From assembly GCA_043819795.1 (NCBI GenBank), contig JBDREN010000155.1, positions 1-55,856 on the forward strand: a DNA stretch of 55,856 bases, written 5' to 3'. The stretch's first letter is position 1, and every line of letters starts with the position of its first letter. Below are positions 1 through 55,856 of this stretch, piece after piece. Source of the stretch: Elusimicrobiota bacterium (lineage in GTDB: Bacteria > Elusimicrobiota > Elusimicrobia > UBA1565). The notes under the pieces are model-generated. The model ran no database searches, had not been told where the DNA came from, and saw only the letters and a list, made by a program, of their open reading frames with translations. The position numbers and the translations under genes were made by a program.

Positions 1-29
1 AATAGTTGTGGGTAAAGATTAGCCCGAAG

Positions 30-560
30 GGGGAGAGGGTCAGGGTGAGGGGGGGAACTCATGGAGGTGTTCACTCGTATACGGTAACGAGGTATCGCCC
101 ATGAACCCGATAGACTTCGCTCGCGGTCTGCGCCGGACCCCCACAGACGCCGAGGCCCGCATCCGGCTCCACCTGCGATCGCGAAGGCTGGTCGGATGGA
201 AATTTCGCCGCCAGCACCCCATCGGCCCCTACATCGTGGACTTCCGCCGCGTCGAAAGCCGTTTGGTCGTCGAGCTAGACGGAGGCCGGCATCGAGAGCG
301 CCAACAGTACGATAAGAAACGGACCGCCTTCCTGCGCTCGAAGGGGTGGCAGGTCCTCCGCTTCTGGGACAACGACGCCCTGCTGGAAACGGATTGCGTG
401 CCGGGGGCGATTCTAGAGGCCTTGCCCGACCGACCCTCACCCGCGCTTCGCTGTGCTCAGCGCGACCTCTCCCGCAAGCGGGAGAGGTGATCCCCGCCTC
501 CCGCAAGCGGGAGAGGTGATCCCCCCCTCCACCCCCACGAAGCGGGGCAGAGGGGACATG
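30..560. repeat. REP-like inverted repeats flanking the DUF559 gene
   Basis: Upstream GGGAGAGGGTCAGGGTGAGGG (~31-51) is complementary to downstream CCCTCACCC...CCTCTCCC (434-473); hairpin CCTCTCCCGC-AA-GCGGGAGAGG (466-487) largely repeated 29 nt later (498-524). Confidence 0.7.
101..490 (+). CDS. DUF559 / Vsr-like endonuclease domain protein
   Basis: Motifs ARGLRRTPTDAE, KFRRQHPIGPYIVDF, LVVELDGGRH, GWQVLRFWDND typical of DUF559. Confidence 0.85.
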   Translation: MNPIDFARGLRRTPTDAEARIRLHLRSRRLVGWKFRRQHPIGPYIVDFRRVESRLVVELDGGRHRERQQYDKKRTAFLRSKGWQVLRFWDNDALLETDCVPGAILEALPDRPSPALRCAQRDLSRKRER

Positions 561-682
561 ACGGTTGTTGATGGGACACCCAATCTCCGATGCCTCTCCG
601 TCGGAGAGGCGGAGGATTCAGGAAGCCTTGCGGAAGTCAGGAAGGGTCGCCCGCCGAAGGCGGGCAGGCGCTTGTCGCCGCT

Positions 683-1969
683 CTACAATCCGGAGGGCCA
701 ATGGTCCAATATGCCGCGCCAGGACTCGCGGGCCAGGATGATCTTCGTGGTCGCGATGTTGTCGCCCGCGTCCTGGTTGTAGAAGACGGTCACGCCGGAG
801 TTGGCGGTCGTCGTGACCGAGCCCACGATGTACAGCGCGCCGTAGATGTAGCTGTTGCCGCCTCCGCCCGAGCTCGAAAAGCCGCCGCCGATGTACATGA
901 AGCCCTGGACCGCGAACTTGTTGCTCGGAGACGGCGCGTAGGTGAGCGTGGGCGTGGACTCGTAGACGGACTCGAGTCCGGGCCAATCCGCGGAGGCGTC
1001 GCTGTCGAACTCGCTCACGAAGTGGGCCCAGTTGTTGCAGTACTGCTTCCAGGCCCCCTGCGGGACGCTCATCGTGGTGCTGCCCTTGCCCCAGGCGCCG
1101 CTCGCGGTCGCGACGTTGCCCGTCACCACGAGGGTGCCGACGATCTCGATGCCCGGCGAGGCGAGCGTGAGGTTGCCGTCCACGTAGACCGTGCCGCCGT
1201 CGGTGTAGGAGTAGTTCTTCCAGCTCTGGGAGGTGTTGAAGTACGTGCCGCCGGCCTGCGCCGAGGAGCGGTAGAAGTCCAGGTCGATGCCGGGGTCCGG
1301 CGGGATATCCGGGCTGAACGCCCACCACTGGCAGCAGCCCAGGCTCCCGCCGGGGCCGCAGTTCGGAGGATCGGCCTCCGGGCTGGTGGCGTCGAGGTCT
1401 ATGCTGGCCGCCGAGTGGAACTGGGGGGAGGTCCGGCCGGCGGTCGTGATGGGCTTCCCGCTGATGACCGCGCCCCATTCCACGTCCACGCCGCCCCCGA
1501 CCTGCACGCCGGCCAGGGACATGATCGCCACGTCGCCGAGCGTCTTCTGGGTGTAGACGGCCTTGAGCGCGCGGACCTCCTTTTTGTGCTTATCCTTCCC
1601 GATGCTGATGACCGTGGCCTGGCGCTCCTCGGGCCCGCTCGAGACGAGGACGGTGTACCAGCCGCCCTCCACGTCTTCGAACGCCTTGTCCAGGCGAAAA
1701 TCGGCGATGGGGGTCCCGAAGTCGATGAGGCTGTACCACGTGCTCGTCGAGAGCGTGATGGCCCGGTAGCCCTTCTCGAGGCCGGCCTCGGCCAGGTGGA
1801 AGGCGGTCGTGGACTGGAGCTGCTTCTCGGTCCAGCGCGCCTCGCGCTGGGTGTAGAGCACCATCAAGGGGACGAGCGTGGCCATGACGACCAGAAGCAG
1901 CAGCACGACCACCACGACCTGGCCGTCGTTCCCCAACGCGCGCAACGTGCGCTTGGCCCCTTGGACCAT
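683..1969 (-). CDS. PilX/GspK-like minor pilin with extended C-terminal domain (cassette A)
   Basis: ATG at 1969 overlaps upstream stop (TGATG); G|QVVVVVLLLLVV prepilin-like helix without Glu5; AFHLAEAGLEKG PilX-N motif. Confidence 0.8.
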   Translation of the reverse strand: MVQGAKRTLRALGNDGQVVVVVLLLLVVMATLVPLMVLYTQREARWTEKQLQSTTAFHLAEAGLEKGYRAITLSTSTWYSLIDFGTPIADFRLDKAFEDVEGGWYTVLVSSGPEERQATVISIGKDKHKKEVRALKAVYTQKTLGDVAIMSLAGVQVGGGVDVEWGAVISGKPITTAGRTSPQFHSAASIDLDATSPEADPPNCGPGGSLGCCQWWAFSPDIPPDPGIDLDFYRSSAQAGGTYFNTSQSWKNYSYTDGGTVYVDGNLTLASPGIEIVGTLVVTGNVATASGAWGKGSTTMSVPQGAWKQYCNNWAHFVSEFDSDASADWPGLESVYESTPTLTYAPSPSNKFAVQGFMYIGGGFSSSGGGGNSYIYGALYIVGSVTTTANSGVTVFYNQDAGDNIATTKIILARESWRGILDHWPSGL

Positions 1970-2490
1970 CAGTTCATCACCCGGACCTTCTGAATGGTCA
2001 GCTCCAGGGCCTTGCGCTGGCCGCGCTGGATGGACTTGGCCATCGTCATCGAGACGCTTATGATCGTGGGATCGTCGGAGCGCGGGAACGTGAAGGCGAT
2101 GTAGGACAGGTTGCTCGCGATCGTGGTCGACGCCCCCCCGATGGCCTGGATGAGTTTGGAGCCTTGCTGGCGGAACTCGATCCTGCGGCCGTCCACGTGG
2201 TCGAAGCGGATGCGCGAGTAGGGCCCCTGGCCGCTCGGGGTGTCGACGATGATCGTCCGGTACTTGCCCTGGCGCAGGAAGCGGTTGATGATGTCCAGGC
2301 ACACGCGGGCGTCGCGCTGGATCTCGTTGCGGGCGGTGGTCATCAGGTAGAAGTTCTGCAGCTGGATCATGAGCCGCGGACCGGCCATGGCGAGGATCCC
2401 GATGACGGTGACCGTGATCATGGCCTCGACGAGGCTGTAGCCCCGGCGGCCATGGCCGGTCCGGCGAGAGCGTCCGCGTAGGTGGCTCAT
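1969..2490 (-). CDS. Prepilin-type N-terminal cleavage protein, PilW/GspJ-like (cassette A)
   Basis: RRG|YSLVEAMITVTVIGIL class III signal peptide. Confidence 0.85.
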   Translation of the reverse strand: MSHLRGRSRRTGHGRRGYSLVEAMITVTVIGILAMAGPRLMIQLQNFYLMTTARNEIQRDARVCLDIINRFLRQGKYRTIIVDTPSGQGPYSRIRFDHVDGRRIEFRQQGSKLIQAIGGASTTIASNLSYIAFTFPRSDDPTIISVSMTMAKSIQRGQRKALELTIQKVRVMN

Positions 2491-2494
2491 CTCG

Positions 2495-5158
2495 CTACGG
2501 CACCTCGATGTCGTGCGTCGTGCTCGCGTTGCGCGTGATCGTGATGCCCGAATACGTCTTCGTCGTGATGCTGACCGAATCTCCGGCGATGATGGGGACG
2601 TAGGCCGAGACGTAGTACGTGTCCGTGTCCGAGCCCCGGATATCCATCTCGTAGGTGCCGTCGGCCAGGCTCGACGCCGCGTAGATGACCGTCTGCGCGG
2701 GCGAGGACGAGGCGACGATCTCCGGGGGGGTCGCCGAGATCGCGGCCTTGCTGGCCAGGATCAGCGCGCCCGTCGTCACCCGTTGGCCGTTGTGGGTCAC
2801 GTTCCCCGAGAGCGTGCCGAGCGCGCCCGTGATGGTGAACGTCCCGACGTCCACCGTCTCGGTGTAGGACACGGAGACGTCGACGTCCAGGGGGTCCGAG
2901 GACTCCGCGGACTCGAGCGCCGGCTGCACGGTGTAGGTGCCGGTCGCCAGGTTCTTGATGTAGAAGGTCCCCGACTCGTCGGTGGTCGCCGTGCCGTACT
3001 GGACCCCGCTGATCTCGGCGGTGAACTGGACGTTCGGGAGGGGGGAGACTCCGTCGGTCGAGGCGTAGCCCGAGATGACGCCGCCCTCGGTCAGGACCAC
3101 GTTCAAGGTCGTGATCTGGCCGGTCTGGATGTCCGCCTGGGAGATGTACTCGACGTAGGTGGTGTCCGCGTTGTTCGGGTTCACGACGACCGAGACGGCG
3201 CCGCTTGAGACCTGCGCGAAGTAGCGTCCGTTGGAGCCGGTCGTCTTGTTCTCCCCGGCGGCGGAGACCACGATGCCGGTCAGGGGCGCGTCGTTGACCC
3301 CGGTGATGGCCCCGGCGATATAGCCCTGGACCGTGGAGGTGGAGAGGAACGCGGAGGGCAGGCCGGCCAGGACCCAGGCCGGCGTGGTCGTCGCGTTCGG
3401 GACCGGGGTCGGGGCCCCGAGGGTCACCGTGGCTGAGGCGAACTGCTGCTGGTACGACCCGCTGGCCACGATCACGTTCCACGTGCCCGTGGACACGCCC
3501 TCGAGCTCGAAGGCCGCGTACGGGATGTACAGGGGTCCGGGGTTGAGGAGCCCGTAGGAGCTGCCGCTGGTCACGGTCACGGCGTAGGCCTGGGTGGCCG
3601 CGCCCAGAAGGTCGTCGGCCGTGACGTGAGCCCCGACGGCCGGCACGCCGGCCAGGACCGTTTGCGCGGGGTCGACCGAGCTGTGGGGCTCGTAGATGAT
3701 CTCGCCGTCCCATTCGCCCTGCCAGGCGAAGATGAAGTCGTGGATGTTCGAGCCGGAGTCGTATGCCCTGCCGTACACGTCGCTGACGAGCAGGGGGCTT
3801 GATATCCGGACGATCTGCTTGCCCGGGGAGAGGCCGTCGGTGACCGAGGAGTCCGGGATGGGCGTGCCTTCGTAGCATCCGTTGTCGACTTTGCAGTAGG
3901 GAAAGGCCCCCTCGGTCGTGTCGTCGCACCAGCCGACCCTGTCGATGACCGAGTCGTCGGAGGCGTCGAGTATGCTGAAGCAGCCGGCGTCGTTTTCCTT
4001 GATATAGTCGGCGTTGGGGCTCCCGTAATAGGCGTCGGCGACCTGCAGGCTGCCGAGGATGTAGAAGGAGCCGGTGCTCGCGATCAGGTAGTATCCTCCC
4101 GAAGCCACGTACGTGGAGACGTAGGTGAGATTGAAGTCCGTGTCGTTCTTGTCGTGGGCGGTGGCCTTCTCTCCCTTGTAGTCCACCTTGACGCTCTTCG
4201 AGAAGGCGCTCGAGCCGATATCGATGGGATAGGTCGTGGGGTTGAAGAGCTCCACGTACTCGACTTCCTTGGTGTCGGTCCCCCCGCCGATGCGGGTCGT
4301 GCTCGAGGCCACGATCTGGGTGATGAGGAGCCCCGTGTTGAGCCAGGCGTTTCCCACGATCGTGCCGCTCCCGATGGCGGTGAGGGTGAACGACGAGGCG
4401 CTCGTGCCGGTCGTGCTCACGTAGACCTGCAGGTTCGTCTTGTCGTTGTAGCCGGCCGAGGAGGCCCGCATCGTGTAGGTGCCGCCGTGCAGGCGGAAGC
4501 TGAACTCGCCGAGGGCGTCGGTCGTGTCGCTCCAGTCCGGGTTCTCGAGGACCTTGACGAGGGCCCCGGACACGGGGTTGAGGGCCTCGTCCTCGACTGT
4601 GCCGGTCAGCGTGGCGTTGAGCGGCTCGATATTGGGGTTCTCGAAGAGGTTCTGAAGCGTGATGCGCTTCCAGGAGGTGTGCTGCTTCCACATCACGTGG
4701 ACCTTGAGGATCTTCAGCCCTGGGTCGGGGTAGTTGAAGGTCACCGTGGAGATCTCGTTGTCCACGACGTCGCCGAAGGCCACGTAGGTGCCGCGTTTGA
4801 AGGTGATGCCGCCGATCTCGATCGTCTCTTCCGGATAGTTGACCGTGTCGTAGACGAGCGCGGGGCTGAAGTCGTTGTTCGTCTGCGTGTCGGTCGAGAG
4901 CTGGAGCTTGTAGTAGGAGAGGTTCTTGAGGTTCTCGATCTTCTCCTGGGCGAGGTTGGTCCCGAGCGTGCGCGCGCGGGATATATGGATGGACTTCGTG
5001 ATGTACTGGAACGAGCTGACGAAGCTGAGGACCGCGATCGAGAGGATGGTGACCGCGACCATCAGCTCGACGAGGCTGACGCCGCGCCGGCCGCCGAGGC
5101 CCCGCTTAAGGGCGGCCGTTCGGAGGAGTTTTCGGACGAACGTGGTCCTTGAGCGCAT
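2495..5158 (-). CDS. Giant PilV-like prepilin fused to carboxypeptidase-regulatory-like beta-sandwiches and a lamin-tail-like domain (cassette A)
   Basis: RRG|VSLVELMVAVTIL; repeated G.ISG.V...G.P..G..V segments; LITQI...EYVELFNPTTYPIDI lamin-tail motif; ATG 5158 chosen because it lies downstream of the promoter. Confidence 0.8.
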   Translation of the reverse strand: MRSRTTFVRKLLRTAALKRGLGGRRGVSLVELMVAVTILSIAVLSFVSSFQYITKSIHISRARTLGTNLAQEKIENLKNLSYYKLQLSTDTQTNNDFSPALVYDTVNYPEETIEIGGITFKRGTYVAFGDVVDNEISTVTFNYPDPGLKILKVHVMWKQHTSWKRITLQNLFENPNIEPLNATLTGTVEDEALNPVSGALVKVLENPDWSDTTDALGEFSFRLHGGTYTMRASSAGYNDKTNLQVYVSTTGTSASSFTLTAIGSGTIVGNAWLNTGLLITQIVASSTTRIGGGTDTKEVEYVELFNPTTYPIDIGSSAFSKSVKVDYKGEKATAHDKNDTDFNLTYVSTYVASGGYYLIASTGSFYILGSLQVADAYYGSPNADYIKENDAGCFSILDASDDSVIDRVGWCDDTTEGAFPYCKVDNGCYEGTPIPDSSVTDGLSPGKQIVRISSPLLVSDVYGRAYDSGSNIHDFIFAWQGEWDGEIIYEPHSSVDPAQTVLAGVPAVGAHVTADDLLGAATQAYAVTVTSGSSYGLLNPGPLYIPYAAFELEGVSTGTWNVIVASGSYQQQFASATVTLGAPTPVPNATTTPAWVLAGLPSAFLSTSTVQGYIAGAITGVNDAPLTGIVVSAAGENKTTGSNGRYFAQVSSGAVSVVVNPNNADTTYVEYISQADIQTGQITTLNVVLTEGGVISGYASTDGVSPLPNVQFTAEISGVQYGTATTDESGTFYIKNLATGTYTVQPALESAESSDPLDVDVSVSYTETVDVGTFTITGALGTLSGNVTHNGQRVTTGALILASKAAISATPPEIVASSSPAQTVIYAASSLADGTYEMDIRGSDTDTYYVSAYVPIIAGDSVSITTKTYSGITITRNASTTHDIEVP

Positions 5159-5171
5159 ATCCGGAAGCTTT

Positions 5172-5200
5172 AGTATATGCGCTTTTCCCCGAAGATTCAA
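5172..5200 (-). promoter_or_regulatory. sigma70-type promoter of pilin cassette A
   Basis: Minus strand TTGAAT-17 nt-TATACT. Confidence 0.7.
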
Positions 5201-5297
5201 GAAGAATGTCTTGGATTGTCTTGGATTTTTCCGAAAATCCCCAAGGGGAATCCCCGGAGGGATCCGCGAGAAAGCCGCGGGAATCCCGCCCGGCGGG

Positions 5298-6782
5298 TCA
5301 GAAGGGCTTGGCGATGAGCTCCTTCCAGGAGGTCTGCACGATGGTGTGCGCGGTCACCTGCACCTCGAGGCTGGCGTCGTAGAAGATGCTGACGGTGCCG
5401 CCGCCCGAGAAGGAGCCGCTGTCCGACATGACCACCCCGTTGATGGCGGTGTTTCCGGCGACCTTCATGTTCCCCTTGACGTACATGAAGCCTTTAAACG
5501 ACATGGCGTCGGCCGGACCCCCGCCCAGGTCGCCGTGGGCGACGCAGCCTGTGCCGAACTTGAAGGTCTCGGTGGAGGCGATGCCGTGGTCTCCCGGGTA
5601 CTGGTGGCAGCAGGCGTCGTCTCCCTCCGCCTCGTCGGCGTTGTCGTAGTCGCCGTCGTCGGTGGCCCCGGGGCCGCCGCCCACGCAGCCCCCCGGCGGG
5701 CTGACGCCCAGGCAGTCATCGCCGTTGTCGGGCGCGTTCTTGCGGTACTCCAGGTAGGCCGTGGTGGGGATCTCGGGGATGTAATCGCCGTACTCGATGC
5801 CGCCCGACGCGCCCTGCCCGCCGCCCACGAAGGATATGCCCCCCATCACGATGACCGTGCCCCGAAAATGGGTCGAGCCGCCGAAGGCCACGTTGGCCTC
5901 GAAGTAGTAGGTCCGCGTCGAGATCGTCGCGAAGTTGTTGTAGGACTGGTTGGTCGTGTAGTAGCAGCTCCCCGCCGGGGTGCCGCCGGCCGGGCAGCCG
6001 GTCTCGGCCTTGGACTGCTCCCTGTAGTAGTCCAGGTCGATGGCGGGGGTGTCCGGCACGCCCGGCGACTCGTTGTAGCTCCACCACTCCAGGTCGTCGG
6101 TATTGGGCGGGGTGGGGTTGGTATCGCGGTCCGGGGAACCCGTGATGGCCCCTCTCGAGAGCTTGCGGGGGTAGAACTCGTCGGCCGCCAGGTCGATGGC
6201 CCCGGTGGACATCAGGGGGCCCCAGTAGATCCTGGCGCCTCCGAAGACGTTGGTGGCCGGGGCGTAGATCGCGGCCGGCGTGGAGTCCCGCAGGAGGAGC
6301 ACCTCGATGGCCCGGAACGCCTTCTCGTCTTTGTCCCGTCCCGTGGATTCGACCCGGACCTCCTTGGCTACGGTCGTGCTCGAGAGAAGCACCCTGTAGG
6401 AGCCCTCGTTGATATCCGTGTACGTCAGCTCGTTCAGGTAGCCCGAGGGGATGATCCCGTCCAGGGCGTCGTCGAAGGTGGCGCTGCTCGATCGGAGCAC
6501 CCAGAGCGCGCGCTCGATGCCGGCCTCGGCCGCGTAGAAGGCCGCGGTCGTCCGCTTCTGCTTCATGGACATCTTGGACTCGTTCTGGACCAGGAACACG
6601 AGCGCGGGGGTCAGCACGGCCAGGACCAGGAGCATCAAAAGGGCGCCCACCAGCAGTTGTCCTCTCTCGCCGTTCTTGCCGTGCGTTGTTGAGCTAAGAG
6701 CGAGCTTCAAGGAATTCGGCACTGGACCACGTTTTCGGGTATGGCCAAATTCCTTGAAGTCGCGATACATGTCTTCAGTCAT
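5298..6782 (-). CDS. PilX/GspK-like minor pilin with Asp/Cys-rich C-terminal domain (cassette B)
   Basis: ERG|QLLVGALLMLLVL; AFYAAEAGIERA; paralogous to 683..1969 (P.IDLD.YR, F.GFMY, SW.E/G ending); exact start uncertain. Confidence 0.8.
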   Translation of the reverse strand: MTEDMYRDFKEFGHTRKRGPVPNSLKLALSSTTHGKNGERGQLLVGALLMLLVLAVLTPALVFLVQNESKMSMKQKRTTAAFYAAEAGIERALWVLRSSSATFDDALDGIIPSGYLNELTYTDINEGSYRVLLSSTTVAKEVRVESTGRDKDEKAFRAIEVLLLRDSTPAAIYAPATNVFGGARIYWGPLMSTGAIDLAADEFYPRKLSRGAITGSPDRDTNPTPPNTDDLEWWSYNESPGVPDTPAIDLDYYREQSKAETGCPAGGTPAGSCYYTTNQSYNNFATISTRTYYFEANVAFGGSTHFRGTVIVMGGISFVGGGQGASGGIEYGDYIPEIPTTAYLEYRKNAPDNGDDCLGVSPPGGCVGGGPGATDDGDYDNADEAEGDDACCHQYPGDHGIASTETFKFGTGCVAHGDLGGGPADAMSFKGFMYVKGNMKVAGNTAINGVVMSDSGSFSGGGTVSIFYDASLEVQVTAHTIVQTSWKELIAKPF

Positions 6783-7275
6783 TGCGGACGCGGATCTTCT
6801 CCACCGAAAGCTGCAGGGCCTTGGTCTGGCCCTCGTAGGTGGCCCTCTCCAAGGTGAGCGTGACCGAGACCAGGGTGTCGTCGTCCGTGCGGGGGTGGGT
6901 GAAGGCGAGGTAGCGCAGGTTCTTGGCGATGGACTTGGTGCCTCCGGTCACCTGGTAGAGCTGGCTCCCCTCCTGGTAGAAGCTCATGACTCGGTCGTCC
7001 ATCTTCTTGAAACTGATGCGCGAGTAGGGCGGCTGGCCCGAGAGCTGGTCCACGATGATCGAGGTGGTCCGCGCCTGGCGCAGGTTGCGTCCGATGAGAG
7101 CGAATACCGTCCGGGCGTCGCGCTGGATCTCCGCGCGCGCCTGGTTCTGCCGGAAGAAGCGGGAGACCTGGATGAACAGCTGGGGCACCACCATGGCCAG
7201 GATGCCGACGATGGCGATGACCGCCATCATCTCGGTCAGGGTGTAGCCATATGCCTTGGGCGCGCCGCTTCGCAT
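6775..7275 (-). CDS. Prepilin-type N-terminal cleavage protein, PilW/GspJ-like (cassette B)
   Basis: YG|YTLTEMMAVIAIVGIL; close paralog of 1969..2490 (EIQRDAR, PYSRI, AFT.PR.DD, KAL.L...K.RV.N). Confidence 0.85.
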   Translation of the reverse strand: MRSGAPKAYGYTLTEMMAVIAIVGILAMVVPQLFIQVSRFFRQNQARAEIQRDARTVFALIGRNLRQARTTSIIVDQLSGQPPYSRISFKKMDDRVMSFYQEGSQLYQVTGGTKSIAKNLRYLAFTHPRTDDDTLVSVTLTLERATYEGQTKALQLSVEKIRVRND

Positions 7276-7279
7276 GCCG

Positions 7280-9868
7280 CTACCAGTCCAGGTCCACCGT
7301 CAAGGAGCCCCCGGCGTCCACCGTGCCGCTGCCGCTCTGCTTGGTCGTCGTGGGGGCGGCGTCGTCGCGGGTGCTGTACCAGCCGTAGACGTTGTAGGTC
7401 CCGGCCCCGCCCCGGACCTCCACCGAGTAGGTCCCGCCGGACTGGCTGGAGGTGGCGTAATAGAGCACGCCGCCCGAGCGCAGGGCCGAGTGGTTGGCCG
7501 GGGGTTCGCTGCCCGATATCGTCCCGGTGGTCGCGACGATGAGCACTCCCGTGTCGATGGGAACGCCCCCCAGCTCCACCGTCCCGGCGATAGTGCCCAT
7601 GGCGCCGGACAAGGTGAACGTGTCGGACCAGACCGTCAGGCCGGCGCCCGATAGGGTGACGCTCTTGCTCGACGGGCTCACGCTCTCCCCGGTGTCGGTC
7701 TGCGGCTCCACGTAGTAGCTGCCGGTGGAGACGCCGATGATGGTGAAGTATCCGTCGCCGTCGCTGATGGCGCTGCCCATGGCGCTGCCCGAGCGGGTCG
7801 CGTTCACGGGGACGTTGGGCAGGGGGTCGGCGCCGTTCATCGTGATCCAGCCGCTGATGGAGCCGCCCTTCGGGAGCGAGAAGTCCACGCCCGCGGTGAA
7901 CCGTCCCGCGAAAACGGGCCAGCCCCCGCTGGAGACCGACACGTAGCTCGTGTCGTATCCGGGGTTGTCGGAGGGGTTGGCTTCCACCGTGTAGTCGGTC
8001 CCGGGCGTGAGGCTCAGCACGTACTTCCCGTCCGCGTCCGTGACAGCCGAATCATCGTAGGCCTCGATAGTGATCCCCGAGACGGGGCTCAGGTTGCCGT
8101 CCTGAACGGTGCCCGAGATGAACCCAGCGTCGATCGTGGAGCTCAGGACGGCCACGTAGTATCCGGCCGCGGGCCAGGCCGGAGTGGTCGTCGCGTTGGG
8201 GATCGACGTGGTCCCCCCCAGAGTGACGACCACCGAGCCGATCGCCGAGTGCAGCGAGCCGCTCGTCAGCGTCACCTGCCAGGTCCCGGTGGCGATCGAG
8301 CTCAGCTCGAACTGGACGTACGGCCGGCTGGCCCAGTAGCTCAAAAACGTGGCCGTCGAGCTCGACAGCCCGTCGTTGGCGGAGACCACCACGCCCTCGG
8401 CCGGGGTCCCGCCTATGATGGGCACGACCGTGCTGGAGCTGTTGCTCGGAGGGTAGATGATCGGGTTCTGGGCGGCCCAGTTCTGGAGGTTGTTGCCCGA
8501 GTCGTAGGCCGGGCCGTAGGTCGAGCTGTATCCCAGGATCGACGAGAACCGGTAATACTGCTCGCCGTTCTGAAGGCCCACGCATTCGGGCAGCGGCGAG
8601 CCTTCGTAGAATCCGGGGCTGTGGCCGCAGCCGCCGCCGTTCCAGCCGAACTGGTCGAGGATGGTTCCGTCGGACACCCGGTAGAGCTCTACGGCGCCCT
8701 CGCCTTCGAGCCCGTCCGAGTCCACCGGGATGATGTTGTAGTTGCCTCCCATGGCGTTGAAGTATTGGAAGTCGGTGTCGTTGTCCCCGAACGGGGTCGT
8801 GTCCCACACCGCGTCGGCGGCGAGCGTGGTGCCGAGCACGTGGAGGGTGCCTGTGTTGGCGAACACGTAGTACCCCGCGGGCTTGATCTCGTTCATGCGG
8901 TAGTCGATGTCGATGGTGCGCTTCGCGGGGTCCGCGCTCGTGTGGCGCTGGAACTTGAGGCCGATCTCGCCGTTGACGAGCCAGGTGAAGGTCGTCGGGT
9001 TGAAAATCTCGACGTACTCCTCGGGGAAGCCGCCCGTGACCGTGCTTCCCACCACCTGGCTGATCACGAGGTGGTCGTTGAGCCAGGCCGTGCCGCGGAC
9101 CGTCCCGGTGCCGATGGCGGTCAAGGTGAAGTCGTTGGTCGCCACCGCGCCGGAGTTTATGTTGAAGGAATCGCTGTAGGTGGTGTAATAGCCGCGCTTG
9201 TTCACGCGCAGGGTGTAGGTGCCCTCCGGCACCGTGTAGCTGTAGGTCCCGTCGGAGCTCGTCAGCCCGGAGAACGCCGCGTTCTGGAGCAGCACCACGT
9301 CCACATCGGCCAGGGCGGTCCCGACGCCGTCCTGCACGGTCCCCCGGATCACGCTGTTGAGGATCGTGAGGTTGGGGTTGGAGTGGAGGCTGGAGGCCTG
9401 GTACTTCTTCCACTCCCCGTCCTCCTGCCAGATGGTGTAGACCGTGATGCGCTTGATCCCGGTATCGGTCGCGTCGTGGGCGATCGCCTGGAAGTTGTTG
9501 CCCGCGCTCGCCATCTTTTCAATGAGCACGCGCTGGATGAAGTCGCAGTCGCCGATCCGCACGGTATGGGAGGGATAGGAACCGGTGTCGTAGGTGAAGG
9601 CGCCCATGCCGGGCTCCGTGGCGGTCGCGGTCACGGTGGAGACGAGCAGGCGGTGGTAGGACTTCTCCTTGAGCACCTCGAGCTTCTCCATGGTCAGGGG
9701 GGTGGCCGAGAGGGTCTGGGTCTTCGCCTTTTGGATGGCCTTGCCCATGGACCCGAAGGCGAGGATGAAGGCCATCACCCCGATGGAGAGGATGGCGGCG
9801 GTGACCACGAGCTCGATGAGCGTGAGCCCGGCCTCGCCGGACGGGGGGGATCTTCGTGCCGCGGCCAT
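7280..9868 (-). CDS. Giant PilV-like prepilin with carboxypeptidase-regulatory-like and lamin-tail-like domains (cassette B)
   Basis: EAG|LTLIELVVTAAIL; LVISQV...EYVEIFNPT; colinear paralog of 2495..5158 (AIG.GT..G.AWLN, PNATTTPAW). Confidence 0.8.
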   Translation of the reverse strand: MAAARRSPPSGEAGLTLIELVVTAAILSIGVMAFILAFGSMGKAIQKAKTQTLSATPLTMEKLEVLKEKSYHRLLVSTVTATATEPGMGAFTYDTGSYPSHTVRIGDCDFIQRVLIEKMASAGNNFQAIAHDATDTGIKRITVYTIWQEDGEWKKYQASSLHSNPNLTILNSVIRGTVQDGVGTALADVDVVLLQNAAFSGLTSSDGTYSYTVPEGTYTLRVNKRGYYTTYSDSFNINSGAVATNDFTLTAIGTGTVRGTAWLNDHLVISQVVGSTVTGGFPEEYVEIFNPTTFTWLVNGEIGLKFQRHTSADPAKRTIDIDYRMNEIKPAGYYVFANTGTLHVLGTTLAADAVWDTTPFGDNDTDFQYFNAMGGNYNIIPVDSDGLEGEGAVELYRVSDGTILDQFGWNGGGCGHSPGFYEGSPLPECVGLQNGEQYYRFSSILGYSSTYGPAYDSGNNLQNWAAQNPIIYPPSNSSSTVVPIIGGTPAEGVVVSANDGLSSSTATFLSYWASRPYVQFELSSIATGTWQVTLTSGSLHSAIGSVVVTLGGTTSIPNATTTPAWPAAGYYVAVLSSTIDAGFISGTVQDGNLSPVSGITIEAYDDSAVTDADGKYVLSLTPGTDYTVEANPSDNPGYDTSYVSVSSGGWPVFAGRFTAGVDFSLPKGGSISGWITMNGADPLPNVPVNATRSGSAMGSAISDGDGYFTIIGVSTGSYYVEPQTDTGESVSPSSKSVTLSGAGLTVWSDTFTLSGAMGTIAGTVELGGVPIDTGVLIVATTGTISGSEPPANHSALRSGGVLYYATSSQSGGTYSVEVRGGAGTYNVYGWYSTRDDAAPTTTKQSGSGTVDAGGSLTVDLDW

Positions 9869-9878
9869 CTCCAGTGTA

Positions 9879-9907
9879 AGTTTAGGCGGTTTTTTCGGAA
9901 AAATCAA
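9879..9907 (-). promoter_or_regulatory. sigma70-type promoter of pilin cassette B
   Basis: Minus strand TTGATT-17 nt-TAAACT, 10 nt before ATG 9868. Confidence 0.6.
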
Positions 9908-10024
9908 GAAATTCCAGGCGTGACTTTCGTGGCCGGGGAAATCCTCGATGTCGTCCGGAATCGCGATAAGCGCTCGCGCGTTTCCCGTCCGGCGAGCGTG
10001 GCCGAGCCCCGCTCGGACACGCGT

Positions 10025-12607
10025 CTAAGAGCACTCCGAGTAGCCGCAGTCGTGGCAGGTCGGTCCCGAGCAGCCCGACTCGTAGGCCACGTTGGCCGAG
10101 TAGCACTTCGGGCAGTGCGTCAGGCGCGTGAACTCGAGCAGGGCGTCTACCGTCTTCTTCTGGTCGGTGTCCTGGGGGTCGATCCAGCCCGTGCGCTTGA
10201 GGTGCTCGCGCAGGGCCACGCCCACCGCGTGCGGGATCGAGTCGATCCGCTTCTTGCCGAAGCCCATCGGGCGGTCGCCCTTGACCGCGTTGAGGTGCTT
10301 GAGGATGCGGATCGGGTCGCCTCCCTCGGCGAGGTACTTCGAGAGCAGGATCCCTATCACCGTGGTGAGCCCCGAGATCTCGGTGCCCAGCGGCGGGATG
10401 TTCGTGAATACCTGGTAGGGCCCGCGCTCGTTGTAGTTGATGTGCAGGTGGAGCGGGCCGTAGCCCGTCTTGATCTGGTAGTACTCCGACTTGACCCCGA
10501 ACGTATCGGACGGCGTCCCGCGCTTCTTCTTGGCGCCCATGGGGGCCGTGGAGGAGAGGTTCAGCACCTGCTGCGTCTTCGATCCGTCGCGGTAGACCGT
10601 GATCCCCTTGCACCCGAGCTCGAAGGCCATCAGATAGGCCCGGCGGACGTCCTCGGTCGTCGCCGAGTTCGGCAGGTTGATGGTCTTGGAGACCCCGTTG
10701 TCCGTGAACTTCTGGAAGGCGGCCTGGATCCTGATGTGGGACTCCGGCGAGACGTCGTGCGACGTCGGGAACAGGCGCTGGATCTTCGGCGGGATCTCCT
10801 GGATGCCGCGCACGCACTTGTGGTTGTCGTTGACCTTCTTCCACAGCTCGTCTTTCGAGAGGCCCCAGAAGCCGTTGTCCTCCGCGATCCGATTGAACAG
10901 CGGGTTCACCTCGAAGAACACGTCCTTGCCGTCCGGGGGCTTGCCGTGCTTGAGCGCGTCGAGCGCCTTCGCGTTGTAGCGCGTGTAGGCGATCGCGAAG
11001 AACGGCTCGATGCCGCTTCCCTGCAGGCCGGCCGCGATGGCGATCGTCCCGGTCGGCGCGATCGTCGTGCGCGCGCAGTTGCGCGGCAGGGACGTCCGGC
11101 CGCGGAAGTGCGGCCCGTCCGGGTCGTAGACGGAGTCCTTCCAGTTCGGGAAGACGCCGCGCTCGCCCGCCAGCGTCTGGGAGGCTCCGAGCGCGGTCTC
11201 GTTGATGAAGCGCATGAGCTTCTCCGCTAACTCGAGCGCCGCGGGCGAGTCGAAGGGGATCCCCATCTTGACCAGCGTCTCGGCCCAGCCCATCACCCCG
11301 AGGCCGACGCGGCGGTTGCCCTTGGCCATGGCCTCGATCTCGGGCAGGGGGTAGTTGTTGATCTCGATGACGTCGTCGAGGAACCGGATCGCGTCCTGGA
11401 TCACGTCCGCGAGGCGGTCGAACTCGAAGGTGCCCTCCGTGAGCGGCCCCTCGACGAAGTTGGCCAGGTTCAGCGATCCGAGGTTGCACGGCTCCCACGG
11501 CAGCAATGGCTGTTCTCCGCAGGGGTTTGTGCTCTCGATCCTGCCGAGGGCCGGGGTCGGGTTGGAGCCCGAGTCGTTGATGCGGTCGATGACCACGTAG
11601 CCGGGGTCTCCCGTCTTCCAGGCGTTGTCGACCATGAGGTCGAAGACCTCGCGCGCAGGCAGCTTGCCGGCCGGCTCCCCGGTGCGCGGGTTGAGCAGGG
11701 CGTACTCCTTGTCCTCCTTGACGGCGCGCATGAAATCCGCGTCGATGGCGACGGAGATGTTGAAGTTCTCCATCACCCCGCCCGAGGATTTCATGACGAC
11801 GAAGTCCTTGATCTCGGGGTGCGAGCAGTGGAGGATGCCCATGTTCGCGCCGCGCCGCGTGCCGCCCTGCTTGACGATGTCGGTCATCTTGTCGAAGATC
11901 TGCATGAACGAAAGCGCCCCGCTGGCGACCCCCCGCGTCTTCTTGACGGGGTCGCCCTTCGGGCGAAGACGGCTGAAAGCGAAGCCCGTGCCCCCGCCGG
12001 ATTTCTGGATCAAAGACTGCGCGGTCACGGCTCTCGTGATCCCTTCCATGGAGTCCGGGATCGGCAGGACGTAGCACGCCGAGAGTTGCTGCAGCTCCCG
12101 GCCGGCGTTCATGAGCGTCGGAGAGTTCGGCAGAAAATCCCAAGACCCCATCAGCTGGCAGAAGCGGCTCTGCCAGTCCGAGGCGAGCCGTCCGGCCTCG
12201 GGGAACCTCCGGACGGCCTTATCGAGGTTCGCGATCAGGCGCGCGAAGTTCTCGTCCCGGTCCCGGGTGTCGGGGATGTTCTCATGGAAGAGCGTCATCG
12301 AGGGCGGCTTGGCCGGGGGCTCGGCCGCCGGCGCGCCTCCCGGGGCGGACCGGGACGGCTCCCCCGCCGGAGCCGCTCCGGCGTGGACGGTCCGGCGCAC
12401 TCCCTCGAACACGCCCCATTTCTCCGCCGAGGGGTGGACCAGGAGCTCCGCCAAAGCGATGTTGTGGGCCACTCCGTCGAGCCAGGCGTCGATGGTGGGC
12501 GCGTCCCTGAGGTATTTGTCCTTGATGACTTTAGCCTGGTTCTCGCTGAGCCGTATCTTGGGAGCCTTCCTGGACGTTTCCTTATGGTGGGTCTTATCCT
12601 GTCTCAC
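10025..12607 (-). CDS. nrdJ: Adenosylcobalamin-dependent (class II) ribonucleoside-diphosphate reductase with C-terminal TSCPD-like domain and Zn ribbon
   Basis: FLPNSPTLMNAG, LSACYV, GGTRRGANM, TNPCGEQPL, TTIAPTGT, VSKTINLP, GCKGITVYRDGS, C-terminal CPKC..C..C..CGYSEC; GTG at 12607 preceded by GGAGGAG. Confidence 0.92.
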   Translation of the reverse strand: MRQDKTHHKETSRKAPKIRLSENQAKVIKDKYLRDAPTIDAWLDGVAHNIALAELLVHPSAEKWGVFEGVRRTVHAGAAPAGEPSRSAPGGAPAAEPPAKPPSMTLFHENIPDTRDRDENFARLIANLDKAVRRFPEAGRLASDWQSRFCQLMGSWDFLPNSPTLMNAGRELQQLSACYVLPIPDSMEGITRAVTAQSLIQKSGGGTGFAFSRLRPKGDPVKKTRGVASGALSFMQIFDKMTDIVKQGGTRRGANMGILHCSHPEIKDFVVMKSSGGVMENFNISVAIDADFMRAVKEDKEYALLNPRTGEPAGKLPAREVFDLMVDNAWKTGDPGYVVIDRINDSGSNPTPALGRIESTNPCGEQPLLPWEPCNLGSLNLANFVEGPLTEGTFEFDRLADVIQDAIRFLDDVIEINNYPLPEIEAMAKGNRRVGLGVMGWAETLVKMGIPFDSPAALELAEKLMRFINETALGASQTLAGERGVFPNWKDSVYDPDGPHFRGRTSLPRNCARTTIAPTGTIAIAAGLQGSGIEPFFAIAYTRYNAKALDALKHGKPPDGKDVFFEVNPLFNRIAEDNGFWGLSKDELWKKVNDNHKCVRGIQEIPPKIQRLFPTSHDVSPESHIRIQAAFQKFTDNGVSKTINLPNSATTEDVRRAYLMAFELGCKGITVYRDGSKTQQVLNLSSTAPMGAKKKRGTPSDTFGVKSEYYQIKTGYGPLHLHINYNERGPYQVFTNIPPLGTEISGLTTVIGILLSKYLAEGGDPIRILKHLNAVKGDRPMGFGKKRIDSIPHAVGVALREHLKRTGWIDPQDTDQKKTVDALLEFTRLTHCPKCYSANVAYESGCSGPTCHDCGYSECS

Positions 12608-12716
12608 TGGCTCGCTCCTCCAGTGCCCCTGGCGGCGCCGGCAAAAAAGCCGCTCGGCAACGCGGCGGCGGGCACATGGATCGTCGTCGGGTAACGCGAA
12701 TGATGGACGCCGGTTA

Positions 12717-12745
12717 AGTGTAACACCAAAGACGTTTTTTGTCAA
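12717..12745 (-). promoter_or_regulatory. sigma70-type promoter of nrdJ
   Basis: Minus strand TTGACA-17 nt-TACACT. Confidence 0.75.
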
Positions 12746-13123
12746 CACTCGCCGTCGAGAAAACGCCCCCTCACGCCCCCATCGCGGGGCCGCCGGCTTC
12801 GGACAGCAAGCTAAAGAGCGCGAAATACATGATAAAAAACGGTAAAACATGGAATCATGTCCGTCGGTGCTCCGGCGGGGATCCTTCGCACTTACGGGAA
12901 TATGTCCGTCCGGGGAGGCGCGGGTCGCGGCGGCAGGACCCCCTGTCTCCGACGAGAAAACACCCGCGCCGGCGCCCGCGGGGGCCGGGAGCGGCGGCCA
13001 CTCAGAACAACAGAACCTTTTTAAATGGCGCTTAATGATAAATAAAGATACTTATGCTGCGGTGTTCGTTGCCGGCCTGCCGGCCGTCTGTCCGGCGCTC
13101 GGAGGAGGCGCTCGGAGGAGCAT

Positions 13124-13152
13124 TTGCATCGCCCCGACGGATTTAATATACT
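13124..13152 (+). promoter_or_regulatory. sigma70-type promoter of rplU operon
   Basis: TTGCAT-17 nt-TATACT, 10 nt before rplU ATG. Confidence 0.7.
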
Positions 13153-13162
13153 TGCTCCACCT

Positions 13163-13489
13163 ATGTACGCGATTATCAAGACGGGCGGCAAGCAATACTG
13201 GGTGGTTCCCGGAGAGACCCTGCAGGTCGGCAAGCTCACGGCCAAGAAGGGCGAGGCCGTGGAGTTCGAGGCTCTTTGGGCCGCCGACGAGGAGAAGTCC
13301 TCCGAGAAGGCGGACGCGAAGGGCGCGGCCGGCGGCGCCGGCGCCAAGGTCAAGGCCGAAGTGGTCCGCCAGACGCGGGGGCCGAGGATCGTCGTGTTCA
13401 AGAAGAAGCCCAAGGCGCATTACCGCCGCAAGGCCGGGCATCGACAGGACCTCACCGAGATCCGCATCGTCGAGATTTCCCTGAACTGA
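13163..13489 (+). CDS. rplU: 50S ribosomal protein L21
   Basis: MYAIIKTGGKQY...FKKKPKAHYRRKAGHRQ. Confidence 0.97.
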   Translation: MYAIIKTGGKQYWVVPGETLQVGKLTAKKGEAVEFEALWAADEEKSSEKADAKGAAGGAGAKVKAEVVRQTRGPRIVVFKKKPKAHYRRKAGHRQDLTEIRIVEISLN

Positions 13490-13504
13490 CCGGAGCGCGT
13501 TCCC

Positions 13505-13765
13505 ATGGCACATACCAAAGCGCAGGGCTCTTCGTCGAACGGACGGGACAGCCAAGGCCAGCGCCTGGGCGTCAAGAACTACGGCGGCCACGTCGTGAAG
13601 GCCGGGATGGTCCTCGTGCGGCAGCGCGGGACCGTGTTCCTTCCCGGGACCAACGTCGGACGCGGCCGGGACCACACTCTGTTCGCGAAGATCAACGGCG
13701 TCGTGGCCTTCGAATGGGCCAAGCAGGGCAAGAAGCGAGTCAGCGTCCATCCCGCTCAGAGTTAG
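13505..13765 (+). CDS. rpmA: 50S ribosomal protein L27
   Basis: [24 protein letters not shown]...RQRGT...GRDHTLFA. Confidence 0.98.
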
Positions 13766-13948
13766 CCCTCACCTTTCCCCACACCCGGCCGCGGACGGCG
13801 TGCGCGGCCGTATCGCGATTTGCCAAGGGGGTGGACCGCTCGCGGGCCGGCGCGCCCGCGGGTCACCCGCGCCCATCCCCGATAAGGCCGGCAATGGGGC
13901 CGGGATACGGGGTTATTCGAGGGGAGGCCGGATCCCGGACGTCGATCT

Positions 13949-15259
13949 ATGAAGTTCGTCGACAAGATCCGCATCTACGCTAAAGCCGGCTGCGGAGGCA
14001 ACGGCTGCCTCTCGTTCCTGCGCGAGAAATTCCGCGAGTTCGGCGGGCCCGACGGCGGAAACGGCGGGAAGGGGGGCGACGTCGTCCTGGAGGCCGATCC
14101 CAACGTCGGGACCCTGCTGGATTTCACCTACCGGCCCCGCCTGATCGCCGCCAACGGGGCGAACGGGAAGGGCGGCAACAAGACCGGATCGTCGGCCGCG
14201 GACATCGTGGTCGCCGTCCCCGTGGGCACCGTCGTCTACAAGGGCGGCCGCGTGGTCGCGGACCTTTCGAGGGCCGGGGAGCGCGCCTCCGTCGCCCGCG
14301 GCGGGCGCGGCGGACGCGGGAACCTTTCCTTTAAGAGCCAGCGCAACACGGCCCCGCGCCTCTATGAGAAGGGCGAGCCGGGCGAAGAGGCGGAGCTCGA
14401 CCTGGAGCTGAAGCTGATCGCCGACGTCGGCCTGGTCGGCTTCCCGAACGCGGGTAAGTCCACGCTGCTGGCGCGGATTTCCAACGCCCGGCCCAAGATC
14501 GCGGACTACCCGTTTACCACTATCTCCCCGCACCTGGGCCTGGTCCGGCACAAGGGCAGGAGCTTCGTGCTGGCGGATATACCGGGCCTCATCGAGGGAG
14601 CTCACGCCGGCAGGGGCCTGGGCCTAGACTTCCTGCGCCATGTGGAGCGCACGCGGGTGCTCGTGCATCTCGTCGACCCCATGGGTTTCGACGGGGCGGC
14701 CCCGGCGGACGGGGTGCGCGTGCTCGAGGCCGAGCTGCGCCGCCACAGCCGCGTCCTGGCGGCTAAGCCGCGGTTGCTGGCCGTGAACAAACTGGACCTC
14801 CCGGAGGCGGAGGCCGCGCTGCGCAGGGTGCGCGCCCGGTATCGCAAGCGCCGCGTCTTCGCCGTATCGGCCGCGACCGGGGAGGGCCTCGCCCGCCTGC
14901 TCGACGCAGCCATCACCGAGCTGGGCAGGCAGACCCGCGAAGCGGCGATGCTCGCCGTCTCCGACGAGGGCCCGTCGGTCCGCGTCGAGAAGGGCTTCCG
15001 GGTCGCGCGCGTCGGCCCGGCGAGCTTCCGCGTCACCGGGCCCTACATCGCGCGCGTCGCGGCGATGGCGGACATGAGCCTCATGGAGTCGGTGTACCGG
15101 CTGCAGTCCACGCTGCGCCGGATCGGCGTCGAGAGGGCGCTGAAGGGCATAGGCATCCGGGAGGGGAACACGGTCTTCGTCGGTCCGCACGAGCTCGAAT
15201 GGTCGAACGCTCCGCTCAAGCCCCCGCCCCAGCTGCCTCCCAGGAGGCGGGTGAAATGA
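13949..15259 (+). CDS. obgE: GTPase Obg/CgtA with C-terminal extension
   Basis: Gly-rich Obg fold GGPDGGNGGKGG; GFPNAGKST, YPFTT, DIPG, NKLD; canonical rplU-rpmA-obg synteny. Confidence 0.97.
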   Translation: MKFVDKIRIYAKAGCGGNGCLSFLREKFREFGGPDGGNGGKGGDVVLEADPNVGTLLDFTYRPRLIAANGANGKGGNKTGSSAADIVVAVPVGTVVYKGGRVVADLSRAGERASVARGGRGGRGNLSFKSQRNTAPRLYEKGEPGEEAELDLELKLIADVGLVGFPNAGKSTLLARISNARPKIADYPFTTISPHLGLVRHKGRSFVLADIPGLIEGAHAGRGLGLDFLRHVERTRVLVHLVDPMGFDGAAPADGVRVLEAELRRHSRVLAAKPRLLAVNKLDLPEAEAALRRVRARYRKRRVFAVSAATGEGLARLLDAAITELGRQTREAAMLAVSDEGPSVRVEKGFRVARVGPASFRVTGPYIARVAAMADMSLMESVYRLQSTLRRIGVERALKGIGIREGNTVFVGPHELEWSNAPLKPPPQLPPRRRVK

Positions 15260-15279
15260 GGACTCGTTCCCGCTGAAAC

Positions 15280-16137
15280 ATGGCTGCCGAGGCCGACGCC
15301 GATAACGGAGCCCCCGAGACCGGATCGAACTTCTACATGGGCTTCCTGCTTCTGCCGAAGCGCAAGCGGGAGGCGCTGCGGGCCGTGTACGGCTTCTGCC
15401 GGCACGTCGACGATATCGTCGATTCGGGCGAGCACAGCCGCGGGGAGGCCGAGCGCCGGCTGGAATTTTGGCGCGCGGAGATCGAAAGGCTCTTTGAAGG
15501 CGGCCCGACGCACGAGGTCTCCCGCCGGGTGCTGCCGTTCCTCGAGGAGTTCCGCCTCCCCAAGGAGGGCTTCCTCGAGCTGGTGCGGGGCGTCGCCATG
15601 GACCTCGAGCGCAGCCGCTACGAGACGTTCGCCGATCTGGAAAAGTACCTTTTCGGGGTCGCCGGGGCCGTCGGGCTTCTCTGCGTGGAGATCTTCGGAT
15701 ACCGCGAGACGCCTCCGTCCGAGATCCGGGAGTACGCGGTGGCGATGGGTAACGCGTTCCAGCTGACGAACATCATGCGGGACGTCGGGGCCGACCTGGA
15801 AAGAGGAAGGATCTACCTGCCTCTGCGGGACATGAGGGAGGCCGGATATTCGGCGGAGGCGTTCGTCCGCCGGGAGCACACGCCGGCCTTCCGCGCGCTC
15901 ATGAACCTGGAGTACAAGCGCGCGAAGTCCTTCTATCGCAAGGCCCGCAACTTGCTCCGTCCGGCCGACCGTCCCGCGATGCTGTCGGCCGAGGTCATGG
16001 CGCACATCTATGAAGCCCTTCTCGAGGAGATGAAGCGGCAGGATTACCGGGTCTTCTTCCGGAGGGTCCGCCTGCCCTTGTGGCGGAAAGTGGCGCTCGC
16101 GGCCAAGGCCTGGGCGGCCACTCGCGGCATCTATTGA
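15280..16137 (+). CDS. Phytoene/squalene synthase family protein (HpnD-like)
   Basis: SNFY, YGFCRHVDDIVD, VAGAVGL, FQLTNIMRDVGAD, GRIYLP. Confidence 0.9.
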   Translation: MAAEADADNGAPETGSNFYMGFLLLPKRKREALRAVYGFCRHVDDIVDSGEHSRGEAERRLEFWRAEIERLFEGGPTHEVSRRVLPFLEEFRLPKEGFLELVRGVAMDLERSRYETFADLEKYLFGVAGAVGLLCVEIFGYRETPPSEIREYAVAMGNAFQLTNIMRDVGADLERGRIYLPLRDMREAGYSAEAFVRREHTPAFRALMNLEYKRAKSFYRKARNLLRPADRPAMLSAEVMAHIYEALLEEMKRQDYRVFFRRVRLPLWRKVALAAKAWAATRGIY

Positions 16138-16176
16138 CGGGAAGGGCGGGGCGGCTCGCTCCAAGGGGACACGAGA

Positions 16177-16746
16177 ATGATCAAGCCTGACACCTGGATC
16201 AAGAGGCGGTGCCTGGAGGACCGGATGATCGAGCCGTTCGTCGAGAGGCTGGAGGCCGACGGCAAGATATCGTACGGGCTCTCCTCGTACGGGTACGACA
16301 TCCGCGTCGCCGACGAATACAAGATCTTCACGAACGCGCTAGCCGGGGTGGTGGATCCCAAGGACTTCGACCGAAGGTCCTTCCTGGACCACAAGGGGCC
16401 GGCCTGCGTCGTCCCCCCGAACTCCTTCGCGCTCGCCCGCTCCGTGGAGTATTTCCGCATCCCCCGCGACGTGCTGGCCCTGTGCGTCGGCAAGAGCACG
16501 TACGCACGTTGCGGGATCATCGTCAACGTGACGCCGCTCGAGCCCGGCTGGGAGGGGACCCTCACGCTCGAGATCAGCAACACGACGCCGCTGCCGGCCA
16601 AGATCTACTCGAACGAGGGGATAGCCCAGCTGGTGTTCTTCCAGAGCGACGAGGTCTGCCAAGTCAGCTATGCCGACCGAAAAGGAAAGTATCAGAACCA
16701 GACGGGAGTCGTCCTGCCGCGTATCTTCCAGCGCGCGGGGAAATAG
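16177..16746 (+). CDS. dcd: dCTP deaminase
   Basis: [44 protein letters not shown]. Confidence 0.96.
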
Positions 16747-17725
16747 AGCGGAGCGGCTCCGAGCCGGGCTTCTCGCGTGGGGGGCGCTCTGTGTCGCGCT
16801 CGCCGGCGCTTTGCCTGCCGTCGACGCCGCACCTGCCGCCGACGCCTTTCCGGAGGGCGGCCGGCACGGCGCCCCTGCCGGGGTCGACGCCGCACCCGCA
16901 GTATCAACGGGCGGACCCGCCGGACGGCGACGGACTCCCGGCGTGTCGCCCCGCCAGGCGCTCTTGACGGAGATGCGCGGCAGGCGGATCGTTCCCCCGG
17001 ACGCCGCCGACTGGACGCCGGATGAGTACACGCTGCTGCTGCGCCTGCGCGAGGCCCAGTCCATGGGGGCGTTCCGCCTTCTGCGCTCGAAGCTCGGGAC
17101 CTTGCGGGGGTACGCGGCCCAGGTCGAGGTCGGGGCGGGCCTCAAGGAGCCCATGCTCACAAAGCGGGGATACCGCACGTTCCTCTTCCTCCTCGCCCAG
17201 CAGGCCCGCGGCTATTTCGAGGGCAAAGGCGCGGAGGCGAGGTTCGTCTTCGAGCTCCAGAGCCTCGGAGGAAAGCCTCTCTTCGACGGCGAAGGCGGGC
17301 TGACGCAGGAGGGCGTCGAAATCTACAACCGGGTGCGCCGCGAGCTGCCCGCGTTCTGGCGCTATCCGGACGGGACCGTCACGGGCAGCGTGCGGCCGCC
17401 GCGCCGCCTGAGGAAGGGGGGCGAGGAGCCGCCCGCCGGCGCGGGGGAGGCGCCCAGGCCGTCCGCCGAGGACGCCCGGGCCCTCGGGAAGATCACGGCG
17501 CTGATGCGGTCGGGGTATGTGGAGATATCCGAAAGCGAGAAGGGCATGCTGCTTGAGGCCGCGAAGATGGACGACGAGCAGCTCGAGAGGGAGACCTCGC
17601 TCGTCGTCATCCGGACGGAATCGAAGGTGTTCTACCTGATCTCGCCCTCCGACCCACTCATGGACATCGTCGCCCGGCACCGCTCCGGGGAGGGAGAGCC
17701 CCCGCCCCCCGACAAGGCTCCCTGA
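16670..17725 (+). CDS. Hypothetical exported protein carrying the 63-bp repeat in-frame
   Basis: Hydrophobic segment [17 protein letters not shown] followed by repeat peptide and a globular-looking region; start uncertain (the in-frame ATG upstream of the hydrophobic segment overlaps the dcd 3' end). Confidence 0.6.
16814..16897 (+). repeat. 63-bp intragenic palindromic repeat, copy 1 (read [28 protein letters not shown])
   Basis: GTCGACGCCGCACCTGCCGCCGACGCCTTTCCGGAGGGCGGCCGGCACGGCGCCCCTGCCGGGGTCGACGCCGCACC. Confidence 0.9.
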
Positions 17726-17748
17726 GGGGGGGGCGCCCGAAAGGGTGT

Positions 17749-17777
17749 TTGCGCGTCGGGAAGGCATTTGATATACT
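17749..17777 (+). promoter_or_regulatory. sigma70-type promoter (extended -10) of rplM-rpsI
   Basis: TTGCGC-17 nt-TATACT with TGn extension, 9 nt before ATG. Confidence 0.7.
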
Positions 17778-17786
17778 GAGAGCGTT

Positions 17787-18230
17787 ATGTCGCAGAAAAC
17801 GACCCATATCAGCACCGAATACGCCCAGCAGCGCAGGCGCTGGGTGCTTATCGACGCCGATGGCGCCGTCCTCGGCCGCCTCGCGTCGAAGGCCGCGACT
17901 TTGCTTCGCGGCAAGAACAAGCCGTATTTCACGCCGTCGGTGGACTGCGGGGACTTTGTCGTCGTCACCAACGCCGGTCGCGTCAAGGTGACCGGCAGCA
18001 AAGAGGCGTCGAAGACCTACTTCCGCCACTCCGGCTTCGCCGGAGGCGCGAAGCTGGTCACCTTTAAGCTGCAGATGCAGAAGGATCCCACGAAGGTCGT
18101 CCTTCTGGCCGTCAAGCGCATGCTGCCGGCGACGCGTCTTCGACAGCACCAGCTTCGCCGGCTGAAGGTCTACGCGGGCGACAGCCACCCGCACACGGCG
18201 CAGAAGGTGGAGGCCATCAGTGTCCGATAG
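17787..18230 (+). CDS. rplM: 50S ribosomal protein L13
   Basis: WVLIDADGAVLGRLAS, LRGKNKP.FTP.VDCGDFVVV, YFRHSG. Confidence 0.98.
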   Translation: MSQKTTHISTEYAQQRRRWVLIDADGAVLGRLASKAATLLRGKNKPYFTPSVDCGDFVVVTNAGRVKVTGSKEASKTYFRHSGFAGGAKLVTFKLQMQKDPTKVVLLAVKRMLPATRLRQHQLRRLKVYAGDSHPHTAQKVEAISVR

Positions 18231-18624
18231 CACCAATATCCTCTGGGCCACGGGCCGGCGCAAGACCTCCGTGGCGCAGGTACGCCTGATCCCCAACGGG
18301 GACGGCAAGATCGTCGTCAACGCCAAGCCGCTCGACGAGTTTTTCCGCGGGCACGCTCGGCAGATCAGCAGCGCGAAGTCGCCCCTCTCCAAAGTCGAAC
18401 AGGGAAAGGGCTACGACGTCACCGTCAAGGTCACGGGCGGCGGCGTCACCGGGCAGGCCGAGGCTATCCGTCACGGCATCGCGCGGGCGCTCGCCAAGAT
18501 CGACGACACGGTCAAGAAGGTCATGCGCAAGGCGGGGCTGCTGTCCCGCGACGCGCGCATGGTCGAGCGCAAGAAGCCCGGTCAGCCCAAGGCCCGCAAG
18601 CGCTTCCAGTACTCCAAGCGTTAA
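18220..18624 (+). CDS. rpsI: 30S ribosomal protein S9
   Basis: ATGRRKTSVA, GGGVTGQAEAIRHG, KARKRFQYSKR. Confidence 0.98.
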   Translation: MSDSTNILWATGRRKTSVAQVRLIPNGDGKIVVNAKPLDEFFRGHARQISSAKSPLSKVEQGKGYDVTVKVTGGGVTGQAEAIRHGIARALAKIDDTVKKVMRKAGLLSRDARMVERKKPGQPKARKRFQYSKR

Positions 18625-18625
18625 T

Positions 18626-18907
18626 TTGCCGACGCGAAAGGTCAAGGTCCGGGGACTGGCGGTCATCTCCGCCGGTATCTTCGGCGTTTGGGGCGCTCCG
18701 GTCGCCGTGAAGGGCGTCTATGACCTTTTGTGGGGCCAGCCGGAAGCCAACCTCTACGCCCCGGCTCCGTGGGAGTTCGTCACGCGCGAGCAGTGGCTCC
18801 GGTACGGGGGCTTCGAGCTCACCTACGGGTTGTGCTGCCTCGCGCTGGCGTGGTTCCTGCTCCGGTACTCCCGCTTCCTCCCCGAGGCGGTCTCGCGCGA
18901 GATCTGA
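18626..18907 (+). CDS. Small membrane protein (2 predicted TM helices)
   Basis: TTG start right after rpsI stop; two hydrophobic segments. Confidence 0.6.
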   Translation: MPTRKVKVRGLAVISAGIFGVWGAPVAVKGVYDLLWGQPEANLYAPAPWEFVTREQWLRYGGFELTYGLCCLALAWFLLRYSRFLPEAVSREI

Positions 18908-18929
18908 GAGGGCCCGCTTCCCAGGGTTT

Positions 18930-19736
18930 ATGACGGCATCGGAACGCGTCAAGGTCGGCTGCTGCGGCTTCCCGGTGGCCCGCAGCAGCTACTTCCCCAG
19001 ACTCGCGGCAGTGGAGGTCGTCTCGACGGCGACCCGTCTCCCCCGGCTGGAGACCGCGCGCCGTTGGCGGACGGAGGCGCCCGAGGGCTTCGAGTTCGTG
19101 TTGCGGGCATGGCGGCGGATCACGCATCCCCCGACGAGCTCCGCGTATCGGCGTCCGGCGCCGGACGCCCGGGCGCGGTCCGGGCTGCGCTGCGGGCATT
19201 TCCGGGCGACGGACGAGGTCGGGGAGGCGTGGCATGCCTTCGAGGACGTCGCCGCGGTCCTGCGCCCGCACCTGATCGTATTCGATACTCCCTCGTCGTT
19301 CTACCCGAACGCGGACCACTTCCGCGACATGTACCGTTTCTTCAAAGGCATCCGGCGCGGGGGGGCGGCCTTGGTCTGGGCTCCCCAGGGCCGGGGGTGG
19401 GAGCGGCCCATGGTGCGCAAAGTGTGCGCCGACCTCGGGCTCATCCACGGCGTCGAGCCGTTGATCGGCTCCGGATGCGGCCGCGAGGGAGCGAGCGATC
19501 CATCGGCCGCTTCAGGGGCGCGGCGCGGCCGCGGGCCCCGCTATATCCGGGCGCGCGGCAGGCGCGTCGGGCGTCATCTGGATCGCGGGCTCAGCTTCGG
19601 CGAGGAGGAGCTCCGGGAGCTGGCGGCCCGGTGCGACGAGGGGCCGGCGTACGTCTTTTTCGAGAACAACGCCATGTGGCGCGACGCCCAACGCTTTCGA
19701 AAGATGGTTTCTCAAGGCGCCGGCATGGGCCGGTAA
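18930..19736 (+). CDS. DUF72 domain protein
   Basis: VKVGCCGF, WRTEAPEGFEF, ITH, TPSSF, YVFFENN. Confidence 0.85.
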   Translation: MTASERVKVGCCGFPVARSSYFPRLAAVEVVSTATRLPRLETARRWRTEAPEGFEFVLRAWRRITHPPTSSAYRRPAPDARARSGLRCGHFRATDEVGEAWHAFEDVAAVLRPHLIVFDTPSSFYPNADHFRDMYRFFKGIRRGGAALVWAPQGRGWERPMVRKVCADLGLIHGVEPLIGSGCGREGASDPSAASGARRGRGPRYIRARGRRVGRHLDRGLSFGEEELRELAARCDEGPAYVFFENNAMWRDAQRFRKMVSQGAGMGR

Positions 19737-19761
19737 CAGCGCCGGTCGCGCGCGGCGGTCT

Positions 19762-19824
19762 CCCGGCAGGGGGACCGTGCCCCGCGCCGTATGAGATGTG
19801 CGTCGGCGCTGTGGTGCGTCGACC
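19762..19824 (-). repeat. Degenerate intergenic copy of the 63-bp repeat
   Basis: Reverse complement reads GGTCGACGC..CGCCGACGC..GGCG..GGCACGGTCCCCCTGCCGGG, colinear with the consensus and 63 nt long. Confidence 0.65.
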
Positions 19825-19926
19825 GGTCGCTTGCACCGCTGGGTTATCAGGGATTGTACGCCCGCCGCAGGCAGGCATGCTTCCTTAATAGAGCGAAGGT
19901 GTAAGCGCCTCAAGCGCTGGATCGGA

Positions 19927-20300
19927 TGCGACACATAAGACGCCGACATGGTTCGGCGACTTTTATTAAGATTCCTCTTCGGGGGGGTCAGCGAGCGGTC
20001 GACCGAAGGGAGAGGAGCGAGCGCCGACGAAAGGGGGGGCAGAGCCCCCCTTGGAGAGCGGCCGAGCGGAGGCTGTTCTTTCCTCTCCGAAGCGAGGGGA
20101 CCCGACGCCCCCCGGCGGACTACCAGTCCGCCGGGCCGCGGAGGGCCGCGACAGGGAGGGGTGCGACATATTAGTCGCCGGCATGGTCCGGCGACCTTAG
20201 TCGGGGTGACCCGCAAGGCCCACTAAGGCGATGTGGGTCTTGCGGGCCCGAGGGGGCGGCAGCCCCCAGGGCGAGCACCGAGCGGAGCAGATTCCTCTCG
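19927..20300. other. Structured non-coding region with duplicated hairpin motif
   Basis: Imperfect direct repeats at 19927-19962 and 20162-20198 containing (GT/GA)CGCCGR-CATGGT-YCGGCGAC hairpins; long hairpin CCCGCAAGGCCCAC/GTGGGTCTTGCGGG at 20210-20246; GGGGGC-N3/4-GCCCCC motifs. Confidence 0.55.
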
Positions 20301-20318
20301 GAGCGAGGAGTGCGAGTA

Positions 20319-22187
20319 GTGTGTGGGATAGTAGGCATCTATAACCTCGACGGCAAGGCCGCGGACGCCGACGCCGTGCTGAGCGCGCGCGAGCGCCTCG
20401 CTCATCGCGGTCCCGACGAGGCCGGCGCTTGGTCCGAGGGGCCGGTCGCCTTCGGGTTCCGGCGCCTATCGATCCTCGACCTCGAGCACGGCCAGCAGCC
20501 CATGCGCTCGGCCGACGGGCGCCTGACGATCGTATTCAACGGCGAGATATACAATCATCCCCGCATCAAGGAGGAGCTCGAGCGCGCCGGCGTCCGCTAC
20601 CGGACGCGCTCCGACACCGAGTCCCTGCTGCACCTCTTCGCCCGCGAGGGAGACGGGGCCTTGCGTCGAGCGGAGGGCATGTTCGCGCTCGCCGTGTGGG
20701 ACGCGCGCAAGCACGAGCTGCTGTTGGCGCGCGACCCGGTCGGCGTGAAGCCCCTCTATTACCACTTCGATGGGAAGCGGCTCGCCTTCTCCTCCGAGCT
20801 GCGCTCCCTCGCGTCGCTGCTGCCGAATCTCGAGCTGGACTCGGCCGGAGTGCTCGACTACCTTTCCTACGGGTTCGTCCACTCCCCGCGGACGGTCCTT
20901 TCCTCGGTCCTGAAGCTCCCGCCGGGCCATCTGCTGAGGGTCAACGCCCACGGGCTCAAGCTCGAGTCGTTCTGGGAGATCCCGACGCGGCCGCCCTGGG
21001 CGGCTCACGCGCACCATGCTCCGAGCCGCGATCCGAGCCTGGCGGAGGCCATGGACGAAGTCGAGCGTCTGCTCATCGCCTCGGTCCGCGGCCAGCTCAT
21101 GAGCGACGTCCCCGTCGGGGCCTTCCTCAGCGGCGGGGTGGACTCCTCGCTGGTCACGGCCATCATGAGCCGCGCCACCGGCGGGAAGGTCCGGACCTTC
21201 AGCATCGGGTTCTCCGGCGTGCGCGCGGGCCTCGACGAGTCCGCCCACGCGCGCGCGGTGGCGCGCTACCTGGGCACCGACCACCACGAGCTCGTCCTTC
21301 CGGCGGACGTGCTCTCCCGCGTCGAGGATCTCGGGCAGTCCCTGGACGAGCCGATCGCCGACTCGGCCATCCTGCCGACGTTACTGCTCTCCCGCTTCGC
21401 TCGCGAGAGCGTCAAGGTCGTTCTGACCGGGGAGGGCGCCGACGAGCTTTTCGCGGGGTACGGGCGCTACAAGGCCGCCTACCTGTCGGAGGCCGTCGGC
21501 CGGATGCCGCAGTGGAGCCAGGCCATCGGTGCGGTGCTCGCGCGCCGGATGGGCAAGGGACGGCTCTTCCGGGAGCTCCCGCACGGCGGGCTGCGGGCCT
21601 GGGCCAGGGCGAGCGCGCACTCGCAGCCCGCCGAGCTCGACGGCATCTGCTGCCGGGATTTCTGGCGCCGGGCGGAGCGCGTCTCCCCGCTGGAATGGCT
21701 GAAGGACTCCGAGGAGCCTCACAGCCTCAAGGGGGCGCTGGCCTTCGACCTGAGGACGGTCCTGTGCGACTGCCTCCTTATGAAGGTCGACAAAACGACG
21801 ATGCGGGCCGGCCTGGAGGCGCGCGTGCCCTATCTGGACCGGCGTCTCGTCGAGTACGCGCTGCACCTGCCCGCGTCGTCCAAGATCCGCCGGCTGAAGG
21901 GCAAGTACCTCTTGCGCCGGCTCGCCGGCAAGTACCTCCCGAAGCCGATCGCCTGGCGGCGTAAGCACGGGTTCATCGTCCCGTGGGAGGAATGGGTGCG
22001 CTCGCCTTCGAACCGGGTGCTCGACGAGCTCTTGGCGCGCGGCGCCTGGAGGAGCTGGGGCGTCTTCGAGGAGGCCCGCCTGCGCTGGATGCTCGACGAG
22101 CTGCGCGCGGGGAGCCGGGAGGTCGACTCGGGCCTGTTCTTCCGCGTGGCCGTGTTCGCTCTCTGGCTGGAGTCGTTCAAGAACTAA
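20319..22187 (+). CDS. asnB: Asparagine synthase (glutamine-hydrolysing) family amidotransferase
   Basis: GTG start gives MCGIVG (Ntn Cys2) with GAGGAG SD; HRGPD, RRLSILD, FNGEIYN, LSGGVDSS, TGEGADELFAGY, LEARVPYLD. Confidence 0.93.
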   Translation: MCGIVGIYNLDGKAADADAVLSARERLAHRGPDEAGAWSEGPVAFGFRRLSILDLEHGQQPMRSADGRLTIVFNGEIYNHPRIKEELERAGVRYRTRSDTESLLHLFAREGDGALRRAEGMFALAVWDARKHELLLARDPVGVKPLYYHFDGKRLAFSSELRSLASLLPNLELDSAGVLDYLSYGFVHSPRTVLSSVLKLPPGHLLRVNAHGLKLESFWEIPTRPPWAAHAHHAPSRDPSLAEAMDEVERLLIASVRGQLMSDVPVGAFLSGGVDSSLVTAIMSRATGGKVRTFSIGFSGVRAGLDESAHARAVARYLGTDHHELVLPADVLSRVEDLGQSLDEPIADSAILPTLLLSRFARESVKVVLTGEGADELFAGYGRYKAAYLSEAVGRMPQWSQAIGAVLARRMGKGRLFRELPHGGLRAWARASAHSQPAELDGICCRDFWRRAERVSPLEWLKDSEEPHSLKGALAFDLRTVLCDCLLMKVDKTTMRAGLEARVPYLDRRLVEYALHLPASSKIRRLKGKYLLRRLAGKYLPKPIAWRRKHGFIVPWEEWVRSPSNRVLDELLARGAWRSWGVFEEARLRWMLDELRAGSREVDSGLFFRVAVFALWLESFKN

Positions 22188-22213
22188 GCACCGCAGGGCA
22201 AGCCTGCGGTGCT
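22187..22213 (+). repeat. 27-bp REP-like palindrome, copy 1
   Basis: AGCACCGCAGG-GCAAG-CCTGCGGTGCT between convergent genes. Confidence 0.8.
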
Positions 22214-22220
22214 GGCTCGA

Positions 22221-22718
22221 TCAACGGCAGGCGCCGTTCTGGCAGGTGAGGATCCCGCAGCACTGGCTGGCGGTGGCGCAGTGGCCCCCCTCGCCGATGC
22301 AGCCGGAGGACCCCTCGCAGACCCCGCCGCGGCACAGCGAGACGCCGCAGCAGTCCGCGCTCGCGGCGCAGTGCCGGCCGGCCTCGGAGCACTTCGCGGT
22401 GGAGCTGTCGCATACCCCGCCCGCGCAAAGGCTCGTGCCGCAGCAGTCGGCGCTCGAGGAGCAGTGGGCGCCCGCCTCGACGCACTCCGTGCCGGACGGC
22501 GCGCAGGCCCCCGCCTTGCATATCCCTTCGGCGCAGCAGTCCGCGCTCGTGTTGCAGTGGCCCCCGGCCTCGACGCAGGCGTATCCCGGCGGCGCCTCCA
22601 TGTCCGGGATATTGAGGTCTTCCTCGTCGATCGCGTCGCACGCCGCGAACGCGAACATGGCCCCGACAAGCGACAGGGCGATCAAGCGAGACAACGGGAG
22701 GGGCGGCTTCTTGTCCAT
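22221..22718 (-). CDS. Lipoprotein with four tandem 6-Cys knottin-like repeats
   Basis: MDKKPPLPLSRLIALSLVGAMFAFAA|C lipobox; 4 x C-x6-C-x5-CC-x4-C-x4-C; occupies the 3' end of the long antisense ORF 22221..24674. Confidence 0.8.
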   Translation of the reverse strand: MDKKPPLPLSRLIALSLVGAMFAFAACDAIDEEDLNIPDMEAPPGYACVEAGGHCNTSADCCAEGICKAGACAPSGTECVEAGAHCSSSADCCGTSLCAGGVCDSSTAKCSEAGRHCAASADCCGVSLCRGGVCEGSSGCIGEGGHCATASQCCGILTCQNGACR

Positions 22719-22869
22719 GACCGTGCCGTGGAAGATACGATAGGCTGTTTTCGTTCCCGGCGCAAGGGGCAAAGGGCCCAGCCATGCCGGTCGAAGCCGG
22801 CCGGCAGCGCGCCTCCTGTCCCCGGAATTTTTGTAAGCTAAGAGGCTGTCCCGGACCTCATCAAAGGCG

Positions 22870-25191
22870 ATGGAAGACCGCTCTCCCAAAAAGCCGCAGC
22901 CGCTCGCGAACGACGGGTCCGACCGCCTGGTCCACCAGTTCGAGCGTGCCGAGCAGCAGTCCATGCAGGACGTGCTGCGCCGCATCGCCGAGGCGGAGGC
23001 CAGGATCGCGGGGACGGCAGGCAGGGTCCAGGAAGGACTGAGCCGGCAGCTCGAGGACCTCCGCCGCCGCCTCGACGAGGCCAGGGCCGAGTTCGACCAG
23101 CACGCCGAGGAGTTCAGGCGATGGCTCGTCACGGGGCCGACGACGGAGGAGGATTTCCGCGCTCGCCTCGTGATGCTCGACATGGAGTACACGAGCCGGG
23201 TCCGGATCGGTGAGGAGGGGTTCCGGCTCGTGGCGGCGCGGTTCCAGGAGCACGTCAAGGAAGACCGCGCCTGGATGCGGGACTTTTTCGTGGAGGTGCG
23301 CGACGCGCTGCGGCTCCAGGTCCAGACCGCCCGGTCCCGGCTGGCCGAGGCGTTGGTCGAGCTCTGGAGGACGCCCGAGGCGTTCGAGCCGTTGCTGCGG
23401 GAGCGCCTCTGGAAGGATTGGGAGGCCCGGCTCGAGGACTCCCTGCGCAAGGAGCGCGAGTCCTTGAGCAAGCAGTTCCGGAAGCATGAGTTCGACGCGG
23501 TCCGCGCGGCCGAGAGCGAGGCGGCCAAGGCGCGCGAGGAAGCGGTATTGACGGGCGAGACCATGCGGCGGCGGCTCGATGTCCTCCAGCAGGAGCGGGA
23601 CATCGCCCGCCTGGCCGAGCTCGAGGCGCAGCGCGCGCGGGAACGCTCCGAGTCGCAGCGGGAGTCCCTGCTGGGGCGGCTGAGCGAGGCGGAGAGCGCG
23701 AGCAACGCCTCCCGGGTGGCCTCGGCCGAGGCCGAGCAGACCCTCAAGAAGCTGCGCGCCGAGAGAGCCTCGATGGTCGAGCGGCTGCACGCGGCGCAGA
23801 GCGAACGGGACCTCGGCCGGGCCAGCGCCGCGGAGATGAAGAAGGTCGTCGCGGAAGGGGCGCGCGAGAGGGGGGGCTTGTCGAGACGCGTCTTGGAGCT
23901 TGAGCGGGAGCTCGCTGATGGGCGCGCGAAGTGCGAGGCCCAGGAAGGGCGGCTGCGCGAAGCCGAGAGCGCGCGCGAGGCCGCCCGGCGGGAGGCGGGC
24001 GGGGCGGAGCAGGCCCTCAAGAAGCTGCGCGCCGAGAGATCGGCGCTCGTCGAGCGGATGGACTCCTCGGAGAGCGAGCGGGATTTCGTCAGGGCGGAGG
24101 CGGCCGGCATGAAGCGGGAGCTCGCGCAGGCGGGCGAGCTTCTCGGGCGGCTGCGCGAGACCGAGGCGGAGCGCGACAAGGCCCTGGAGGCGGCGGACCG
24201 GTCCGGAAGGGAGGCGGCCGAAGAGCGGGCGGCGGCGAAGGCTTTGAGGACGCGCCTGGCCGAGACGGACGCCGCCCGGGACCGTGCGCTGGCCGAGACG
24301 CGCTCCGGCCGCAGCTCGCGGAAGGAGGATCTGGAGCGGGTGCGCGCGAGGGGCGAGGTCCTGCTGCGGCAGTTGCGCGAGGCGGAGGGCGCGCGCGAGG
24401 CCGCCCGGATCGCGGCGCTCGAAGCCGAGCGGACGCTCAAGAAGCTGCGCTCCGAGAGGTCGGCGCTCGTGGAGCGCCTGCATTCCGCGGAGAGCGAGCG
24501 GGATCTCGGGCTGGCCGGGGCCGCGGAGATGAAGAGCGCCCTCTCCCAGGGGCGTCGCGAGAGGGAAGTCATGGCGCGGCGCCTCCTGGATCTCGAAGGG
24601 GAGCTCGAATCCGCCAAGCGCAAGCAGCGGGACCAGGAGCAGACGCTCCGTCTACAGCCCGACGCGGCGCGCATGGAGAGGGCTCTGGGCGAGAAGGATC
24701 AGGAGATCGCCCGCCTCAAGGAGGCCGCGGCTTCGGAGAAGTCGGCCCCGGCGGCCGCCTCCGAGCCCGGACTCGACGTCGCCGCCGCCGAGGAGCTGCG
24801 CGAGCGCCTCCGCAAGGCGGAGGCCGAGCGCGACGAAGCGGAGGCCGAGCGCGGCAAGGCGGTGGCCGCGGCGGAGCGGGCCGCCAGGGAGGCGGCCACC
24901 GAGCAGGCCACGGCGAAGGCCTTGCGGACGCGCCTGCTCGAGGCGGACGTCGCCCGGGACCGCGCGCTGGCCGAGACCCGGACCAGTTGGGGGTCCCAGA
25001 GGGAGGAGCTCGAGGCGGCGCTGGCCGACAAGACGAGTACGCTGACCATGCTGCGCACGCAGTTCGAGCTGAAGGAGCGCGCCTGGCTCGAGGCCGCGGT
25101 CAAGCAGGACGCGCAGCGCATGCAGGAGATCTTCAGGCTGCGGGCGGAGGTCCAGAAGCTCAGGTGGGCTTCGAGCAAGCAGGCCGAATGA
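22870..25191 (+). CDS. Long coiled-coil protein with internal repeats
   Basis: E/R/A/L-rich heptads; 3 x AE.(T/A)LKKLR.ERS/A..VER....SERD and 2 x AKALRTRL.E.D.ARDRALAETR. Confidence 0.75.
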   Translation: MEDRSPKKPQPLANDGSDRLVHQFERAEQQSMQDVLRRIAEAEARIAGTAGRVQEGLSRQLEDLRRRLDEARAEFDQHAEEFRRWLVTGPTTEEDFRARLVMLDMEYTSRVRIGEEGFRLVAARFQEHVKEDRAWMRDFFVEVRDALRLQVQTARSRLAEALVELWRTPEAFEPLLRERLWKDWEARLEDSLRKERESLSKQFRKHEFDAVRAAESEAAKAREEAVLTGETMRRRLDVLQQERDIARLAELEAQRARERSESQRESLLGRLSEAESASNASRVASAEAEQTLKKLRAERASMVERLHAAQSERDLGRASAAEMKKVVAEGARERGGLSRRVLELERELADGRAKCEAQEGRLREAESAREAARREAGGAEQALKKLRAERSALVERMDSSESERDFVRAEAAGMKRELAQAGELLGRLRETEAERDKALEAADRSGREAAEERAAAKALRTRLAETDAARDRALAETRSGRSSRKEDLERVRARGEVLLRQLREAEGAREAARIAALEAERTLKKLRSERSALVERLHSAESERDLGLAGAAEMKSALSQGRREREVMARRLLDLEGELESAKRKQRDQEQTLRLQPDAARMERALGEKDQEIARLKEAAASEKSAPAAASEPGLDVAAAEELRERLRKAEAERDEAEAERGKAVAAAERAAREAATEQATAKALRTRLLEADVARDRALAETRTSWGSQREELEAALADKTSTLTMLRTQFELKERAWLEAAVKQDAQRMQEIFRLRAEVQKLRWASSKQAE

Positions 25192-25245
25192 TCGATCCCG
25201 CTCTTCCGAGCCGATGTCCCGGCAAAAGTGGTAGAATGCGCGCAA

Positions 25246-25851
25246 ATGCCTTTTTCCAAAAGGCAAAAGTCCGATTTCTATAAGCTGCTGCTCGAGCAGG
25301 CCGACAAGACCTTGGAGGGGCTCGCGGCCCTGGACGCCTTCATCCAGTCCCCCGATCCCGGCAGGGGCATGGCGGTCCGGGACCTCGAGAAGGAGGCCGA
25401 CGGCCTGCGTCGCGCCGTGGTCGAGGCGCTCGACGGGTCGGTCGCGACCCCCATGGACCGCGAGGACGTCTTCGCGCTGTCGCGCGCCATCGACGACATG
25501 GCCGACTACGCGAAGGCCGCGGCCGAGGAGATGACGCTCTTCGAGGTCCCCACCGACGACTTTCTCAGGAGGATGGCGCGCGCTCTCCGCGAGGCCGGCC
25601 AGGACATCGCCGCCGCGGTGCGCTCCCTGCGCGATTCCCCGCGTCTGGCCGAAGATCGGGTCATGCGCGCGAAGAGGACCGCGAGCTTCGTGGAGCGCAT
25701 CTGCCGCGAGGCGCTCTCGGAGCTGCTCAAGAAGCCCGGCGTCGTCGGGGTCCTGAAGACGCGCGAGATCTACCGGCACCTTTCCGACGCGGCCGACCGC
25801 GGCAACGAGGCCGCCGATATCATCGGCGACATGTTGGTGAAGTCCTCATGA
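25246..25851 (+). CDS. DUF47 / PhoU-like phosphate transport regulator
   Basis: LEKEAD, TPMDREDVFALSRAIDDMAD, REIYRHLSDAADR; ATG 8 nt after TGG-TAGAAT extended -10. Confidence 0.88.
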   Translation: MPFSKRQKSDFYKLLLEQADKTLEGLAALDAFIQSPDPGRGMAVRDLEKEADGLRRAVVEALDGSVATPMDREDVFALSRAIDDMADYAKAAAEEMTLFEVPTDDFLRRMARALREAGQDIAAAVRSLRDSPRLAEDRVMRAKRTASFVERICREALSELLKKPGVVGVLKTREIYRHLSDAADRGNEAADIIGDMLVKSS

Positions 25852-27623
25852 TCCCGAAGACGGTCCCGCTCCCGGAGGAATCTCCCCGCGGGACCCCCGC
25901 AAAAGGCCCCGCCGGCGGGAAGGGCCGCACCGGCCGCCAGGACATCTCCCGAGGGCGTCCGGCACGGCGCCCCTGCCGGGGTGGACGCCGCACCTGCCGC
26001 CCACGCCCGTCCCTAGGGCGGCCGGCATGGCGCCCCTGCCGGGGTGGACGCCGCACCTGCCGCCCACGCCCGTCCCTAGGGCGGCCGGCATGGCGCCCCT
26101 GCCGGGGTGGACGCCGCGCGCTGATCGCGGCGGCGTGCCTGTGCCTCGCCCTGTCGGCTTCGGCGGAGAACATCAGGCTCACGGTGCTCCACACCAACGA
26201 CATCCACGGCTGGATCATGGCGCGCCCCGACCGCAAGGCCGGCGGCCGCATGGTCGGCGGAGCGGCGGCCCTGGCCCGGGTCGTCAAGCGGGAGCGGGGC
26301 AAGGGCGGCCCGATGCTGCTCCTCGACGCCGGAGACTGGTTCCAGGGGACTCCCGAGGGCACCATCACGCGGGGCCGTTCGGTCGCGGACATCTTCAACG
26401 CGCTTGAGTACGACGCCGTGACCTTGGGGAACCACGAATACGACTACGGAGAGGAGCCGCTCAAGGCGCTTATCGCGCGGCTCGAGGTCCCGGTGGTCGG
26501 GTCCAACGTCCATGGCGTCGCCGGTGGAGGGCCGGTCGACTATGTGAAGCCCTATATCGTCAAGGAAGTCGCCGGGGTGAAGGTGGGGATCTTCGGCCTG
26601 CTGACCACGAGGATGCCCGTCATCACCATTCCCAAGAACGTGGCGGGCCTGCGCTTTCCGGACGAGGTCGAGACCGCCAGACGGATGGTGGCCGCTCTGC
26701 GCGAGGCGGGCGCGGATGTGGTCGTCGCCCTGAGCCACATCGCCCGCGGCGCCGCGGAGAGGGGCGGCTCCTTGAGCGACCGGGACCTGGCGGAGCGCGT
26801 CTCCGGCATCGACCTGATCGTCGGAGGGCATGCGCACGTGCCCGTGTTCGAGCCGGAGCGCGACCAGAGGACGGGCACTTTGATCGTGAACACGGGCTGG
26901 GCCCTCACGAGAGTGGGCCGCGCGGTGCTGGAGATCGATCCGGAGAGGAAAAGGGTCGTCTCCTCGAAGGGGGAGCTCGTGGACCTCTGGATCGACGAGG
27001 TGGGAGAGGACCCGGAGATCCGGAAGATCGTGGAGAAGTATCAGGAGGAGGTCGGCAGGAGGCTGGAGGTGGTCATCGCCACCGCGTCGGTCACCCTGGA
27101 GCACGACCGCGAGAAGATATCCTCCCTGGGCGTCTGGGTGACGGACTGCATCCGCCGATGGACCAAGACCCAGATCGCGTTCCAGAACGGCGGGGGCATC
27201 CGGGCCGACCTGCGGGCCGGGCCCGTGCGGCTTCGCGACATTTTCGAGATCATGCCCTTCGATAACTACGTGGTGACGCTCTATATGAGCGGGGCGGGCG
27301 TCAGGAGCATCCTGGAGCACGGCGTGTCCAGGGCTCCGGGCAAGGTGCAGGTCTCCGGCCTCCGGTTCAAGTACGATCCGGATGCCCCGGCCGGGCGGCG
27401 CCTGCGCGAGGTATCGGTCGGGGGCCGGCCCTTGGCGGACGACGAGGTCTACTCCGTGAGCGCCCCCGACTTTCTCGTCCTGGGCGGCGACGACTACGAG
27501 GCGTTCGGGGAGGGCACCGACAAGGCGGTCACCGGGACCTTGAGCCGCGACGCTCTCATCTGGTGCGCCCAGGAGAATTCCCCCATCGAGGCGCGGGATG
27601 CCGGCCGCGTTCTAGTCCACTGA
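25848..27623 (+). CDS. Exported 5'-nucleotidase / UDP-sugar hydrolase (UshA-like), with 63-bp repeats inside the signal peptide n-region
   Basis: LHTNDIHG, LLDAGDWFQG, LGNHEYDYG, IVGGHAH, NGGGIRA, MPFDN; signal h-region ALIAAACLCLALSASA. Confidence 0.92.
   Translation: MIPKTVPLPEESPRGTPAKGPAGGKGRTGRQDISRGRPARRPCRGGRRTCRPRPSLGRPAWRPCRGGRRTCRPRPSLGRPAWRPCRGGRRALIAAACLCLALSASAENIRLTVLHTNDIHGWIMARPDRKAGGRMVGGAAALARVVKRERGKGGPMLLLDAGDWFQGTPEGTITRGRSVADIFNALEYDAVTLGNHEYDYGEEPLKALIARLEVPVVGSNVHGVAGGGPVDYVKPYIVKEVAGVKVGIFGLLTTRMPVITIPKNVAGLRFPDEVETARRMVAALREAGADVVVALSHIARGAAERGGSLSDRDLAERVSGIDLIVGGHAHVPVFEPERDQRTGTLIVNTGWALTRVGRAVLEIDPERKRVVSSKGELVDLWIDEVGEDPEIRKIVEKYQEEVGRRLEVVIATASVTLEHDREKISSLGVWVTDCIRRWTKTQIAFQNGGGIRADLRAGPVRLRDIFEIMPFDNYVVTLYMSGAGVRSILEHGVSRAPGKVQVSGLRFKYDPDAPAGRRLREVSVGGRPLADDEVYSVSAPDFLVLGGDDYEAFGEGTDKAVTGTLSRDALIWCAQENSPIEARDAGRVLVH
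25924..26117 (+). repeat. 63-bp intragenic repeat, ~3 tandem units (read [21 protein letters not shown])
   Basis: 63-nt period visible in sequence, same unit as 16814 and 49057 but read in a different frame. Confidence 0.9.
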
Positions 27624-27624
27624 T

Positions 27625-28212
27625 ATGCTGAAGAAAGTCCAACAAAAAGCCGGCCAAGCCTGGACCCTGACGAAGAAGCTCCTGGCCTCCATGTGCGTCT
27701 GGGGGCTCATCTTCAGTCTAGTGACGATCGGAAAGTTCCGCGTCGCTTTCGACTACGACGACACGCTGGTCTTCTCCACCCCGGCCTTCTCCAAGGGCTT
27801 CGCGAGCGGGATTACGCCCTTCAGCCCCAGGTTCTGGGAGGTCGTCAACAACAGCTACGACCTGGAGCGGCCCAAGGTGCTGGTCTATTCGATGGCCTGG
27901 GTCTTCCGGATCCTGGGGTTCAAGGTCACGGTCCTGACGCCCCGCCCCTCCTACGGCGGCGAGGCGCTCAGGAAGGATTGGCGCTACCTGGCCACGGACT
28001 TCTATTTCGCGGGAGGCAAGGCGAACAAGCACGAGTACCTGGCCAAGGGAAACCATATCCTCTACTTCGGCGACTCGGACTCCGATATCAGGGAGGGCCG
28101 CAAGGCGAAGGTCCTGACCCTGCGCGTCAAGCGCAGCTCCAAGTCCTCGTACAAGGAAGACTACAACCCCGGCAGCCTCCGCGAGATCGTCATCCCCTTC
28201 TCGGAATATTGA
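27625..28212 (+). CDS. HAD-family class B acid phosphatase (AphA-like)
   Basis: FDYDDTLVFSTPAF (DxDDT motif), FWE.VNN, YFGDSDSDI. Confidence 0.8.
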   Translation: MLKKVQQKAGQAWTLTKKLLASMCVWGLIFSLVTIGKFRVAFDYDDTLVFSTPAFSKGFASGITPFSPRFWEVVNNSYDLERPKVLVYSMAWVFRILGFKVTVLTPRPSYGGEALRKDWRYLATDFYFAGGKANKHEYLAKGNHILYFGDSDSDIREGRKAKVLTLRVKRSSKSSYKEDYNPGSLREIVIPFSEY

Positions 28213-28218
28213 CCGGTC

Positions 28219-28245
28219 AGCGCCGCAGGCTTGCCCTGCGGCGCT
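28219..28245 (-). repeat. 27-bp REP-like palindrome, copy 2
   Basis: AGCGCCGCAGG-CTTGC-CCTGCGGCGCT (reverse orientation relative to copy 1). Confidence 0.8.
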
Positions 28246-28321
28246 TAGTTCCGTGCTCCTTCGGCGGTGTCCGCTCTCAGGCATTTCGCGGGTGAAGAGT
28301 ATCGGGCGCATCGACGGCGGC

Positions 28322-28350
28322 TTGTCTGCGGCGAGTGCACTTGATATAAT
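28322..28350 (+). promoter_or_regulatory. sigma70-type promoter of tpiA / BMC locus
   Basis: TTGTCT-17 nt-TATAAT with TGn extension. Confidence 0.75.
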
Positions 28351-28371
28351 TCAGGAAACGTAAAAGGGGGT

Positions 28372-29178
28372 ATGTGGCCAATCTGGCCACACCATATGGG
28401 GCAACCGATTCGCCGCCCGCTCATCGCGGGCAATTGGAAGATGAACCTCGACCTCAAGGGGTCGGTGGAGCTGGTACGCGCGTTGGCCGAGCAGGTTTCG
28501 AAGGACGGGGGCGGCCCCGAGGTGCTGGTCGCCCCGCCGTTCCCTGCGTTGACGGTGGTGGCTGAGGTCCTCAAAGGGACCGGCATCCTGCTCGGCGGCC
28601 AGAACATGCACTGGGAAGGAAAAGGGGCGTACACGGGGGAGGTGTCGGCCGGCCAGCTCAAGGACGCCGGGTGCTCGGCCGTCATCATCGGCCATTCGGA
28701 GCGGCGCCAGTATTTCGGCGAGACCGACGAAGGCGTGCGTAAGAAGCTCGCCGCGGCCCTGGCGGCGGGACTGACGCCTATCGTCTGCATAGGGGAAACC
28801 CTCGACGAGCGGGAAGACCAGAAGACCTGGCGCGTGCTGGAGACCCAGCTCAAGGGCGGGCTGGAGGGCTTCGCCCCGGCGGACCTGCAGCCGCTCGTCG
28901 TGGCCTACGAGCCCGTCTGGGCCATCGGCACGGGAAAGACGGCCACGCCGGGCCAGGCCCAGGAGGCGCACCTTTTCACGCGGAAGACCGTGGCCAAGCT
29001 TCACGGAGAGGCGCTCGCCCAGTCCATGCGGATCCTGTACGGTGGGTCCGTGAAGCCGGACAACGTCGACATACTGATGGCCGAGCCCGACGTGGACGGA
29101 GCCCTGGTGGGAGGCGCCAGCCTCAAAGCCGACGTATTCCTGCGCATCATCCGGTTCCAGGGGCCCGGGGGGAGCTGA
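28372..29178 (+). CDS. tpiA: Triosephosphate isomerase
   Basis: IAGNWKMN, GAYTGEVS, IIGHSERR, AYEPVWAIGTG, LYGGSVKP, LVGGASL; alternative start 28396. Confidence 0.97.
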   Translation: MWPIWPHHMGQPIRRPLIAGNWKMNLDLKGSVELVRALAEQVSKDGGGPEVLVAPPFPALTVVAEVLKGTGILLGGQNMHWEGKGAYTGEVSAGQLKDAGCSAVIIGHSERRQYFGETDEGVRKKLAAALAAGLTPIVCIGETLDEREDQKTWRVLETQLKGGLEGFAPADLQPLVVAYEPVWAIGTGKTATPGQAQEAHLFTRKTVAKLHGEALAQSMRILYGGSVKPDNVDILMAEPDVDGALVGGASLKADVFLRIIRFQGPGGS

Positions 29179-29204
29179 GCGTCGGTCCAGAGGGACCCGT
29201 CCGC

Positions 29205-29840
29205 ATGCGGCAGAACTCGCAGCTGGCCCAGAAGATCGCCGAGGACTTGATCCTCGGAATGGAGCGGTCGAAGACGCCCGTCCCGGTGGGCGTCTCCAAT
29301 AGGCATTTTCACATCACCGAGGAGCACTGGCGCCGGATATTCGGTGAGCGGGAGCCCAAGATGTTCCGCCGGGTGCGGCAGCCGGGCTTCTGGGCGGCCG
29401 AAGATGTGGTGGATATCGAGGGCCCCAAGGGCCGTCTCAGCCGCGTCCGCCTCGTGGCCCCGTACCGGAAGCATACGCAGGTCGAGGTCTCGCGCTCGGA
29501 CGCGGTGACCCTGGGGCTCGAGCCCCCGGTGAGGGGCTCCGGGAGCCTGAAGGGGGCCGCGCCGATCCGGCTCATCGGGCCCAAGGGCTCCGTGGACGTG
29601 CCCGAGGCGCTCGTCATCGCCCAGCGCCACCTCCATTTCACCCCGGCGGAGGCGCGGCAGCTCAAGGTCGGCGACGGCGACAGCATGCGGGTCCGCGCGG
29701 GCGCCGGAGGGCCGCGCGAGCTCGTCTTCGAGAACGTCCTCGCGCGCGTCTCGGACAAGTTCGCGCTCGAGTTCCACGTCGACACGGATGAAGCGAACGC
29801 CGCGTGGCTCAAGACGGGGGATTTCGTACACTTGGTTTGA
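29205..29840 (+). CDS. pduL: Phosphate acyltransferase PduL (BMC-associated)
   Basis: VGVSNRHFH, QPG.WAA, TQVEVS..DA..LG, IAQRHLH, HVDTDEANAA; N-terminal amphipathic encapsulation-peptide-like helix. Confidence 0.93.
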   Translation: MRQNSQLAQKIAEDLILGMERSKTPVPVGVSNRHFHITEEHWRRIFGEREPKMFRRVRQPGFWAAEDVVDIEGPKGRLSRVRLVAPYRKHTQVEVSRSDAVTLGLEPPVRGSGSLKGAAPIRLIGPKGSVDVPEALVIAQRHLHFTPAEARQLKVGDGDSMRVRAGAGGPRELVFENVLARVSDKFALEFHVDTDEANAAWLKTGDFVHLV

Positions 29841-29947
29841 AGGGCGGGGGACAGGAAGGACATTCTTGTGACTGGATGTCGCATGCCGCGAGAGCTGGAA
29901 GGCTAACAGTGCTCTTGTGATGGAGTTTCCGATAACGCAGCGGACTG

Positions 29948-29974
29948 AGCGCCGCAGGGCGAGCCTGCGGCGCT
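29948..29974 (+). repeat. 27-bp REP-like palindrome, copy 3
   Basis: AGCGCCGCAGG-GCGAG-CCTGCGGCGCT. Confidence 0.8.
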
Positions 29975-30007
29975 AGCATGACTCTGAAGTCAGCATAGGG
30001 AGGCTTA

Positions 30008-30307
30008 ATGGAAGCGCTTGGAATGATCGAGACGAGGGGTTTGGTGGCCTGCGTCGAGGCCGCCGATGCCGCGGTCAAGGCGGCCAACGTGCAGATCGTG
30101 GGCTACGAGAAGGTCGGGACCGGCCTGGTGACGGTCCTGTTCCGCGGCGAGGTCGCGGCGTGCCGGGCCAGCTGCGACGCCGGCGGCGCGGCCGCGCAGA
30201 GGGTCGGGGAGCTTATCGCGGTCCACGTCATCCCGCAGCCGCACTCGGACCTCGAGGGCAAGATGCCCATCTCCCTTCCGGAGACCGCGGGCCGGGGCCG
30301 CAAGTAG
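30008..30307 (+). CDS. BMC-H shell hexamer (EutM/PduA-like)
   Basis: [11 protein letters not shown]...[12 protein letters not shown]...GEVAA...HVIPQPH. Confidence 0.95.
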
Positions 30308-30346
30308 GAGCTTCTTCCGTCCGTCCGGACGGGGGCAGGAGGGAGC

Positions 30347-30670
30347 ATGATATTCGCGAGAGTGATCGGGAACGTCGTCTCCACGAACAAGGACGAGAAG
30401 CTCGTCGGCAAGAAGCTTCTGCTGGTCCAGCCCACGGAGCTCGGCTCCGGCGGGGGCGCTAGGGGGAATCCTCTCGTCGCCGTGGACACCGTGGGGGCGG
30501 GGGAAGGGGAGCTGGTCCTGCTGGTGCAGGGGTCTTCGGCCCGGCAGACGGCGCTCACCGAGGGGCATCCGGTCGATTGCGCGATCGCGGCCATCATCGA
30601 CTACGTGGAGAGCGGCGGGACGCTCGTCTTCGAGAAGAGCAAGGACAAGGACTACCCGGCCAGGCGCTGA
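30347..30670 (+). CDS. BMC-P shell pentamer (EutN/CcmL family)
   Basis: ARVIGNVVST.K...KLLLVQ...VAVDTVGAGEGELVL..QGSSAR...DCAI.AIID. Confidence 0.95.
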   Translation: MIFARVIGNVVSTNKDEKLVGKKLLLVQPTELGSGGGARGNPLVAVDTVGAGEGELVLLVQGSSARQTALTEGHPVDCAIAAIIDYVESGGTLVFEKSKDKDYPARR

Positions 30671-30695
30671 ATGCGGCGCGCCGGGCGGGGGCATC

Positions 30696-32153
30696 GTGGA
30701 TAAGAGCGAGATAGCGGGTATCGTCGCCGAGGTCCTCAATCGCCTGGAGGACCGCGCGCCCGGCCTCGGGGCCGTCGCGTCCGCGGCCGGGTCCGCGGCG
30801 CGGGGGGGAGCCTCGGGCGCCGGGGACTTCGTCTATTCGGACCTCGACGCGGCCGTGGCCGCGTGCGCCCGCGCACAGGCCGGGTTCCAGGAAATGGGGC
30901 TCGAGCAGCGCGGGAGGATCATCGACGCGATGCGCAGGGCCGGCATCGACAACGCGGAGCCCCTCGCCCGCATGGCGCGCGACGAGACGGGCATGGGCCG
31001 CTACGAGGACAAGGTCCGGAAGAACCTGCTGGTCTCGACCAAGACTCCGGGCCTCGAGGACCTGCACGCCGAAGCCTACACGGGGGACAAGGGGCTGACG
31101 CTCGTGGAGTACGCCCCCTTCGGCGTGGTCGGCGCCGTGACCCCCTCGACCAACCCGACCTCGACGATCATCAACAACTCGATCTCGATCCTGGCCGGGG
31201 GCAACAGCGTCCTCTTCGCGCCGCATCCGGCCGCCGTCAAGTGCTGCCGCGAGACGATGCGCCTGCTGGGCGAGGCGATCGTAGCGGCCGGCGGGCCGCG
31301 CGGGTTGATCGCGACGGTCGATCCGGCCTCGCAGGAGGGGACGCGGGCGCTCCTGGCCCATCCCGGCGTCCGCTTGAACCTGGTGACCGGGGGGCCGGCG
31401 ATCGTCAAGATCGCGATGACGGTCGGCAAGAGCTGCAAGACGATCGCCGCCGGCCCCGGGAACCCCCCGGTCGTCGTCGATGAGACCGCTCTTCTGCCGA
31501 AGGCGGCCGAGGACATCATCTCGGGCGCGTCCTTCGACAACAACGTCCTGTGCACGGCGGAGAAGGAGGTCATCGTCGTCGAGGCGGCCAAGGCGCGTTT
31601 CCTGGAGGCCATGCGGCGCGACCCGCGCGGCTACGAGCTCAGCCCCTCCCAGATCGACGCGGTCACCAAGCTCGTGATCGTGGAGGGCGGCAAGGGCTGC
31701 AAGGACCCGCGCCTGAACCGGGAGTTCGTGGGCAAGGACGCCGCGGTCATCGCGCGGGGCATCGGGCTCGACGTGCCCGAGCGGACCAGGCTGCTCTGGG
31801 CCGAGGTGCCGCCCGACCACCCCTTCATCTGGGTCGAGCAGCTCATGCCGGTCCTGCCGGTCACCTCGGCCCGGGACGTGGAGTCGGCCGTGGAGTTCGC
31901 CTACGAGGCCGAGGGAGAGAACCACCACACCTCCGCCATGCACTCGATGAACGTGGCGAATTTGACGCTCATGGGGCGGCGCATGGCGTGCTCGATCTAC
32001 GTCAAGAACGCGCCGACCTACTACGGCCTCGGCATGGGAGAGGGCTACGCTTCGGTGTCGATCGGGACGCCGACCGGCGACGGGCTGACGAAGGCGCGCC
32101 ACTTCGTCCGGCCGCTGCAGTGCAGCCTCGTCGGCTACTTCCGCATCGCTTAA
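30696..32153 (+). CDS. CoA-acylating aldehyde dehydrogenase (EutE/PduP-like)
   Basis: ETGMGRYEDK..KN, TPG.EDL, PFGVVGAVTPSTNP, AGPGNPPVVVDETA, SFDNNVLCTAEKE; N-terminal encapsulation-peptide-like helix. Confidence 0.95.
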   Translation: MDKSEIAGIVAEVLNRLEDRAPGLGAVASAAGSAARGGASGAGDFVYSDLDAAVAACARAQAGFQEMGLEQRGRIIDAMRRAGIDNAEPLARMARDETGMGRYEDKVRKNLLVSTKTPGLEDLHAEAYTGDKGLTLVEYAPFGVVGAVTPSTNPTSTIINNSISILAGGNSVLFAPHPAAVKCCRETMRLLGEAIVAAGGPRGLIATVDPASQEGTRALLAHPGVRLNLVTGGPAIVKIAMTVGKSCKTIAAGPGNPPVVVDETALLPKAAEDIISGASFDNNVLCTAEKEVIVVEAAKARFLEAMRRDPRGYELSPSQIDAVTKLVIVEGGKGCKDPRLNREFVGKDAAVIARGIGLDVPERTRLLWAEVPPDHPFIWVEQLMPVLPVTSARDVESAVEFAYEAEGENHHTSAMHSMNVANLTLMGRRMACSIYVKNAPTYYGLGMGEGYASVSIGTPTGDGLTKARHFVRPLQCSLVGYFRIA

Positions 32154-32165
32154 GGAGAGACGAAT

Positions 32166-32717
32166 ATGCAGGCGAACATCGCTATTGGACTCCTGGAGAC
32201 CTCGTCGATCGCGAAAGGGATCGAGGCCTCGGACGCCATGTGCAAGATGGCGGGGGTCGAGCTCGTGAAGGCGGACATCATCGCCCGGGGCAAGTACATG
32301 ATCCTCGTGTCGGGACCGGTGGGGGAGGTCGAGTCCGCCATGAGGGCGGGCGCGCAGACGGCGGACCGGACCGTCGTCCATAGGGTCATCATCCGGAACG
32401 TTCACCAGCACGTTCTCGACGCGCTCGAGAAGCGCAGGACGGTCCCGGAGCTCGACGCGCTCGGCGTCATCGAGACGAAGGACGCGATCGCGGCCGTCCA
32501 CGCGGCCGACAGCGCGGCCAAGGCGGCCAAGGTGCACCTGATCGACGTCCGCGTGGCGATCGGCGGAGGCAAGGGGTACGTCTCGATGACCGGCGACGTG
32601 GGCGCCGTCCGGACGGCCGTCGGCGCGGGCATCGCGGCCGTGCCGGAGGGGATGCTGGTCAGCCGCGTCGTCATCCCCCGGCCCGACCGCCAGCTTTTGA
32701 GGACGATGGGGAAATAA
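32166..32717 (+). CDS. BMC-T tandem-domain shell protein (PduT-like)
   Basis: AIGLLETSSIAKGIEASDAM...GKY; second domain ALGVIET...AADSAAKAA...IGGGKG. Confidence 0.9.
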   Translation: MQANIAIGLLETSSIAKGIEASDAMCKMAGVELVKADIIARGKYMILVSGPVGEVESAMRAGAQTADRTVVHRVIIRNVHQHVLDALEKRRTVPELDALGVIETKDAIAAVHAADSAAKAAKVHLIDVRVAIGGGKGYVSMTGDVGAVRTAVGAGIAAVPEGMLVSRVVIPRPDRQLLRTMGK

Positions 32718-32718
32718 C

Positions 32719-33168
32719 ATGCGAATAGTCATAGGCTCGGACCACGCCGGCTTCGAGGCCAAGGAGAAGCTCAAGAGGTTCCTCCAGGGCCAGGGCCATG
32801 AGGTCGTCGATTTCGGCTGCTACAAGGCGGAGTCGGTGGACTATCCCGACGTGGCGCAGCTCGTCGCCGAGGCGGTCGCGCGGGGCGAGTTCGACCGGGG
32901 CGTGCTCCTCGATGGGTTCGGCGGGGCCGTGGCTCTGGCGGCCAACAAGGTCCGCGGCGCGCGCGCGGTCTGCGCCTACGACAGCGTCAGCGCCCGCTTC
33001 GCGATGGCGCACGAGGACGCGAACGTGCTCTGCCTGGGCGGCAAGACGCACGGCGAGGTGGCGCTCAATGAGATCGCGGGCGTGTTCTTCGGGACCGTGT
33101 TCGAGGGCGGCCGCCACGAGCGCCGTCTGGCCAAGGTCGCGGCCATCGAGGCGCAGTACAAGCGATGA
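32719..33168 (+). CDS. rpiB: Ribose-5-phosphate isomerase B family
   Basis: IGSDHAG, DYPD, ANKVRGARA, HEDANVLCLG, FEGGRHERR. Confidence 0.92.
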   Translation: MRIVIGSDHAGFEAKEKLKRFLQGQGHEVVDFGCYKAESVDYPDVAQLVAEAVARGEFDRGVLLDGFGGAVALAANKVRGARAVCAYDSVSARFAMAHEDANVLCLGGKTHGEVALNEIAGVFFGTVFEGGRHERRLAKVAAIEAQYKR

Positions 33169-33464
33169 AGTACGCGCGGGTCATCGGCCGCGTGACCTGC
33201 TCGCGGCAGTATGAGACTCTGGACGGCAAGAAGCTGCTGCTCATCCAGCCCCTCGGCTGGGAGGACGGCGAGCCGCGCGGCGGCCCGGTCGTCGCGGCCG
33301 ACGCGGTGGGCGCGGGCGCCTCGGAATACGTGTTCTGGGTCGCGGCCCGCGAGGCCGCCGTGGCCTTCCCGGACGTGCCGCCGATCGACGCGGCCATCGT
33401 CGGCATCGTGGAAGGCCGTCAGGTGAGGGATTTTCGGGCGAAAGAACGGCAGAGGAAGGCCTGA
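33165..33464 (+). CDS. BMC-P shell pentamer (EutN/CcmL family)
   Basis: ARVIGRV, KLLLIQP, VAADAVGAG, PIDAAIVGIVE. Confidence 0.92.
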   Translation: MKYARVIGRVTCSRQYETLDGKKLLLIQPLGWEDGEPRGGPVVAADAVGAGASEYVFWVAAREAAVAFPDVPPIDAAIVGIVEGRQVRDFRAKERQRKA

Positions 33465-33558
33465 TGAAGAAGCACGGCCCCCCGACAGAAACCGCCCCCC
33501 GTGGGGGGGCGGTTGACATCCCCCCGAGGGGGGGCGCTGGCAGGAGGACCGCGTAACC

Positions 33559-33855
33559 ATGATCGTGGCGGAGGTGGTGGGCAACGTCTGGGGACAGTAC
33601 AAGCACCCGAGCCTCGACAAGAAGAGGCTTCTCATCGTGCGCCCGATCGATCCCGTTACCGAGAAGCCGCTGGGCGAGCCGCTGATGGCGGTCGACGGCG
33701 GCGTGCAGGCGGGACCGGGGAGCGTCGTTCTGGTCGTGGACGAGGGGGGCTCCGCCCGGCAGATACTGAAGGACGAGAAGGCGCCCGTCCGGACCGTCAT
33801 CTGCGGCGTCATTGACAGCGTCTATATGAGAGGGAGCCACAAACGTTATGCATGA
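33559..33855 (+). CDS. BMC-P shell pentamer (EutN/CcmL family)
   Basis: EVVGNVW..KHP.L...[25 protein letters not shown]. Confidence 0.92.
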
Positions 33856-35002
33856 GCGCGAGTTGAGAGCTGTCGTCGAGACCGTCGTGAAGGTCCTGGC
33901 CGAGATGGGCCTGCTCAAGGAAGAGCGCGGCTGCGCGTCGGCCCCATCGCCGCACCTGCCGCCCACGCCCTTCCCGAGGGCGTCCGGCACGGCGCCCCTG
34001 CCGGGACGCTGCCCGGACAGCTGCCCGGACAGCTGCCCGGACAGGGGAGCCGGCCCCTGCGAGCCGGCGGTGCGGGCCCGCGGCGAGGGGGATGTCCGCG
34101 TGACCACCGGCACGGCGGGCAAAGTATTCGGGCAGGAGTGGACTTTCGGAAGGCCCGCGCCCTCAACAGCCGCCGCGGACGGCGAGCGGGAGCACACGCA
34201 CGGGCCGGATTGCCCCCATTGCTTGGCGCTTTCGAAAGTCGGCCCCAACGAGCTCCGGGCGCTGGGCGCCGACCGCATCGGCGTCTGCCACCCAACGAAG
34301 AACTGCAACGAGATCGCGCCGAGCGTCGATCATACGCTGCTCAAGCCGGGGGCGACGCAGGAGGAGATCGCGAAGCTCTGCGACGAGGCGCGCACGTACT
34401 GCTTCGCCTCCGTGTGCGTGAATCCGGCGTACGTCGCGCTGGCGGCGCGCCTGCTGCGGGGCTCGGGGGTCCTGGTCTGCACCGTGGTCGGCTTCCCGCT
34501 CGGCTCGACGACCCCGACGGTGAAGGCGATCGAGGCCCGCGACGCGATCGCGAACGGCGCCGGCGAGATCGACATGGTCCTCAACGTGGGCGCGCTGAAG
34601 TCGGGCAACGACGCGTTCGTTCGCGACGACATGCGAGCGGTGCGCGACGCCACTCGGGGACGGGTGCTCAAGGTCATCCTCGAGACGGCCCTTCTGACGG
34701 ACGACGAGAAGACGCGGGCCTGCCGGATCGCGAAAGAGGTCGGGGCCGACTTCGTGAAGACCTCGACGGGGTTCGGTCCCGGCGGCGCGACGGTGGAGGA
34801 TATCCGGCTCATGCGCGGGACGGTCGGCCCGCTCATGGGCGTCAAGGCCTCGGGCGGCATCCGGGACGCGGCGATGGCCCAGGCGATGATCGATGCCGGG
34901 GCGACGCGTCTGGGGACTTCGGCGAGCGTGGCGATCGTGACCGATCGCGCGCCCGGCGCGGGGGAGCCTAAGGGGGCGGGCGGCAAGCCCCCGGCGTATT
35001 GA
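33848..35002 (+). CDS. deoC: Deoxyribose-phosphate aldolase with N-terminal encapsulation-peptide-like helix and expanded linker
   Basis: [60 protein letters not shown]. Confidence 0.95.
33948..34044 (+). repeat. 63-bp intragenic repeat (read [19 protein letters not shown]) followed by 3 x 12-bp CTGCCCGGACAG
   Basis: CGCCGCACCTGCCGCCCACGCCCTTCCCGAGGGCGTCCGGCACGGCGCCCCTGCCGGG at 33948-34005; 12-mers at 34009-34044. Confidence 0.88.
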
Positions 35003-35048
35003 GCGTCGTGGCCCGCGGCTATCGGGGCCGCAGGAGGATCGCGGAGGC

Positions 35049-35648
35049 ATGAAGAAGAAGATCAGGGTGAGGATCGATCTCGAGTGCGGCGCCTGCGGGG
35101 CCCTCTTCCACCGCGGAGAGGTCCCGACGGACCCCGGATCGAGCGCCTCGACGGATATGCCGAAGGCGCGGGGCAGAAGCGTCGTCTCCGAGGGGTCCGA
35201 GCGTCGCGGCTCCGTGGGGCCTCTGCGCGCGGGCCACGAGGAGGATGCCAAGGGGTCCGAGCACTCCGGCCTCCAGCCGAATCCCGAGGGGTCCGAGCAC
35301 CTCGGCCCTGGCGGGCCGCCGCACCGCGGCCCCCAGCCGAATCCCGAGGGGTCCGAGCACCGCGGCCCTGGCGGGCCGCCGCACTCCGGCCCCCAGGTGA
35401 ATCCCAAGGGGTCCGAGCACCTCGGCCCTGCCGGGCCGCTGCGGTTCTGCGCGTGCTGCGGCGCGGCCTACGAGCGGTACTGCATCCTGTGCAGGAGGAA
35501 GGTCGGGATGTATTTCGAGGAGTGGTGGCCCGAGGACGACGAATGCGTCCGGACCTACACCTCCGCGAGGCGTTGTCCGACGTGCAACGCGGATCTTGAA
35601 GGAGGGCCCCGGGATGGGCCCCTCAACGGATCCGCTTACGAGCATTAG
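35049..35648 (+). CDS. Double zinc-ribbon protein interrupted by tandem repeats
   Basis: CGAC, CACC, CILC, CPTC pairs; SD GGAGG; 60-bp repeats between first and second pair. Confidence 0.7.
   Translation: MKKKIRVRIDLECGACGALFHRGEVPTDPGSSASTDMPKARGRSVVSEGSERRGSVGPLRAGHEEDAKGSEHSGLQPNPEGSEHLGPGGPPHRGPQPNPEGSEHRGPGGPPHSGPQVNPKGSEHLGPAGPLRFCACCGAAYERYCILCRRKVGMYFEEWWPEDDECVRTYTSARRCPTCNADLEGGPRDGPLNGSAYEH
35248..35440 (+). repeat. 60-bp tandem repeat (QPNPEGSEH.GPGGPPH.GP)
   Basis: ATCCCGAGGGGTCCGAGCAC recurs at 35281, 35341 and (variant) 35401. Confidence 0.9.
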
Positions 35649-35675
35649 GATTTTCCGGAAAAGGAGAAGACAACG

Positions 35676-35975
35676 ATGGCTGAGATCAAGGAAGCGCTGG
35701 GGTTGGTCGAGACGAAGGGGTTCGTCGGCATGATCGAGGCGACCGACGCCATGGCCAAAGCCGCCAAGGTGCGCATGCTCGGCTACGAACGGATCGGCGC
35801 CGGGCTCGTCACGACGCTGTGTCGCGGCGAAGTCGGCGCGGTCCGGGCGGGGGTGGAAGCGGGGGCCGCGGCCGCCCAGCGGGTCGGGGAGCTCGTCTCG
35901 GTCCACGTCATCCCGCGGCCGCACGGCGATCTCGAGAAGTACCTCGACAAGATCGCGATCAAGACCGGGGGCTGA
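35676..35975 (+). CDS. BMC-H shell hexamer
   Basis: [10 protein letters not shown]...[10 protein letters not shown]...GEVGAVRA...HVIPRPH. Confidence 0.95.
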
Positions 35976-36159
35976 CCGGCGCCGGCCCGGGACCGCTGGT
36001 GATACACTACACTGGGGTCCAGCGCCGCGCGCTTTAAGGAAAGGGGCTGGGGCGCCGGGAACGGGGCCGCGGCCGGGTGGGCGCGGGACGGCGAGTCCGG
36101 GGTCCGCCTGGGACCGCGCATCGCCGTGAGGCGTGCTCCGGCGTGACCGTAACGACACC

Positions 36160-36447
36160 ATGTTCACGCGCAGCGACTTCATCGACGCAGTCCTCAGGCA
36201 CGTTGGCACCCCCGCGGGCGGTGGCCCGCGCGGCGGAACGTCCGCCCCGGGCGGGCGACCGCGGGCGTCTGACGGGACCCGCCTCCCCCCTCTCAAGGGC
36301 CGCCGGTTTCTGACGGATGACGAGGCTAGAAAGGCGTTGACTCCCGGGGCGCAACTCCTTACAATACCTGGAGACGCGATTGTCAGTCCTCTGGCGCTCG
36401 AATGGCTGGCGCTGGAGGGGATACGGGTCGTGCGTTCATCCTCCTGA
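36160..36447 (+). CDS. Small BMC-locus accessory protein
   Basis: FLTDDE...LTIPGDAIVSPLALEWL...GIRVV resembles the short ITPLA.D-type domain seen in metabolosome accessory proteins. Confidence 0.6.
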   Translation: MFTRSDFIDAVLRHVGTPAGGGPRGGTSAPGGRPRASDGTRLPPLKGRRFLTDDEARKALTPGAQLLTIPGDAIVSPLALEWLALEGIRVVRSSS

Positions 36448-36529
36448 GGCGGCCTCATCCCGGGGTCCCGAAGGCTTGATTTTCGCGCGTCCGGGTCGCT
36501 CTTCCCATGTCTGGCGGAGGATTTCTCAT

Positions 36530-37618
36530 ATGGCGACGGACCTGACCAAGCTGCTGAAGCTGATGGTCGAGAAGGGCATATCGGACATCCATTTCAAGGC
36601 GGATGCCTACCCGGCCGTGCGGATCCACGGCAAGCTCGTCCCCGCGGTGAACCTCAAGAAGATGTCCGCGGTCGACATCAATAAGGTGGCCGAAGGCATC
36701 ATGAGCGCGGAGCAGGCCAAGCAGTTCTCGAGCGTCGACGAGATGGACCTGGCCTACAGCCTGCCGGGGCTCTCCCGGTTCCGCGTCAACGTGTTCCGCC
36801 AGCGCGGTTCGGTCGCCCTCAGCCTGCGCGTCGTCCCGATCAAGCTGCGCAGCTTCGAGGAGCTGAACCTGCCGGTGGAGTCGATGAGGAAGCTCGCCGG
36901 GGAGTCGCGAGGCCTGATCCTTTTCGCGGGCATCACGGGCGCCGGGAAGTCGACGTCGATGAACAGCTTCGTCAACCACATCAACGAACGGGAGAGCTGC
37001 CGCATCATCACCGTCGAGGATCCGATCGAGTTCTTCCATCCGGACATCAAGGGGTCCGTCGTCCAGCGGGAGGTGGGGCGGGACACGCGCTCGTTCGCCG
37101 CGGCGCTTAAGCACGTCCTGCGGCAGGACCCGGACGTGATCGTCATCGGGGAGATGCGCGACATAGAGACCATGCAGGCCGCGCTCACCGCCGCCGAGAC
37201 GGGGCACTTGGTCCTCTCGACGCTCCACACGCTGGACGCCGTCCAGACCATCGACCGTATCGTCGACAGCTTCTCTTCGCACCAGGCGTCCCAGGTCCGC
37301 CAGCAGCTCGCGCTGGTGCTCAAGGGGGTCGTGGCCCAGCGCCTGGTCGCCGGCAAGGACGGGTGCGGGCGCTACCCCGCGACCGAGACCCTCGTCGTCA
37401 ATGGTCTCGTGCGGCGTCACATACTGGAGGCGAAGAACAGCGAGATCTACAAGACGATGGAGGCCGGCACCTACTACGGGATGCACACCTTCGACCAGGA
37501 CCTGCTTCGGCTGGTGAAGGAAGGGAAGATCGACGAGAAAGAGGCTTTGGAGAACGCGACGAACACCGACGATATCGCGCTCAAGATGCGCGGCGTGGGA
37601 GGCGTGAGAGAGCAATGA
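36530..37618 (+). CDS. PilT/PilU-family type IV pilus ATPase
   Basis: SDIHF, RFRVNVFRQRG, GITGAGKST, ITVEDPIEF, LRQDPDVIVIGEMRD, AETGHLVLSTLHT, GMHTFDQ; SD GGAGG. Confidence 0.95.
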   Translation: MATDLTKLLKLMVEKGISDIHFKADAYPAVRIHGKLVPAVNLKKMSAVDINKVAEGIMSAEQAKQFSSVDEMDLAYSLPGLSRFRVNVFRQRGSVALSLRVVPIKLRSFEELNLPVESMRKLAGESRGLILFAGITGAGKSTSMNSFVNHINERESCRIITVEDPIEFFHPDIKGSVVQREVGRDTRSFAAALKHVLRQDPDVIVIGEMRDIETMQAALTAAETGHLVLSTLHTLDAVQTIDRIVDSFSSHQASQVRQQLALVLKGVVAQRLVAGKDGCGRYPATETLVVNGLVRRHILEAKNSEIYKTMEAGTYYGMHTFDQDLLRLVKEGKIDEKEALENATNTDDIALKMRGVGGVREQ

Positions 37619-38805
37619 CGGACGAGCGTCCGGGCGAGGGAGTGCAGGATGGCGACATCCAAGAGACCCTCATCGACCTGGACAACATCCTGCAGACCCT
37701 GACCGGTCCGGTCGAAGGAGCCGGGATCGTCGAGGGAGGCGTTCCCCCCGCGGAAGCGGAGGCGGCTCCGAGCGCCGTCGAAGCCGGGCCGCGGGCGGCC
37801 CACCCGCAGGAGCAGGTCCCGCCTCCCGCCGCGGAGAAGCCGGTCGAGATCCCCAAGGCGGAAGTGTCGCCTCCGGCGGAAGAGAAGCCGGTCGAAGTCC
37901 CCAGGGCGGAGCTCGCGCCGCCCGCTGAGCCGGAGCCGGTCGAAGGCGCGAGACCTTCCGAGCAGCCCAAGCCGGAAGAGCAAACGGCCCCCGGGATCGA
38001 ATTGGCTCCTCGCGCGGGCGTCATTCCCGTCGTCAAGAAGAAGCAGGAGGAAAAGAAGCCTCCCGTGAAGAAAAGGGGCCTTTCGGATACGGGATCGTTC
38101 GAGATCACAGTCGACGGCGTGCCGGTCCAGCCCGAACGGAAGAAGGAGCCTACTCCTCCGGAGCCGGCCCCGGCGCCCCATCCGGAGATCGAGCTGGCGC
38201 CGAGAGCCGGAATGCTCAAGCCTGTTGAAAAGGAGACCGCGGAGAAGAAGCCTTCCGAAAAGAAGGGGCTTCCGGAGACGGTCCAGAAGGAAGCGAGTCC
38301 GGAAGGAGCCCAGGCCAAGGCTCCGGAGCCGGCCGCTGCCGCTCCTGAACCGGCGGCTGTCGCGCCGGCTGCGCCCGCGAAGAAAGGGCCGCGGGGCGTC
38401 TCGACCGATCCGGAGCCCATCCCGGATAAGACCCCCGCCGAGCAGATCCGCAGGATCGCCTTCCTGTACGACCCCGGGCACGAGACTGTCTATGTGAAGT
38501 TCTCCCAGTTCCTCTCCGAAGTCGCCGCGAAGGTATCGAAGAAGCCTCTCTACCTCCACAAGGCCGTAGTGGCCGGGCTCACACGGGCGATGGACACGCA
38601 GGAGCTCCTCGGGCACTTCAAGAAGACGGGCGCCGTGGGCGTGTTTCTCCTCGTGGAAGGCGTGAACAAGGCCCAGATCCTGGATATCGAGAAGACCTGC
38701 GAGGACGAAGACATCTTCTTCGCACAGATCGCCCCCGAGGAGGTCGACAAGCGCACCAGGGCCATCGATCTCGTGGTGGACCTGATGCTGATGAAAGCGG
38801 GATGA
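37615..38805 (+). CDS. Hypothetical protein: Pro/Glu-rich disordered region plus C-terminal alpha/beta domain
   Basis: ATGA overlap with upstream stop; duplicated IELAPRAG motif; globular ~120-aa C-terminus. Confidence 0.75.
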   Translation: MTDERPGEGVQDGDIQETLIDLDNILQTLTGPVEGAGIVEGGVPPAEAEAAPSAVEAGPRAAHPQEQVPPPAAEKPVEIPKAEVSPPAEEKPVEVPRAELAPPAEPEPVEGARPSEQPKPEEQTAPGIELAPRAGVIPVVKKKQEEKKPPVKKRGLSDTGSFEITVDGVPVQPERKKEPTPPEPAPAPHPEIELAPRAGMLKPVEKETAEKKPSEKKGLPETVQKEASPEGAQAKAPEPAAAAPEPAAVAPAAPAKKGPRGVSTDPEPIPDKTPAEQIRRIAFLYDPGHETVYVKFSQFLSEVAAKVSKKPLYLHKAVVAGLTRAMDTQELLGHFKKTGAVGVFLLVEGVNKAQILDIEKTCEDEDIFFAQIAPEEVDKRTRAIDLVVDLMLMKAG

Positions 38806-40754
38806 CGATGTTGACGCGTTGGCGGATCGAGAAGTCTCCGACCGATAAGGATCCCCATCGACAGATCCTCCTGCTGAAGGGCTCACTCTCGGACGTGCGC
38901 GCCTTGATCCGCAGGCTGGGCGCGATGTGCGGCCGGCCCAAGAAGGAAAAGGGCGATCCCGATTTCAACTTCCGTCTCTACCTGCACGGCCTGAACGCGG
39001 AGGCGCTGGCCGACGTCGAAGCGCAGCTTCGCTCGCTGGCCGAGGGGGCCCCCGCTCCGACGACGCCGGCCGCGGCCGGGCCGGGCGAGGCGTCGGCTGA
39101 AGCGCCGGCTCGGGCGGTTCCCGAGGACGGCCGGCACCGCGCTCCTGCCGGGGTCGATGCCGCTCCTCTCCCTGAGCCTCCCAAAGAAGACGCGCCTTCC
39201 GCGTCACAAGCGCCGGAGAGCGGGGGCGAGGCTCCCGCCGGGCCCGGCCCCGAAACCGCTCCGGAGCCGGCCGGCCCGGCCGAAGCCGGGGCGGCGGCGT
39301 CCGCCGAAGAGGCGCAGGATTCCCCTGATTTCGTGGACCTGTCTGAGGAGGGAGCGGAGCAGGTTGAGGGCGTCTCGACGGGGGCTCAATCGTCCGGCAT
39401 CAGCCTCCATATGCCGTCCGAAGGCGCCGCGGCCGCGCCGGTCGCGCAGCCGGCGGCGGAGCCCGCTGTCGGGACGGCGGGGCAGGCGGCCGGATCCGAG
39501 GCCCCGGGGCTGGAGCGGCTCGCGGCCGCTCCGCTCTGCGGGGGCGTGGCGCCCGCGGACGATGCGTTCACGATGGAAACCCTCATGGTGGGCCCCTTTA
39601 ACCGTTTCGCCCACGCCGCCGCCATGTCGGTCCTCACCAGCCCGGGGACTCTCTACAATCCCATGTTCTTCTTCGGGGGCTCCGGCTCCGGGAAGAGCCA
39701 TTTGCTGCATGCCCTGGCCCAGAAGCTTCAAGAGCAGGCGGGCGACCAGCCGGTCTGGGTCACGTCCGGGGCGCGTCTGGCGCGCGCCGTGGCGCTGGCG
39801 GTCTCCTCAGGCAAGCTGGGCGAGCTCGAGGAGTTCGCTGGCAAGTCCAAGGCCCTGCTCGTCGACGACGTCCACCTGCTGGGCGTCGGAGAAGAGAACC
39901 GCGAGGCGTTGGCCAGGATATTCAAGACCTTTTTCGACGCCTCGATCCAAGTGGTGCTGAGCTCGGCCTATTCGGCCCGGATGCTGGGAGGGCTCGAAGA
40001 GGCGCTCGAGTTCCGGCTCGCTGCCGGGCATGTCGTGGAGCTGAAGCAGCCTCGAGAGGAGCTGCAGAAGGATATCGCCGCGCAGACGCTTCAAAGCCGG
40101 GGAGTGGCCGCCGATCCCGCCGAGCGGGACCTGTTCGCCGACCGCATCCTCCAGGATTTCCCGGGGCTCGAATCCTGCATCCGGCGCCTGCTGGCTCTAC
40201 GGAAGCTGCGCTCGGACGCCGGCCAAGGGGCGGCCGTCAGGGACCTGCTCCCGGTCCTGTTCGCCCCGGATGCCGGCGAGCCGGTGCGGACGCCGCCGGA
40301 GGAGCTGAAGTCCGCGTTGGCGTCTGCCGCGGCCTCCGCTCCGCCGGCCGACGGCGACCGGGACACGGCCCTGCTCTTCCCCGAGGGAGAAGAGACGCAT
40401 GCCGAATGGATCTGGCGCCAGCTGCACGAGAGCGCCCGGCAGAACGGCTGGCCGTTCCCGTTCCGGCGTGCCGTCCGCATGGCCTTCAGCCTCGAGCAGG
40501 CCGCCGCCGCTCCTTTCCTCGTGGCCGAGGAGTGCATCCGCGCGGGCGTCGCGGCGGCGCTGGTCCTCGGCCCGCCCCCGGGCAGCGACCTGGCGGGACA
40601 CGAGAGCGAGTTCCGCTACGTCGCCGAGCACCTCCTTCGGGACGGGCCGGTCGCGCTCGGCTGGATCCCGTTCAACCGCGTTAAGGACCCGAAGTACTCC
40701 GTCCTGGCCTATCTCGACATGATCGCGGGCGCGCCGGGAGGGGGCGAGCGGTGA
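38802..40754 (+). CDS. DnaA-like AAA+ ATPase domain protein lacking the DNA-binding domain
   Basis: FTMETLMVGPFNRFAHAAA...YNPMFFFGGSGSGKSHLLHA, Walker B LLVDDVH; C-terminus is not DnaA domain IV. Confidence 0.85.
   Translation: MTMLTRWRIEKSPTDKDPHRQILLLKGSLSDVRALIRRLGAMCGRPKKEKGDPDFNFRLYLHGLNAEALADVEAQLRSLAEGAPAPTTPAAAGPGEASAEAPARAVPEDGRHRAPAGVDAAPLPEPPKEDAPSASQAPESGGEAPAGPGPETAPEPAGPAEAGAAASAEEAQDSPDFVDLSEEGAEQVEGVSTGAQSSGISLHMPSEGAAAAPVAQPAAEPAVGTAGQAAGSEAPGLERLAAAPLCGGVAPADDAFTMETLMVGPFNRFAHAAAMSVLTSPGTLYNPMFFFGGSGSGKSHLLHALAQKLQEQAGDQPVWVTSGARLARAVALAVSSGKLGELEEFAGKSKALLVDDVHLLGVGEENREALARIFKTFFDASIQVVLSSAYSARMLGGLEEALEFRLAAGHVVELKQPREELQKDIAAQTLQSRGVAADPAERDLFADRILQDFPGLESCIRRLLALRKLRSDAGQGAAVRDLLPVLFAPDAGEPVRTPPEELKSALASAAASAPPADGDRDTALLFPEGEETHAEWIWRQLHESARQNGWPFPFRRAVRMAFSLEQAAAAPFLVAEECIRAGVAAALVLGPPPGSDLAGHESEFRYVAEHLLRDGPVALGWIPFNRVKDPKYSVLAYLDMIAGAPGGGER
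39118..39167 (+). repeat. 63-bp intragenic repeat, partial diverged copy (read [16 protein letters not shown])
   Basis: TTCCCGAGGACGGCCGGCACCGCGCTCCTGCCGGGGTCGATGCCGCTCCT. Confidence 0.8.
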
Positions 40755-40761
40755 GCCTCCC

Positions 40762-42795
40762 ATGACGCCCGAGTGGATCGGCCTGACGCTCTCCTCGGCC
40801 GCCGCCATCGTCGGCATCTTCTGGTATCTGAAGTTCCGGCGCGTCCTCCCGCTCGAGCAGGCGCTGGCGCGCGAGCGCGGCCGCGCCGCCCAGCGGGACG
40901 CGCTCGCCCAGGAGCTGCTCGAGGCGCGCTCCCTGCCGGGCACGCCGCAGGCGTTCTCGGAGGCTCTCCAGTCCGGCGTGGACCGCTTCTTAAAACGGTC
41001 CGGGGGGCTGCACGTGTTCGTCTGGGTGAGGATGTCCGCGACGGGCTCGTTCCCGGAGGTCCAGGGGGACCTGGTCTGCCGGACCGGCGTGCTCCAGTCC
41101 GTGGAGCCGGATGATCTTCGCATCCCCGACGAGTTCTGGGACCGCGCCTTCGGCGCTCCGGGCCAGGCGCGATGGAACGGGGACCTGCCCGCGGCTCTCG
41201 GCCGTCTGTTCGAGCCTCACGGGCTGCGCTCCCTGCGTCTGGTCCCGTGGGGAACGCCGGGCCGGGTATGGGGGCTGTTGGGCGCGCTCGACTCCACGCC
41301 GGGGGGGGCGGTATTGTCGCGTTTCGGCGAGGAGCTGAGCATCCTGACCGCGTCCTTCGGGTCCTTGGCGGACCATACCGGCCAGTTCTGGGAGCTCGAC
41401 CACGCGCGCGAGCAGCTGGAGGGAGGCCTCAGCGTCACGATGCGGCGGCTCGACGAGACGAACCTGCGGCTCATCCAGCGCGCCAGGCAGATCAAGACGC
41501 TGAAGGAAGTCACGGAGGTGATCACGGAGCATCCGGATCAGCCGGACATCCTGAGCGCGATCGTTTCGATCGTCGCGAGGGCTCTCGAGGCGGACCTATG
41601 CGCGTTCCTCCTTCTCGACGAGTCGGGCGGCGAGCTCGTGACCCAGCCCGGCGCCTTCGGGTTCTCGGTGGACGAGGGAGCGCTCTACCGCATCTCTTTG
41701 AACAACGACGACGCATCCTCGGTCCGCGTGTTCCGCAGCGGAGAGCCGTTTTTGACCGGCGACGCGCAGAGCGACCCGCGGGTGATCGCCCGCTACGCCA
41801 AGCTTTGGAAGTGCCACTCCCTGATGGTGGTCCCCCTCCGCGTCGAGGGGGGGCGCATCGGCGTGATGCGCGTCGGGAGCTTCAAAAAGAACTTTTTCAA
41901 CCAGGATCACCTCCAGCTGGTGCGGCTGATCGCGGAGGAGGCCGCGGTGATCGTCGAGAGCGCCGTCCTCTCGAAACAGCTCGCCGAGATGAACCGCCAG
42001 CTGACCCAGCTGCATCGCCTCAAGGACGATTTCGTCTCGACCGTCAGCCACGAGTTCAAGACTCCGCTGACCTCGATACAAGGATTCCTTTCGGTCGTCC
42101 TCGGCGAGGAGGCCGGGCCGCTGACCGTCGAGCAGAAGCGGTTCCTGGCGATCACGAAGGCGGCCTCCGACCGCCTCAGCCTGCTCGTCAACGACATGCT
42201 GGATCTCTCGAAGCTGGAGGCCGGCGTCAAGATCGAGCTCGAGCCGACCGAGCTCGAGGCGGTCGCCAAGAAGGCGATCGAGAACCAGCGCTGGCAGGCC
42301 GAGGAGCGCGGCATCCGGATATCCGTCGATTCCCCCGGCGGGCTGCCGCGGGTCCGGGGAAACGAGCAGTGGCTCACGCAGGTCTTCGACAACCTGATCT
42401 CCAACGCCGTCAAGTTCACTCCCGAGCGGGGCCGGGTGACTGTCTCGATCGTCAACAAGGGGGAGTGCCTCATGGCGGGCGTCGCCGATTCCGGGATCGG
42501 GATCCCGGAGCGGGACCGGCGGCGCATCTTCGAGAAGTTCTTCCGGGCCTCGAACAGGGGAGCCGTCTCGGCGCCGGGGACCGGCCTGGGCCTGGCGATC
42601 TGCAAGCAGATCATCGACCGGCACGCGGGGCGGATCTGGTTCGAGTCGGACGAGGGGGAGGGCACCCGCTTCTTCTTCGTCATACCGGTGGCGCGGGAGG
42701 GATCGGCCGTCGCGTCCAAGCAGCGGGAATTTCTGGCGTCGGCGCGGCCCCAAGAGGCTTCGCCGCGAGAGGGGAGCGGGAAGGAGGGATCATGA
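40762..42795 (+). CDS. Membrane-anchored GAF-domain sensor histidine kinase
   Basis: N-terminal TM; GAF (SLMVVPL...IGVM); H-box VSHEFKTPLTSI; N-box NLISNAVKFT; G boxes DSGIGI, GTGLGLAI. Confidence 0.93.
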   Translation: MTPEWIGLTLSSAAAIVGIFWYLKFRRVLPLEQALARERGRAAQRDALAQELLEARSLPGTPQAFSEALQSGVDRFLKRSGGLHVFVWVRMSATGSFPEVQGDLVCRTGVLQSVEPDDLRIPDEFWDRAFGAPGQARWNGDLPAALGRLFEPHGLRSLRLVPWGTPGRVWGLLGALDSTPGGAVLSRFGEELSILTASFGSLADHTGQFWELDHAREQLEGGLSVTMRRLDETNLRLIQRARQIKTLKEVTEVITEHPDQPDILSAIVSIVARALEADLCAFLLLDESGGELVTQPGAFGFSVDEGALYRISLNNDDASSVRVFRSGEPFLTGDAQSDPRVIARYAKLWKCHSLMVVPLRVEGGRIGVMRVGSFKKNFFNQDHLQLVRLIAEEAAVIVESAVLSKQLAEMNRQLTQLHRLKDDFVSTVSHEFKTPLTSIQGFLSVVLGEEAGPLTVEQKRFLAITKAASDRLSLLVNDMLDLSKLEAGVKIELEPTELEAVAKKAIENQRWQAEERGIRISVDSPGGLPRVRGNEQWLTQVFDNLISNAVKFTPERGRVTVSIVNKGECLMAGVADSGIGIPERDRRRIFEKFFRASNRGAVSAPGTGLGLAICKQIIDRHAGRIWFESDEGEGTRFFFVIPVAREGSAVASKQREFLASARPQEASPREGSGKEGS

Positions 42796-43250
42796 ACGGA
42801 ACGTGCGGATGGATCGGCTTGTCGGCGGTCGTGCTGGCGCTGACGGCGGGCGCCGTCGGCTGCGGGCAGAAGAGCCACGTGAAGAAGGGCAAGGTCATAG
42901 ACGTGTTGAACCAGGAACCGGCCAAGAGGAAGTACATCGAGGCGATCGGCATCGGCGCGGCGGACCCGTCGCTGACCAGCAACACCCAGAGGCGCGCGCT
43001 GTCGCGCGACGCGGGGATCGTGAAAGCCCAGTACGAGATGCTGTCGATGGTCAAGGGCGTCGAGCTCGAGGGGGGGATCACGGTGTCGCGCGCGATCGAG
43101 GTTGACTCCGCTCTCGAGGCCCGCCTGAAGGAGGTCATCAAGGGCGCGGAGATCATCAAGACCGAATACACCTCGGACGACGGAGCGGTCGTCACGCTCC
43201 GGCTGCCGAAGAAGCGTCTCGAGAAGATGATGGGCGTGAAGTTCAAGTAA
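42792..43250 (+). CDS. Lipoprotein, LPP20-like
   Basis: AVG|C lipobox; IEAIGIGAA...RRALSRDAG...MVKGVEL; ATGA overlap. Confidence 0.7.
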   Translation: MNGTCGWIGLSAVVLALTAGAVGCGQKSHVKKGKVIDVLNQEPAKRKYIEAIGIGAADPSLTSNTQRRALSRDAGIVKAQYEMLSMVKGVELEGGITVSRAIEVDSALEARLKEVIKGAEIIKTEYTSDDGAVVTLRLPKKRLEKMMGVKFK

Positions 43251-43251
43251 G

Positions 43252-44385
43252 ATGCGCCGCGTCCTGCTGCTGCTTCTGGCCGGGGCCCTGGCCTCGGCCT
43301 GGGCGGGCTGCTCCGGCGGGCGGCTCAAGGTCGGGGCCACCAAGGACGGGGAGGTCGTGGAGGCGGAGGGCTGGGCTCCGATCGACGAAAACGACCCCCT
43401 GGGAACGAAGAAGCGCTCGCTGGTCGAGGCTCAAAAAAAGGCCGTCGAGCGGGTCGTGGGCGTGTTCATCTCCGCCAAGACCCGCGTCTCCGAGGCCGTC
43501 ACGGTGGACCAGAACATCCTCGCCAACGTGGAGGGGTACCTCAAGAAATACGAGGTCTTGTCGGAGCGGGAGGAGGAAGGCTTCCATAAGACGAGGATAC
43601 GCGCGCTGGTCCTCTACAAGAAGGTCGGCGAGGATCTCAAGTCCCTCGGTCTCATGCGTCCCCAGCCCCCGCCCGGCAACCCCAAGGTGGTCGTGCTGAT
43701 CGCCACCCACGGCGAATGGTCGGAGAGCAAGGAGGGCCAGGCCTCGGGAGCCGTCCGGCGCAGCCTTCTGGAGCGCGGGTTCCGGGTCGTCGACCGCAAC
43801 GACACGATGCGGTTCGGCGGACGCAAGAGCACCGACACGGCGACGGCGATGGAGGTGGGCCAGGACCTGCGGGCCGACCTCGTGGTGAAAGGGGAGGCCC
43901 AGGCGTATCCGCTGCGCGACGTGCGTCTCGGCGGGTTCCACTCCTATCGCGCGCGCGTGGCGCTCGAGGTGCTCAAGCCGCGGACGGCCGAGGTCCTCAC
44001 CCGTAAGGTGGTCGAGGCCTCGGCCCTGGACCCGGCCCCGGAGATCGCGGAAGCGAAGGCCCTCGAGAACGCCGGGATGCTGGCCGGCGAGGCCCTGGCC
44101 TCCGAGCTCAGCGAGCTCCTCGCCGAACAAGTCAGCATCACCCTGCGCGTGCTCGGGCTGAAGGGGCTGGCCGAGGTCCAGCGCTTGTCGGAGTCTTTGA
44201 GGCTTCAGCCGGATATCGTGTCGGTGACGCTCTCGGATTTCCGCAAGGCCGGGGCCGAGCTGACGGTTACGACGGAGGGCTTGGCGGGCGACGAGCTGGC
44301 CGCGCTGCTCTTGAGGATGAAGAAGTACTCGCTCCGGATCCGGGCGGTCACGCCGTATGTGGTGGAGGTCGGTGTCGGGGAATGA
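43252..44385 (+). CDS. Lipoprotein with FlgT N-terminal-like and CsgG-like middle domains
   Basis: WAG|C lipobox; VEAEG.A...A.KKAVE.VVGVFI...; LLERGFRVVD; ADLVVKG. Confidence 0.7.
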   Translation: MRRVLLLLLAGALASAWAGCSGGRLKVGATKDGEVVEAEGWAPIDENDPLGTKKRSLVEAQKKAVERVVGVFISAKTRVSEAVTVDQNILANVEGYLKKYEVLSEREEEGFHKTRIRALVLYKKVGEDLKSLGLMRPQPPPGNPKVVVLIATHGEWSESKEGQASGAVRRSLLERGFRVVDRNDTMRFGGRKSTDTATAMEVGQDLRADLVVKGEAQAYPLRDVRLGGFHSYRARVALEVLKPRTAEVLTRKVVEASALDPAPEIAEAKALENAGMLAGEALASELSELLAEQVSITLRVLGLKGLAEVQRLSESLRLQPDIVSVTLSDFRKAGAELTVTTEGLAGDELAALLLRMKKYSLRIRAVTPYVVEVGVGE

Positions 44386-44413
44386 CCGGCGCGCCCCCCG
44401 CGGGGGGGCGCCT

Positions 44414-45118
44414 ATGTCGGGGGGGCGGATTCGCCGCTGGCCGTTCGCCCCCGCGTCGGATGCCCGCGGGGCGAGGGGGCGGGCTTCCTGTCGCCGCCGT
44501 CGGCCGTTCGCGCCCGCGGCGTTCTTTTCCGCCGTCCTTCTGGCGGCGGGGTGCGCGGGGCCGTCGGTGGTCCGCTACGAAGCCCCCGATCTGCCGGCGC
44601 GCCTGCCGGCGGGGGTCGCGGTGCTCCCGTTCGGCAACGAGACGGTGAGCATGCGCGGCCCGGAGCTTCTGCGAAAGATGGTGTCCGAGCGCGTCTCGGC
44701 GTTCGGCTACCGCTCGCCCGGGCTCGAGGAGGTGGACCGGCTGCTCAGGGAGATCGGCATCACGGACGGCGGCCAGCTGGGCGCCGTCGCTCCGGATAAG
44801 GTCGGCCGGACGCTGGGCGTAGACGGGCTCCTCTACGGCAACGTGGAGGATTTCGTCTACCAGAACGTCGGATTCTTCCGCCGCCAGCTCGTTCGTCTGC
44901 GGCTGAAGCTGGTGGACGCGGCATCCGGCGAGCGGCTGTGGGAGGGCGTGGGCGCGGGGGAGGATGGCCAGTTGGTCGTGAATTCGAAGGACGCGGGGAG
45001 GTCTTTCATCGAAGGGATGGTCGAGCAGGCGGCGGAGAAGGCGGCGGGGACGCCCCTCCGGCGCGAGTCGCAGGGCGCCGTGGATGAGCTTTTCAAAAAA
45101 TTCCCCAGGAGGTTCTAA
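44414..45118 (+). CDS. Lipoprotein, DUF799/CsgG-like fold
   Basis: AAG|C lipobox; VAVLPFGN, LGVDGLLYGNV, LVDAASGERLW; start uncertain. Confidence 0.75.
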   Translation: MSGGRIRRWPFAPASDARGARGRASCRRRRPFAPAAFFSAVLLAAGCAGPSVVRYEAPDLPARLPAGVAVLPFGNETVSMRGPELLRKMVSERVSAFGYRSPGLEEVDRLLREIGITDGGQLGAVAPDKVGRTLGVDGLLYGNVEDFVYQNVGFFRRQLVRLRLKLVDAASGERLWEGVGAGEDGQLVVNSKDAGRSFIEGMVEQAAEKAAGTPLRRESQGAVDELFKKFPRRF

Positions 45119-45120
45119 GC

Positions 45121-46074
45121 ATGACAAGCATGAGAATGAAGGCGGTTTTCGGCCTGGCGGCCGCGGCCGCGCTGGCGGGCGCCTGCGCGCCCCGGACCAC
45201 GGTCAAGCGCAAGCAGGCCATCAGCGCGTACGAGACCGAGAAGGTCGAGTCGAAGTACGTCGGGCCCAAGCGCCGGATCGGCGTCGTCGAATTCGAGAAC
45301 AAATCCGCGTACGGCCAGGCGCGCCTGGGGACCGCTGTGTCCGACATCCTGATCACCGAGCTGGCCAAGAGCGGCCGGTTCGTGGTGGTGGAGCGCGACA
45401 AGCTCAATAAGGTCCTCGACGAGCAGAAGCTCCAGGCCTCCGGGGCCATCGACGCGCGCACGGCCGTCGAGGTCGGGAAGATCCTGGGCCTGAACGCGAT
45501 CGTGACGGGCGCGGTGTCCCAGTTCGGAGTGAAGACCGAGGGCAGCGAATACGGAGTGGTGCAGTCCAAGCGTCAGACCGCCGAGGCGGTCGTGGACATA
45601 CGCCTCGTGGACGTGGAGACCGGCCAGGTCCTCTACGCGGACTCGGGCAAGGGTGAGGCCCGGAGCTCGAAAGGGACCTTCCTGGGCCTCCTCGGGACCA
45701 AAGGGGGCTACGACGAGACGATCGAGGGCAAGGCCCTTCGGGCGTCCATAGCCCAGTTCACCGAGAACATCGTCAGTCAAGTCAACAGGAAGCCGTGGTC
45801 CTGCCGCATCGCGGCGGTCCGCGGGGAGCTCGTCTACCTCAACGCGGGCCCGACGATGGGCGTCGAGAAGGGACTCAAGCTCGACTGCTTCCACCTGGGC
45901 AAGGAGATCCTCGACCCCACGACGGGCCTCATGCTCGGCCACGAAGAGGTGCCCATCGGCAGGGTGCGGGTCACGGGGCCGCTCGGGGACTCGGGTGAGG
46001 GCTCGATCGCGGCCCTGATCGACTCGGAAGGGACGCCTCCCTCGCCCAAAGACATCTGCCGGCTGGCCGACTGA
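45121..46074 (+). CDS. CsgG/HfaB family lipoprotein with FlgT C-terminal-like domain
   Basis: AGA|C lipobox; IGVVEFEN, SGRFVVVER, VDIRLVDVETG; C-terminal VYLNAG...EILDPTTG..LG. Confidence 0.85.
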   Translation: MTSMRMKAVFGLAAAAALAGACAPRTTVKRKQAISAYETEKVESKYVGPKRRIGVVEFENKSAYGQARLGTAVSDILITELAKSGRFVVVERDKLNKVLDEQKLQASGAIDARTAVEVGKILGLNAIVTGAVSQFGVKTEGSEYGVVQSKRQTAEAVVDIRLVDVETGQVLYADSGKGEARSSKGTFLGLLGTKGGYDETIEGKALRASIAQFTENIVSQVNRKPWSCRIAAVRGELVYLNAGPTMGVEKGLKLDCFHLGKEILDPTTGLMLGHEEVPIGRVRVTGPLGDSGEGSIAALIDSEGTPPSPKDICRLAD

Positions 46075-46215
46075 GCGCGAGGCGGCCGGACGCGCGGGGA
46101 GGGAGAGCGATGATGCGTCCGAAATTCGCACGGGAAGCCCCATCCTCCCCGCGGCTTGACGACCTGGAAGAACAGACGCTGCTCTCTGCCCATGATAACA
46201 GCCACGGATGATCCC

Positions 46216-47589
46216 ATGCTAACGGTCACGGACAAGTATACAGGCGAGCCCATCGGCGAAGTCCCCGTAGCCTCCCGGGCGGACGTGCGCGACGCCATCA
46301 CCCGGGCGGCCAAGGCGTTCGAGAGCTACAGCGAGACCCCCGCGCACAAGCGCGCGCGCATCCTCGAGAAGGCTTCCGCGCTCATCGCGCAGAGCCGCGA
46401 GGAGCTGGCCCTGCTGATCTCGCGGGAGGCCGGGAAGGCCTGGAAGTACTCCGCCGGGGAGGTCGACCGGGCGGCGGAGACCTTCAAGTTCGCGGCCGAG
46501 GAGGCCAAGCGGATCCACGGCGAGACCATCCCCATGGACGCGGCCATGGGGGGCGAGGGGAGGCTGGGCTTCTATCTGCGCACGCCCATCGGCGTCATCG
46601 CAGCCATCAGCCCGTTCAATTTCCCCTTGAACCTCGTCGCCCACAAGCTCGCTCCGGCTTTGGCCAGCGGGAACACCGTGGTCCTCAAGCCGGCCTCGAC
46701 CACGCCCCTGACGGCCGTGCGCCTGTGCGCGATCCTGCAGGAGGCCGGCCTGCCGGACGGGACTCTCAACCTGGTCTGCGGGAGCGGCTCGACGGTCGGC
46801 AACTGGCTCGTCGAGGACCCGGTGCCCGCCATGGTCACGTTCACCGGCAGCCCGCCGGTCGGCGAGGAGATCACGCGGCGGGCCGGGCTCAAGAAAATCG
46901 CCCTGGAGCTCGGCAACAACTCGGGCACGATCGTGGAGCCCGACTCCGACTGGAAGGGCGCCGCGGCCCGCTCGGTGATGAGCGCCTTCGCCAACTCGGG
47001 GCAGGTCTGCATCAGCCTGCAGAGGCTCTACGTCCACGAGAGCATCGCCGAGGGCTTCACCCGCGAGCTCGTGGCCGCCACCTCCAAGCTCAAGGTCGGC
47101 AACCCGGCGGACAAGGACTGCGACGTGGGCCCCATGATCACCGAGGCCGAGGCCGAGCGGGCGGAGTCCTGGATCCAGGAGGCCGTCAAGGAGGGCGCGC
47201 GGGTTTTGATCGGCGGCGGGCGCAAGGGGCCGGTGCTCGCTCCCACGGTGCTCACGGACGTGAAGCCCGATATGAAGGTCGTCTGCGACGAGGTCTTCGG
47301 CCCCGTCGTCTCGATCGTGACCTATTCCGACTTCGACGACGCGCTCCGGATGCTCGCCGATTCCCGCTACGGCCTCCAGGCCGGCGTGTACACCAGCGAC
47401 ATCGCCAAGGCGATGCGCGCCATCAAGCGCGTGGACGTCGGCGGACTCATGATCAACGACACGTCCATCTTCCGCGCCGACCACATGCCTTACGGCGGCA
47501 ACAGGAGGAGCGGGATCGGGCGCGAGGGCCTGCGCTTCGCCATCGAGGAGATGACCAACCTTCGCATGGTCGTCATCAAGCCGCGCTGA
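46216..47589 (+). CDS. NAD(P)-dependent aldehyde dehydrogenase
   Basis: SPFNFP, LKPAS.TP, FTGS, LELGNN, GQVCIS, EVFGP, PYGG..SG.GREG; alternative start 46192. Confidence 0.93.
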   Translation: MLTVTDKYTGEPIGEVPVASRADVRDAITRAAKAFESYSETPAHKRARILEKASALIAQSREELALLISREAGKAWKYSAGEVDRAAETFKFAAEEAKRIHGETIPMDAAMGGEGRLGFYLRTPIGVIAAISPFNFPLNLVAHKLAPALASGNTVVLKPASTTPLTAVRLCAILQEAGLPDGTLNLVCGSGSTVGNWLVEDPVPAMVTFTGSPPVGEEITRRAGLKKIALELGNNSGTIVEPDSDWKGAAARSVMSAFANSGQVCISLQRLYVHESIAEGFTRELVAATSKLKVGNPADKDCDVGPMITEAEAERAESWIQEAVKEGARVLIGGGRKGPVLAPTVLTDVKPDMKVVCDEVFGPVVSIVTYSDFDDALRMLADSRYGLQAGVYTSDIAKAMRAIKRVDVGGLMINDTSIFRADHMPYGGNRRSGIGREGLRFAIEEMTNLRMVVIKPR

Positions 47590-47624
47590 GCCCGCGTCCC
47601 GGGAGGCGCCGCGCGTCCGGGGCG

Positions 47625-48584
47625 TCAGATCGGGTCTTCGTGGGACCTCGAAGGTCCTTCACCGCACCTGAGGTGGAGCAGGAACGCCTCCGCGTCGGCC
47701 GGGATGAAGCGCTCCGTCTCGGGGGCGGTCAGCGGCGGAGCATCCGACTCGATCGCTCTTTCCAGCAGCCTGCGGAACCTCCCTCTCATGAGCGGGTCCC
47801 GCATGAGGGTATCGGGCTTGACGCTTCGCGCGGGGAGGCCCGCTTTCCGCAGCTCATGCGCCCAGTGCCGGGCCTTCAGGCCGAGGATGCTCGCCTGCAG
47901 GGAGTCAATGCGTTCGGCCGCTCCGTCGCAGCTGTCCGCGGCGGCGGCCGCGCGGAGCGGGGCGTCCTCTCCTTCGAAGGAGAATACGGCCGGCGCGCCG
48001 GGCAGAAACCGCGAGGACCGCTCCGCGCCGGGCTGACGGCCGTCGACGTAGGCCAACCTCGCGGCACGGGGAACGGAGGCTTCGCGGGGACGGGCGCGCG
48101 CGGGGTCCTCGAGGAGACGTTTCCTCAAACGGACGTTCCGCGCTCCCAGCACCACTCCCGTTTCGATGTCCACGAGCCGGGCGTTGACTTCGATGGCGTC
48201 TTTCAGTATTGAGAAGGAGCCGGTGACCACGGCCTTGACCTCGAGCACCCGGCCGATGCGGCCGCGCTTGCGCGTGTCCAAGGCGCCGGTCAGGCGCAGG
48301 GAGTGCTCCCTGAGGATCGCCGGCAGCAAAGTGCGCTCGATCACCTCCATCTTCCCGTAGTACGCGATCCAGGTCGTCAGCCGCTCCGACAGGGCGAGCC
48401 CTTCCGAAGCGGCGGAGCCGTCGAGCGGGACGAAGGGAAGGACCGCCAAGCGTTCGATCCCGGCTTTGGCGCCCGCCCGAGACAGATGCTTCGCCAGCGA
48501 TTTGCAGCCGTCCGCGGCGCATGCGCGGCCGGGCAGTCCCAAGCCGAGCGTGACGGTCCAAAGGCATATCCGGGATGCGGTCAT
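47625..48584 (-). CDS. Exported FlgO/CsgG-like domain protein
   Basis: Signal-like N-terminus; LAVLPF, EVIER...ILRE, IGRVL.V.AVVTGS, VNARLVDIETG. Confidence 0.7.
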   Translation of the reverse strand: MTASRICLWTVTLGLGLPGRACAADGCKSLAKHLSRAGAKAGIERLAVLPFVPLDGSAASEGLALSERLTTWIAYYGKMEVIERTLLPAILREHSLRLTGALDTRKRGRIGRVLEVKAVVTGSFSILKDAIEVNARLVDIETGVVLGARNVRLRKRLLEDPARARPREASVPRAARLAYVDGRQPGAERSSRFLPGAPAVFSFEGEDAPLRAAAAADSCDGAAERIDSLQASILGLKARHWAHELRKAGLPARSVKPDTLMRDPLMRGRFRRLLERAIESDAPPLTAPETERFIPADAEAFLLHLRCGEGPSRSHEDPI

Positions 48585-48786
48585 GGTGTCTCATGACAAT
48601 CATAGCCCGCGAGCCTCCGAATGCGGTCAAGACGGGCTCAACTTTACCTCAACTCAGCGATGGGCGAGCGGCCGGAGATCCCGCCGAAGACCGAAGCACC
48701 TTCTCCACGATAGGCCGAAAGACGAGGGGAAAATGGGCCGTTGGGCCTAAGCAGGGACCGCCGGACCGTTGCTATACTTGAGGCCC

Positions 48787-50685
48787 GTGGCGGCCAAGAA
48801 CCACTTCGGTCTCGCTTTTCGTTGCGCGCTGGCGCTGCTGATCGCGGCGTCGCCTCTGTGCGTTCATCTGTCGCACGCGGCGGCCATCGGCCGCGTGGCT
48901 CCCCTCCAAAGCGCCCCGCCCGTCGGCGCCCGGTCCGCCGCGGCGGGAGCGGCCGTTTCCGGCGCGCGGCCTTCGAGCCTCCGGCTTCCCTTGAGCGGGG
49001 CCGTCGCTTTGACCTCGGTCCTTCCGGGGGTGTCGTCCCTGGCTCCGTCCGCCCGGGCCCTTCCCGAGGGCGGCCGGCACGGCTCCCCTGCCGGGGTCGA
49101 CGCCGCACCTGCCGCCGACGCCTTTCCCGAGGGCGTCCGGCACGGCTCCCCTGCCGGGGTCGACGCCGCACCTGCCGCCGACGCCTTTCCCGAGGGCGTC
49201 CGGCACGGCTCCCCTGCCGGGGTCGACGCCGCATCGTCCGCGGTCGAGGCACGCGCGGCCCCGCACCGTTCCGGCCTCGAGCGGACGGACATCGCTGCGG
49301 CGCGGAGGATGTCTTTCGGCCGACTCAAGGAGCTGGCCGCGTCCAAGGCATCCGGGCCGCTGTGGGAGAACACCAAGAAGCTTCCGGGGCTCGAGGCTTC
49401 GGGCGCCGCCGCGGCAACGCCCTCGCCCACCCCGGCCGGCACGGCCGCCCTCCGGGCTGGAGGCCGCGCTCCCGCGCTCAAGGCGCGCGCGGTCCTGGCC
49501 GGCATCCGGGACCAGCTGTTCCTCGACCTGCGGAGGTACGACCGGCGGCAGGACACCGAGAGCTTCGATTGGCGGCCGGTCTCGGAGCCCCGGCACCGGG
49601 ACCAGGTCCGGATACCGGAGAGGGGCTGGAAGCTCCAGGCCAGGGACGCGTACCTGTATCTCAGGATATACTTAAGGTCCTTGCTGTGGCGGAGCACGAC
49701 CCGGCTGTACTACCGTTGGGAGCAGGTGAAGACCGGAGCCCGCGAGCGCCGGGGCGCCAAGCGCGCGGTCCGGAGGCTCCTCCCCTTCCTGCTGGCCAAC
49801 CTCGTCATGGGATCCACCGGGCGCGTCGAGACGTTCGGTCTCCGTACGGCGCACAACCGGATCGTGGTGGCCGACGCCTGGTCCGTATTCAATAGGTACT
49901 TCCGGACGGATCAGGCCGCCACCGGCGCGTTCTCGCGCCTCATCCTGCGCGCCCGCCACTACAACCCGAACCGCCGCCTGACCCAGTTCCGCAAGATCCT
50001 CGTCACCGCGCTGCGGGAGGCGTCGGTCCGGAGCCCCGCCGAGCTGCCCGCGTATTTCGACAGCCTCGTCACGACGGAGGCGGGCCAGGAGCTCATCGAG
50101 TTCCAGAAGGACGGACAGCGGCGGACTTTGGAGGTCTTCGACCGGGCCGTGCGCGAGTCGATCCTGGCGGTCAACAAGGGGCTTCCGGCGGGCCGGCGCG
50201 TCGTCGGTGCGGTGCTCATGGGGAGCTTCGCCAACGGGGGCGCCGGGCCGAACAGCGACCTGGACATCGAGATCGTGACAGAGAACGGCAGCACCGTCCA
50301 CCTCAAGGCGTTCTACGACGGCCTCAAGGCGCGCTGGAAGGCCGCGGGCATGAGCCGCCATCCCATCGGCGACTTCGAGTACGCCCTGCCGGTCTCCAAG
50401 AGCCTCATCTCCCGCATGCACCAGGAGCCGTACATCGTCTTCTCGCCGTATCCCGAGGTCATCGAGGCCCTGCAGCGCTCGCCCGCGGAGGAGCGCGCGC
50501 GCAAGGTCCGGCGGGTGCGCAAATGGACCGGACGGCTTTCCCACGCGCTCCTCATCTCCGTATGGCTGCTCAGCCTCGCGGTCTACGAAGCGTGCAAGCT
50601 CTTTTCCCGCAAGTTCGGGCCTTCGCGGAAGATAGGCGAAGTCTCCCCTCGTTTCGACTCGCACGGACCGTTCCTTTCCACGTAG
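48787..50685 (+). CDS. Signal-peptide-bearing protein with C-terminal nucleotidyltransferase (pol-beta-like) domain
   Basis: GTG 8 nt after TGC-TATACT; h-region CALALLIAASPLCVHLSHA; GSFANG...SDLDI motif; C-terminal hydrophobic helix. Confidence 0.7.
   Translation: MAAKNHFGLAFRCALALLIAASPLCVHLSHAAAIGRVAPLQSAPPVGARSAAAGAAVSGARPSSLRLPLSGAVALTSVLPGVSSLAPSARALPEGGRHGSPAGVDAAPAADAFPEGVRHGSPAGVDAAPAADAFPEGVRHGSPAGVDAASSAVEARAAPHRSGLERTDIAAARRMSFGRLKELAASKASGPLWENTKKLPGLEASGAAAATPSPTPAGTAALRAGGRAPALKARAVLAGIRDQLFLDLRRYDRRQDTESFDWRPVSEPRHRDQVRIPERGWKLQARDAYLYLRIYLRSLLWRSTTRLYYRWEQVKTGARERRGAKRAVRRLLPFLLANLVMGSTGRVETFGLRTAHNRIVVADAWSVFNRYFRTDQAATGAFSRLILRARHYNPNRRLTQFRKILVTALREASVRSPAELPAYFDSLVTTEAGQELIEFQKDGQRRTLEVFDRAVRESILAVNKGLPAGRRVVGAVLMGSFANGGAGPNSDLDIEIVTENGSTVHLKAFYDGLKARWKAAGMSRHPIGDFEYALPVSKSLISRMHQEPYIVFSPYPEVIEALQRSPAEERARKVRRVRKWTGRLSHALLISVWLLSLAVYEACKLFSRKFGPSRKIGEVSPRFDSHGPFLST
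49057..49233 (+). repeat. 63-bp intragenic repeat, ~2.8 near-perfect tandem units
   Basis: Unit CCCGAGGGCGTCCGGCACGGCTCCCCTGCCGGGGTCGACGCCGCACCTGCCGCCGACGCCTTT; read [21 protein letters not shown]. Confidence 0.95.
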
Positions 50686-50777
50686 CCGCTGAGGCGGGGG
50701 GCCGTTGAGGCCGCCGCGGCCGCCTCGGAACGGCCGAAGCGCCCGGACGCTTTCTTGCGGGGGGCGCCTTCTCGCGC

Positions 50778-51786
50778 TCAGAGCCCCGCGATCGAGTTCC
50801 GCGCGAACTCGATGAGCTGGTCGGCCTCCTCCTCGGAGAGCTTCTTGCCGCGTTGGGCTTCGATCTGGTTGATGAAGGCCTCCAGGATGTTCGCGGCGCT
50901 TTTTCCGTTGCCCTTGATGCTCCCGAGCTGCTCAACGGAGTCTATGCAGCCGTCCTGGTCCGCGTCGCGGCCGGAGGCGTCCTCTAGGGGGCAGGCGTCG
51001 GCCTCGTTCTCGACCCCGTCGCCGTCCAGGTCCGGGTCGCACAAGTCGCCGAGCCCGTCGGCGTCCTGGTCGGCCTGGTCCGGGTTGGGTATGAGCGGGC
51101 AGTTGTCCGTGTCGTCGGGCACGCCGTCGTCGTCGGCGTCGGGGTTGCAGGCGTCGCCCGCCCCGTCGCCGTCGTTGTCGGCCTGGTCCGGGTTGGGCGC
51201 GAGCGGGCAGTTGTCCGTGTTGTCGGGCACGCAGTCGTCGTCGTCGGGGTTGCAGGCGTCGCCCGCCCCGTCGCTGTCGTTGTCCTCCTGGCCGGGGTTA
51301 TGGAGGGCGGGACAGTTGTCGGTCCCGGCGCAGGGTCCCGGGCCTCCCGGAGGCGGAGCGGCGGTGCAGATGCCGTCGTGGTCGGGATCCACCTGGGCGG
51401 ACGAGCAGCCCAGAGGGCCCACCGCGTCGCCTGCGGCCGTATCCGGGCACGCGTCGTCCGGGTCCGAGACGTCGTCGCCGTCGGCGTCCTGCGAGCCCGG
51501 CTCGGAATACTTGACGATCAGCCAGTCGTAGTTGAGCGACCAGCCCGGGCCCACGCTGTAGCCGGCCGCGACGATGTGCCTGGTGGCGCCCTCCTCAATA
51601 GAGAGCCAGGGACCGGGTCCCGTCCCAGCTGTTGACGGCGGGGTTGTTGTAGACATCGGCCCAGACCAGGTTGCCGTCGGCGTCGAATTTGGCCGTGGCC
51701 GCGTCGAAGCCGGTCCCGCTGATCTCCCCGTCAAGCACCCAGGCGTGAAAAGTCCCCGCCGAAGGGACCGCGCGGTCGTAGCTCAA
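50778..51786 (-). pseudogene. Frameshifted, 5'-truncated beta-propeller/thrombospondin type-3/FIMAH-like protein
   Basis: Frame 51595..51786 (KFDADGNLVW...WDGTRSLAL) continues logically into frame 50778.. (IEEGATRHIVAAGYS...DWLIVKY, DNCP..PNPDQAD repeats, AFINQIEAQRGKKL); shift near 51600. Confidence 0.7.
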
Positions 51787-52020
51787 ATGCGGTAGGCGCG
51801 GGGAGAACTTGACTCCAGAGTAAGCCTTTTCGCTGACAAAGAATAAAGCGCTTGTCCTATAATCCCTTTTTCTTCATGAATGTCAACGGCTGTCCTTGAC
51901 TTGTCAGCTTGTGGAGGGCTACCATTTATTGGAAGCCCAGTTGCTTATGGCCCGAGGAAGGGTTGTCTCTTCCCGCAGGGTGTTCGTTGCGCTCGGAAGA
52001 TGCCACAGTATGATGGGCCA

Positions 52021-52139
52021 CATAAACCTTGATGAGAAGCACACGGGAAAGCGGAGTGCGGAAAATCCGCATGCTCCGCTTGACGAGGCGGGGACTGGAA
52101 ACGGAGCCACATGGCCACCGCGCCAGTCCCCAACTCTAC
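52021..52139 (+). mobile_element. Group II intron 3' remnant (domains V and VI), no RT ORF
   Basis: DV AAGCGGAGTGCGGAAAATCCGCATGCTCCGCTT (52049-52081) with AGC triad; DVI GGGGACTGG...CCAGTCCCC followed by AACTCTAC 3' end. Confidence 0.8.
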
Positions 52140-52173
52140 CTGTGAGGGGCAATAAAATCTGGAGGTAAGAACA

Positions 52174-55100
52174 ATGTCTACTCGACGAACGAAACGGTTT
52201 AAAACGAATCCCGCGTTTTTTGCAGGCGCAGTGATGAGCGCGTTGTTGACTTTGGGGCTTGCAGCCGGAGTTGTGGCTCAAGATATGGATGGCGACGGGG
52301 TCGCGGACTCGGTGGACAACTGCGTGAACGTCCCCAATCTGGATCAGGCCGACTCGGACAAAAACGCGGAGGGGTCCTTTTACGACGAGGATACTTTCGA
52401 GGAGGGCTCCGGCAGTCCTGACGAATGGAGTGCTAGGGGTGGTCCTTTCATCACGTCGGAGACCGCCTACAGTGGGACGTATTCGCTCTGGATGCCCTAC
52501 GGCACGGGCGGGAACTTCGAGGGGGAGGGCGGACTTGAGCCGGGGCAGACCAGCGCGGGCTACGCGACGGCGGAGTACCCGTATATGTGCATGGCGTACA
52601 AGATCCCACCGGCCACAAGGGCCAACATGCTTGTCCTTACCTCCGAGGCGGGCTGGAGATCGATCACCATGACCCAAGGGGAGTTCCCCTGCGGCTATCC
52701 AAAGGTCGCGAGCTGGAATATGGGCCTTGACGGCGGTCCGGACCCGCTTGTTGCCGACGGCAGGTGGCATTACAAGTGTATCGATCTGGACGCCCAGTTC
52801 GACGCCTCGTTGGGGGAGGGCCTCCACCGGATCAACGGTGTTATCTGGTACGACGGAGGCTGCCAGTCCGGGATAAGCGGCGAGTTCTGGATCGACGAGT
52901 TCCGGATCTCGGATATCCCCTACTCCGAAGGCGGGGTAGGGGACGTGTGCGACAATTGTCCCGCCATTTCCAACAGGGACCAGGCGGATGGCGATGGGGA
53001 TGGCGCGGGGGATGCCTGCGACGACGATGACGACAACGATGGCTGCCCGGACATGGGTGATGCTGAGCCGCTGGTGCCCGGCCCCGATCCCGACAACGAC
53101 GGGGTGGCGGACAATTGCGACAACTGTCCGGATGATCCCAATCCGGATCAGGCCGACTGGGACTCCGACGGGGTCGGAGACCTTTGCGACAACTGTGTTT
53201 ACGCAGCCAACGCCGACCAGGATCCCAACGCCTGCACAGACAGCGACGGCGACGGGGTCGCAAACCTGGCCGACAACTGCGTGAACGTCCCCAATCCGGA
53301 TCAGGCCGACTCGGACGGAACAGTGGGAGCCTCCTTTTACGACGAAGATGCTTTCGAGGAGGGTCCCGGCAGCCTTGACGACTGGACTGGGAGGAACGGC
53401 GTGGATCCTATCATCACGTCGGAGACCGCCTACGGCGGGATGTTTTCGCTCTACATGCCGTCCGGCTGGGGGAGGAACTTCGAGGGGGAGGCCGGACTTG
53501 AGGCGGGTCAGACCAGCGCGGGCTACGCGACGGCGGAGTATCCGTACATGTGCATGGCCTACAAGATCCCATCGGGCACAAGCGCCAACATGCTTGTCCT
53601 TACCTCCGAGGCGGGCTGGAGATCGATCACCATGACCCAAGGGGAGTTCCCCTGCGGCTACCCAAAGGTCGCGAGCTGGAATATGGGCCTTGACGGCGGT
53701 CCGGACCCGCTTGTTGCCGACGGCGGTTGGCATTACAAGTGCATTGATCTGGACGCCCAGCTCGACGCCTCGTTGGGGGAGGGCCCCCACCAGATCAACG
53801 CCGTCATCTGGCACGACGGAGGCTGCCAGTCCGGGATAAGCGGCGAGTTCTGGATCGACGAGTTTCGGATCGCGGATATCGCCCACTTTTTCGAGGACGG
53901 GGGGGATGCGTGCGACAATTGTCCGGCTGTTCCCAACGCGGACCAGGCGGACGGCGATGGAGACGGGCTAGGGGACGCCTGCGACAACTGCCCCGCTATG
54001 GACAACCCCGATCAAGCGGACTCGGATTCCGACGGGGTCGGAGACCTTTGCGACAACTGCGTTTACGCAGCCAACGCCGACCAGGACCCCGGCGCCTGCA
54101 CGGACAGCGACGGCGACGGGTTCGTAGACCTGGAGGACAACTGCGCCAACGTCCCCAATCCGGATCAGGCCGACTCGGACGGAACAGTGGGAGCCTCCTT
54201 TTACGACGAAGATGCTTTCGAGGAGGGTCCCGGCAGCCTTGACGACTGGACTGGGAGGAACGGCGTGGATCCTGTCATCACGTCGGAGACCGCCTACAGC
54301 GGGATGTTTTCGCTCTACATGCCGTCCGGCTGGGGGAGGAACTTCGAGGGGGAGGCCGGACTTGAGGCGGGTCAGACCAGCGCGGGCTACGCGACGGCGG
54401 AGTATCCGTACATGTGCATGGCGTACAAGATCCCATCGGGCACAAGCGCCAACATGCTTGTACATATGTCCGGGGAGGGCTGGAAATCGGTCACCATGAC
54501 CCAAGGGGAGGCCCCCTGCCACTACGTGAGGGTCGCGAGCTGGAATATGGGCCTGGACGGCCATCCCGACCCGCTTGTCACCGACGGCGAGTGGCATTAC
54601 AAGTGCATCGCTCTGGACGCCCAGCTCGACGCCTCGTTGGGGGAGGGCCCCCACCAGATCAACGCCGTCATCTGGCACGAGGGCGGCTGCCAGTCCGGCA
54701 TAAGCGGCGAGTTCTGGATCGACGAGTTCCGGATCTCGGATATGGCCTACTTTGCGGATGACGGTGGTGATGCGTGCGACAATTGTCCGGCTGTCCCCAA
54801 CGCGGACCAGGCGGACGCTGACGGCGACGGGGTGGGCGACGCCTGCGACAATTGCGAGCTATACAACCCCGACCAGGCGGATGAGAACAACAACGGCACA
54901 GGCGACGTCTGCGAGAACCAGCCCCCTGAGGCGAACGCGGGCGCGAACCAGACGCTCGAGGCGGGGCCGGGTTGCAGCGCCACGGCCACCTTGGACGGAA
55001 GCGGCTCCTCGGACCCGGACGGCGACGCTCTCACCTATACGTGGACGGGCGAGTTCGGCACGCAGAGCGGTCCCGACCCGCAGCTCACCGTGAGCCTGGG

Positions 55101-55554
55101 CCCGGGGCAGCATGGGCTCACGCTGACGGTGGAAGATCCTCTGGGCGAGACGGACACCGACGGCGTGAGCGTGACCGTGGAGGATACCACGGCGCCCACG
55201 ATTGAGAGCGTGACGGCCGACCCGGTCGAGCTCTGGCCGCCAAACCACAAGATGTGGGAGGTCGCTCTGGCGGTCGCCGCCTCGGACTTCTGCGCGGAGG
55301 CCGTCAAGTGTTGGATCGGCTCGGTGACGAGCGACGAGCCGGTCGACGGCCTGGGCGACGGCGACACCGCGCCGGACTGGGAGATCACCGGGGACCTGAC
55401 GGCGAGCCTTAGGGCGGAGCGCTCCGGGAGGGGCGACGGGCGTGTCTATACGCTCTATGTAACGTGCAGCGACGGGACCAACGAGAGCTCCGCTCAGACC
55501 GCCCTTGCCGTTCCCCATAATCAGGGAAAGAATAGACAACAGGAAAAGAAGTAG
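52174..55554 (+). CDS. Large secreted thrombospondin type-3 repeat protein with three tandem beta-rich domains, PKD-like domain and LWPPNHK C-terminal domain
   Basis: SD GGAGGT; signal peptide; DGDG..D.CDNCP...N.DQAD repeats; three near-identical ~190-aa modules; PEANAG...LDGSGSSDPDGD.LTYTW; LWPPNHKM...LRAERSG.GDGRVY. Confidence 0.88.
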   Translation: MSTRRTKRFKTNPAFFAGAVMSALLTLGLAAGVVAQDMDGDGVADSVDNCVNVPNLDQADSDKNAEGSFYDEDTFEEGSGSPDEWSARGGPFITSETAYSGTYSLWMPYGTGGNFEGEGGLEPGQTSAGYATAEYPYMCMAYKIPPATRANMLVLTSEAGWRSITMTQGEFPCGYPKVASWNMGLDGGPDPLVADGRWHYKCIDLDAQFDASLGEGLHRINGVIWYDGGCQSGISGEFWIDEFRISDIPYSEGGVGDVCDNCPAISNRDQADGDGDGAGDACDDDDDNDGCPDMGDAEPLVPGPDPDNDGVADNCDNCPDDPNPDQADWDSDGVGDLCDNCVYAANADQDPNACTDSDGDGVANLADNCVNVPNPDQADSDGTVGASFYDEDAFEEGPGSLDDWTGRNGVDPIITSETAYGGMFSLYMPSGWGRNFEGEAGLEAGQTSAGYATAEYPYMCMAYKIPSGTSANMLVLTSEAGWRSITMTQGEFPCGYPKVASWNMGLDGGPDPLVADGGWHYKCIDLDAQLDASLGEGPHQINAVIWHDGGCQSGISGEFWIDEFRIADIAHFFEDGGDACDNCPAVPNADQADGDGDGLGDACDNCPAMDNPDQADSDSDGVGDLCDNCVYAANADQDPGACTDSDGDGFVDLEDNCANVPNPDQADSDGTVGASFYDEDAFEEGPGSLDDWTGRNGVDPVITSETAYSGMFSLYMPSGWGRNFEGEAGLEAGQTSAGYATAEYPYMCMAYKIPSGTSANMLVHMSGEGWKSVTMTQGEAPCHYVRVASWNMGLDGHPDPLVTDGEWHYKCIALDAQLDASLGEGPHQINAVIWHEGGCQSGISGEFWIDEFRISDMAYFADDGGDACDNCPAVPNADQADADGDGVGDACDNCELYNPDQADENNNGTGDVCENQPPEANAGANQTLEAGPGCSATATLDGSGSSDPDGDALTYTWTGEFGTQSGPDPQLTVSLGPGQHGLTLTVEDPLGETDTDGVSVTVEDTTAPTIESVTADPVELWPPNHKMWEVALAVAASDFCAEAVKCWIGSVTSDEPVDGLGDGDTAPDWEITGDLTASLRAERSGRGDGRVYTLYVTCSDGTNESSAQTALAVPHNQGKNRQQEKK

Positions 55555-55761
55555 GAGAAGAGCGCCAGCCGCGGACCTAGCGAACAATCCAGGGAGAGTG
55601 TCATCCCAGGCTGAACAAAAGGGGTATTTTGTTTAGCTGACCCGTCCGGAACCGCAACAGATTGCTCCGTTCCATCGCAGAAGAGCCACCGCAGGGCCTG
55701 CGCGCTCAACAAATTGCAGGGGAAATGTTTAGTGCGAGTGGGATGTCCGGCCAAGGGAGCA

Positions 55762-55804
55762 GAGCCCGTAGCTCAGCTGGTAGAGCAACCGCCTTGTAAG
55801 CGGT
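55762..55804 (+). pseudogene. Truncated tRNA-Thr(TGT): 5' half only
   Basis: GAGCCCG-TA-GCTC-AGCTGGTA-GAGC-A-ACCGC-CT-TGT-AA-GCGGT; no T-arm or 3' acceptor strand in the following 52 nt. Confidence 0.7.
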
Positions 55805-55856
55805 TCCCGCCTTTTTGACCACGTTTGACAGTCTTTGCTCCCCGACGAGAACCACC

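Follow-up and report, generated by a model that had tools for sequence, protein, structure and literature searches.

Short repeats that invade genes are known from Rickettsia, whose palindromic elements are described as stem-loops of 105-146 bp that have inverted repeats at their ends and encode a conserved peptide (PMC2229807, PMC10969869, PMC3733652). RPE-4 and RPE-6 are intragenic CGTC-tagged REPs with copies of about 20 codons; CGTC-tagged REPs have a stem of 8-9 bp, a loop of 4-5 nt and a CCA tail, measure 20-40 bp, are mostly intergenic and occur as inverted dimers (PMC3733652), and CGTC repeats are said there to have no dedicated transposase. MIRU are GC-rich repeats of 40-100 bp with open frames and about 40-50 copies per genome, which have direct repeats of 4 bp and, within operons, overlap the ends of adjacent genes (PMC3184786). 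IS200/IS605 elements move as single-strand circles that are inserted into the lagging-strand template (PMC5027513).

Here we describe a 63-nt repeat of an Elusimicrobiota bacterium, seen in a window (the whole stretch of DNA analysed, 55,856 nt) and then across the genome. The best reading is that it acts like the Rickettsia palindromic elements yet is none of them. Like these, it is multi-copy, lies in frame in unrelated conserved genes whose orthologs are empty, and has no known transposase; unlike them, it is only 63 nt long, has no terminal inverted repeats, folds in a shuffle-like manner (mean z -0.76), is read in six frames without one conserved peptide, occurs in head-to-tail arrays and has a local spread that keeps to one strand. 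The comparison with these elements is based on their published descriptions. With CGTC-tagged REPs it shares a CGTC beside one sharp end, on the reverse strand (kept in 23-25 of 25 loci per position), with a short GC hairpin after it, as well as intragenic copies of about 20 codons, whereas its stem is 4-6 bp, it lacks the CCA tail, its arrays are direct and 34 of 51 loci are coding. It resembles MIRU in size range, copy number, GC-richness and open frames, but lies mostly inside genes and has no fixed 4-bp duplication. Its ends, its short preferred target and an orientation that leans to one replication strand, by a weak skew estimate, may recall IS200/IS605 and TIRYT (TnpA-Y1 subclass 2.1), and the genome has Y1 genes like those of that subclass; in contrast to IS200/IS605, subterminal hairpins are unsupported (no covariation) and no cognate transposase is flanked by the unit.

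Copies in the window

The initial annotation had placed the unit at six sites of the window, and it is present at all six (Table 1). The inserted peptides are predicted to be translated.

Table 1. Copies and relatives of the 63-nt unit in the window
Feature	Position	Strand	Description
Hypothetical protein (ORF 16670-17725, conserved, start uncertain)	16829..16891	+	1 unit, PEG frame, just past predicted signal peptide; junction-like sequence spans 16820-16896
5'-nucleotidase (25848-27623)	25927..26115	+	3 units head-to-tail, n-region, read RPCRGGRR...
DeoC (33848-35002)	33952..34005	+	54-nt partial unit, 18-aa reading, N-terminal linker
DnaA/Hda-like ATPase (38802-40754)	39099..39161	+	Degenerate, 17 mismatches, PEG frame, Pro/Ala linker
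Nucleotidyltransferase-domain protein (48769-50685)	49042..49230	+	3 units head-to-tail, PEG frame
Same nucleotidyltransferase ORF, related partial variant	49411..49470	+	Other frame, read TPAGTAALRAGG
Distant variant, about 61 nt	19755..19815	-	Inside loop of unrelated intergenic palindromic repeat
Possible decayed copy	12324..12370	+	Antisense in minus-strand ribonucleotide reductase gene, peptide PAGEPSRSAPGG
Array of 60-nt-variant relatives (199-aa ORF 35049-35648)	35181..35445	+	In frame

The hypothetical-protein gene does hold a unit, as annotated, but the start codon of this gene is uncertain; among the orthologs listed, 11 lack the inserted peptide. In the 5'-nucleotidase, units 2 and 3 have a TAG in the PEG frame, and among 13 orthologs the N-terminus is visible in 12, with the repeat in none of them and the start leading directly into the signal peptide in 11. 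All 30 aligned DeoC homologs (119 returned) lack the inserted segment, and a 12-nt tandem repeat at 33998-34044 follows the DeoC copy. The peptide is found in 0 of 11 aligned homologs of the DnaA/Hda-like ATPase, whose linker is too variable to define an empty site, and in 0 of 7 aligned orthologs of the nucleotidyltransferase-domain protein, where the region is variable; in the latter, units 2 and 3 are identical and lie in a low-complexity N-terminal region of the host.

The reverse-strand copy, previously described as lying intergenically at 19762-19824, is present but not free-standing. It sits in another repeat: host and insert together span 19739-19839, and the 24 host matches include 20 empty copies of 40 nt versus one filled copy of 101 nt. 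This variant resembles the 60-nt variant (blastn E 8e-6) and had no match in the nhmmer profile search. The possible decayed copy at 12324 is a weak blastn match, also without an nhmmer match. The array at 35181 is shorter by 36 nt in a contig from run X1, and the frame is kept.

Distribution across the genome

A whole-genome search for the unit, as had been recommended, gave 63 units (nhmmer E<=0.01). They form 51 loci and lie on 25 of the 241 contigs. The reversed genome yielded 0 units at E<=0.1, so the dispersal is not due to chance. Partial or variant copies make up about half of the loci. Fifty-one loci in 4.99 Mb amount to about one per 98 kb. The window, at about one per 11 kb, is a cluster, and the high genome-wide abundance expected from it was therefore an overestimate.

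About 34 of the 51 loci are coding and 17 lie outside called genes. The three frames first reported hold for the window, but genome-wide all six are used, antisense included, with the PEG frame in 21 of the 34 coding copies and the other five frames in the remaining 13. Tandem arrays are head-to-tail with a period of exactly 63 nt, and the 3' half of the unit is nearly invariant, third codon positions included. Copies are clustered, with 67 same-contig pairs observed against 9.9 expected (simulation maximum 35, n=20,000); 62 of these 67 pairs share a strand, and divergence is 8.4 per 60 bases between same-contig copies versus 11.1 per 60 between contigs. The inferred leading strand carries 42 of the 51 loci, including all 9 gene-antisense copies (5 contigs), while three intergenic repeat families used as control are unbiased (23/48, 12/29 and 7/17). 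Counted per contig, the lean is 15 versus 5 (p 0.04), a count in which the per-contig skew estimate is weak and adjoining contigs may be non-independent.

Insertion lengths are exact multiples of a codon, and the genes that hold them are intact. The MoaA copy is an exact 21-residue insertion in an antisense frame, with 8 of 8 orthologs empty; the amylopullulanase insertion is also antisense, with 7 of 7 orthologs empty and a gap of exactly 21 residues in 3. The junction-like bases in the amylopullulanase gene code for residues that its orthologs share, indicating that the target pre-existed the insertion. Ortholog alignment, which had been suggested as a check, thus revealed empty sites for DeoC, the 5'-nucleotidase, MoaA and amylopullulanase. 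Positions within the window are tolerant ones, as had been claimed for all insertions, but elsewhere copies lie within enzyme domains, namely the radical-SAM domain of MoaA and the kinase domain of RibF. Paralog pairs were discarded as a source of empty sites, both close NtrC-type paralogs holding the unit. No strain-level empty allele, transcript or circle of the unit was seen, and among the matches listed from contigs of runs X1-X4 none visibly bridges or skips a 63-nt site.

In part, our data support the view proposed at the outset: the 63-nt repeat is coding and non-autonomous, dispersed and restricted in lineage, and conserved at the level of DNA, and orthologs have empty sites.

Ends, targets and mode of insertion

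Ends were analysed in 25 full-length loci, hand-picked from the 51. Over the final 15 bases of the unit, each position is conserved in 22-25 of these loci; past the end, counts fall at once to 21, 19, 16 and 17. Flanks are mostly CC before the unit and GC(G/A)CC after it, the same as the unit's own head-to-tail junction. Target duplications had been listed among the things to look for; the flanking direct repeat is of no fixed length, measuring 2 to 15 nt or more, and equals the unit's own junction. Terminal inverted repeats are absent and the unit ends are not inverted, so that neither the terminal inverted repeats nor the target-site duplication of a MITE was found. Other repeats hold related variants as inserts of +60 or +61 nt, and family B entered a host repeat as +54 nt without duplication; the empty host copies for comparison number 32 and 20. 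A model with one target motif predicts 26% of copies in the PEG frame versus 27% in the commonest antisense frame; the observed 21 of 34 exceeds this prediction, suggesting that gene direction or peptide tolerance also matters.

The unit is thus dispersed and of fixed length, occupies sites that are empty in orthologs and junction-like in sequence, is read in six frames, forms arrays, and clusters on a shared strand. We tentatively favor, at somewhat less than an even chance, a selfish repeat with fixed ends that would be moved as a small circle into junction-like nearby sites. The unit would be non-coding and selfish in origin, with about 50 insertions. It would exist as a small circular copy, probably single-stranded, which a putative host or orphan enzyme would join into nearby sites like its own junction, mostly onto the strand copied in the donor's direction and near the replication fork. 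Selection would purge harmful insertions, and copies in genes would be tolerated since a length of 63 is divisible by three. Counting against this explanation are the lack of a flanking enzyme gene, ends that are not always fixed, the modest strand bias by contig, the excess of PEG-frame copies, a 45-nt sister family that does not keep to the leading strand, and the lack of support for a stable hairpin such as HUH enzymes need.

A possible but less probable explanation dispenses with a dedicated enzyme: guided by homology, template switching or gene conversion would copy the unit from a nearby one, slippage would then expand it, and the GC-rich target sites would share 5-15 nt with the unit junction. 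Indeed, single copies usually match the repeating consensus over 63 + 2-15 nt, the RibF copy begins at an internal GACGC matching host codons, as expected from internal microhomology, partial copies are many, spread is local and on the same strand, and a link to an enzyme is absent. However, several full-length copies have one or both flanks that barely resemble the junction (e.g. C140:37586, C140:25233 and C76:5846), family B lacks a duplication in its host repeat, and the right end is very sharp.

Candidate enzymes

Genes for Y1, DUF559, IS110, RT, tyrosine integrase and GIY-YIG proteins are present in the genome. The initial annotation had suggested a search for a RAYT/IS200 or DUF559 gene flanked by the repeat, and none was found: the 19 Y1, IS110, RT, GIY-YIG and DUF559 genes checked (22 integrase matches were outside this check) are not flanked by the unit, the REP/RAYT arrangement occurs at 0 of 6 Y1 loci, and the sole IS200-type tnpA found is broken. 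The closest distance between a unit and a Y1 gene is 1,069 nt, and the longest exact shared word across the 19 genes is 9-12 nt.

Five Y1 frames have about 290-330 aa, four of them with HxH-type and YIHLNP motifs. At these five loci repeats end in GG(C/G/T)GTCAGG, and four of the loci have them paired at both ends. It is conceivable, albeit improbable, that such TIR-flanked Y1 (HUH) proteins (TIRYT, TnpA-Y1 subclass 2.1) move the unit by recognising GG(C/G)GTC hexamers. These locus ends are close to the TIRYT consensus as it is given in PMC6006769; moreover, the sharp end of the unit reads GGCGTC on the reverse strand, and the unit has four GG(C/G)GTC hexamers. Alignment to the Y1-locus ends gave p 0.03, 0.02, 0.002 and 0.002 for four intragenic units and p 0.14-0.94 for four intergenic controls, in a test devised after the match was noticed. 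Against this proposal, no such likeness is seen for family B (p 0.33) or for the repeats of genomes G014 (p 1.0) and G012 (p 0.75), and Y1 genes occur in 17 of 17 family genomes whether or not the repeat is present.

Occurrence in related genomes

Among 400 other Elusimicrobiota genomes, a pattern search found the 63-nt repeat in only 1. G014 has the unit at 2 places, and one orthologous copy is common to G014 and a metagenome contig (L034, L012). Exact matches numbered 1 in the genome collection, 1 in the metagenome collection (very near records possibly excluded) and 0 in viral contigs; the window gave 0 Rfam matches. Orthologous sites differ between genomes, the unit being present in some and absent in others. 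A polar chromosome-organisation or protein-binding site, regionally enriched and required where placed, genes included, would account for the clustering, the strand bias and the nearly invariant 3' half; it is very unlikely given this sporadic presence in the phylum, in G014 and at orthologous sites, and the tandem and partial copies.

Related Elusimicrobiota bear other multi-copy repeats in the same protein loops, and the RibF and MiaB loops were struck independently by different repeats; genome G000 has a 45-nt family at the miaB linker site. This 45-nt sister family shares a strand locally but does not keep to the leading strand (14 of 34 copies). Not all inserts in relatives are multi-copy repeats: the one in the nucleotidase of G014 is single-copy, and that in RibF of G005 gave 2 matches. 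miaB was rejected as source copy: the linker was obtained from 35 of 40 regions, none of which matched the profile there, and only G060 and G044 match. The unit showed no significant relatedness to family B, to the 45-nt family or to the G014 or G012 repeats (p 0.08-0.9). Ordering of the clustered contigs by synteny was abandoned because orthologs of their genes in G013 lie on different contigs or far apart.

Coding and folding

Absence of stops in six frames, presented earlier as special, is expected from base composition, since 54% of 5000 dinucleotide shuffles are also stop-free; real copies have TAG or TGA in frames not used, including 2 of the 3 5'-nucleotidase units. Palindromy with two hairpins is likewise unsupported as a defining trait: folding is barely better than that of shuffles by the mean z-score given above, the junction hairpin is fully paired in 6 of 38 distinct units, and the second hairpin is paired in 32 of 38, without compensatory changes.

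That an Ala/Pro/Gly-rich linker peptide is kept for its protein sequence and shuffled among genes is scarcely credible, and already largely refuted by the antisense insertions. The predominance of one frame among coding copies and a mild third-position enrichment in the PEG frame (48 of 114 substitutions) would suit such a module, but copies not read in the PEG frame, two of which have TAG in it, show an equal third-position excess, and copies also occupy the other five frames and sites outside called genes. Synonymous and non-synonymous changes number 36:63 in the PEG frame, 15:18 in other frames and 11:20 outside genes (39 of 58 units scored). PEG-frame copies have no extra synonymous bias, in agreement with the initial view that the DNA, not the peptide, is conserved.

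Assembly chimeras at a GC-rich repeat can be practically dismissed: the assembly is in 241 contigs and no contig of another run was seen bridging a junction, but insertions keep exact codon multiples, copies have substitutions of their own, and one orthologous copy recurs in G014 and a metagenome contig.

Significance

The 63-nt family is a new variant among the gene-invading repeats known from Rickettsia, and coding repeats of this type are thereby seen in another phylum, in several genomes. With its fixed ends, its target, its local strand-coherent spread and candidate enzymes, it offers a handle on how coding repeats move. Independent strikes on the RibF and MiaB loops map insertion-tolerant sites in core enzymes, and, for annotation, start codons close to copies are easily miscalled. 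An entire family within the Elusimicrobiota might share a replication-linked copying system that places lineage-specific units of 45-63 nt, in multiples of three, into protein loops, locally and in one orientation; we regard this as rather unlikely. If true, such a system would routinely supply new protein sequence in six frames, and its units would be the first mobile substrate of the orphan Y1 (HUH) proteins associated with TIRs.

Results

Re-examination of the window sequence bore out the positions of the repeat in the initial annotation, in a register in which the 63-nt unit starts with GCACC and ends with GACGCC (see the table). Using a profile built on 37 seed copies, 63 units were found at E<=0.01 in the genome (G000; 4.99 Mb, 241 contigs, G+C 66.8%); the reversed genome gave none at E<=0.1. 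These units form 51 loci on 25 contigs, a lower bound given that some matches reach contig ends. With about one locus per 98 kb genome-wide, the window is thus a cluster, and the high abundance extrapolated from it was roughly ninefold above the measured density. According to a dicodon gene caller made for the analysis and corrected by hand, 34 of the 51 loci fall in coding sequence: 21 of them in the commonest sense frame (PEG, frames being named by peptide), two each in the RP and PH frames and nine antisense (2, 1 and 6 across three frames). The gene call is weak for a few of the hosts, and a Pfam family was found in 8 of 13 hosts tested.

The proposal that the DNA rather than the peptide is conserved is supported by the ratios of synonymous to non-synonymous changes, which were 36:63 for units in the PEG frame, 15:18 for those in other frames and 11:20 for those outside genes (scored on 39 of 58 units), and by the stops that copies carry in frames not used for reading. 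Freedom from stops is no special trait, 54% of shuffled sequences being likewise stop-free. The palindromic character is also weak: one of the two hairpins was intact in only 6 of 38 distinct units and the other in 32 of 38, there without compensatory change, and folding z-scores ranged from -2.4 to +0.5 over six window strands (mean -0.76 over units).

Copies of the 63-nt unit, other repeats and genes of interest
Feature	Location	Host or remark
63-nt unit, one	window 16829	conserved hypothetical protein
63-nt units, three	window 25927	5'-nucleotidase
54-nt piece of unit	window 33952	DeoC
Decayed unit	window 39099	DnaA/Hda-like ATPase
63-nt units, three	window 49042	nucleotidyltransferase-domain protein
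In-frame array of 60-nt units	window 35181-35445	kin to 60-nt variant of the family; 36 nt of the array missing from a contig of sequencing run X1 (in-frame length allele)
Microcompartment-type cluster	window 29205-36000	PTAC, aldehyde dehydrogenase, BMC-domain genes, DeoC with N-terminal extension
DUF559 gene, then 29-nt tandem hairpin repeat	window 113-530	nine DUF559 matches in G000
Intergenic repeat family	window 19970-20308	41 loci in G000 repeat catalogue
Intergenic repeat family	window 22181-22214, 28218-28256, 29937-29974	40 loci in G000 repeat catalogue
Unit copy	G000 C168:2632-2701	provides TAG stop codon of overlapped gene
45-nt family	G000 C36, C83, C218, C182, others	24 of 37 loci lie in genes and use many frames; one strand locally; two copies in the genome's own miaB linker
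Family B (51-54 nt)	G000 C30, C138, C122, C171, others	arrays both tandem and nested; insertion into another repeat without duplication; overlapping start/stop bases at the end of one subtype
Y1 (HUH) genes with terminal repeats	G000 C96:36998-37960, C140:10328-11270, C102, C198, C72	
Unrelated single-copy insert, about 35 codons	L018:1597-1725	5'-nucleotidase of relative G014, same n-region site
RibF repeats of relatives G014 and G012	L144:2170-2275, L150:2255-2345	same or next loop

Orthologs with empty sites, which the initial annotation had called for, were found for five proteins. The DeoC segment is absent in all 30 aligned homologs (119 returned), and the repeat occurs in none of the 12 of 13 5'-nucleotidase orthologs with a visible N-terminus, 11 of which start directly into the signal peptide. 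Relative to 8/8 orthologs, MoaA (C215) carries an insertion of exactly 21 residues, with the unit antisense; the amylopullulanase insert (C149), read in another antisense frame, is missing from 7/7 orthologs (gap of exactly 21 in three), and the RibF loop (C113) is free of any insert in 12/14. In the DnaA-like ATPase and the nucleotidyltransferase-domain protein, the insert regions are too variable among homologs to define an empty site. At the DNA level, the copy at window position 19762 is a 61-nt addition inside a host repeat of which 20 copies are empty. Among 40 matches of a second host repeat, 32 are empty, five carry 54 nt more (family B) and two 60 nt more (a variant of the 63-nt family), the latter perhaps a single event that spread along with the host.

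Copies are clustered (67 same-contig pairs against 9.9 expected), lie on the same strand in 62 of these pairs and resemble each other more closely within a contig than between contigs. On the leading strand, as inferred from fourfold-site skew with the G-rich strand assumed leading, lie 42 of 51 loci, including all nine antisense copies within genes. Counted by contig, this bias is 15 to 5 (p 0.04). Of other families, three intergenic ones are unbiased but a fourth is biased (21/27), family B leans (14/18) and the 45-nt family has no tie to the leading strand (14/34). Thus, local co-orientation is firm and a link to replication only suggested.

Discussion

In 25 full-length loci hand-picked out of the 51, the right end of the unit is sharp and the flanks resemble its own head-to-tail junction. 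In amylopullulanase, these junction-like flanking bases encode residues conserved in orthologs, indicating that the unit entered a look-alike site already present. We tentatively favor a mechanism in which a small circle of the unit would be joined into such junction-like sites. The ends are not strictly fixed, many loci being partial, and the RibF insertion, which starts at an internal repeat matching host codons, counts against fixed ends. Spread by homology-guided copying seems somewhat less likely to us.

Among the genes checked in G000, no transposase-type enzyme of the kind anticipated was linked to the repeat by position. The sole lead on a mover is a group of Y1 proteins that lie between inverted repeats with GG(C/G/T)GTCAGG at their ends and match the description of the TIRYT/subclass 2.1 class in the parts of the sources consulted (PMC3733652, PMC6006769); such ends have 64 matches across G000, some being short gene-less pairs. 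That these Y1 proteins specifically moved the unit is nevertheless quite improbable: the unit shares its end hexamer with their terminal repeats and aligns with them better than shuffles do in a post hoc test, but this test showed no likeness for family B or the G014 and G012 repeats.

The unit works like Rickettsia palindromic elements but, as far as these are described in the excerpts consulted, without their length, structure and single peptide. It lacks the defining features of MITEs and falls outside REPtrons and, on the partial accounts used, outside CGTC-REPs (PMC3733652) and MIRUs, taken by description (PMC3184786); the comparison also drew on portions of PMC10969869, PMC2229807 and PMC5027513. 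No repeat of this kind in Elusimicrobiota was found in the literature searched, most subscription journals lying outside its coverage. The unit is a genuine coding repeat that had not been listed before, and it varies on a kind already known.

A match at E<=0.001 was found in 8 of 60 relatives, a strong one in G014 only, and a search of 400 further genomes from the phylum with the unit pattern gave a hit in one; G014, which has two matches, was outside that draw. G014 carries one copy in the tail of scpB, a site without a copy in G000, and has another in common with a metagenome contig, at the tail of orthologous genes. In two genomes from another family, the miaB linker contains decayed antisense copies. 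Sequencing run X2, which belongs to a different study, has contigs 93-97% like the window that stack up on the repeat sites. The depths in those bins, 64 and 39, are summed depths rather than copy numbers, and no contig bridged a repeat junction. RibF carries other repeats in relatives: a 57-nt-period insert in G014 (at least 42 matches there, 41 in G009 and 36 in G005) and one in G012 (at least 48 there and 25 in G006), neither significantly similar to the 63-nt unit. Within G000, two further families, of 45 nt and 51-54 nt (family B), enter genes. The 63-nt sequence is therefore narrow in range, and the habit of entering genes is wider than the sequence.

Follow-up and report, generated by a model that had tools for sequence, protein, structure and literature searches.

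What does a relative of the replication initiator DnaA do in an operon with genes for a pilus-type ATPase and a histidine kinase? To our knowledge, every known paralog in the DnaA family (Hda, helicase loaders, IstB) works on DNA machinery. The locus lies on contig C155 of an Elusimicrobiota genome, and the whole stretch analysed, here called the window, is 55,856 nucleotides long. Four genes, all on the plus strand, are coupled between 36530 and 42795 (Table 1): pilT, the gene for a protein here termed the helper, the DnaA-like gene directly downstream of it (38802-40754; gene and product are named DnaL), and the kinase gene. As the sequence-only reading of this DNA had described, ATGA overlaps join pilT to the helper gene (37615) and the helper gene to DnaL (38802), and 7 nt separate DnaL from the kinase gene. 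That reading closed the operon at 42795, where it does not end: the kinase gene overlaps by ATGA into four lipoprotein genes, and the transcription unit runs on to 46074. A promoter scan gave one sigma-70-like site (36337-36365) against 0.5 expected, which is not significant. The evidence supports a conserved module built from a repurposed initiator AAA+ protein and a paralogous alpha/beta domain, no earlier description of which was found in the open-licence PMC and bioRxiv literature. To its best explanation, a pilus-linked signalling hub that depends on nucleotide, we would give a probability of about 45%.

Table 1. Positions of the genes, domains and sites of the DnaL module in the window.
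Feature	Position	Strand	Remarks
PilT/PilU-family ATPase, distinct paralog	36530..37618	+	TIGR01420 425 bits, cut-off 319
Helper, 396 aa: short helix, 234-residue Pro/Ala/Glu/Lys-rich linker, MID-like domain	37615..38805	+	
Helper acidic amphipathic helix, residues 15-29	37657..37701	+	conserved
MID-like domain B of helper, residues 278-396	38446..38802	+	model pLDDT 91.5; four strands, four helices
DnaL, 650 aa: N-domain, disordered linker, DnaA-type AAA+, MID-like domain replacing domain IV	38802..40754	+	
DnaL N-domain, ~80 aa, beta-beta-alpha-beta-alpha, unnamed	38808..39041	+	predicted model pLDDT >90
DnaL DnaA domain III-type AAA+ module	39549..40271	+	Z 23.6 to Aquifex DnaA
DnaL Walker A	39675-39698	+	retained
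DnaL Walker B	39855-39869	+	retained
MID-like domain C of DnaL, residues 520-643	40359..40730	+	paralog of domain B
GAF histidine kinase, 677 aa	40762..42795	+	Pfam GAF, HisKA, HATPase_c
Kinase phospho-accepting His430	42049	+	
Lipoprotein L1	42792..43250	+	lipobox; ATGA overlap with kinase; hhalign 92% to L2 (N-part)
Lipoprotein L2, weakly LipL46/FlgT-like	43252..44385	+	
Lipoprotein L3, GNA1162-like	44414..45118	+	start uncertain
Lipoprotein L4, CsgG-family	45121..46074	+	PF03783 E 5e-35

DnaL was found in 193 of 301 Elusimicrobiota genomes, in 28 of the 34 sampled families of the phylum, and almost nowhere outside it. A search of the genome collection with the window protein returned no relative; an alignment-based search did recover relatives. 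The cultured species Elusimicrobium minutum encodes an ortholog of 1097 aa (P0334). Public records label many DnaL proteins "chromosomal replication initiator DnaA", which is a misannotation. The DnaA domain III read from the sequence is borne out by PF00308, which matches residues 254-412 (E 1.5e-29). The helix-turn-helix of domain IV is missing, again as read: PF08299 matches contigs C138, C152 and C72 and not C155, and the predicted model has an alpha/beta domain in its place. Overlooked in that reading was the N-domain, about 80 residues at the N-terminus, for which no match was found in Pfam or among PDB sequences. Its hhalign probability to DnaA domain I is 0.2%, and no profile match to PilT, PilB or the lipoproteins was obtained either. 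The N-domain also stands in front of distant helper orthologs and occurs on a neighbouring GGDEF protein.

How much of the DnaA mechanism survives depends on the lineage, with residue roles (catalytic, filament, ssDNA-binding) taken from the portion of PMC6669920 that assigns them. In 49 ancestral-type DnaL proteins, sensor I, sensor II and the equivalents of R264, H231, L269 and G317 are invariant, and those of R202, F218 and R321 are retained in 47; the K222 equivalent is replaced in all 49, while canonical DnaA has Lys there in 38 of 50. These copies are 50% identical to the DnaA of their own genome. The clade to which the window belongs keeps the Walker A Lys and the first Walker B Asp (43/43 each) and little beyond; both sensors are replaced, as are most of the residues for filament formation and ssDNA binding. 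In the window protein itself, sensor I is Ala, sensor II Pro, R202 Glu, R206 Gly and F218 Leu, Arg being retained only at R264 and R321 of these interface sites, and the ssDNA-binding positions I190 and K222 (B. subtilis numbering) hold Ala and Gly. The arginine-finger position is Arg in the window copy and in 49/49 ancestral-type copies, but in just 12 of 43 from the window clade. The window ATPase is degenerate, and in its clade the domain has probably been reduced to a scaffold that binds nucleotide. The AAA+ "switch" proposed for the window protein is weakened: the catalytic residues are intact in ancestral-type copies only, not in the window clade.

A separate canonical dnaA was to be confirmed elsewhere in the genome, and two canonical dnaA genes are present, one of them (contig C138) followed by dnaN. 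In the tree, all 109 DnaL rows fall on one side of a branch and the 59 DnaA rows on the other (SH-aLRT 100%). DnaL shares with DnaA the AAA+ fold (Z 22-24), Walker A and B in every copy and, in ancestral copies, sensors, arginine finger and filament residues. It differs in lacking domains I and IV and the K222-equivalent ssDNA residue, in adding the N- and MID-like domains, and in scoring 131 bits against a DnaA family cut-off of 344. With Hda it has in common that both are DnaA paralogs without domain IV; however, it scores 53 versus 195 bits, carries two added domains and has a sequence closer to that of DnaA. The main rival to the signalling hub is that DnaL regulates replication, co-assembling with DnaA as a filament cap or through an Hda-like arginine finger and so tying initiation to the state of the kinase and pilus. 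Retention of the whole DnaA-DnaA interface in ancestral DnaL, alongside its identity to the resident DnaA, is consistent with such a role, as is the persistence of DnaL alone in small gut-type genomes (88/88 in family f10). We nevertheless consider it unlikely, because the Hda-type N-terminal clamp-binding motif was matched in none of 105 DnaL proteins by a strict pattern and in one by a loose pattern, because the window clade has lost both sensors and mostly the finger Arg, and because DnaL was not found in 89/89 genomes of family f18 and adjoins dnaN in no locus that was read.

DnaL is usually downstream of tpiA/rpiB/deoC. Across 104 distinct loci it is accompanied by the kinase in 63/98, the helper in 56/80, pilT in 48/80 and lipoproteins in 31/89; none of the first three, though common, is obligatory. 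Co-location of the genes could stem from an old operon. The operon PilT is one of six PilT-family members in the source genome. It scores above the family cut-off and has intact Walker A/B, Asp and His boxes, but its C-terminal AIRNLIRE helix, termed highly conserved in PilT in the relevant part of 10.1101/2021.10.23.465551, is diverged in the window copy and in 50 operon copies, and its gene sits outside any pilus assembly cluster. Another PilT, with a near-canonical AIRNLIRE helix, is encoded on contig C140; by this motif, the operon PilT is not the canonical-motif PilT of the genome. Because genes of the PilT family are almost ubiquitous across the phylum (245/301 genomes), co-occurrence of DnaL with pili says little. 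The proposed wiring to pilus retraction is weakened: it is not obligatory, since all 110 genomes of families f10 (88/88) and f16 (22/22) keep DnaL and the PilT paralog of the operon was not found in them. Conversely, the three genomes of family f8 (3/3) have the paralog without DnaL. pilT adjoins none of nine loci that lack any N-domain; co-loss of the two as a sign of binding was rejected, as f5 genomes encode a PilT of this clade at another place.

The kinase probably has an N-terminal membrane anchor, judged by eye, and its ancestral copies have three GAF domains. Among 63 orthologs the phospho-accepting His is present in 60, the N-box in 63 and the G1 Asp in 62; with H, N, G1 and G2 boxes in place, the kinase is, by its motifs, intact. 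The window was said to hold no response regulator, and none of 150 receiver-domain matches genome-wide falls on contig C155. In eight distinct loci of one lineage, a single-domain receiver lies directly 3′ of the kinase and looks cognate. The best match to it in the source genome (C49:23975-24397) leads the next by only 9 bits, and no cognate can be named. Upstream, some loci have a PilZ gene (nine loci, duplicates included) or a gene for an N-domain GGDEF protein.

In f10 loci, where helper and kinase are absent, L1 and L2 are the sole partners left beside DnaL. This observation, together with the ATGA coupling in the window and the occurrence of lipoproteins also at the distant locus L087, would suit a module that serves an outer-envelope complex of L1-L4, of CsgG-like secretion or attachment type, with DnaL as its cytoplasmic organiser. 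Such a role seems rather improbable, given that lipoproteins are 3′ in only 31 of 89 loci, one of them of ancestral type, and that the genome has further CsgG-like genes.

The C-termini of the helper and DnaL had been aligned by eye, and the resemblance is real. BLASTP does not see it (E 5.6), but hhalign pairs domains B and C at 84.8% with close relatives and at 98.5% and 99.1% (E 1e-18) with distant ones, against 2% for a reversed-profile control, and both are predicted to have the same fold; by profile comparison, the two are paralogous. As to what fold this is, a MID- or flavodoxin-like one is predicted. The best 15 structural matches of domain B are all Argonaute/PIWI MID domains (Z 10.1-12.5), and domain C aligns with the Piwi MID stretch that domain B matched (Z 11.1). 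The predicted models share with these a four-stranded parallel Rossmann-like order (Z up to 12.5, rmsd 2.9-4.2 over 112-123 residues), but identity is 5-14%, and the domain is C-terminal, without PIWI or PAZ. Foldseek placed lumazine synthase level with Argonaute MID. By sequence, human Ago2 MID (E 0.11) ranked behind designed alpha/beta proteins. No consistent Pfam family was found among 67 members, nor any significant match among PDB sequences. Sequence support for MID is weak, and descent from Argonaute is unproven. The shared domain is not a phosphorylatable receiver, one of the folds suggested. The fold is a related doubly wound one (CpaE Z up to 10.0), but the MID-like domains are four-stranded, match receiver profiles at 1-2% and lack a conserved pocket of acidic residues behind strands 1 and 3; at the place of the phospho-accepting Asp that follows strand 3 in a receiver, Gly-Pro stands in 53-54 of 58 C domains and 36 B domains vary.

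The Argonaute likeness raises the idea that these domains are sensors of nucleotides or of the ends of nucleic acids, such as DNA imported by pili, and trigger ATPase and kinase in uptake or defence. Besides the structural matches, a conserved basic patch on ancestral domain C is compatible with this, as is a weak hhalign signal to 13 prokaryotic MIDs (14%, E 0.002), above the receiver (2%) and reversed controls. However, the Argonaute 5′-phosphate pocket has, in the description available from PMC2897117, an aromatic residue and Lys in helix 3 and Lys in helix 4. The aromatic is retained in 50 of 58 C domains, with Lys absent at +4, and the Lys positions, assigned via secondary structure and not superposition, hold a hydrophobic residue in helix 3 and Asp/Glu in helix 4 (92 of 94 domains); the phosphate-binding lysines appear to have been replaced. 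PIWI (PF02171) was not found in the source genome and occurs in only 2 of 301 in the phylum, PADLOC gave no specific match, and the locus is fixed amid housekeeping genes, which makes nucleic-acid sensing distinctly improbable.

The helper has no Pfam or NCBIfam match. Its acidic helix was found in 48 of 74 helper linkers and in none of 79 DnaL linkers, shuffled or reversed linkers giving 0 in the last round, and is likely a binding motif. A genome-wide set of proteins sharing the helix was sought and rejected, as the helper alone scores. In Caulobacter, PopZ combines a helix, a Pro-/acid-rich linker and an assembly domain, with kinases and pilus proteins among its clients, according to the section of PMC9926476 that outlines it. 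On that outline the helper is similar in having a short conserved helix, a Pro/acid-rich disordered linker and a folded C-terminus, which is a MID-like alpha/beta domain in place of a helical bundle; the likeness is of layout only, and no sequence link is claimed.

It is very unlikely that these genes are merely old neighbours in a housekeeping super-operon with no single function in common, helper and DnaL being the only true pair: partners have been lost independently of each other and tpiA, rpiB and deoC are nearby about as often, but the pilT-helper-DnaL-kinase order and its tight junctions, which had been predicted to be conserved in relatives, persist in both halves of the phylum despite a rearranged upstream block, and pilT, helper and kinase each form dedicated clades.

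This combination of parts is not found in any described system, and we infer how they might work together. As a signalling hub, DnaL would bring together the specialised PilT and the GAF histidine kinase in pilus-linked signalling of surface or contact. Ancestral DnaL may self-assemble with ATP as DnaA does, on protein partners rather than an origin, while the MID-like and N-domains would be protein-binding modules and not nucleic-acid readers. By analogy with PopZ, the helper could be a disordered adaptor that binds clients through its short helix and its MID-like domain, and the kinase would report to a single-domain receiver what state the hub is in. Since this PilT was not found in the f10 and f16 genomes that keep DnaL, and f10 loci also lack helper and kinase, the core job of DnaL may not involve them. 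A fuller scenario is tentative and somewhat doubtful: the self-assembling DnaA ATPase would have become a DNA-independent polymer switch in a phylum-wide pilus/two-component hub with free-standing MID folds as docks, and one large clade would then have frozen the ATPase as a pseudo-enzyme scaffold.

If this fuller scenario is true, DnaL would be the first DnaA descendant acting outside replication control, and the module would show what the MID fold, so far tied to Argonautes, does without PIWI; DnaL and the helper offer a pair of MID-fold domains outside Argonautes. DnaL no longer reads DNA, its self-assembly residues are strongly constrained, and its gene sits with those for a pilus motor and a kinase. 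It offers a natural experiment for telling the oligomerisation residues of DnaA from its DNA-melting residues, and the module gives a handle on the surface lifestyle of Elusimicrobiota.

The four genes that the sequence-only reading had described, pilT, a helper gene, a gene for a DnaA-like protein (DnaL) and a GAF kinase gene, lie where it had placed them, and the transcription unit extends beyond the kinase gene, which shares an ATGA overlap with the first of four lipoprotein genes (L1-L4), and ends at 46074. The same reading had noticed a DnaA-type domain without domain IV in DnaL, which agrees with the match to PF00308, and had asked for a separate canonical dnaA; the genome has two, C138:43499-44851, with dnaN downstream, and C152:3792-4979, cut by the contig end inside domain IV, and these cluster together in a tree. 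Homologs bearing names are from Elusimicrobiota. The operon kinase is intact, and the operon PilT has every catalytic box; its AIRNLIRE helix has diverged in 50 operon PilT copies, and a paralog on contig C140 is near canonical. The window's lack of a response regulator is also upheld, with 0 of the genome's 150 receiver matches falling on its contig (C155). A single-domain receiver immediately follows the kinase in 8 distinct loci, all of one lineage, and any receiver is present in 13 of 112 loci (duplicates counted). The phospho-accepting His is substituted in the operon kinases of three loci (L085, L155, and L079).

Positions of the operon genes and of other features in the window
Feature	Position	Strand	Remark
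pilT	36530-37618	+	first of four coupled genes
helper, 396 aa	37615-38805	+	
DnaL, 650 aa	38802-40754	+	PF00308, without domain IV
GAF kinase	40762-42795	+	
bacterial microcompartment cluster	28372-35975		shell genes, PduL, aldehyde dehydrogenase, DeoC with N-terminal extension
protein with nucleotidyltransferase-like domain	48769-50685	+	after repeated N-terminal segment
thrombospondin-type-3/PKD repeat protein	52177-55554	+	long

One branch with 100% SH-aLRT separates 109 DnaL rows from 59 DnaA rows, in an unrooted, quick-search tree that carried long-branch warnings and left out rows matching <170 positions; its DnaA sample comprised homologue-search matches and this genome only. Essential residues of B. 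subtilis DnaA, taken from an excerpt of the source (PMC6669920), were placed by spacing on the C138 DnaA, with three divergent rows dropped. Among 49 ancestral-type DnaL copies, Walker B, sensor I, sensor II, H231, R264, L269, and G317 are invariant, I190 is kept in 48, R202, F218, and R321 in 47 each, and R206 in 36; K222 is replaced in all 49. The positions that we take to be sensors I and II were checked only against the description of Hda in part of one paper (PMC5397184). Mutual identity among ancestral-type copies (68%) exceeds that in the canonical DnaA sample (58%). The 43 copies of the window clade retain the Walker A Lys and Walker B, with R321 in 36 and R264 in 12 (window copy included), and have lost sensors I and II and the remaining interface residues. 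Judged by what each group has retained and lost, we predict that ancestral DnaL self-assembles and is active as an ATPase but leaves DNA unmelted, whereas the window DnaL is likely a nucleotide-binding scaffold. That DnaL is instead a replication regulator binding DnaA is the foremost alternative and an unlikely one; the Hda clamp motif was not found in 105 DnaL proteins. Two further proteins (P0139 and P0140) represent a separate family, in which DnaA-type AAA+ domains occur as a tandem pair and domain IV is missing.

At a threshold of E 1e-105, the PilT clade of the operon was not found in 88 genomes of family f10 and 22 of f16, all with DnaL, which counts against a fixed link of DnaL to the pilus; the best PilT paralogs, in genomes G108 and G124, are 41-45% identical. 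Loci of f10 contain DnaL, L1, and L2 only. We regard it as improbable that the DnaL module is an organiser of a lipoprotein complex.

The paralogy of the C-terminal domains of the helper (domain B) and DnaL (domain C), first suggested by eye, was borne out by three profile-profile comparisons (84.8%, 98.5%, and 99.1%, the last with E 1e-18 from 77 B and 114 C rows, reversed-profile control 2%); BLASTP does not detect it. The first protein-atlas match for both is the same unnamed Elusimicrobiota cluster. The domain B model (pLDDT 91.5) has four strands and four helices, the same set as the DnaL model shows at residues 520-642. When 48,161 solved chains were searched with domain B, Argonaute/PIWI MID domains filled the top 15 places (Z 10.1-12.5, rmsd 2.9-4.2, 5-14% identity), and the first non-MID fold was the CpaE receiver-like domain (Z 10.0); a structural search with the DnaL model matched domain C to the same Piwi range (Z 11.1). 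Foldseek ranked lumazine synthase equal to MID. A phosphorylatable receiver was rejected as the identity of the shared domain. Sequence comparison (14%, E 0.002, for 13 prokaryotic MIDs; E 0.11 for human Ago2) gives weak support to descent from MID. The Argonaute MID pocket is defined, in an excerpt of the source, by one tyrosine and two invariant lysines (PMC2897117); the equivalent positions, assigned from secondary structure, are hydrophobic in helix 3 and Asp/Glu in helix 4 in 92 of 94 domains. Because MID is the best structural match and the pocket lysines appear to be so replaced, domains B and C are MID-like in shape, and their ligand is probably not that of MID. A nucleic-acid sensor built on the MID-like module seems distinctly improbable. 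Away from the operon, L096:9137-9898 (genome G021) encodes a free-standing protein of 253 aa that combines a C-type MID-like domain with a hydrophobic N-terminus. Locus L097 (G330:C6) has a short prokaryotic Argonaute, rare in the phylum, whose gene overlaps that of a partner.

DnaL begins with an N-domain of 80 residues, which is also found at the start of many distant helpers and of some GGDEF proteins encoded nearby. Since it stands at the front of both, helper and DnaL are paralogs on an N-linker-MID plan, with an AAA+ domain inserted in DnaL. The DnaL model (pTM 0.69, with 142 disordered residues) hints that its three domains pack together. The helper linker is Pro/Ala/Glu-rich, and a profile trained on the same linkers in which it was counted finds a conserved acidic amphipathic helix in 48 of 74 of them, in 0 of 79 DnaL linkers, and in no shuffled or reversed sequence. 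This layout resembles the short helix and linker described for the hub protein PopZ in part of one paper (PMC9926476). Receiver-PilB-like ATPases (L199, at G000:C192:4466-6292, and L200-L219) begin with a conserved short acidic helix that resembles the helper's by eye in ~10 of 25 loci and received no score from the helper profile. GGDEF proteins upstream of pilT start with the N-domain (E 1e-10 to 3e-7; L163:2389-3822, L164:1238-2683, and L171:2186-3610), and PilZ genes lie upstream in other loci. One DnaL (L131) bears two N-domains, five loci (L083, L148, L153, L170, and L181) have two tandem helper genes each, and one genome (G102) has two DnaL copies (L069 and L088).

Across 104 distinct loci, picked for spread and not randomly, and counting those with enough flank, the kinase lies downstream of DnaL in 63/98, the helper upstream in 56/80, pilT upstream in 48/80, and lipoprotein genes downstream in 31/89. 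It is very doubtful that the operon genes are mere neighbours. Upstream of the operon there is usually tpiA, rpiB, or deoC, which suggests an old core locus rather than a mobile island; PADLOC matches were limited to generic ATPase/kinase. In the window these three genes are intermixed with the microcompartment cluster, and in distant relatives they stand alone upstream of pilT. Two profiles combined detect domain C in 193 of the 301 genomes of the phylum, spread over 28 of 34 families: the window-type profile in 138 genomes (f1, f2, f3, f10, and f16) and the ancestral profile in 55 more. None of the 89 f18 genomes gave a match, nor did the few genomes of f6, f7, f8, f11, and f26. A scan of 185,579 species for ancestral patterns gave 55 loci, 53 labelled Elusimicrobia/Endomicrobia, one unclassified, and one from an Ignavibacteria bin. 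On the features tested, the module falls outside the DnaA, Hda, Argonaute, and receiver families, and no description of it was found in the open-licence literature.

The most likely reading, to which we give a probability of about 45%, is that DnaL and the helper are a hub that gathers the kinase and the PilT paralog; every interaction in it is inferred from gene order and domain layout. In ancestral lineages DnaL would self-assemble, driven by ATP, and in the window clade it would be a static scaffold. Docking may occur through the helix, the N-domains, and the MID-like domains, and a single-domain receiver would take up the output of the hub, joined in some places by c-di-GMP proteins.
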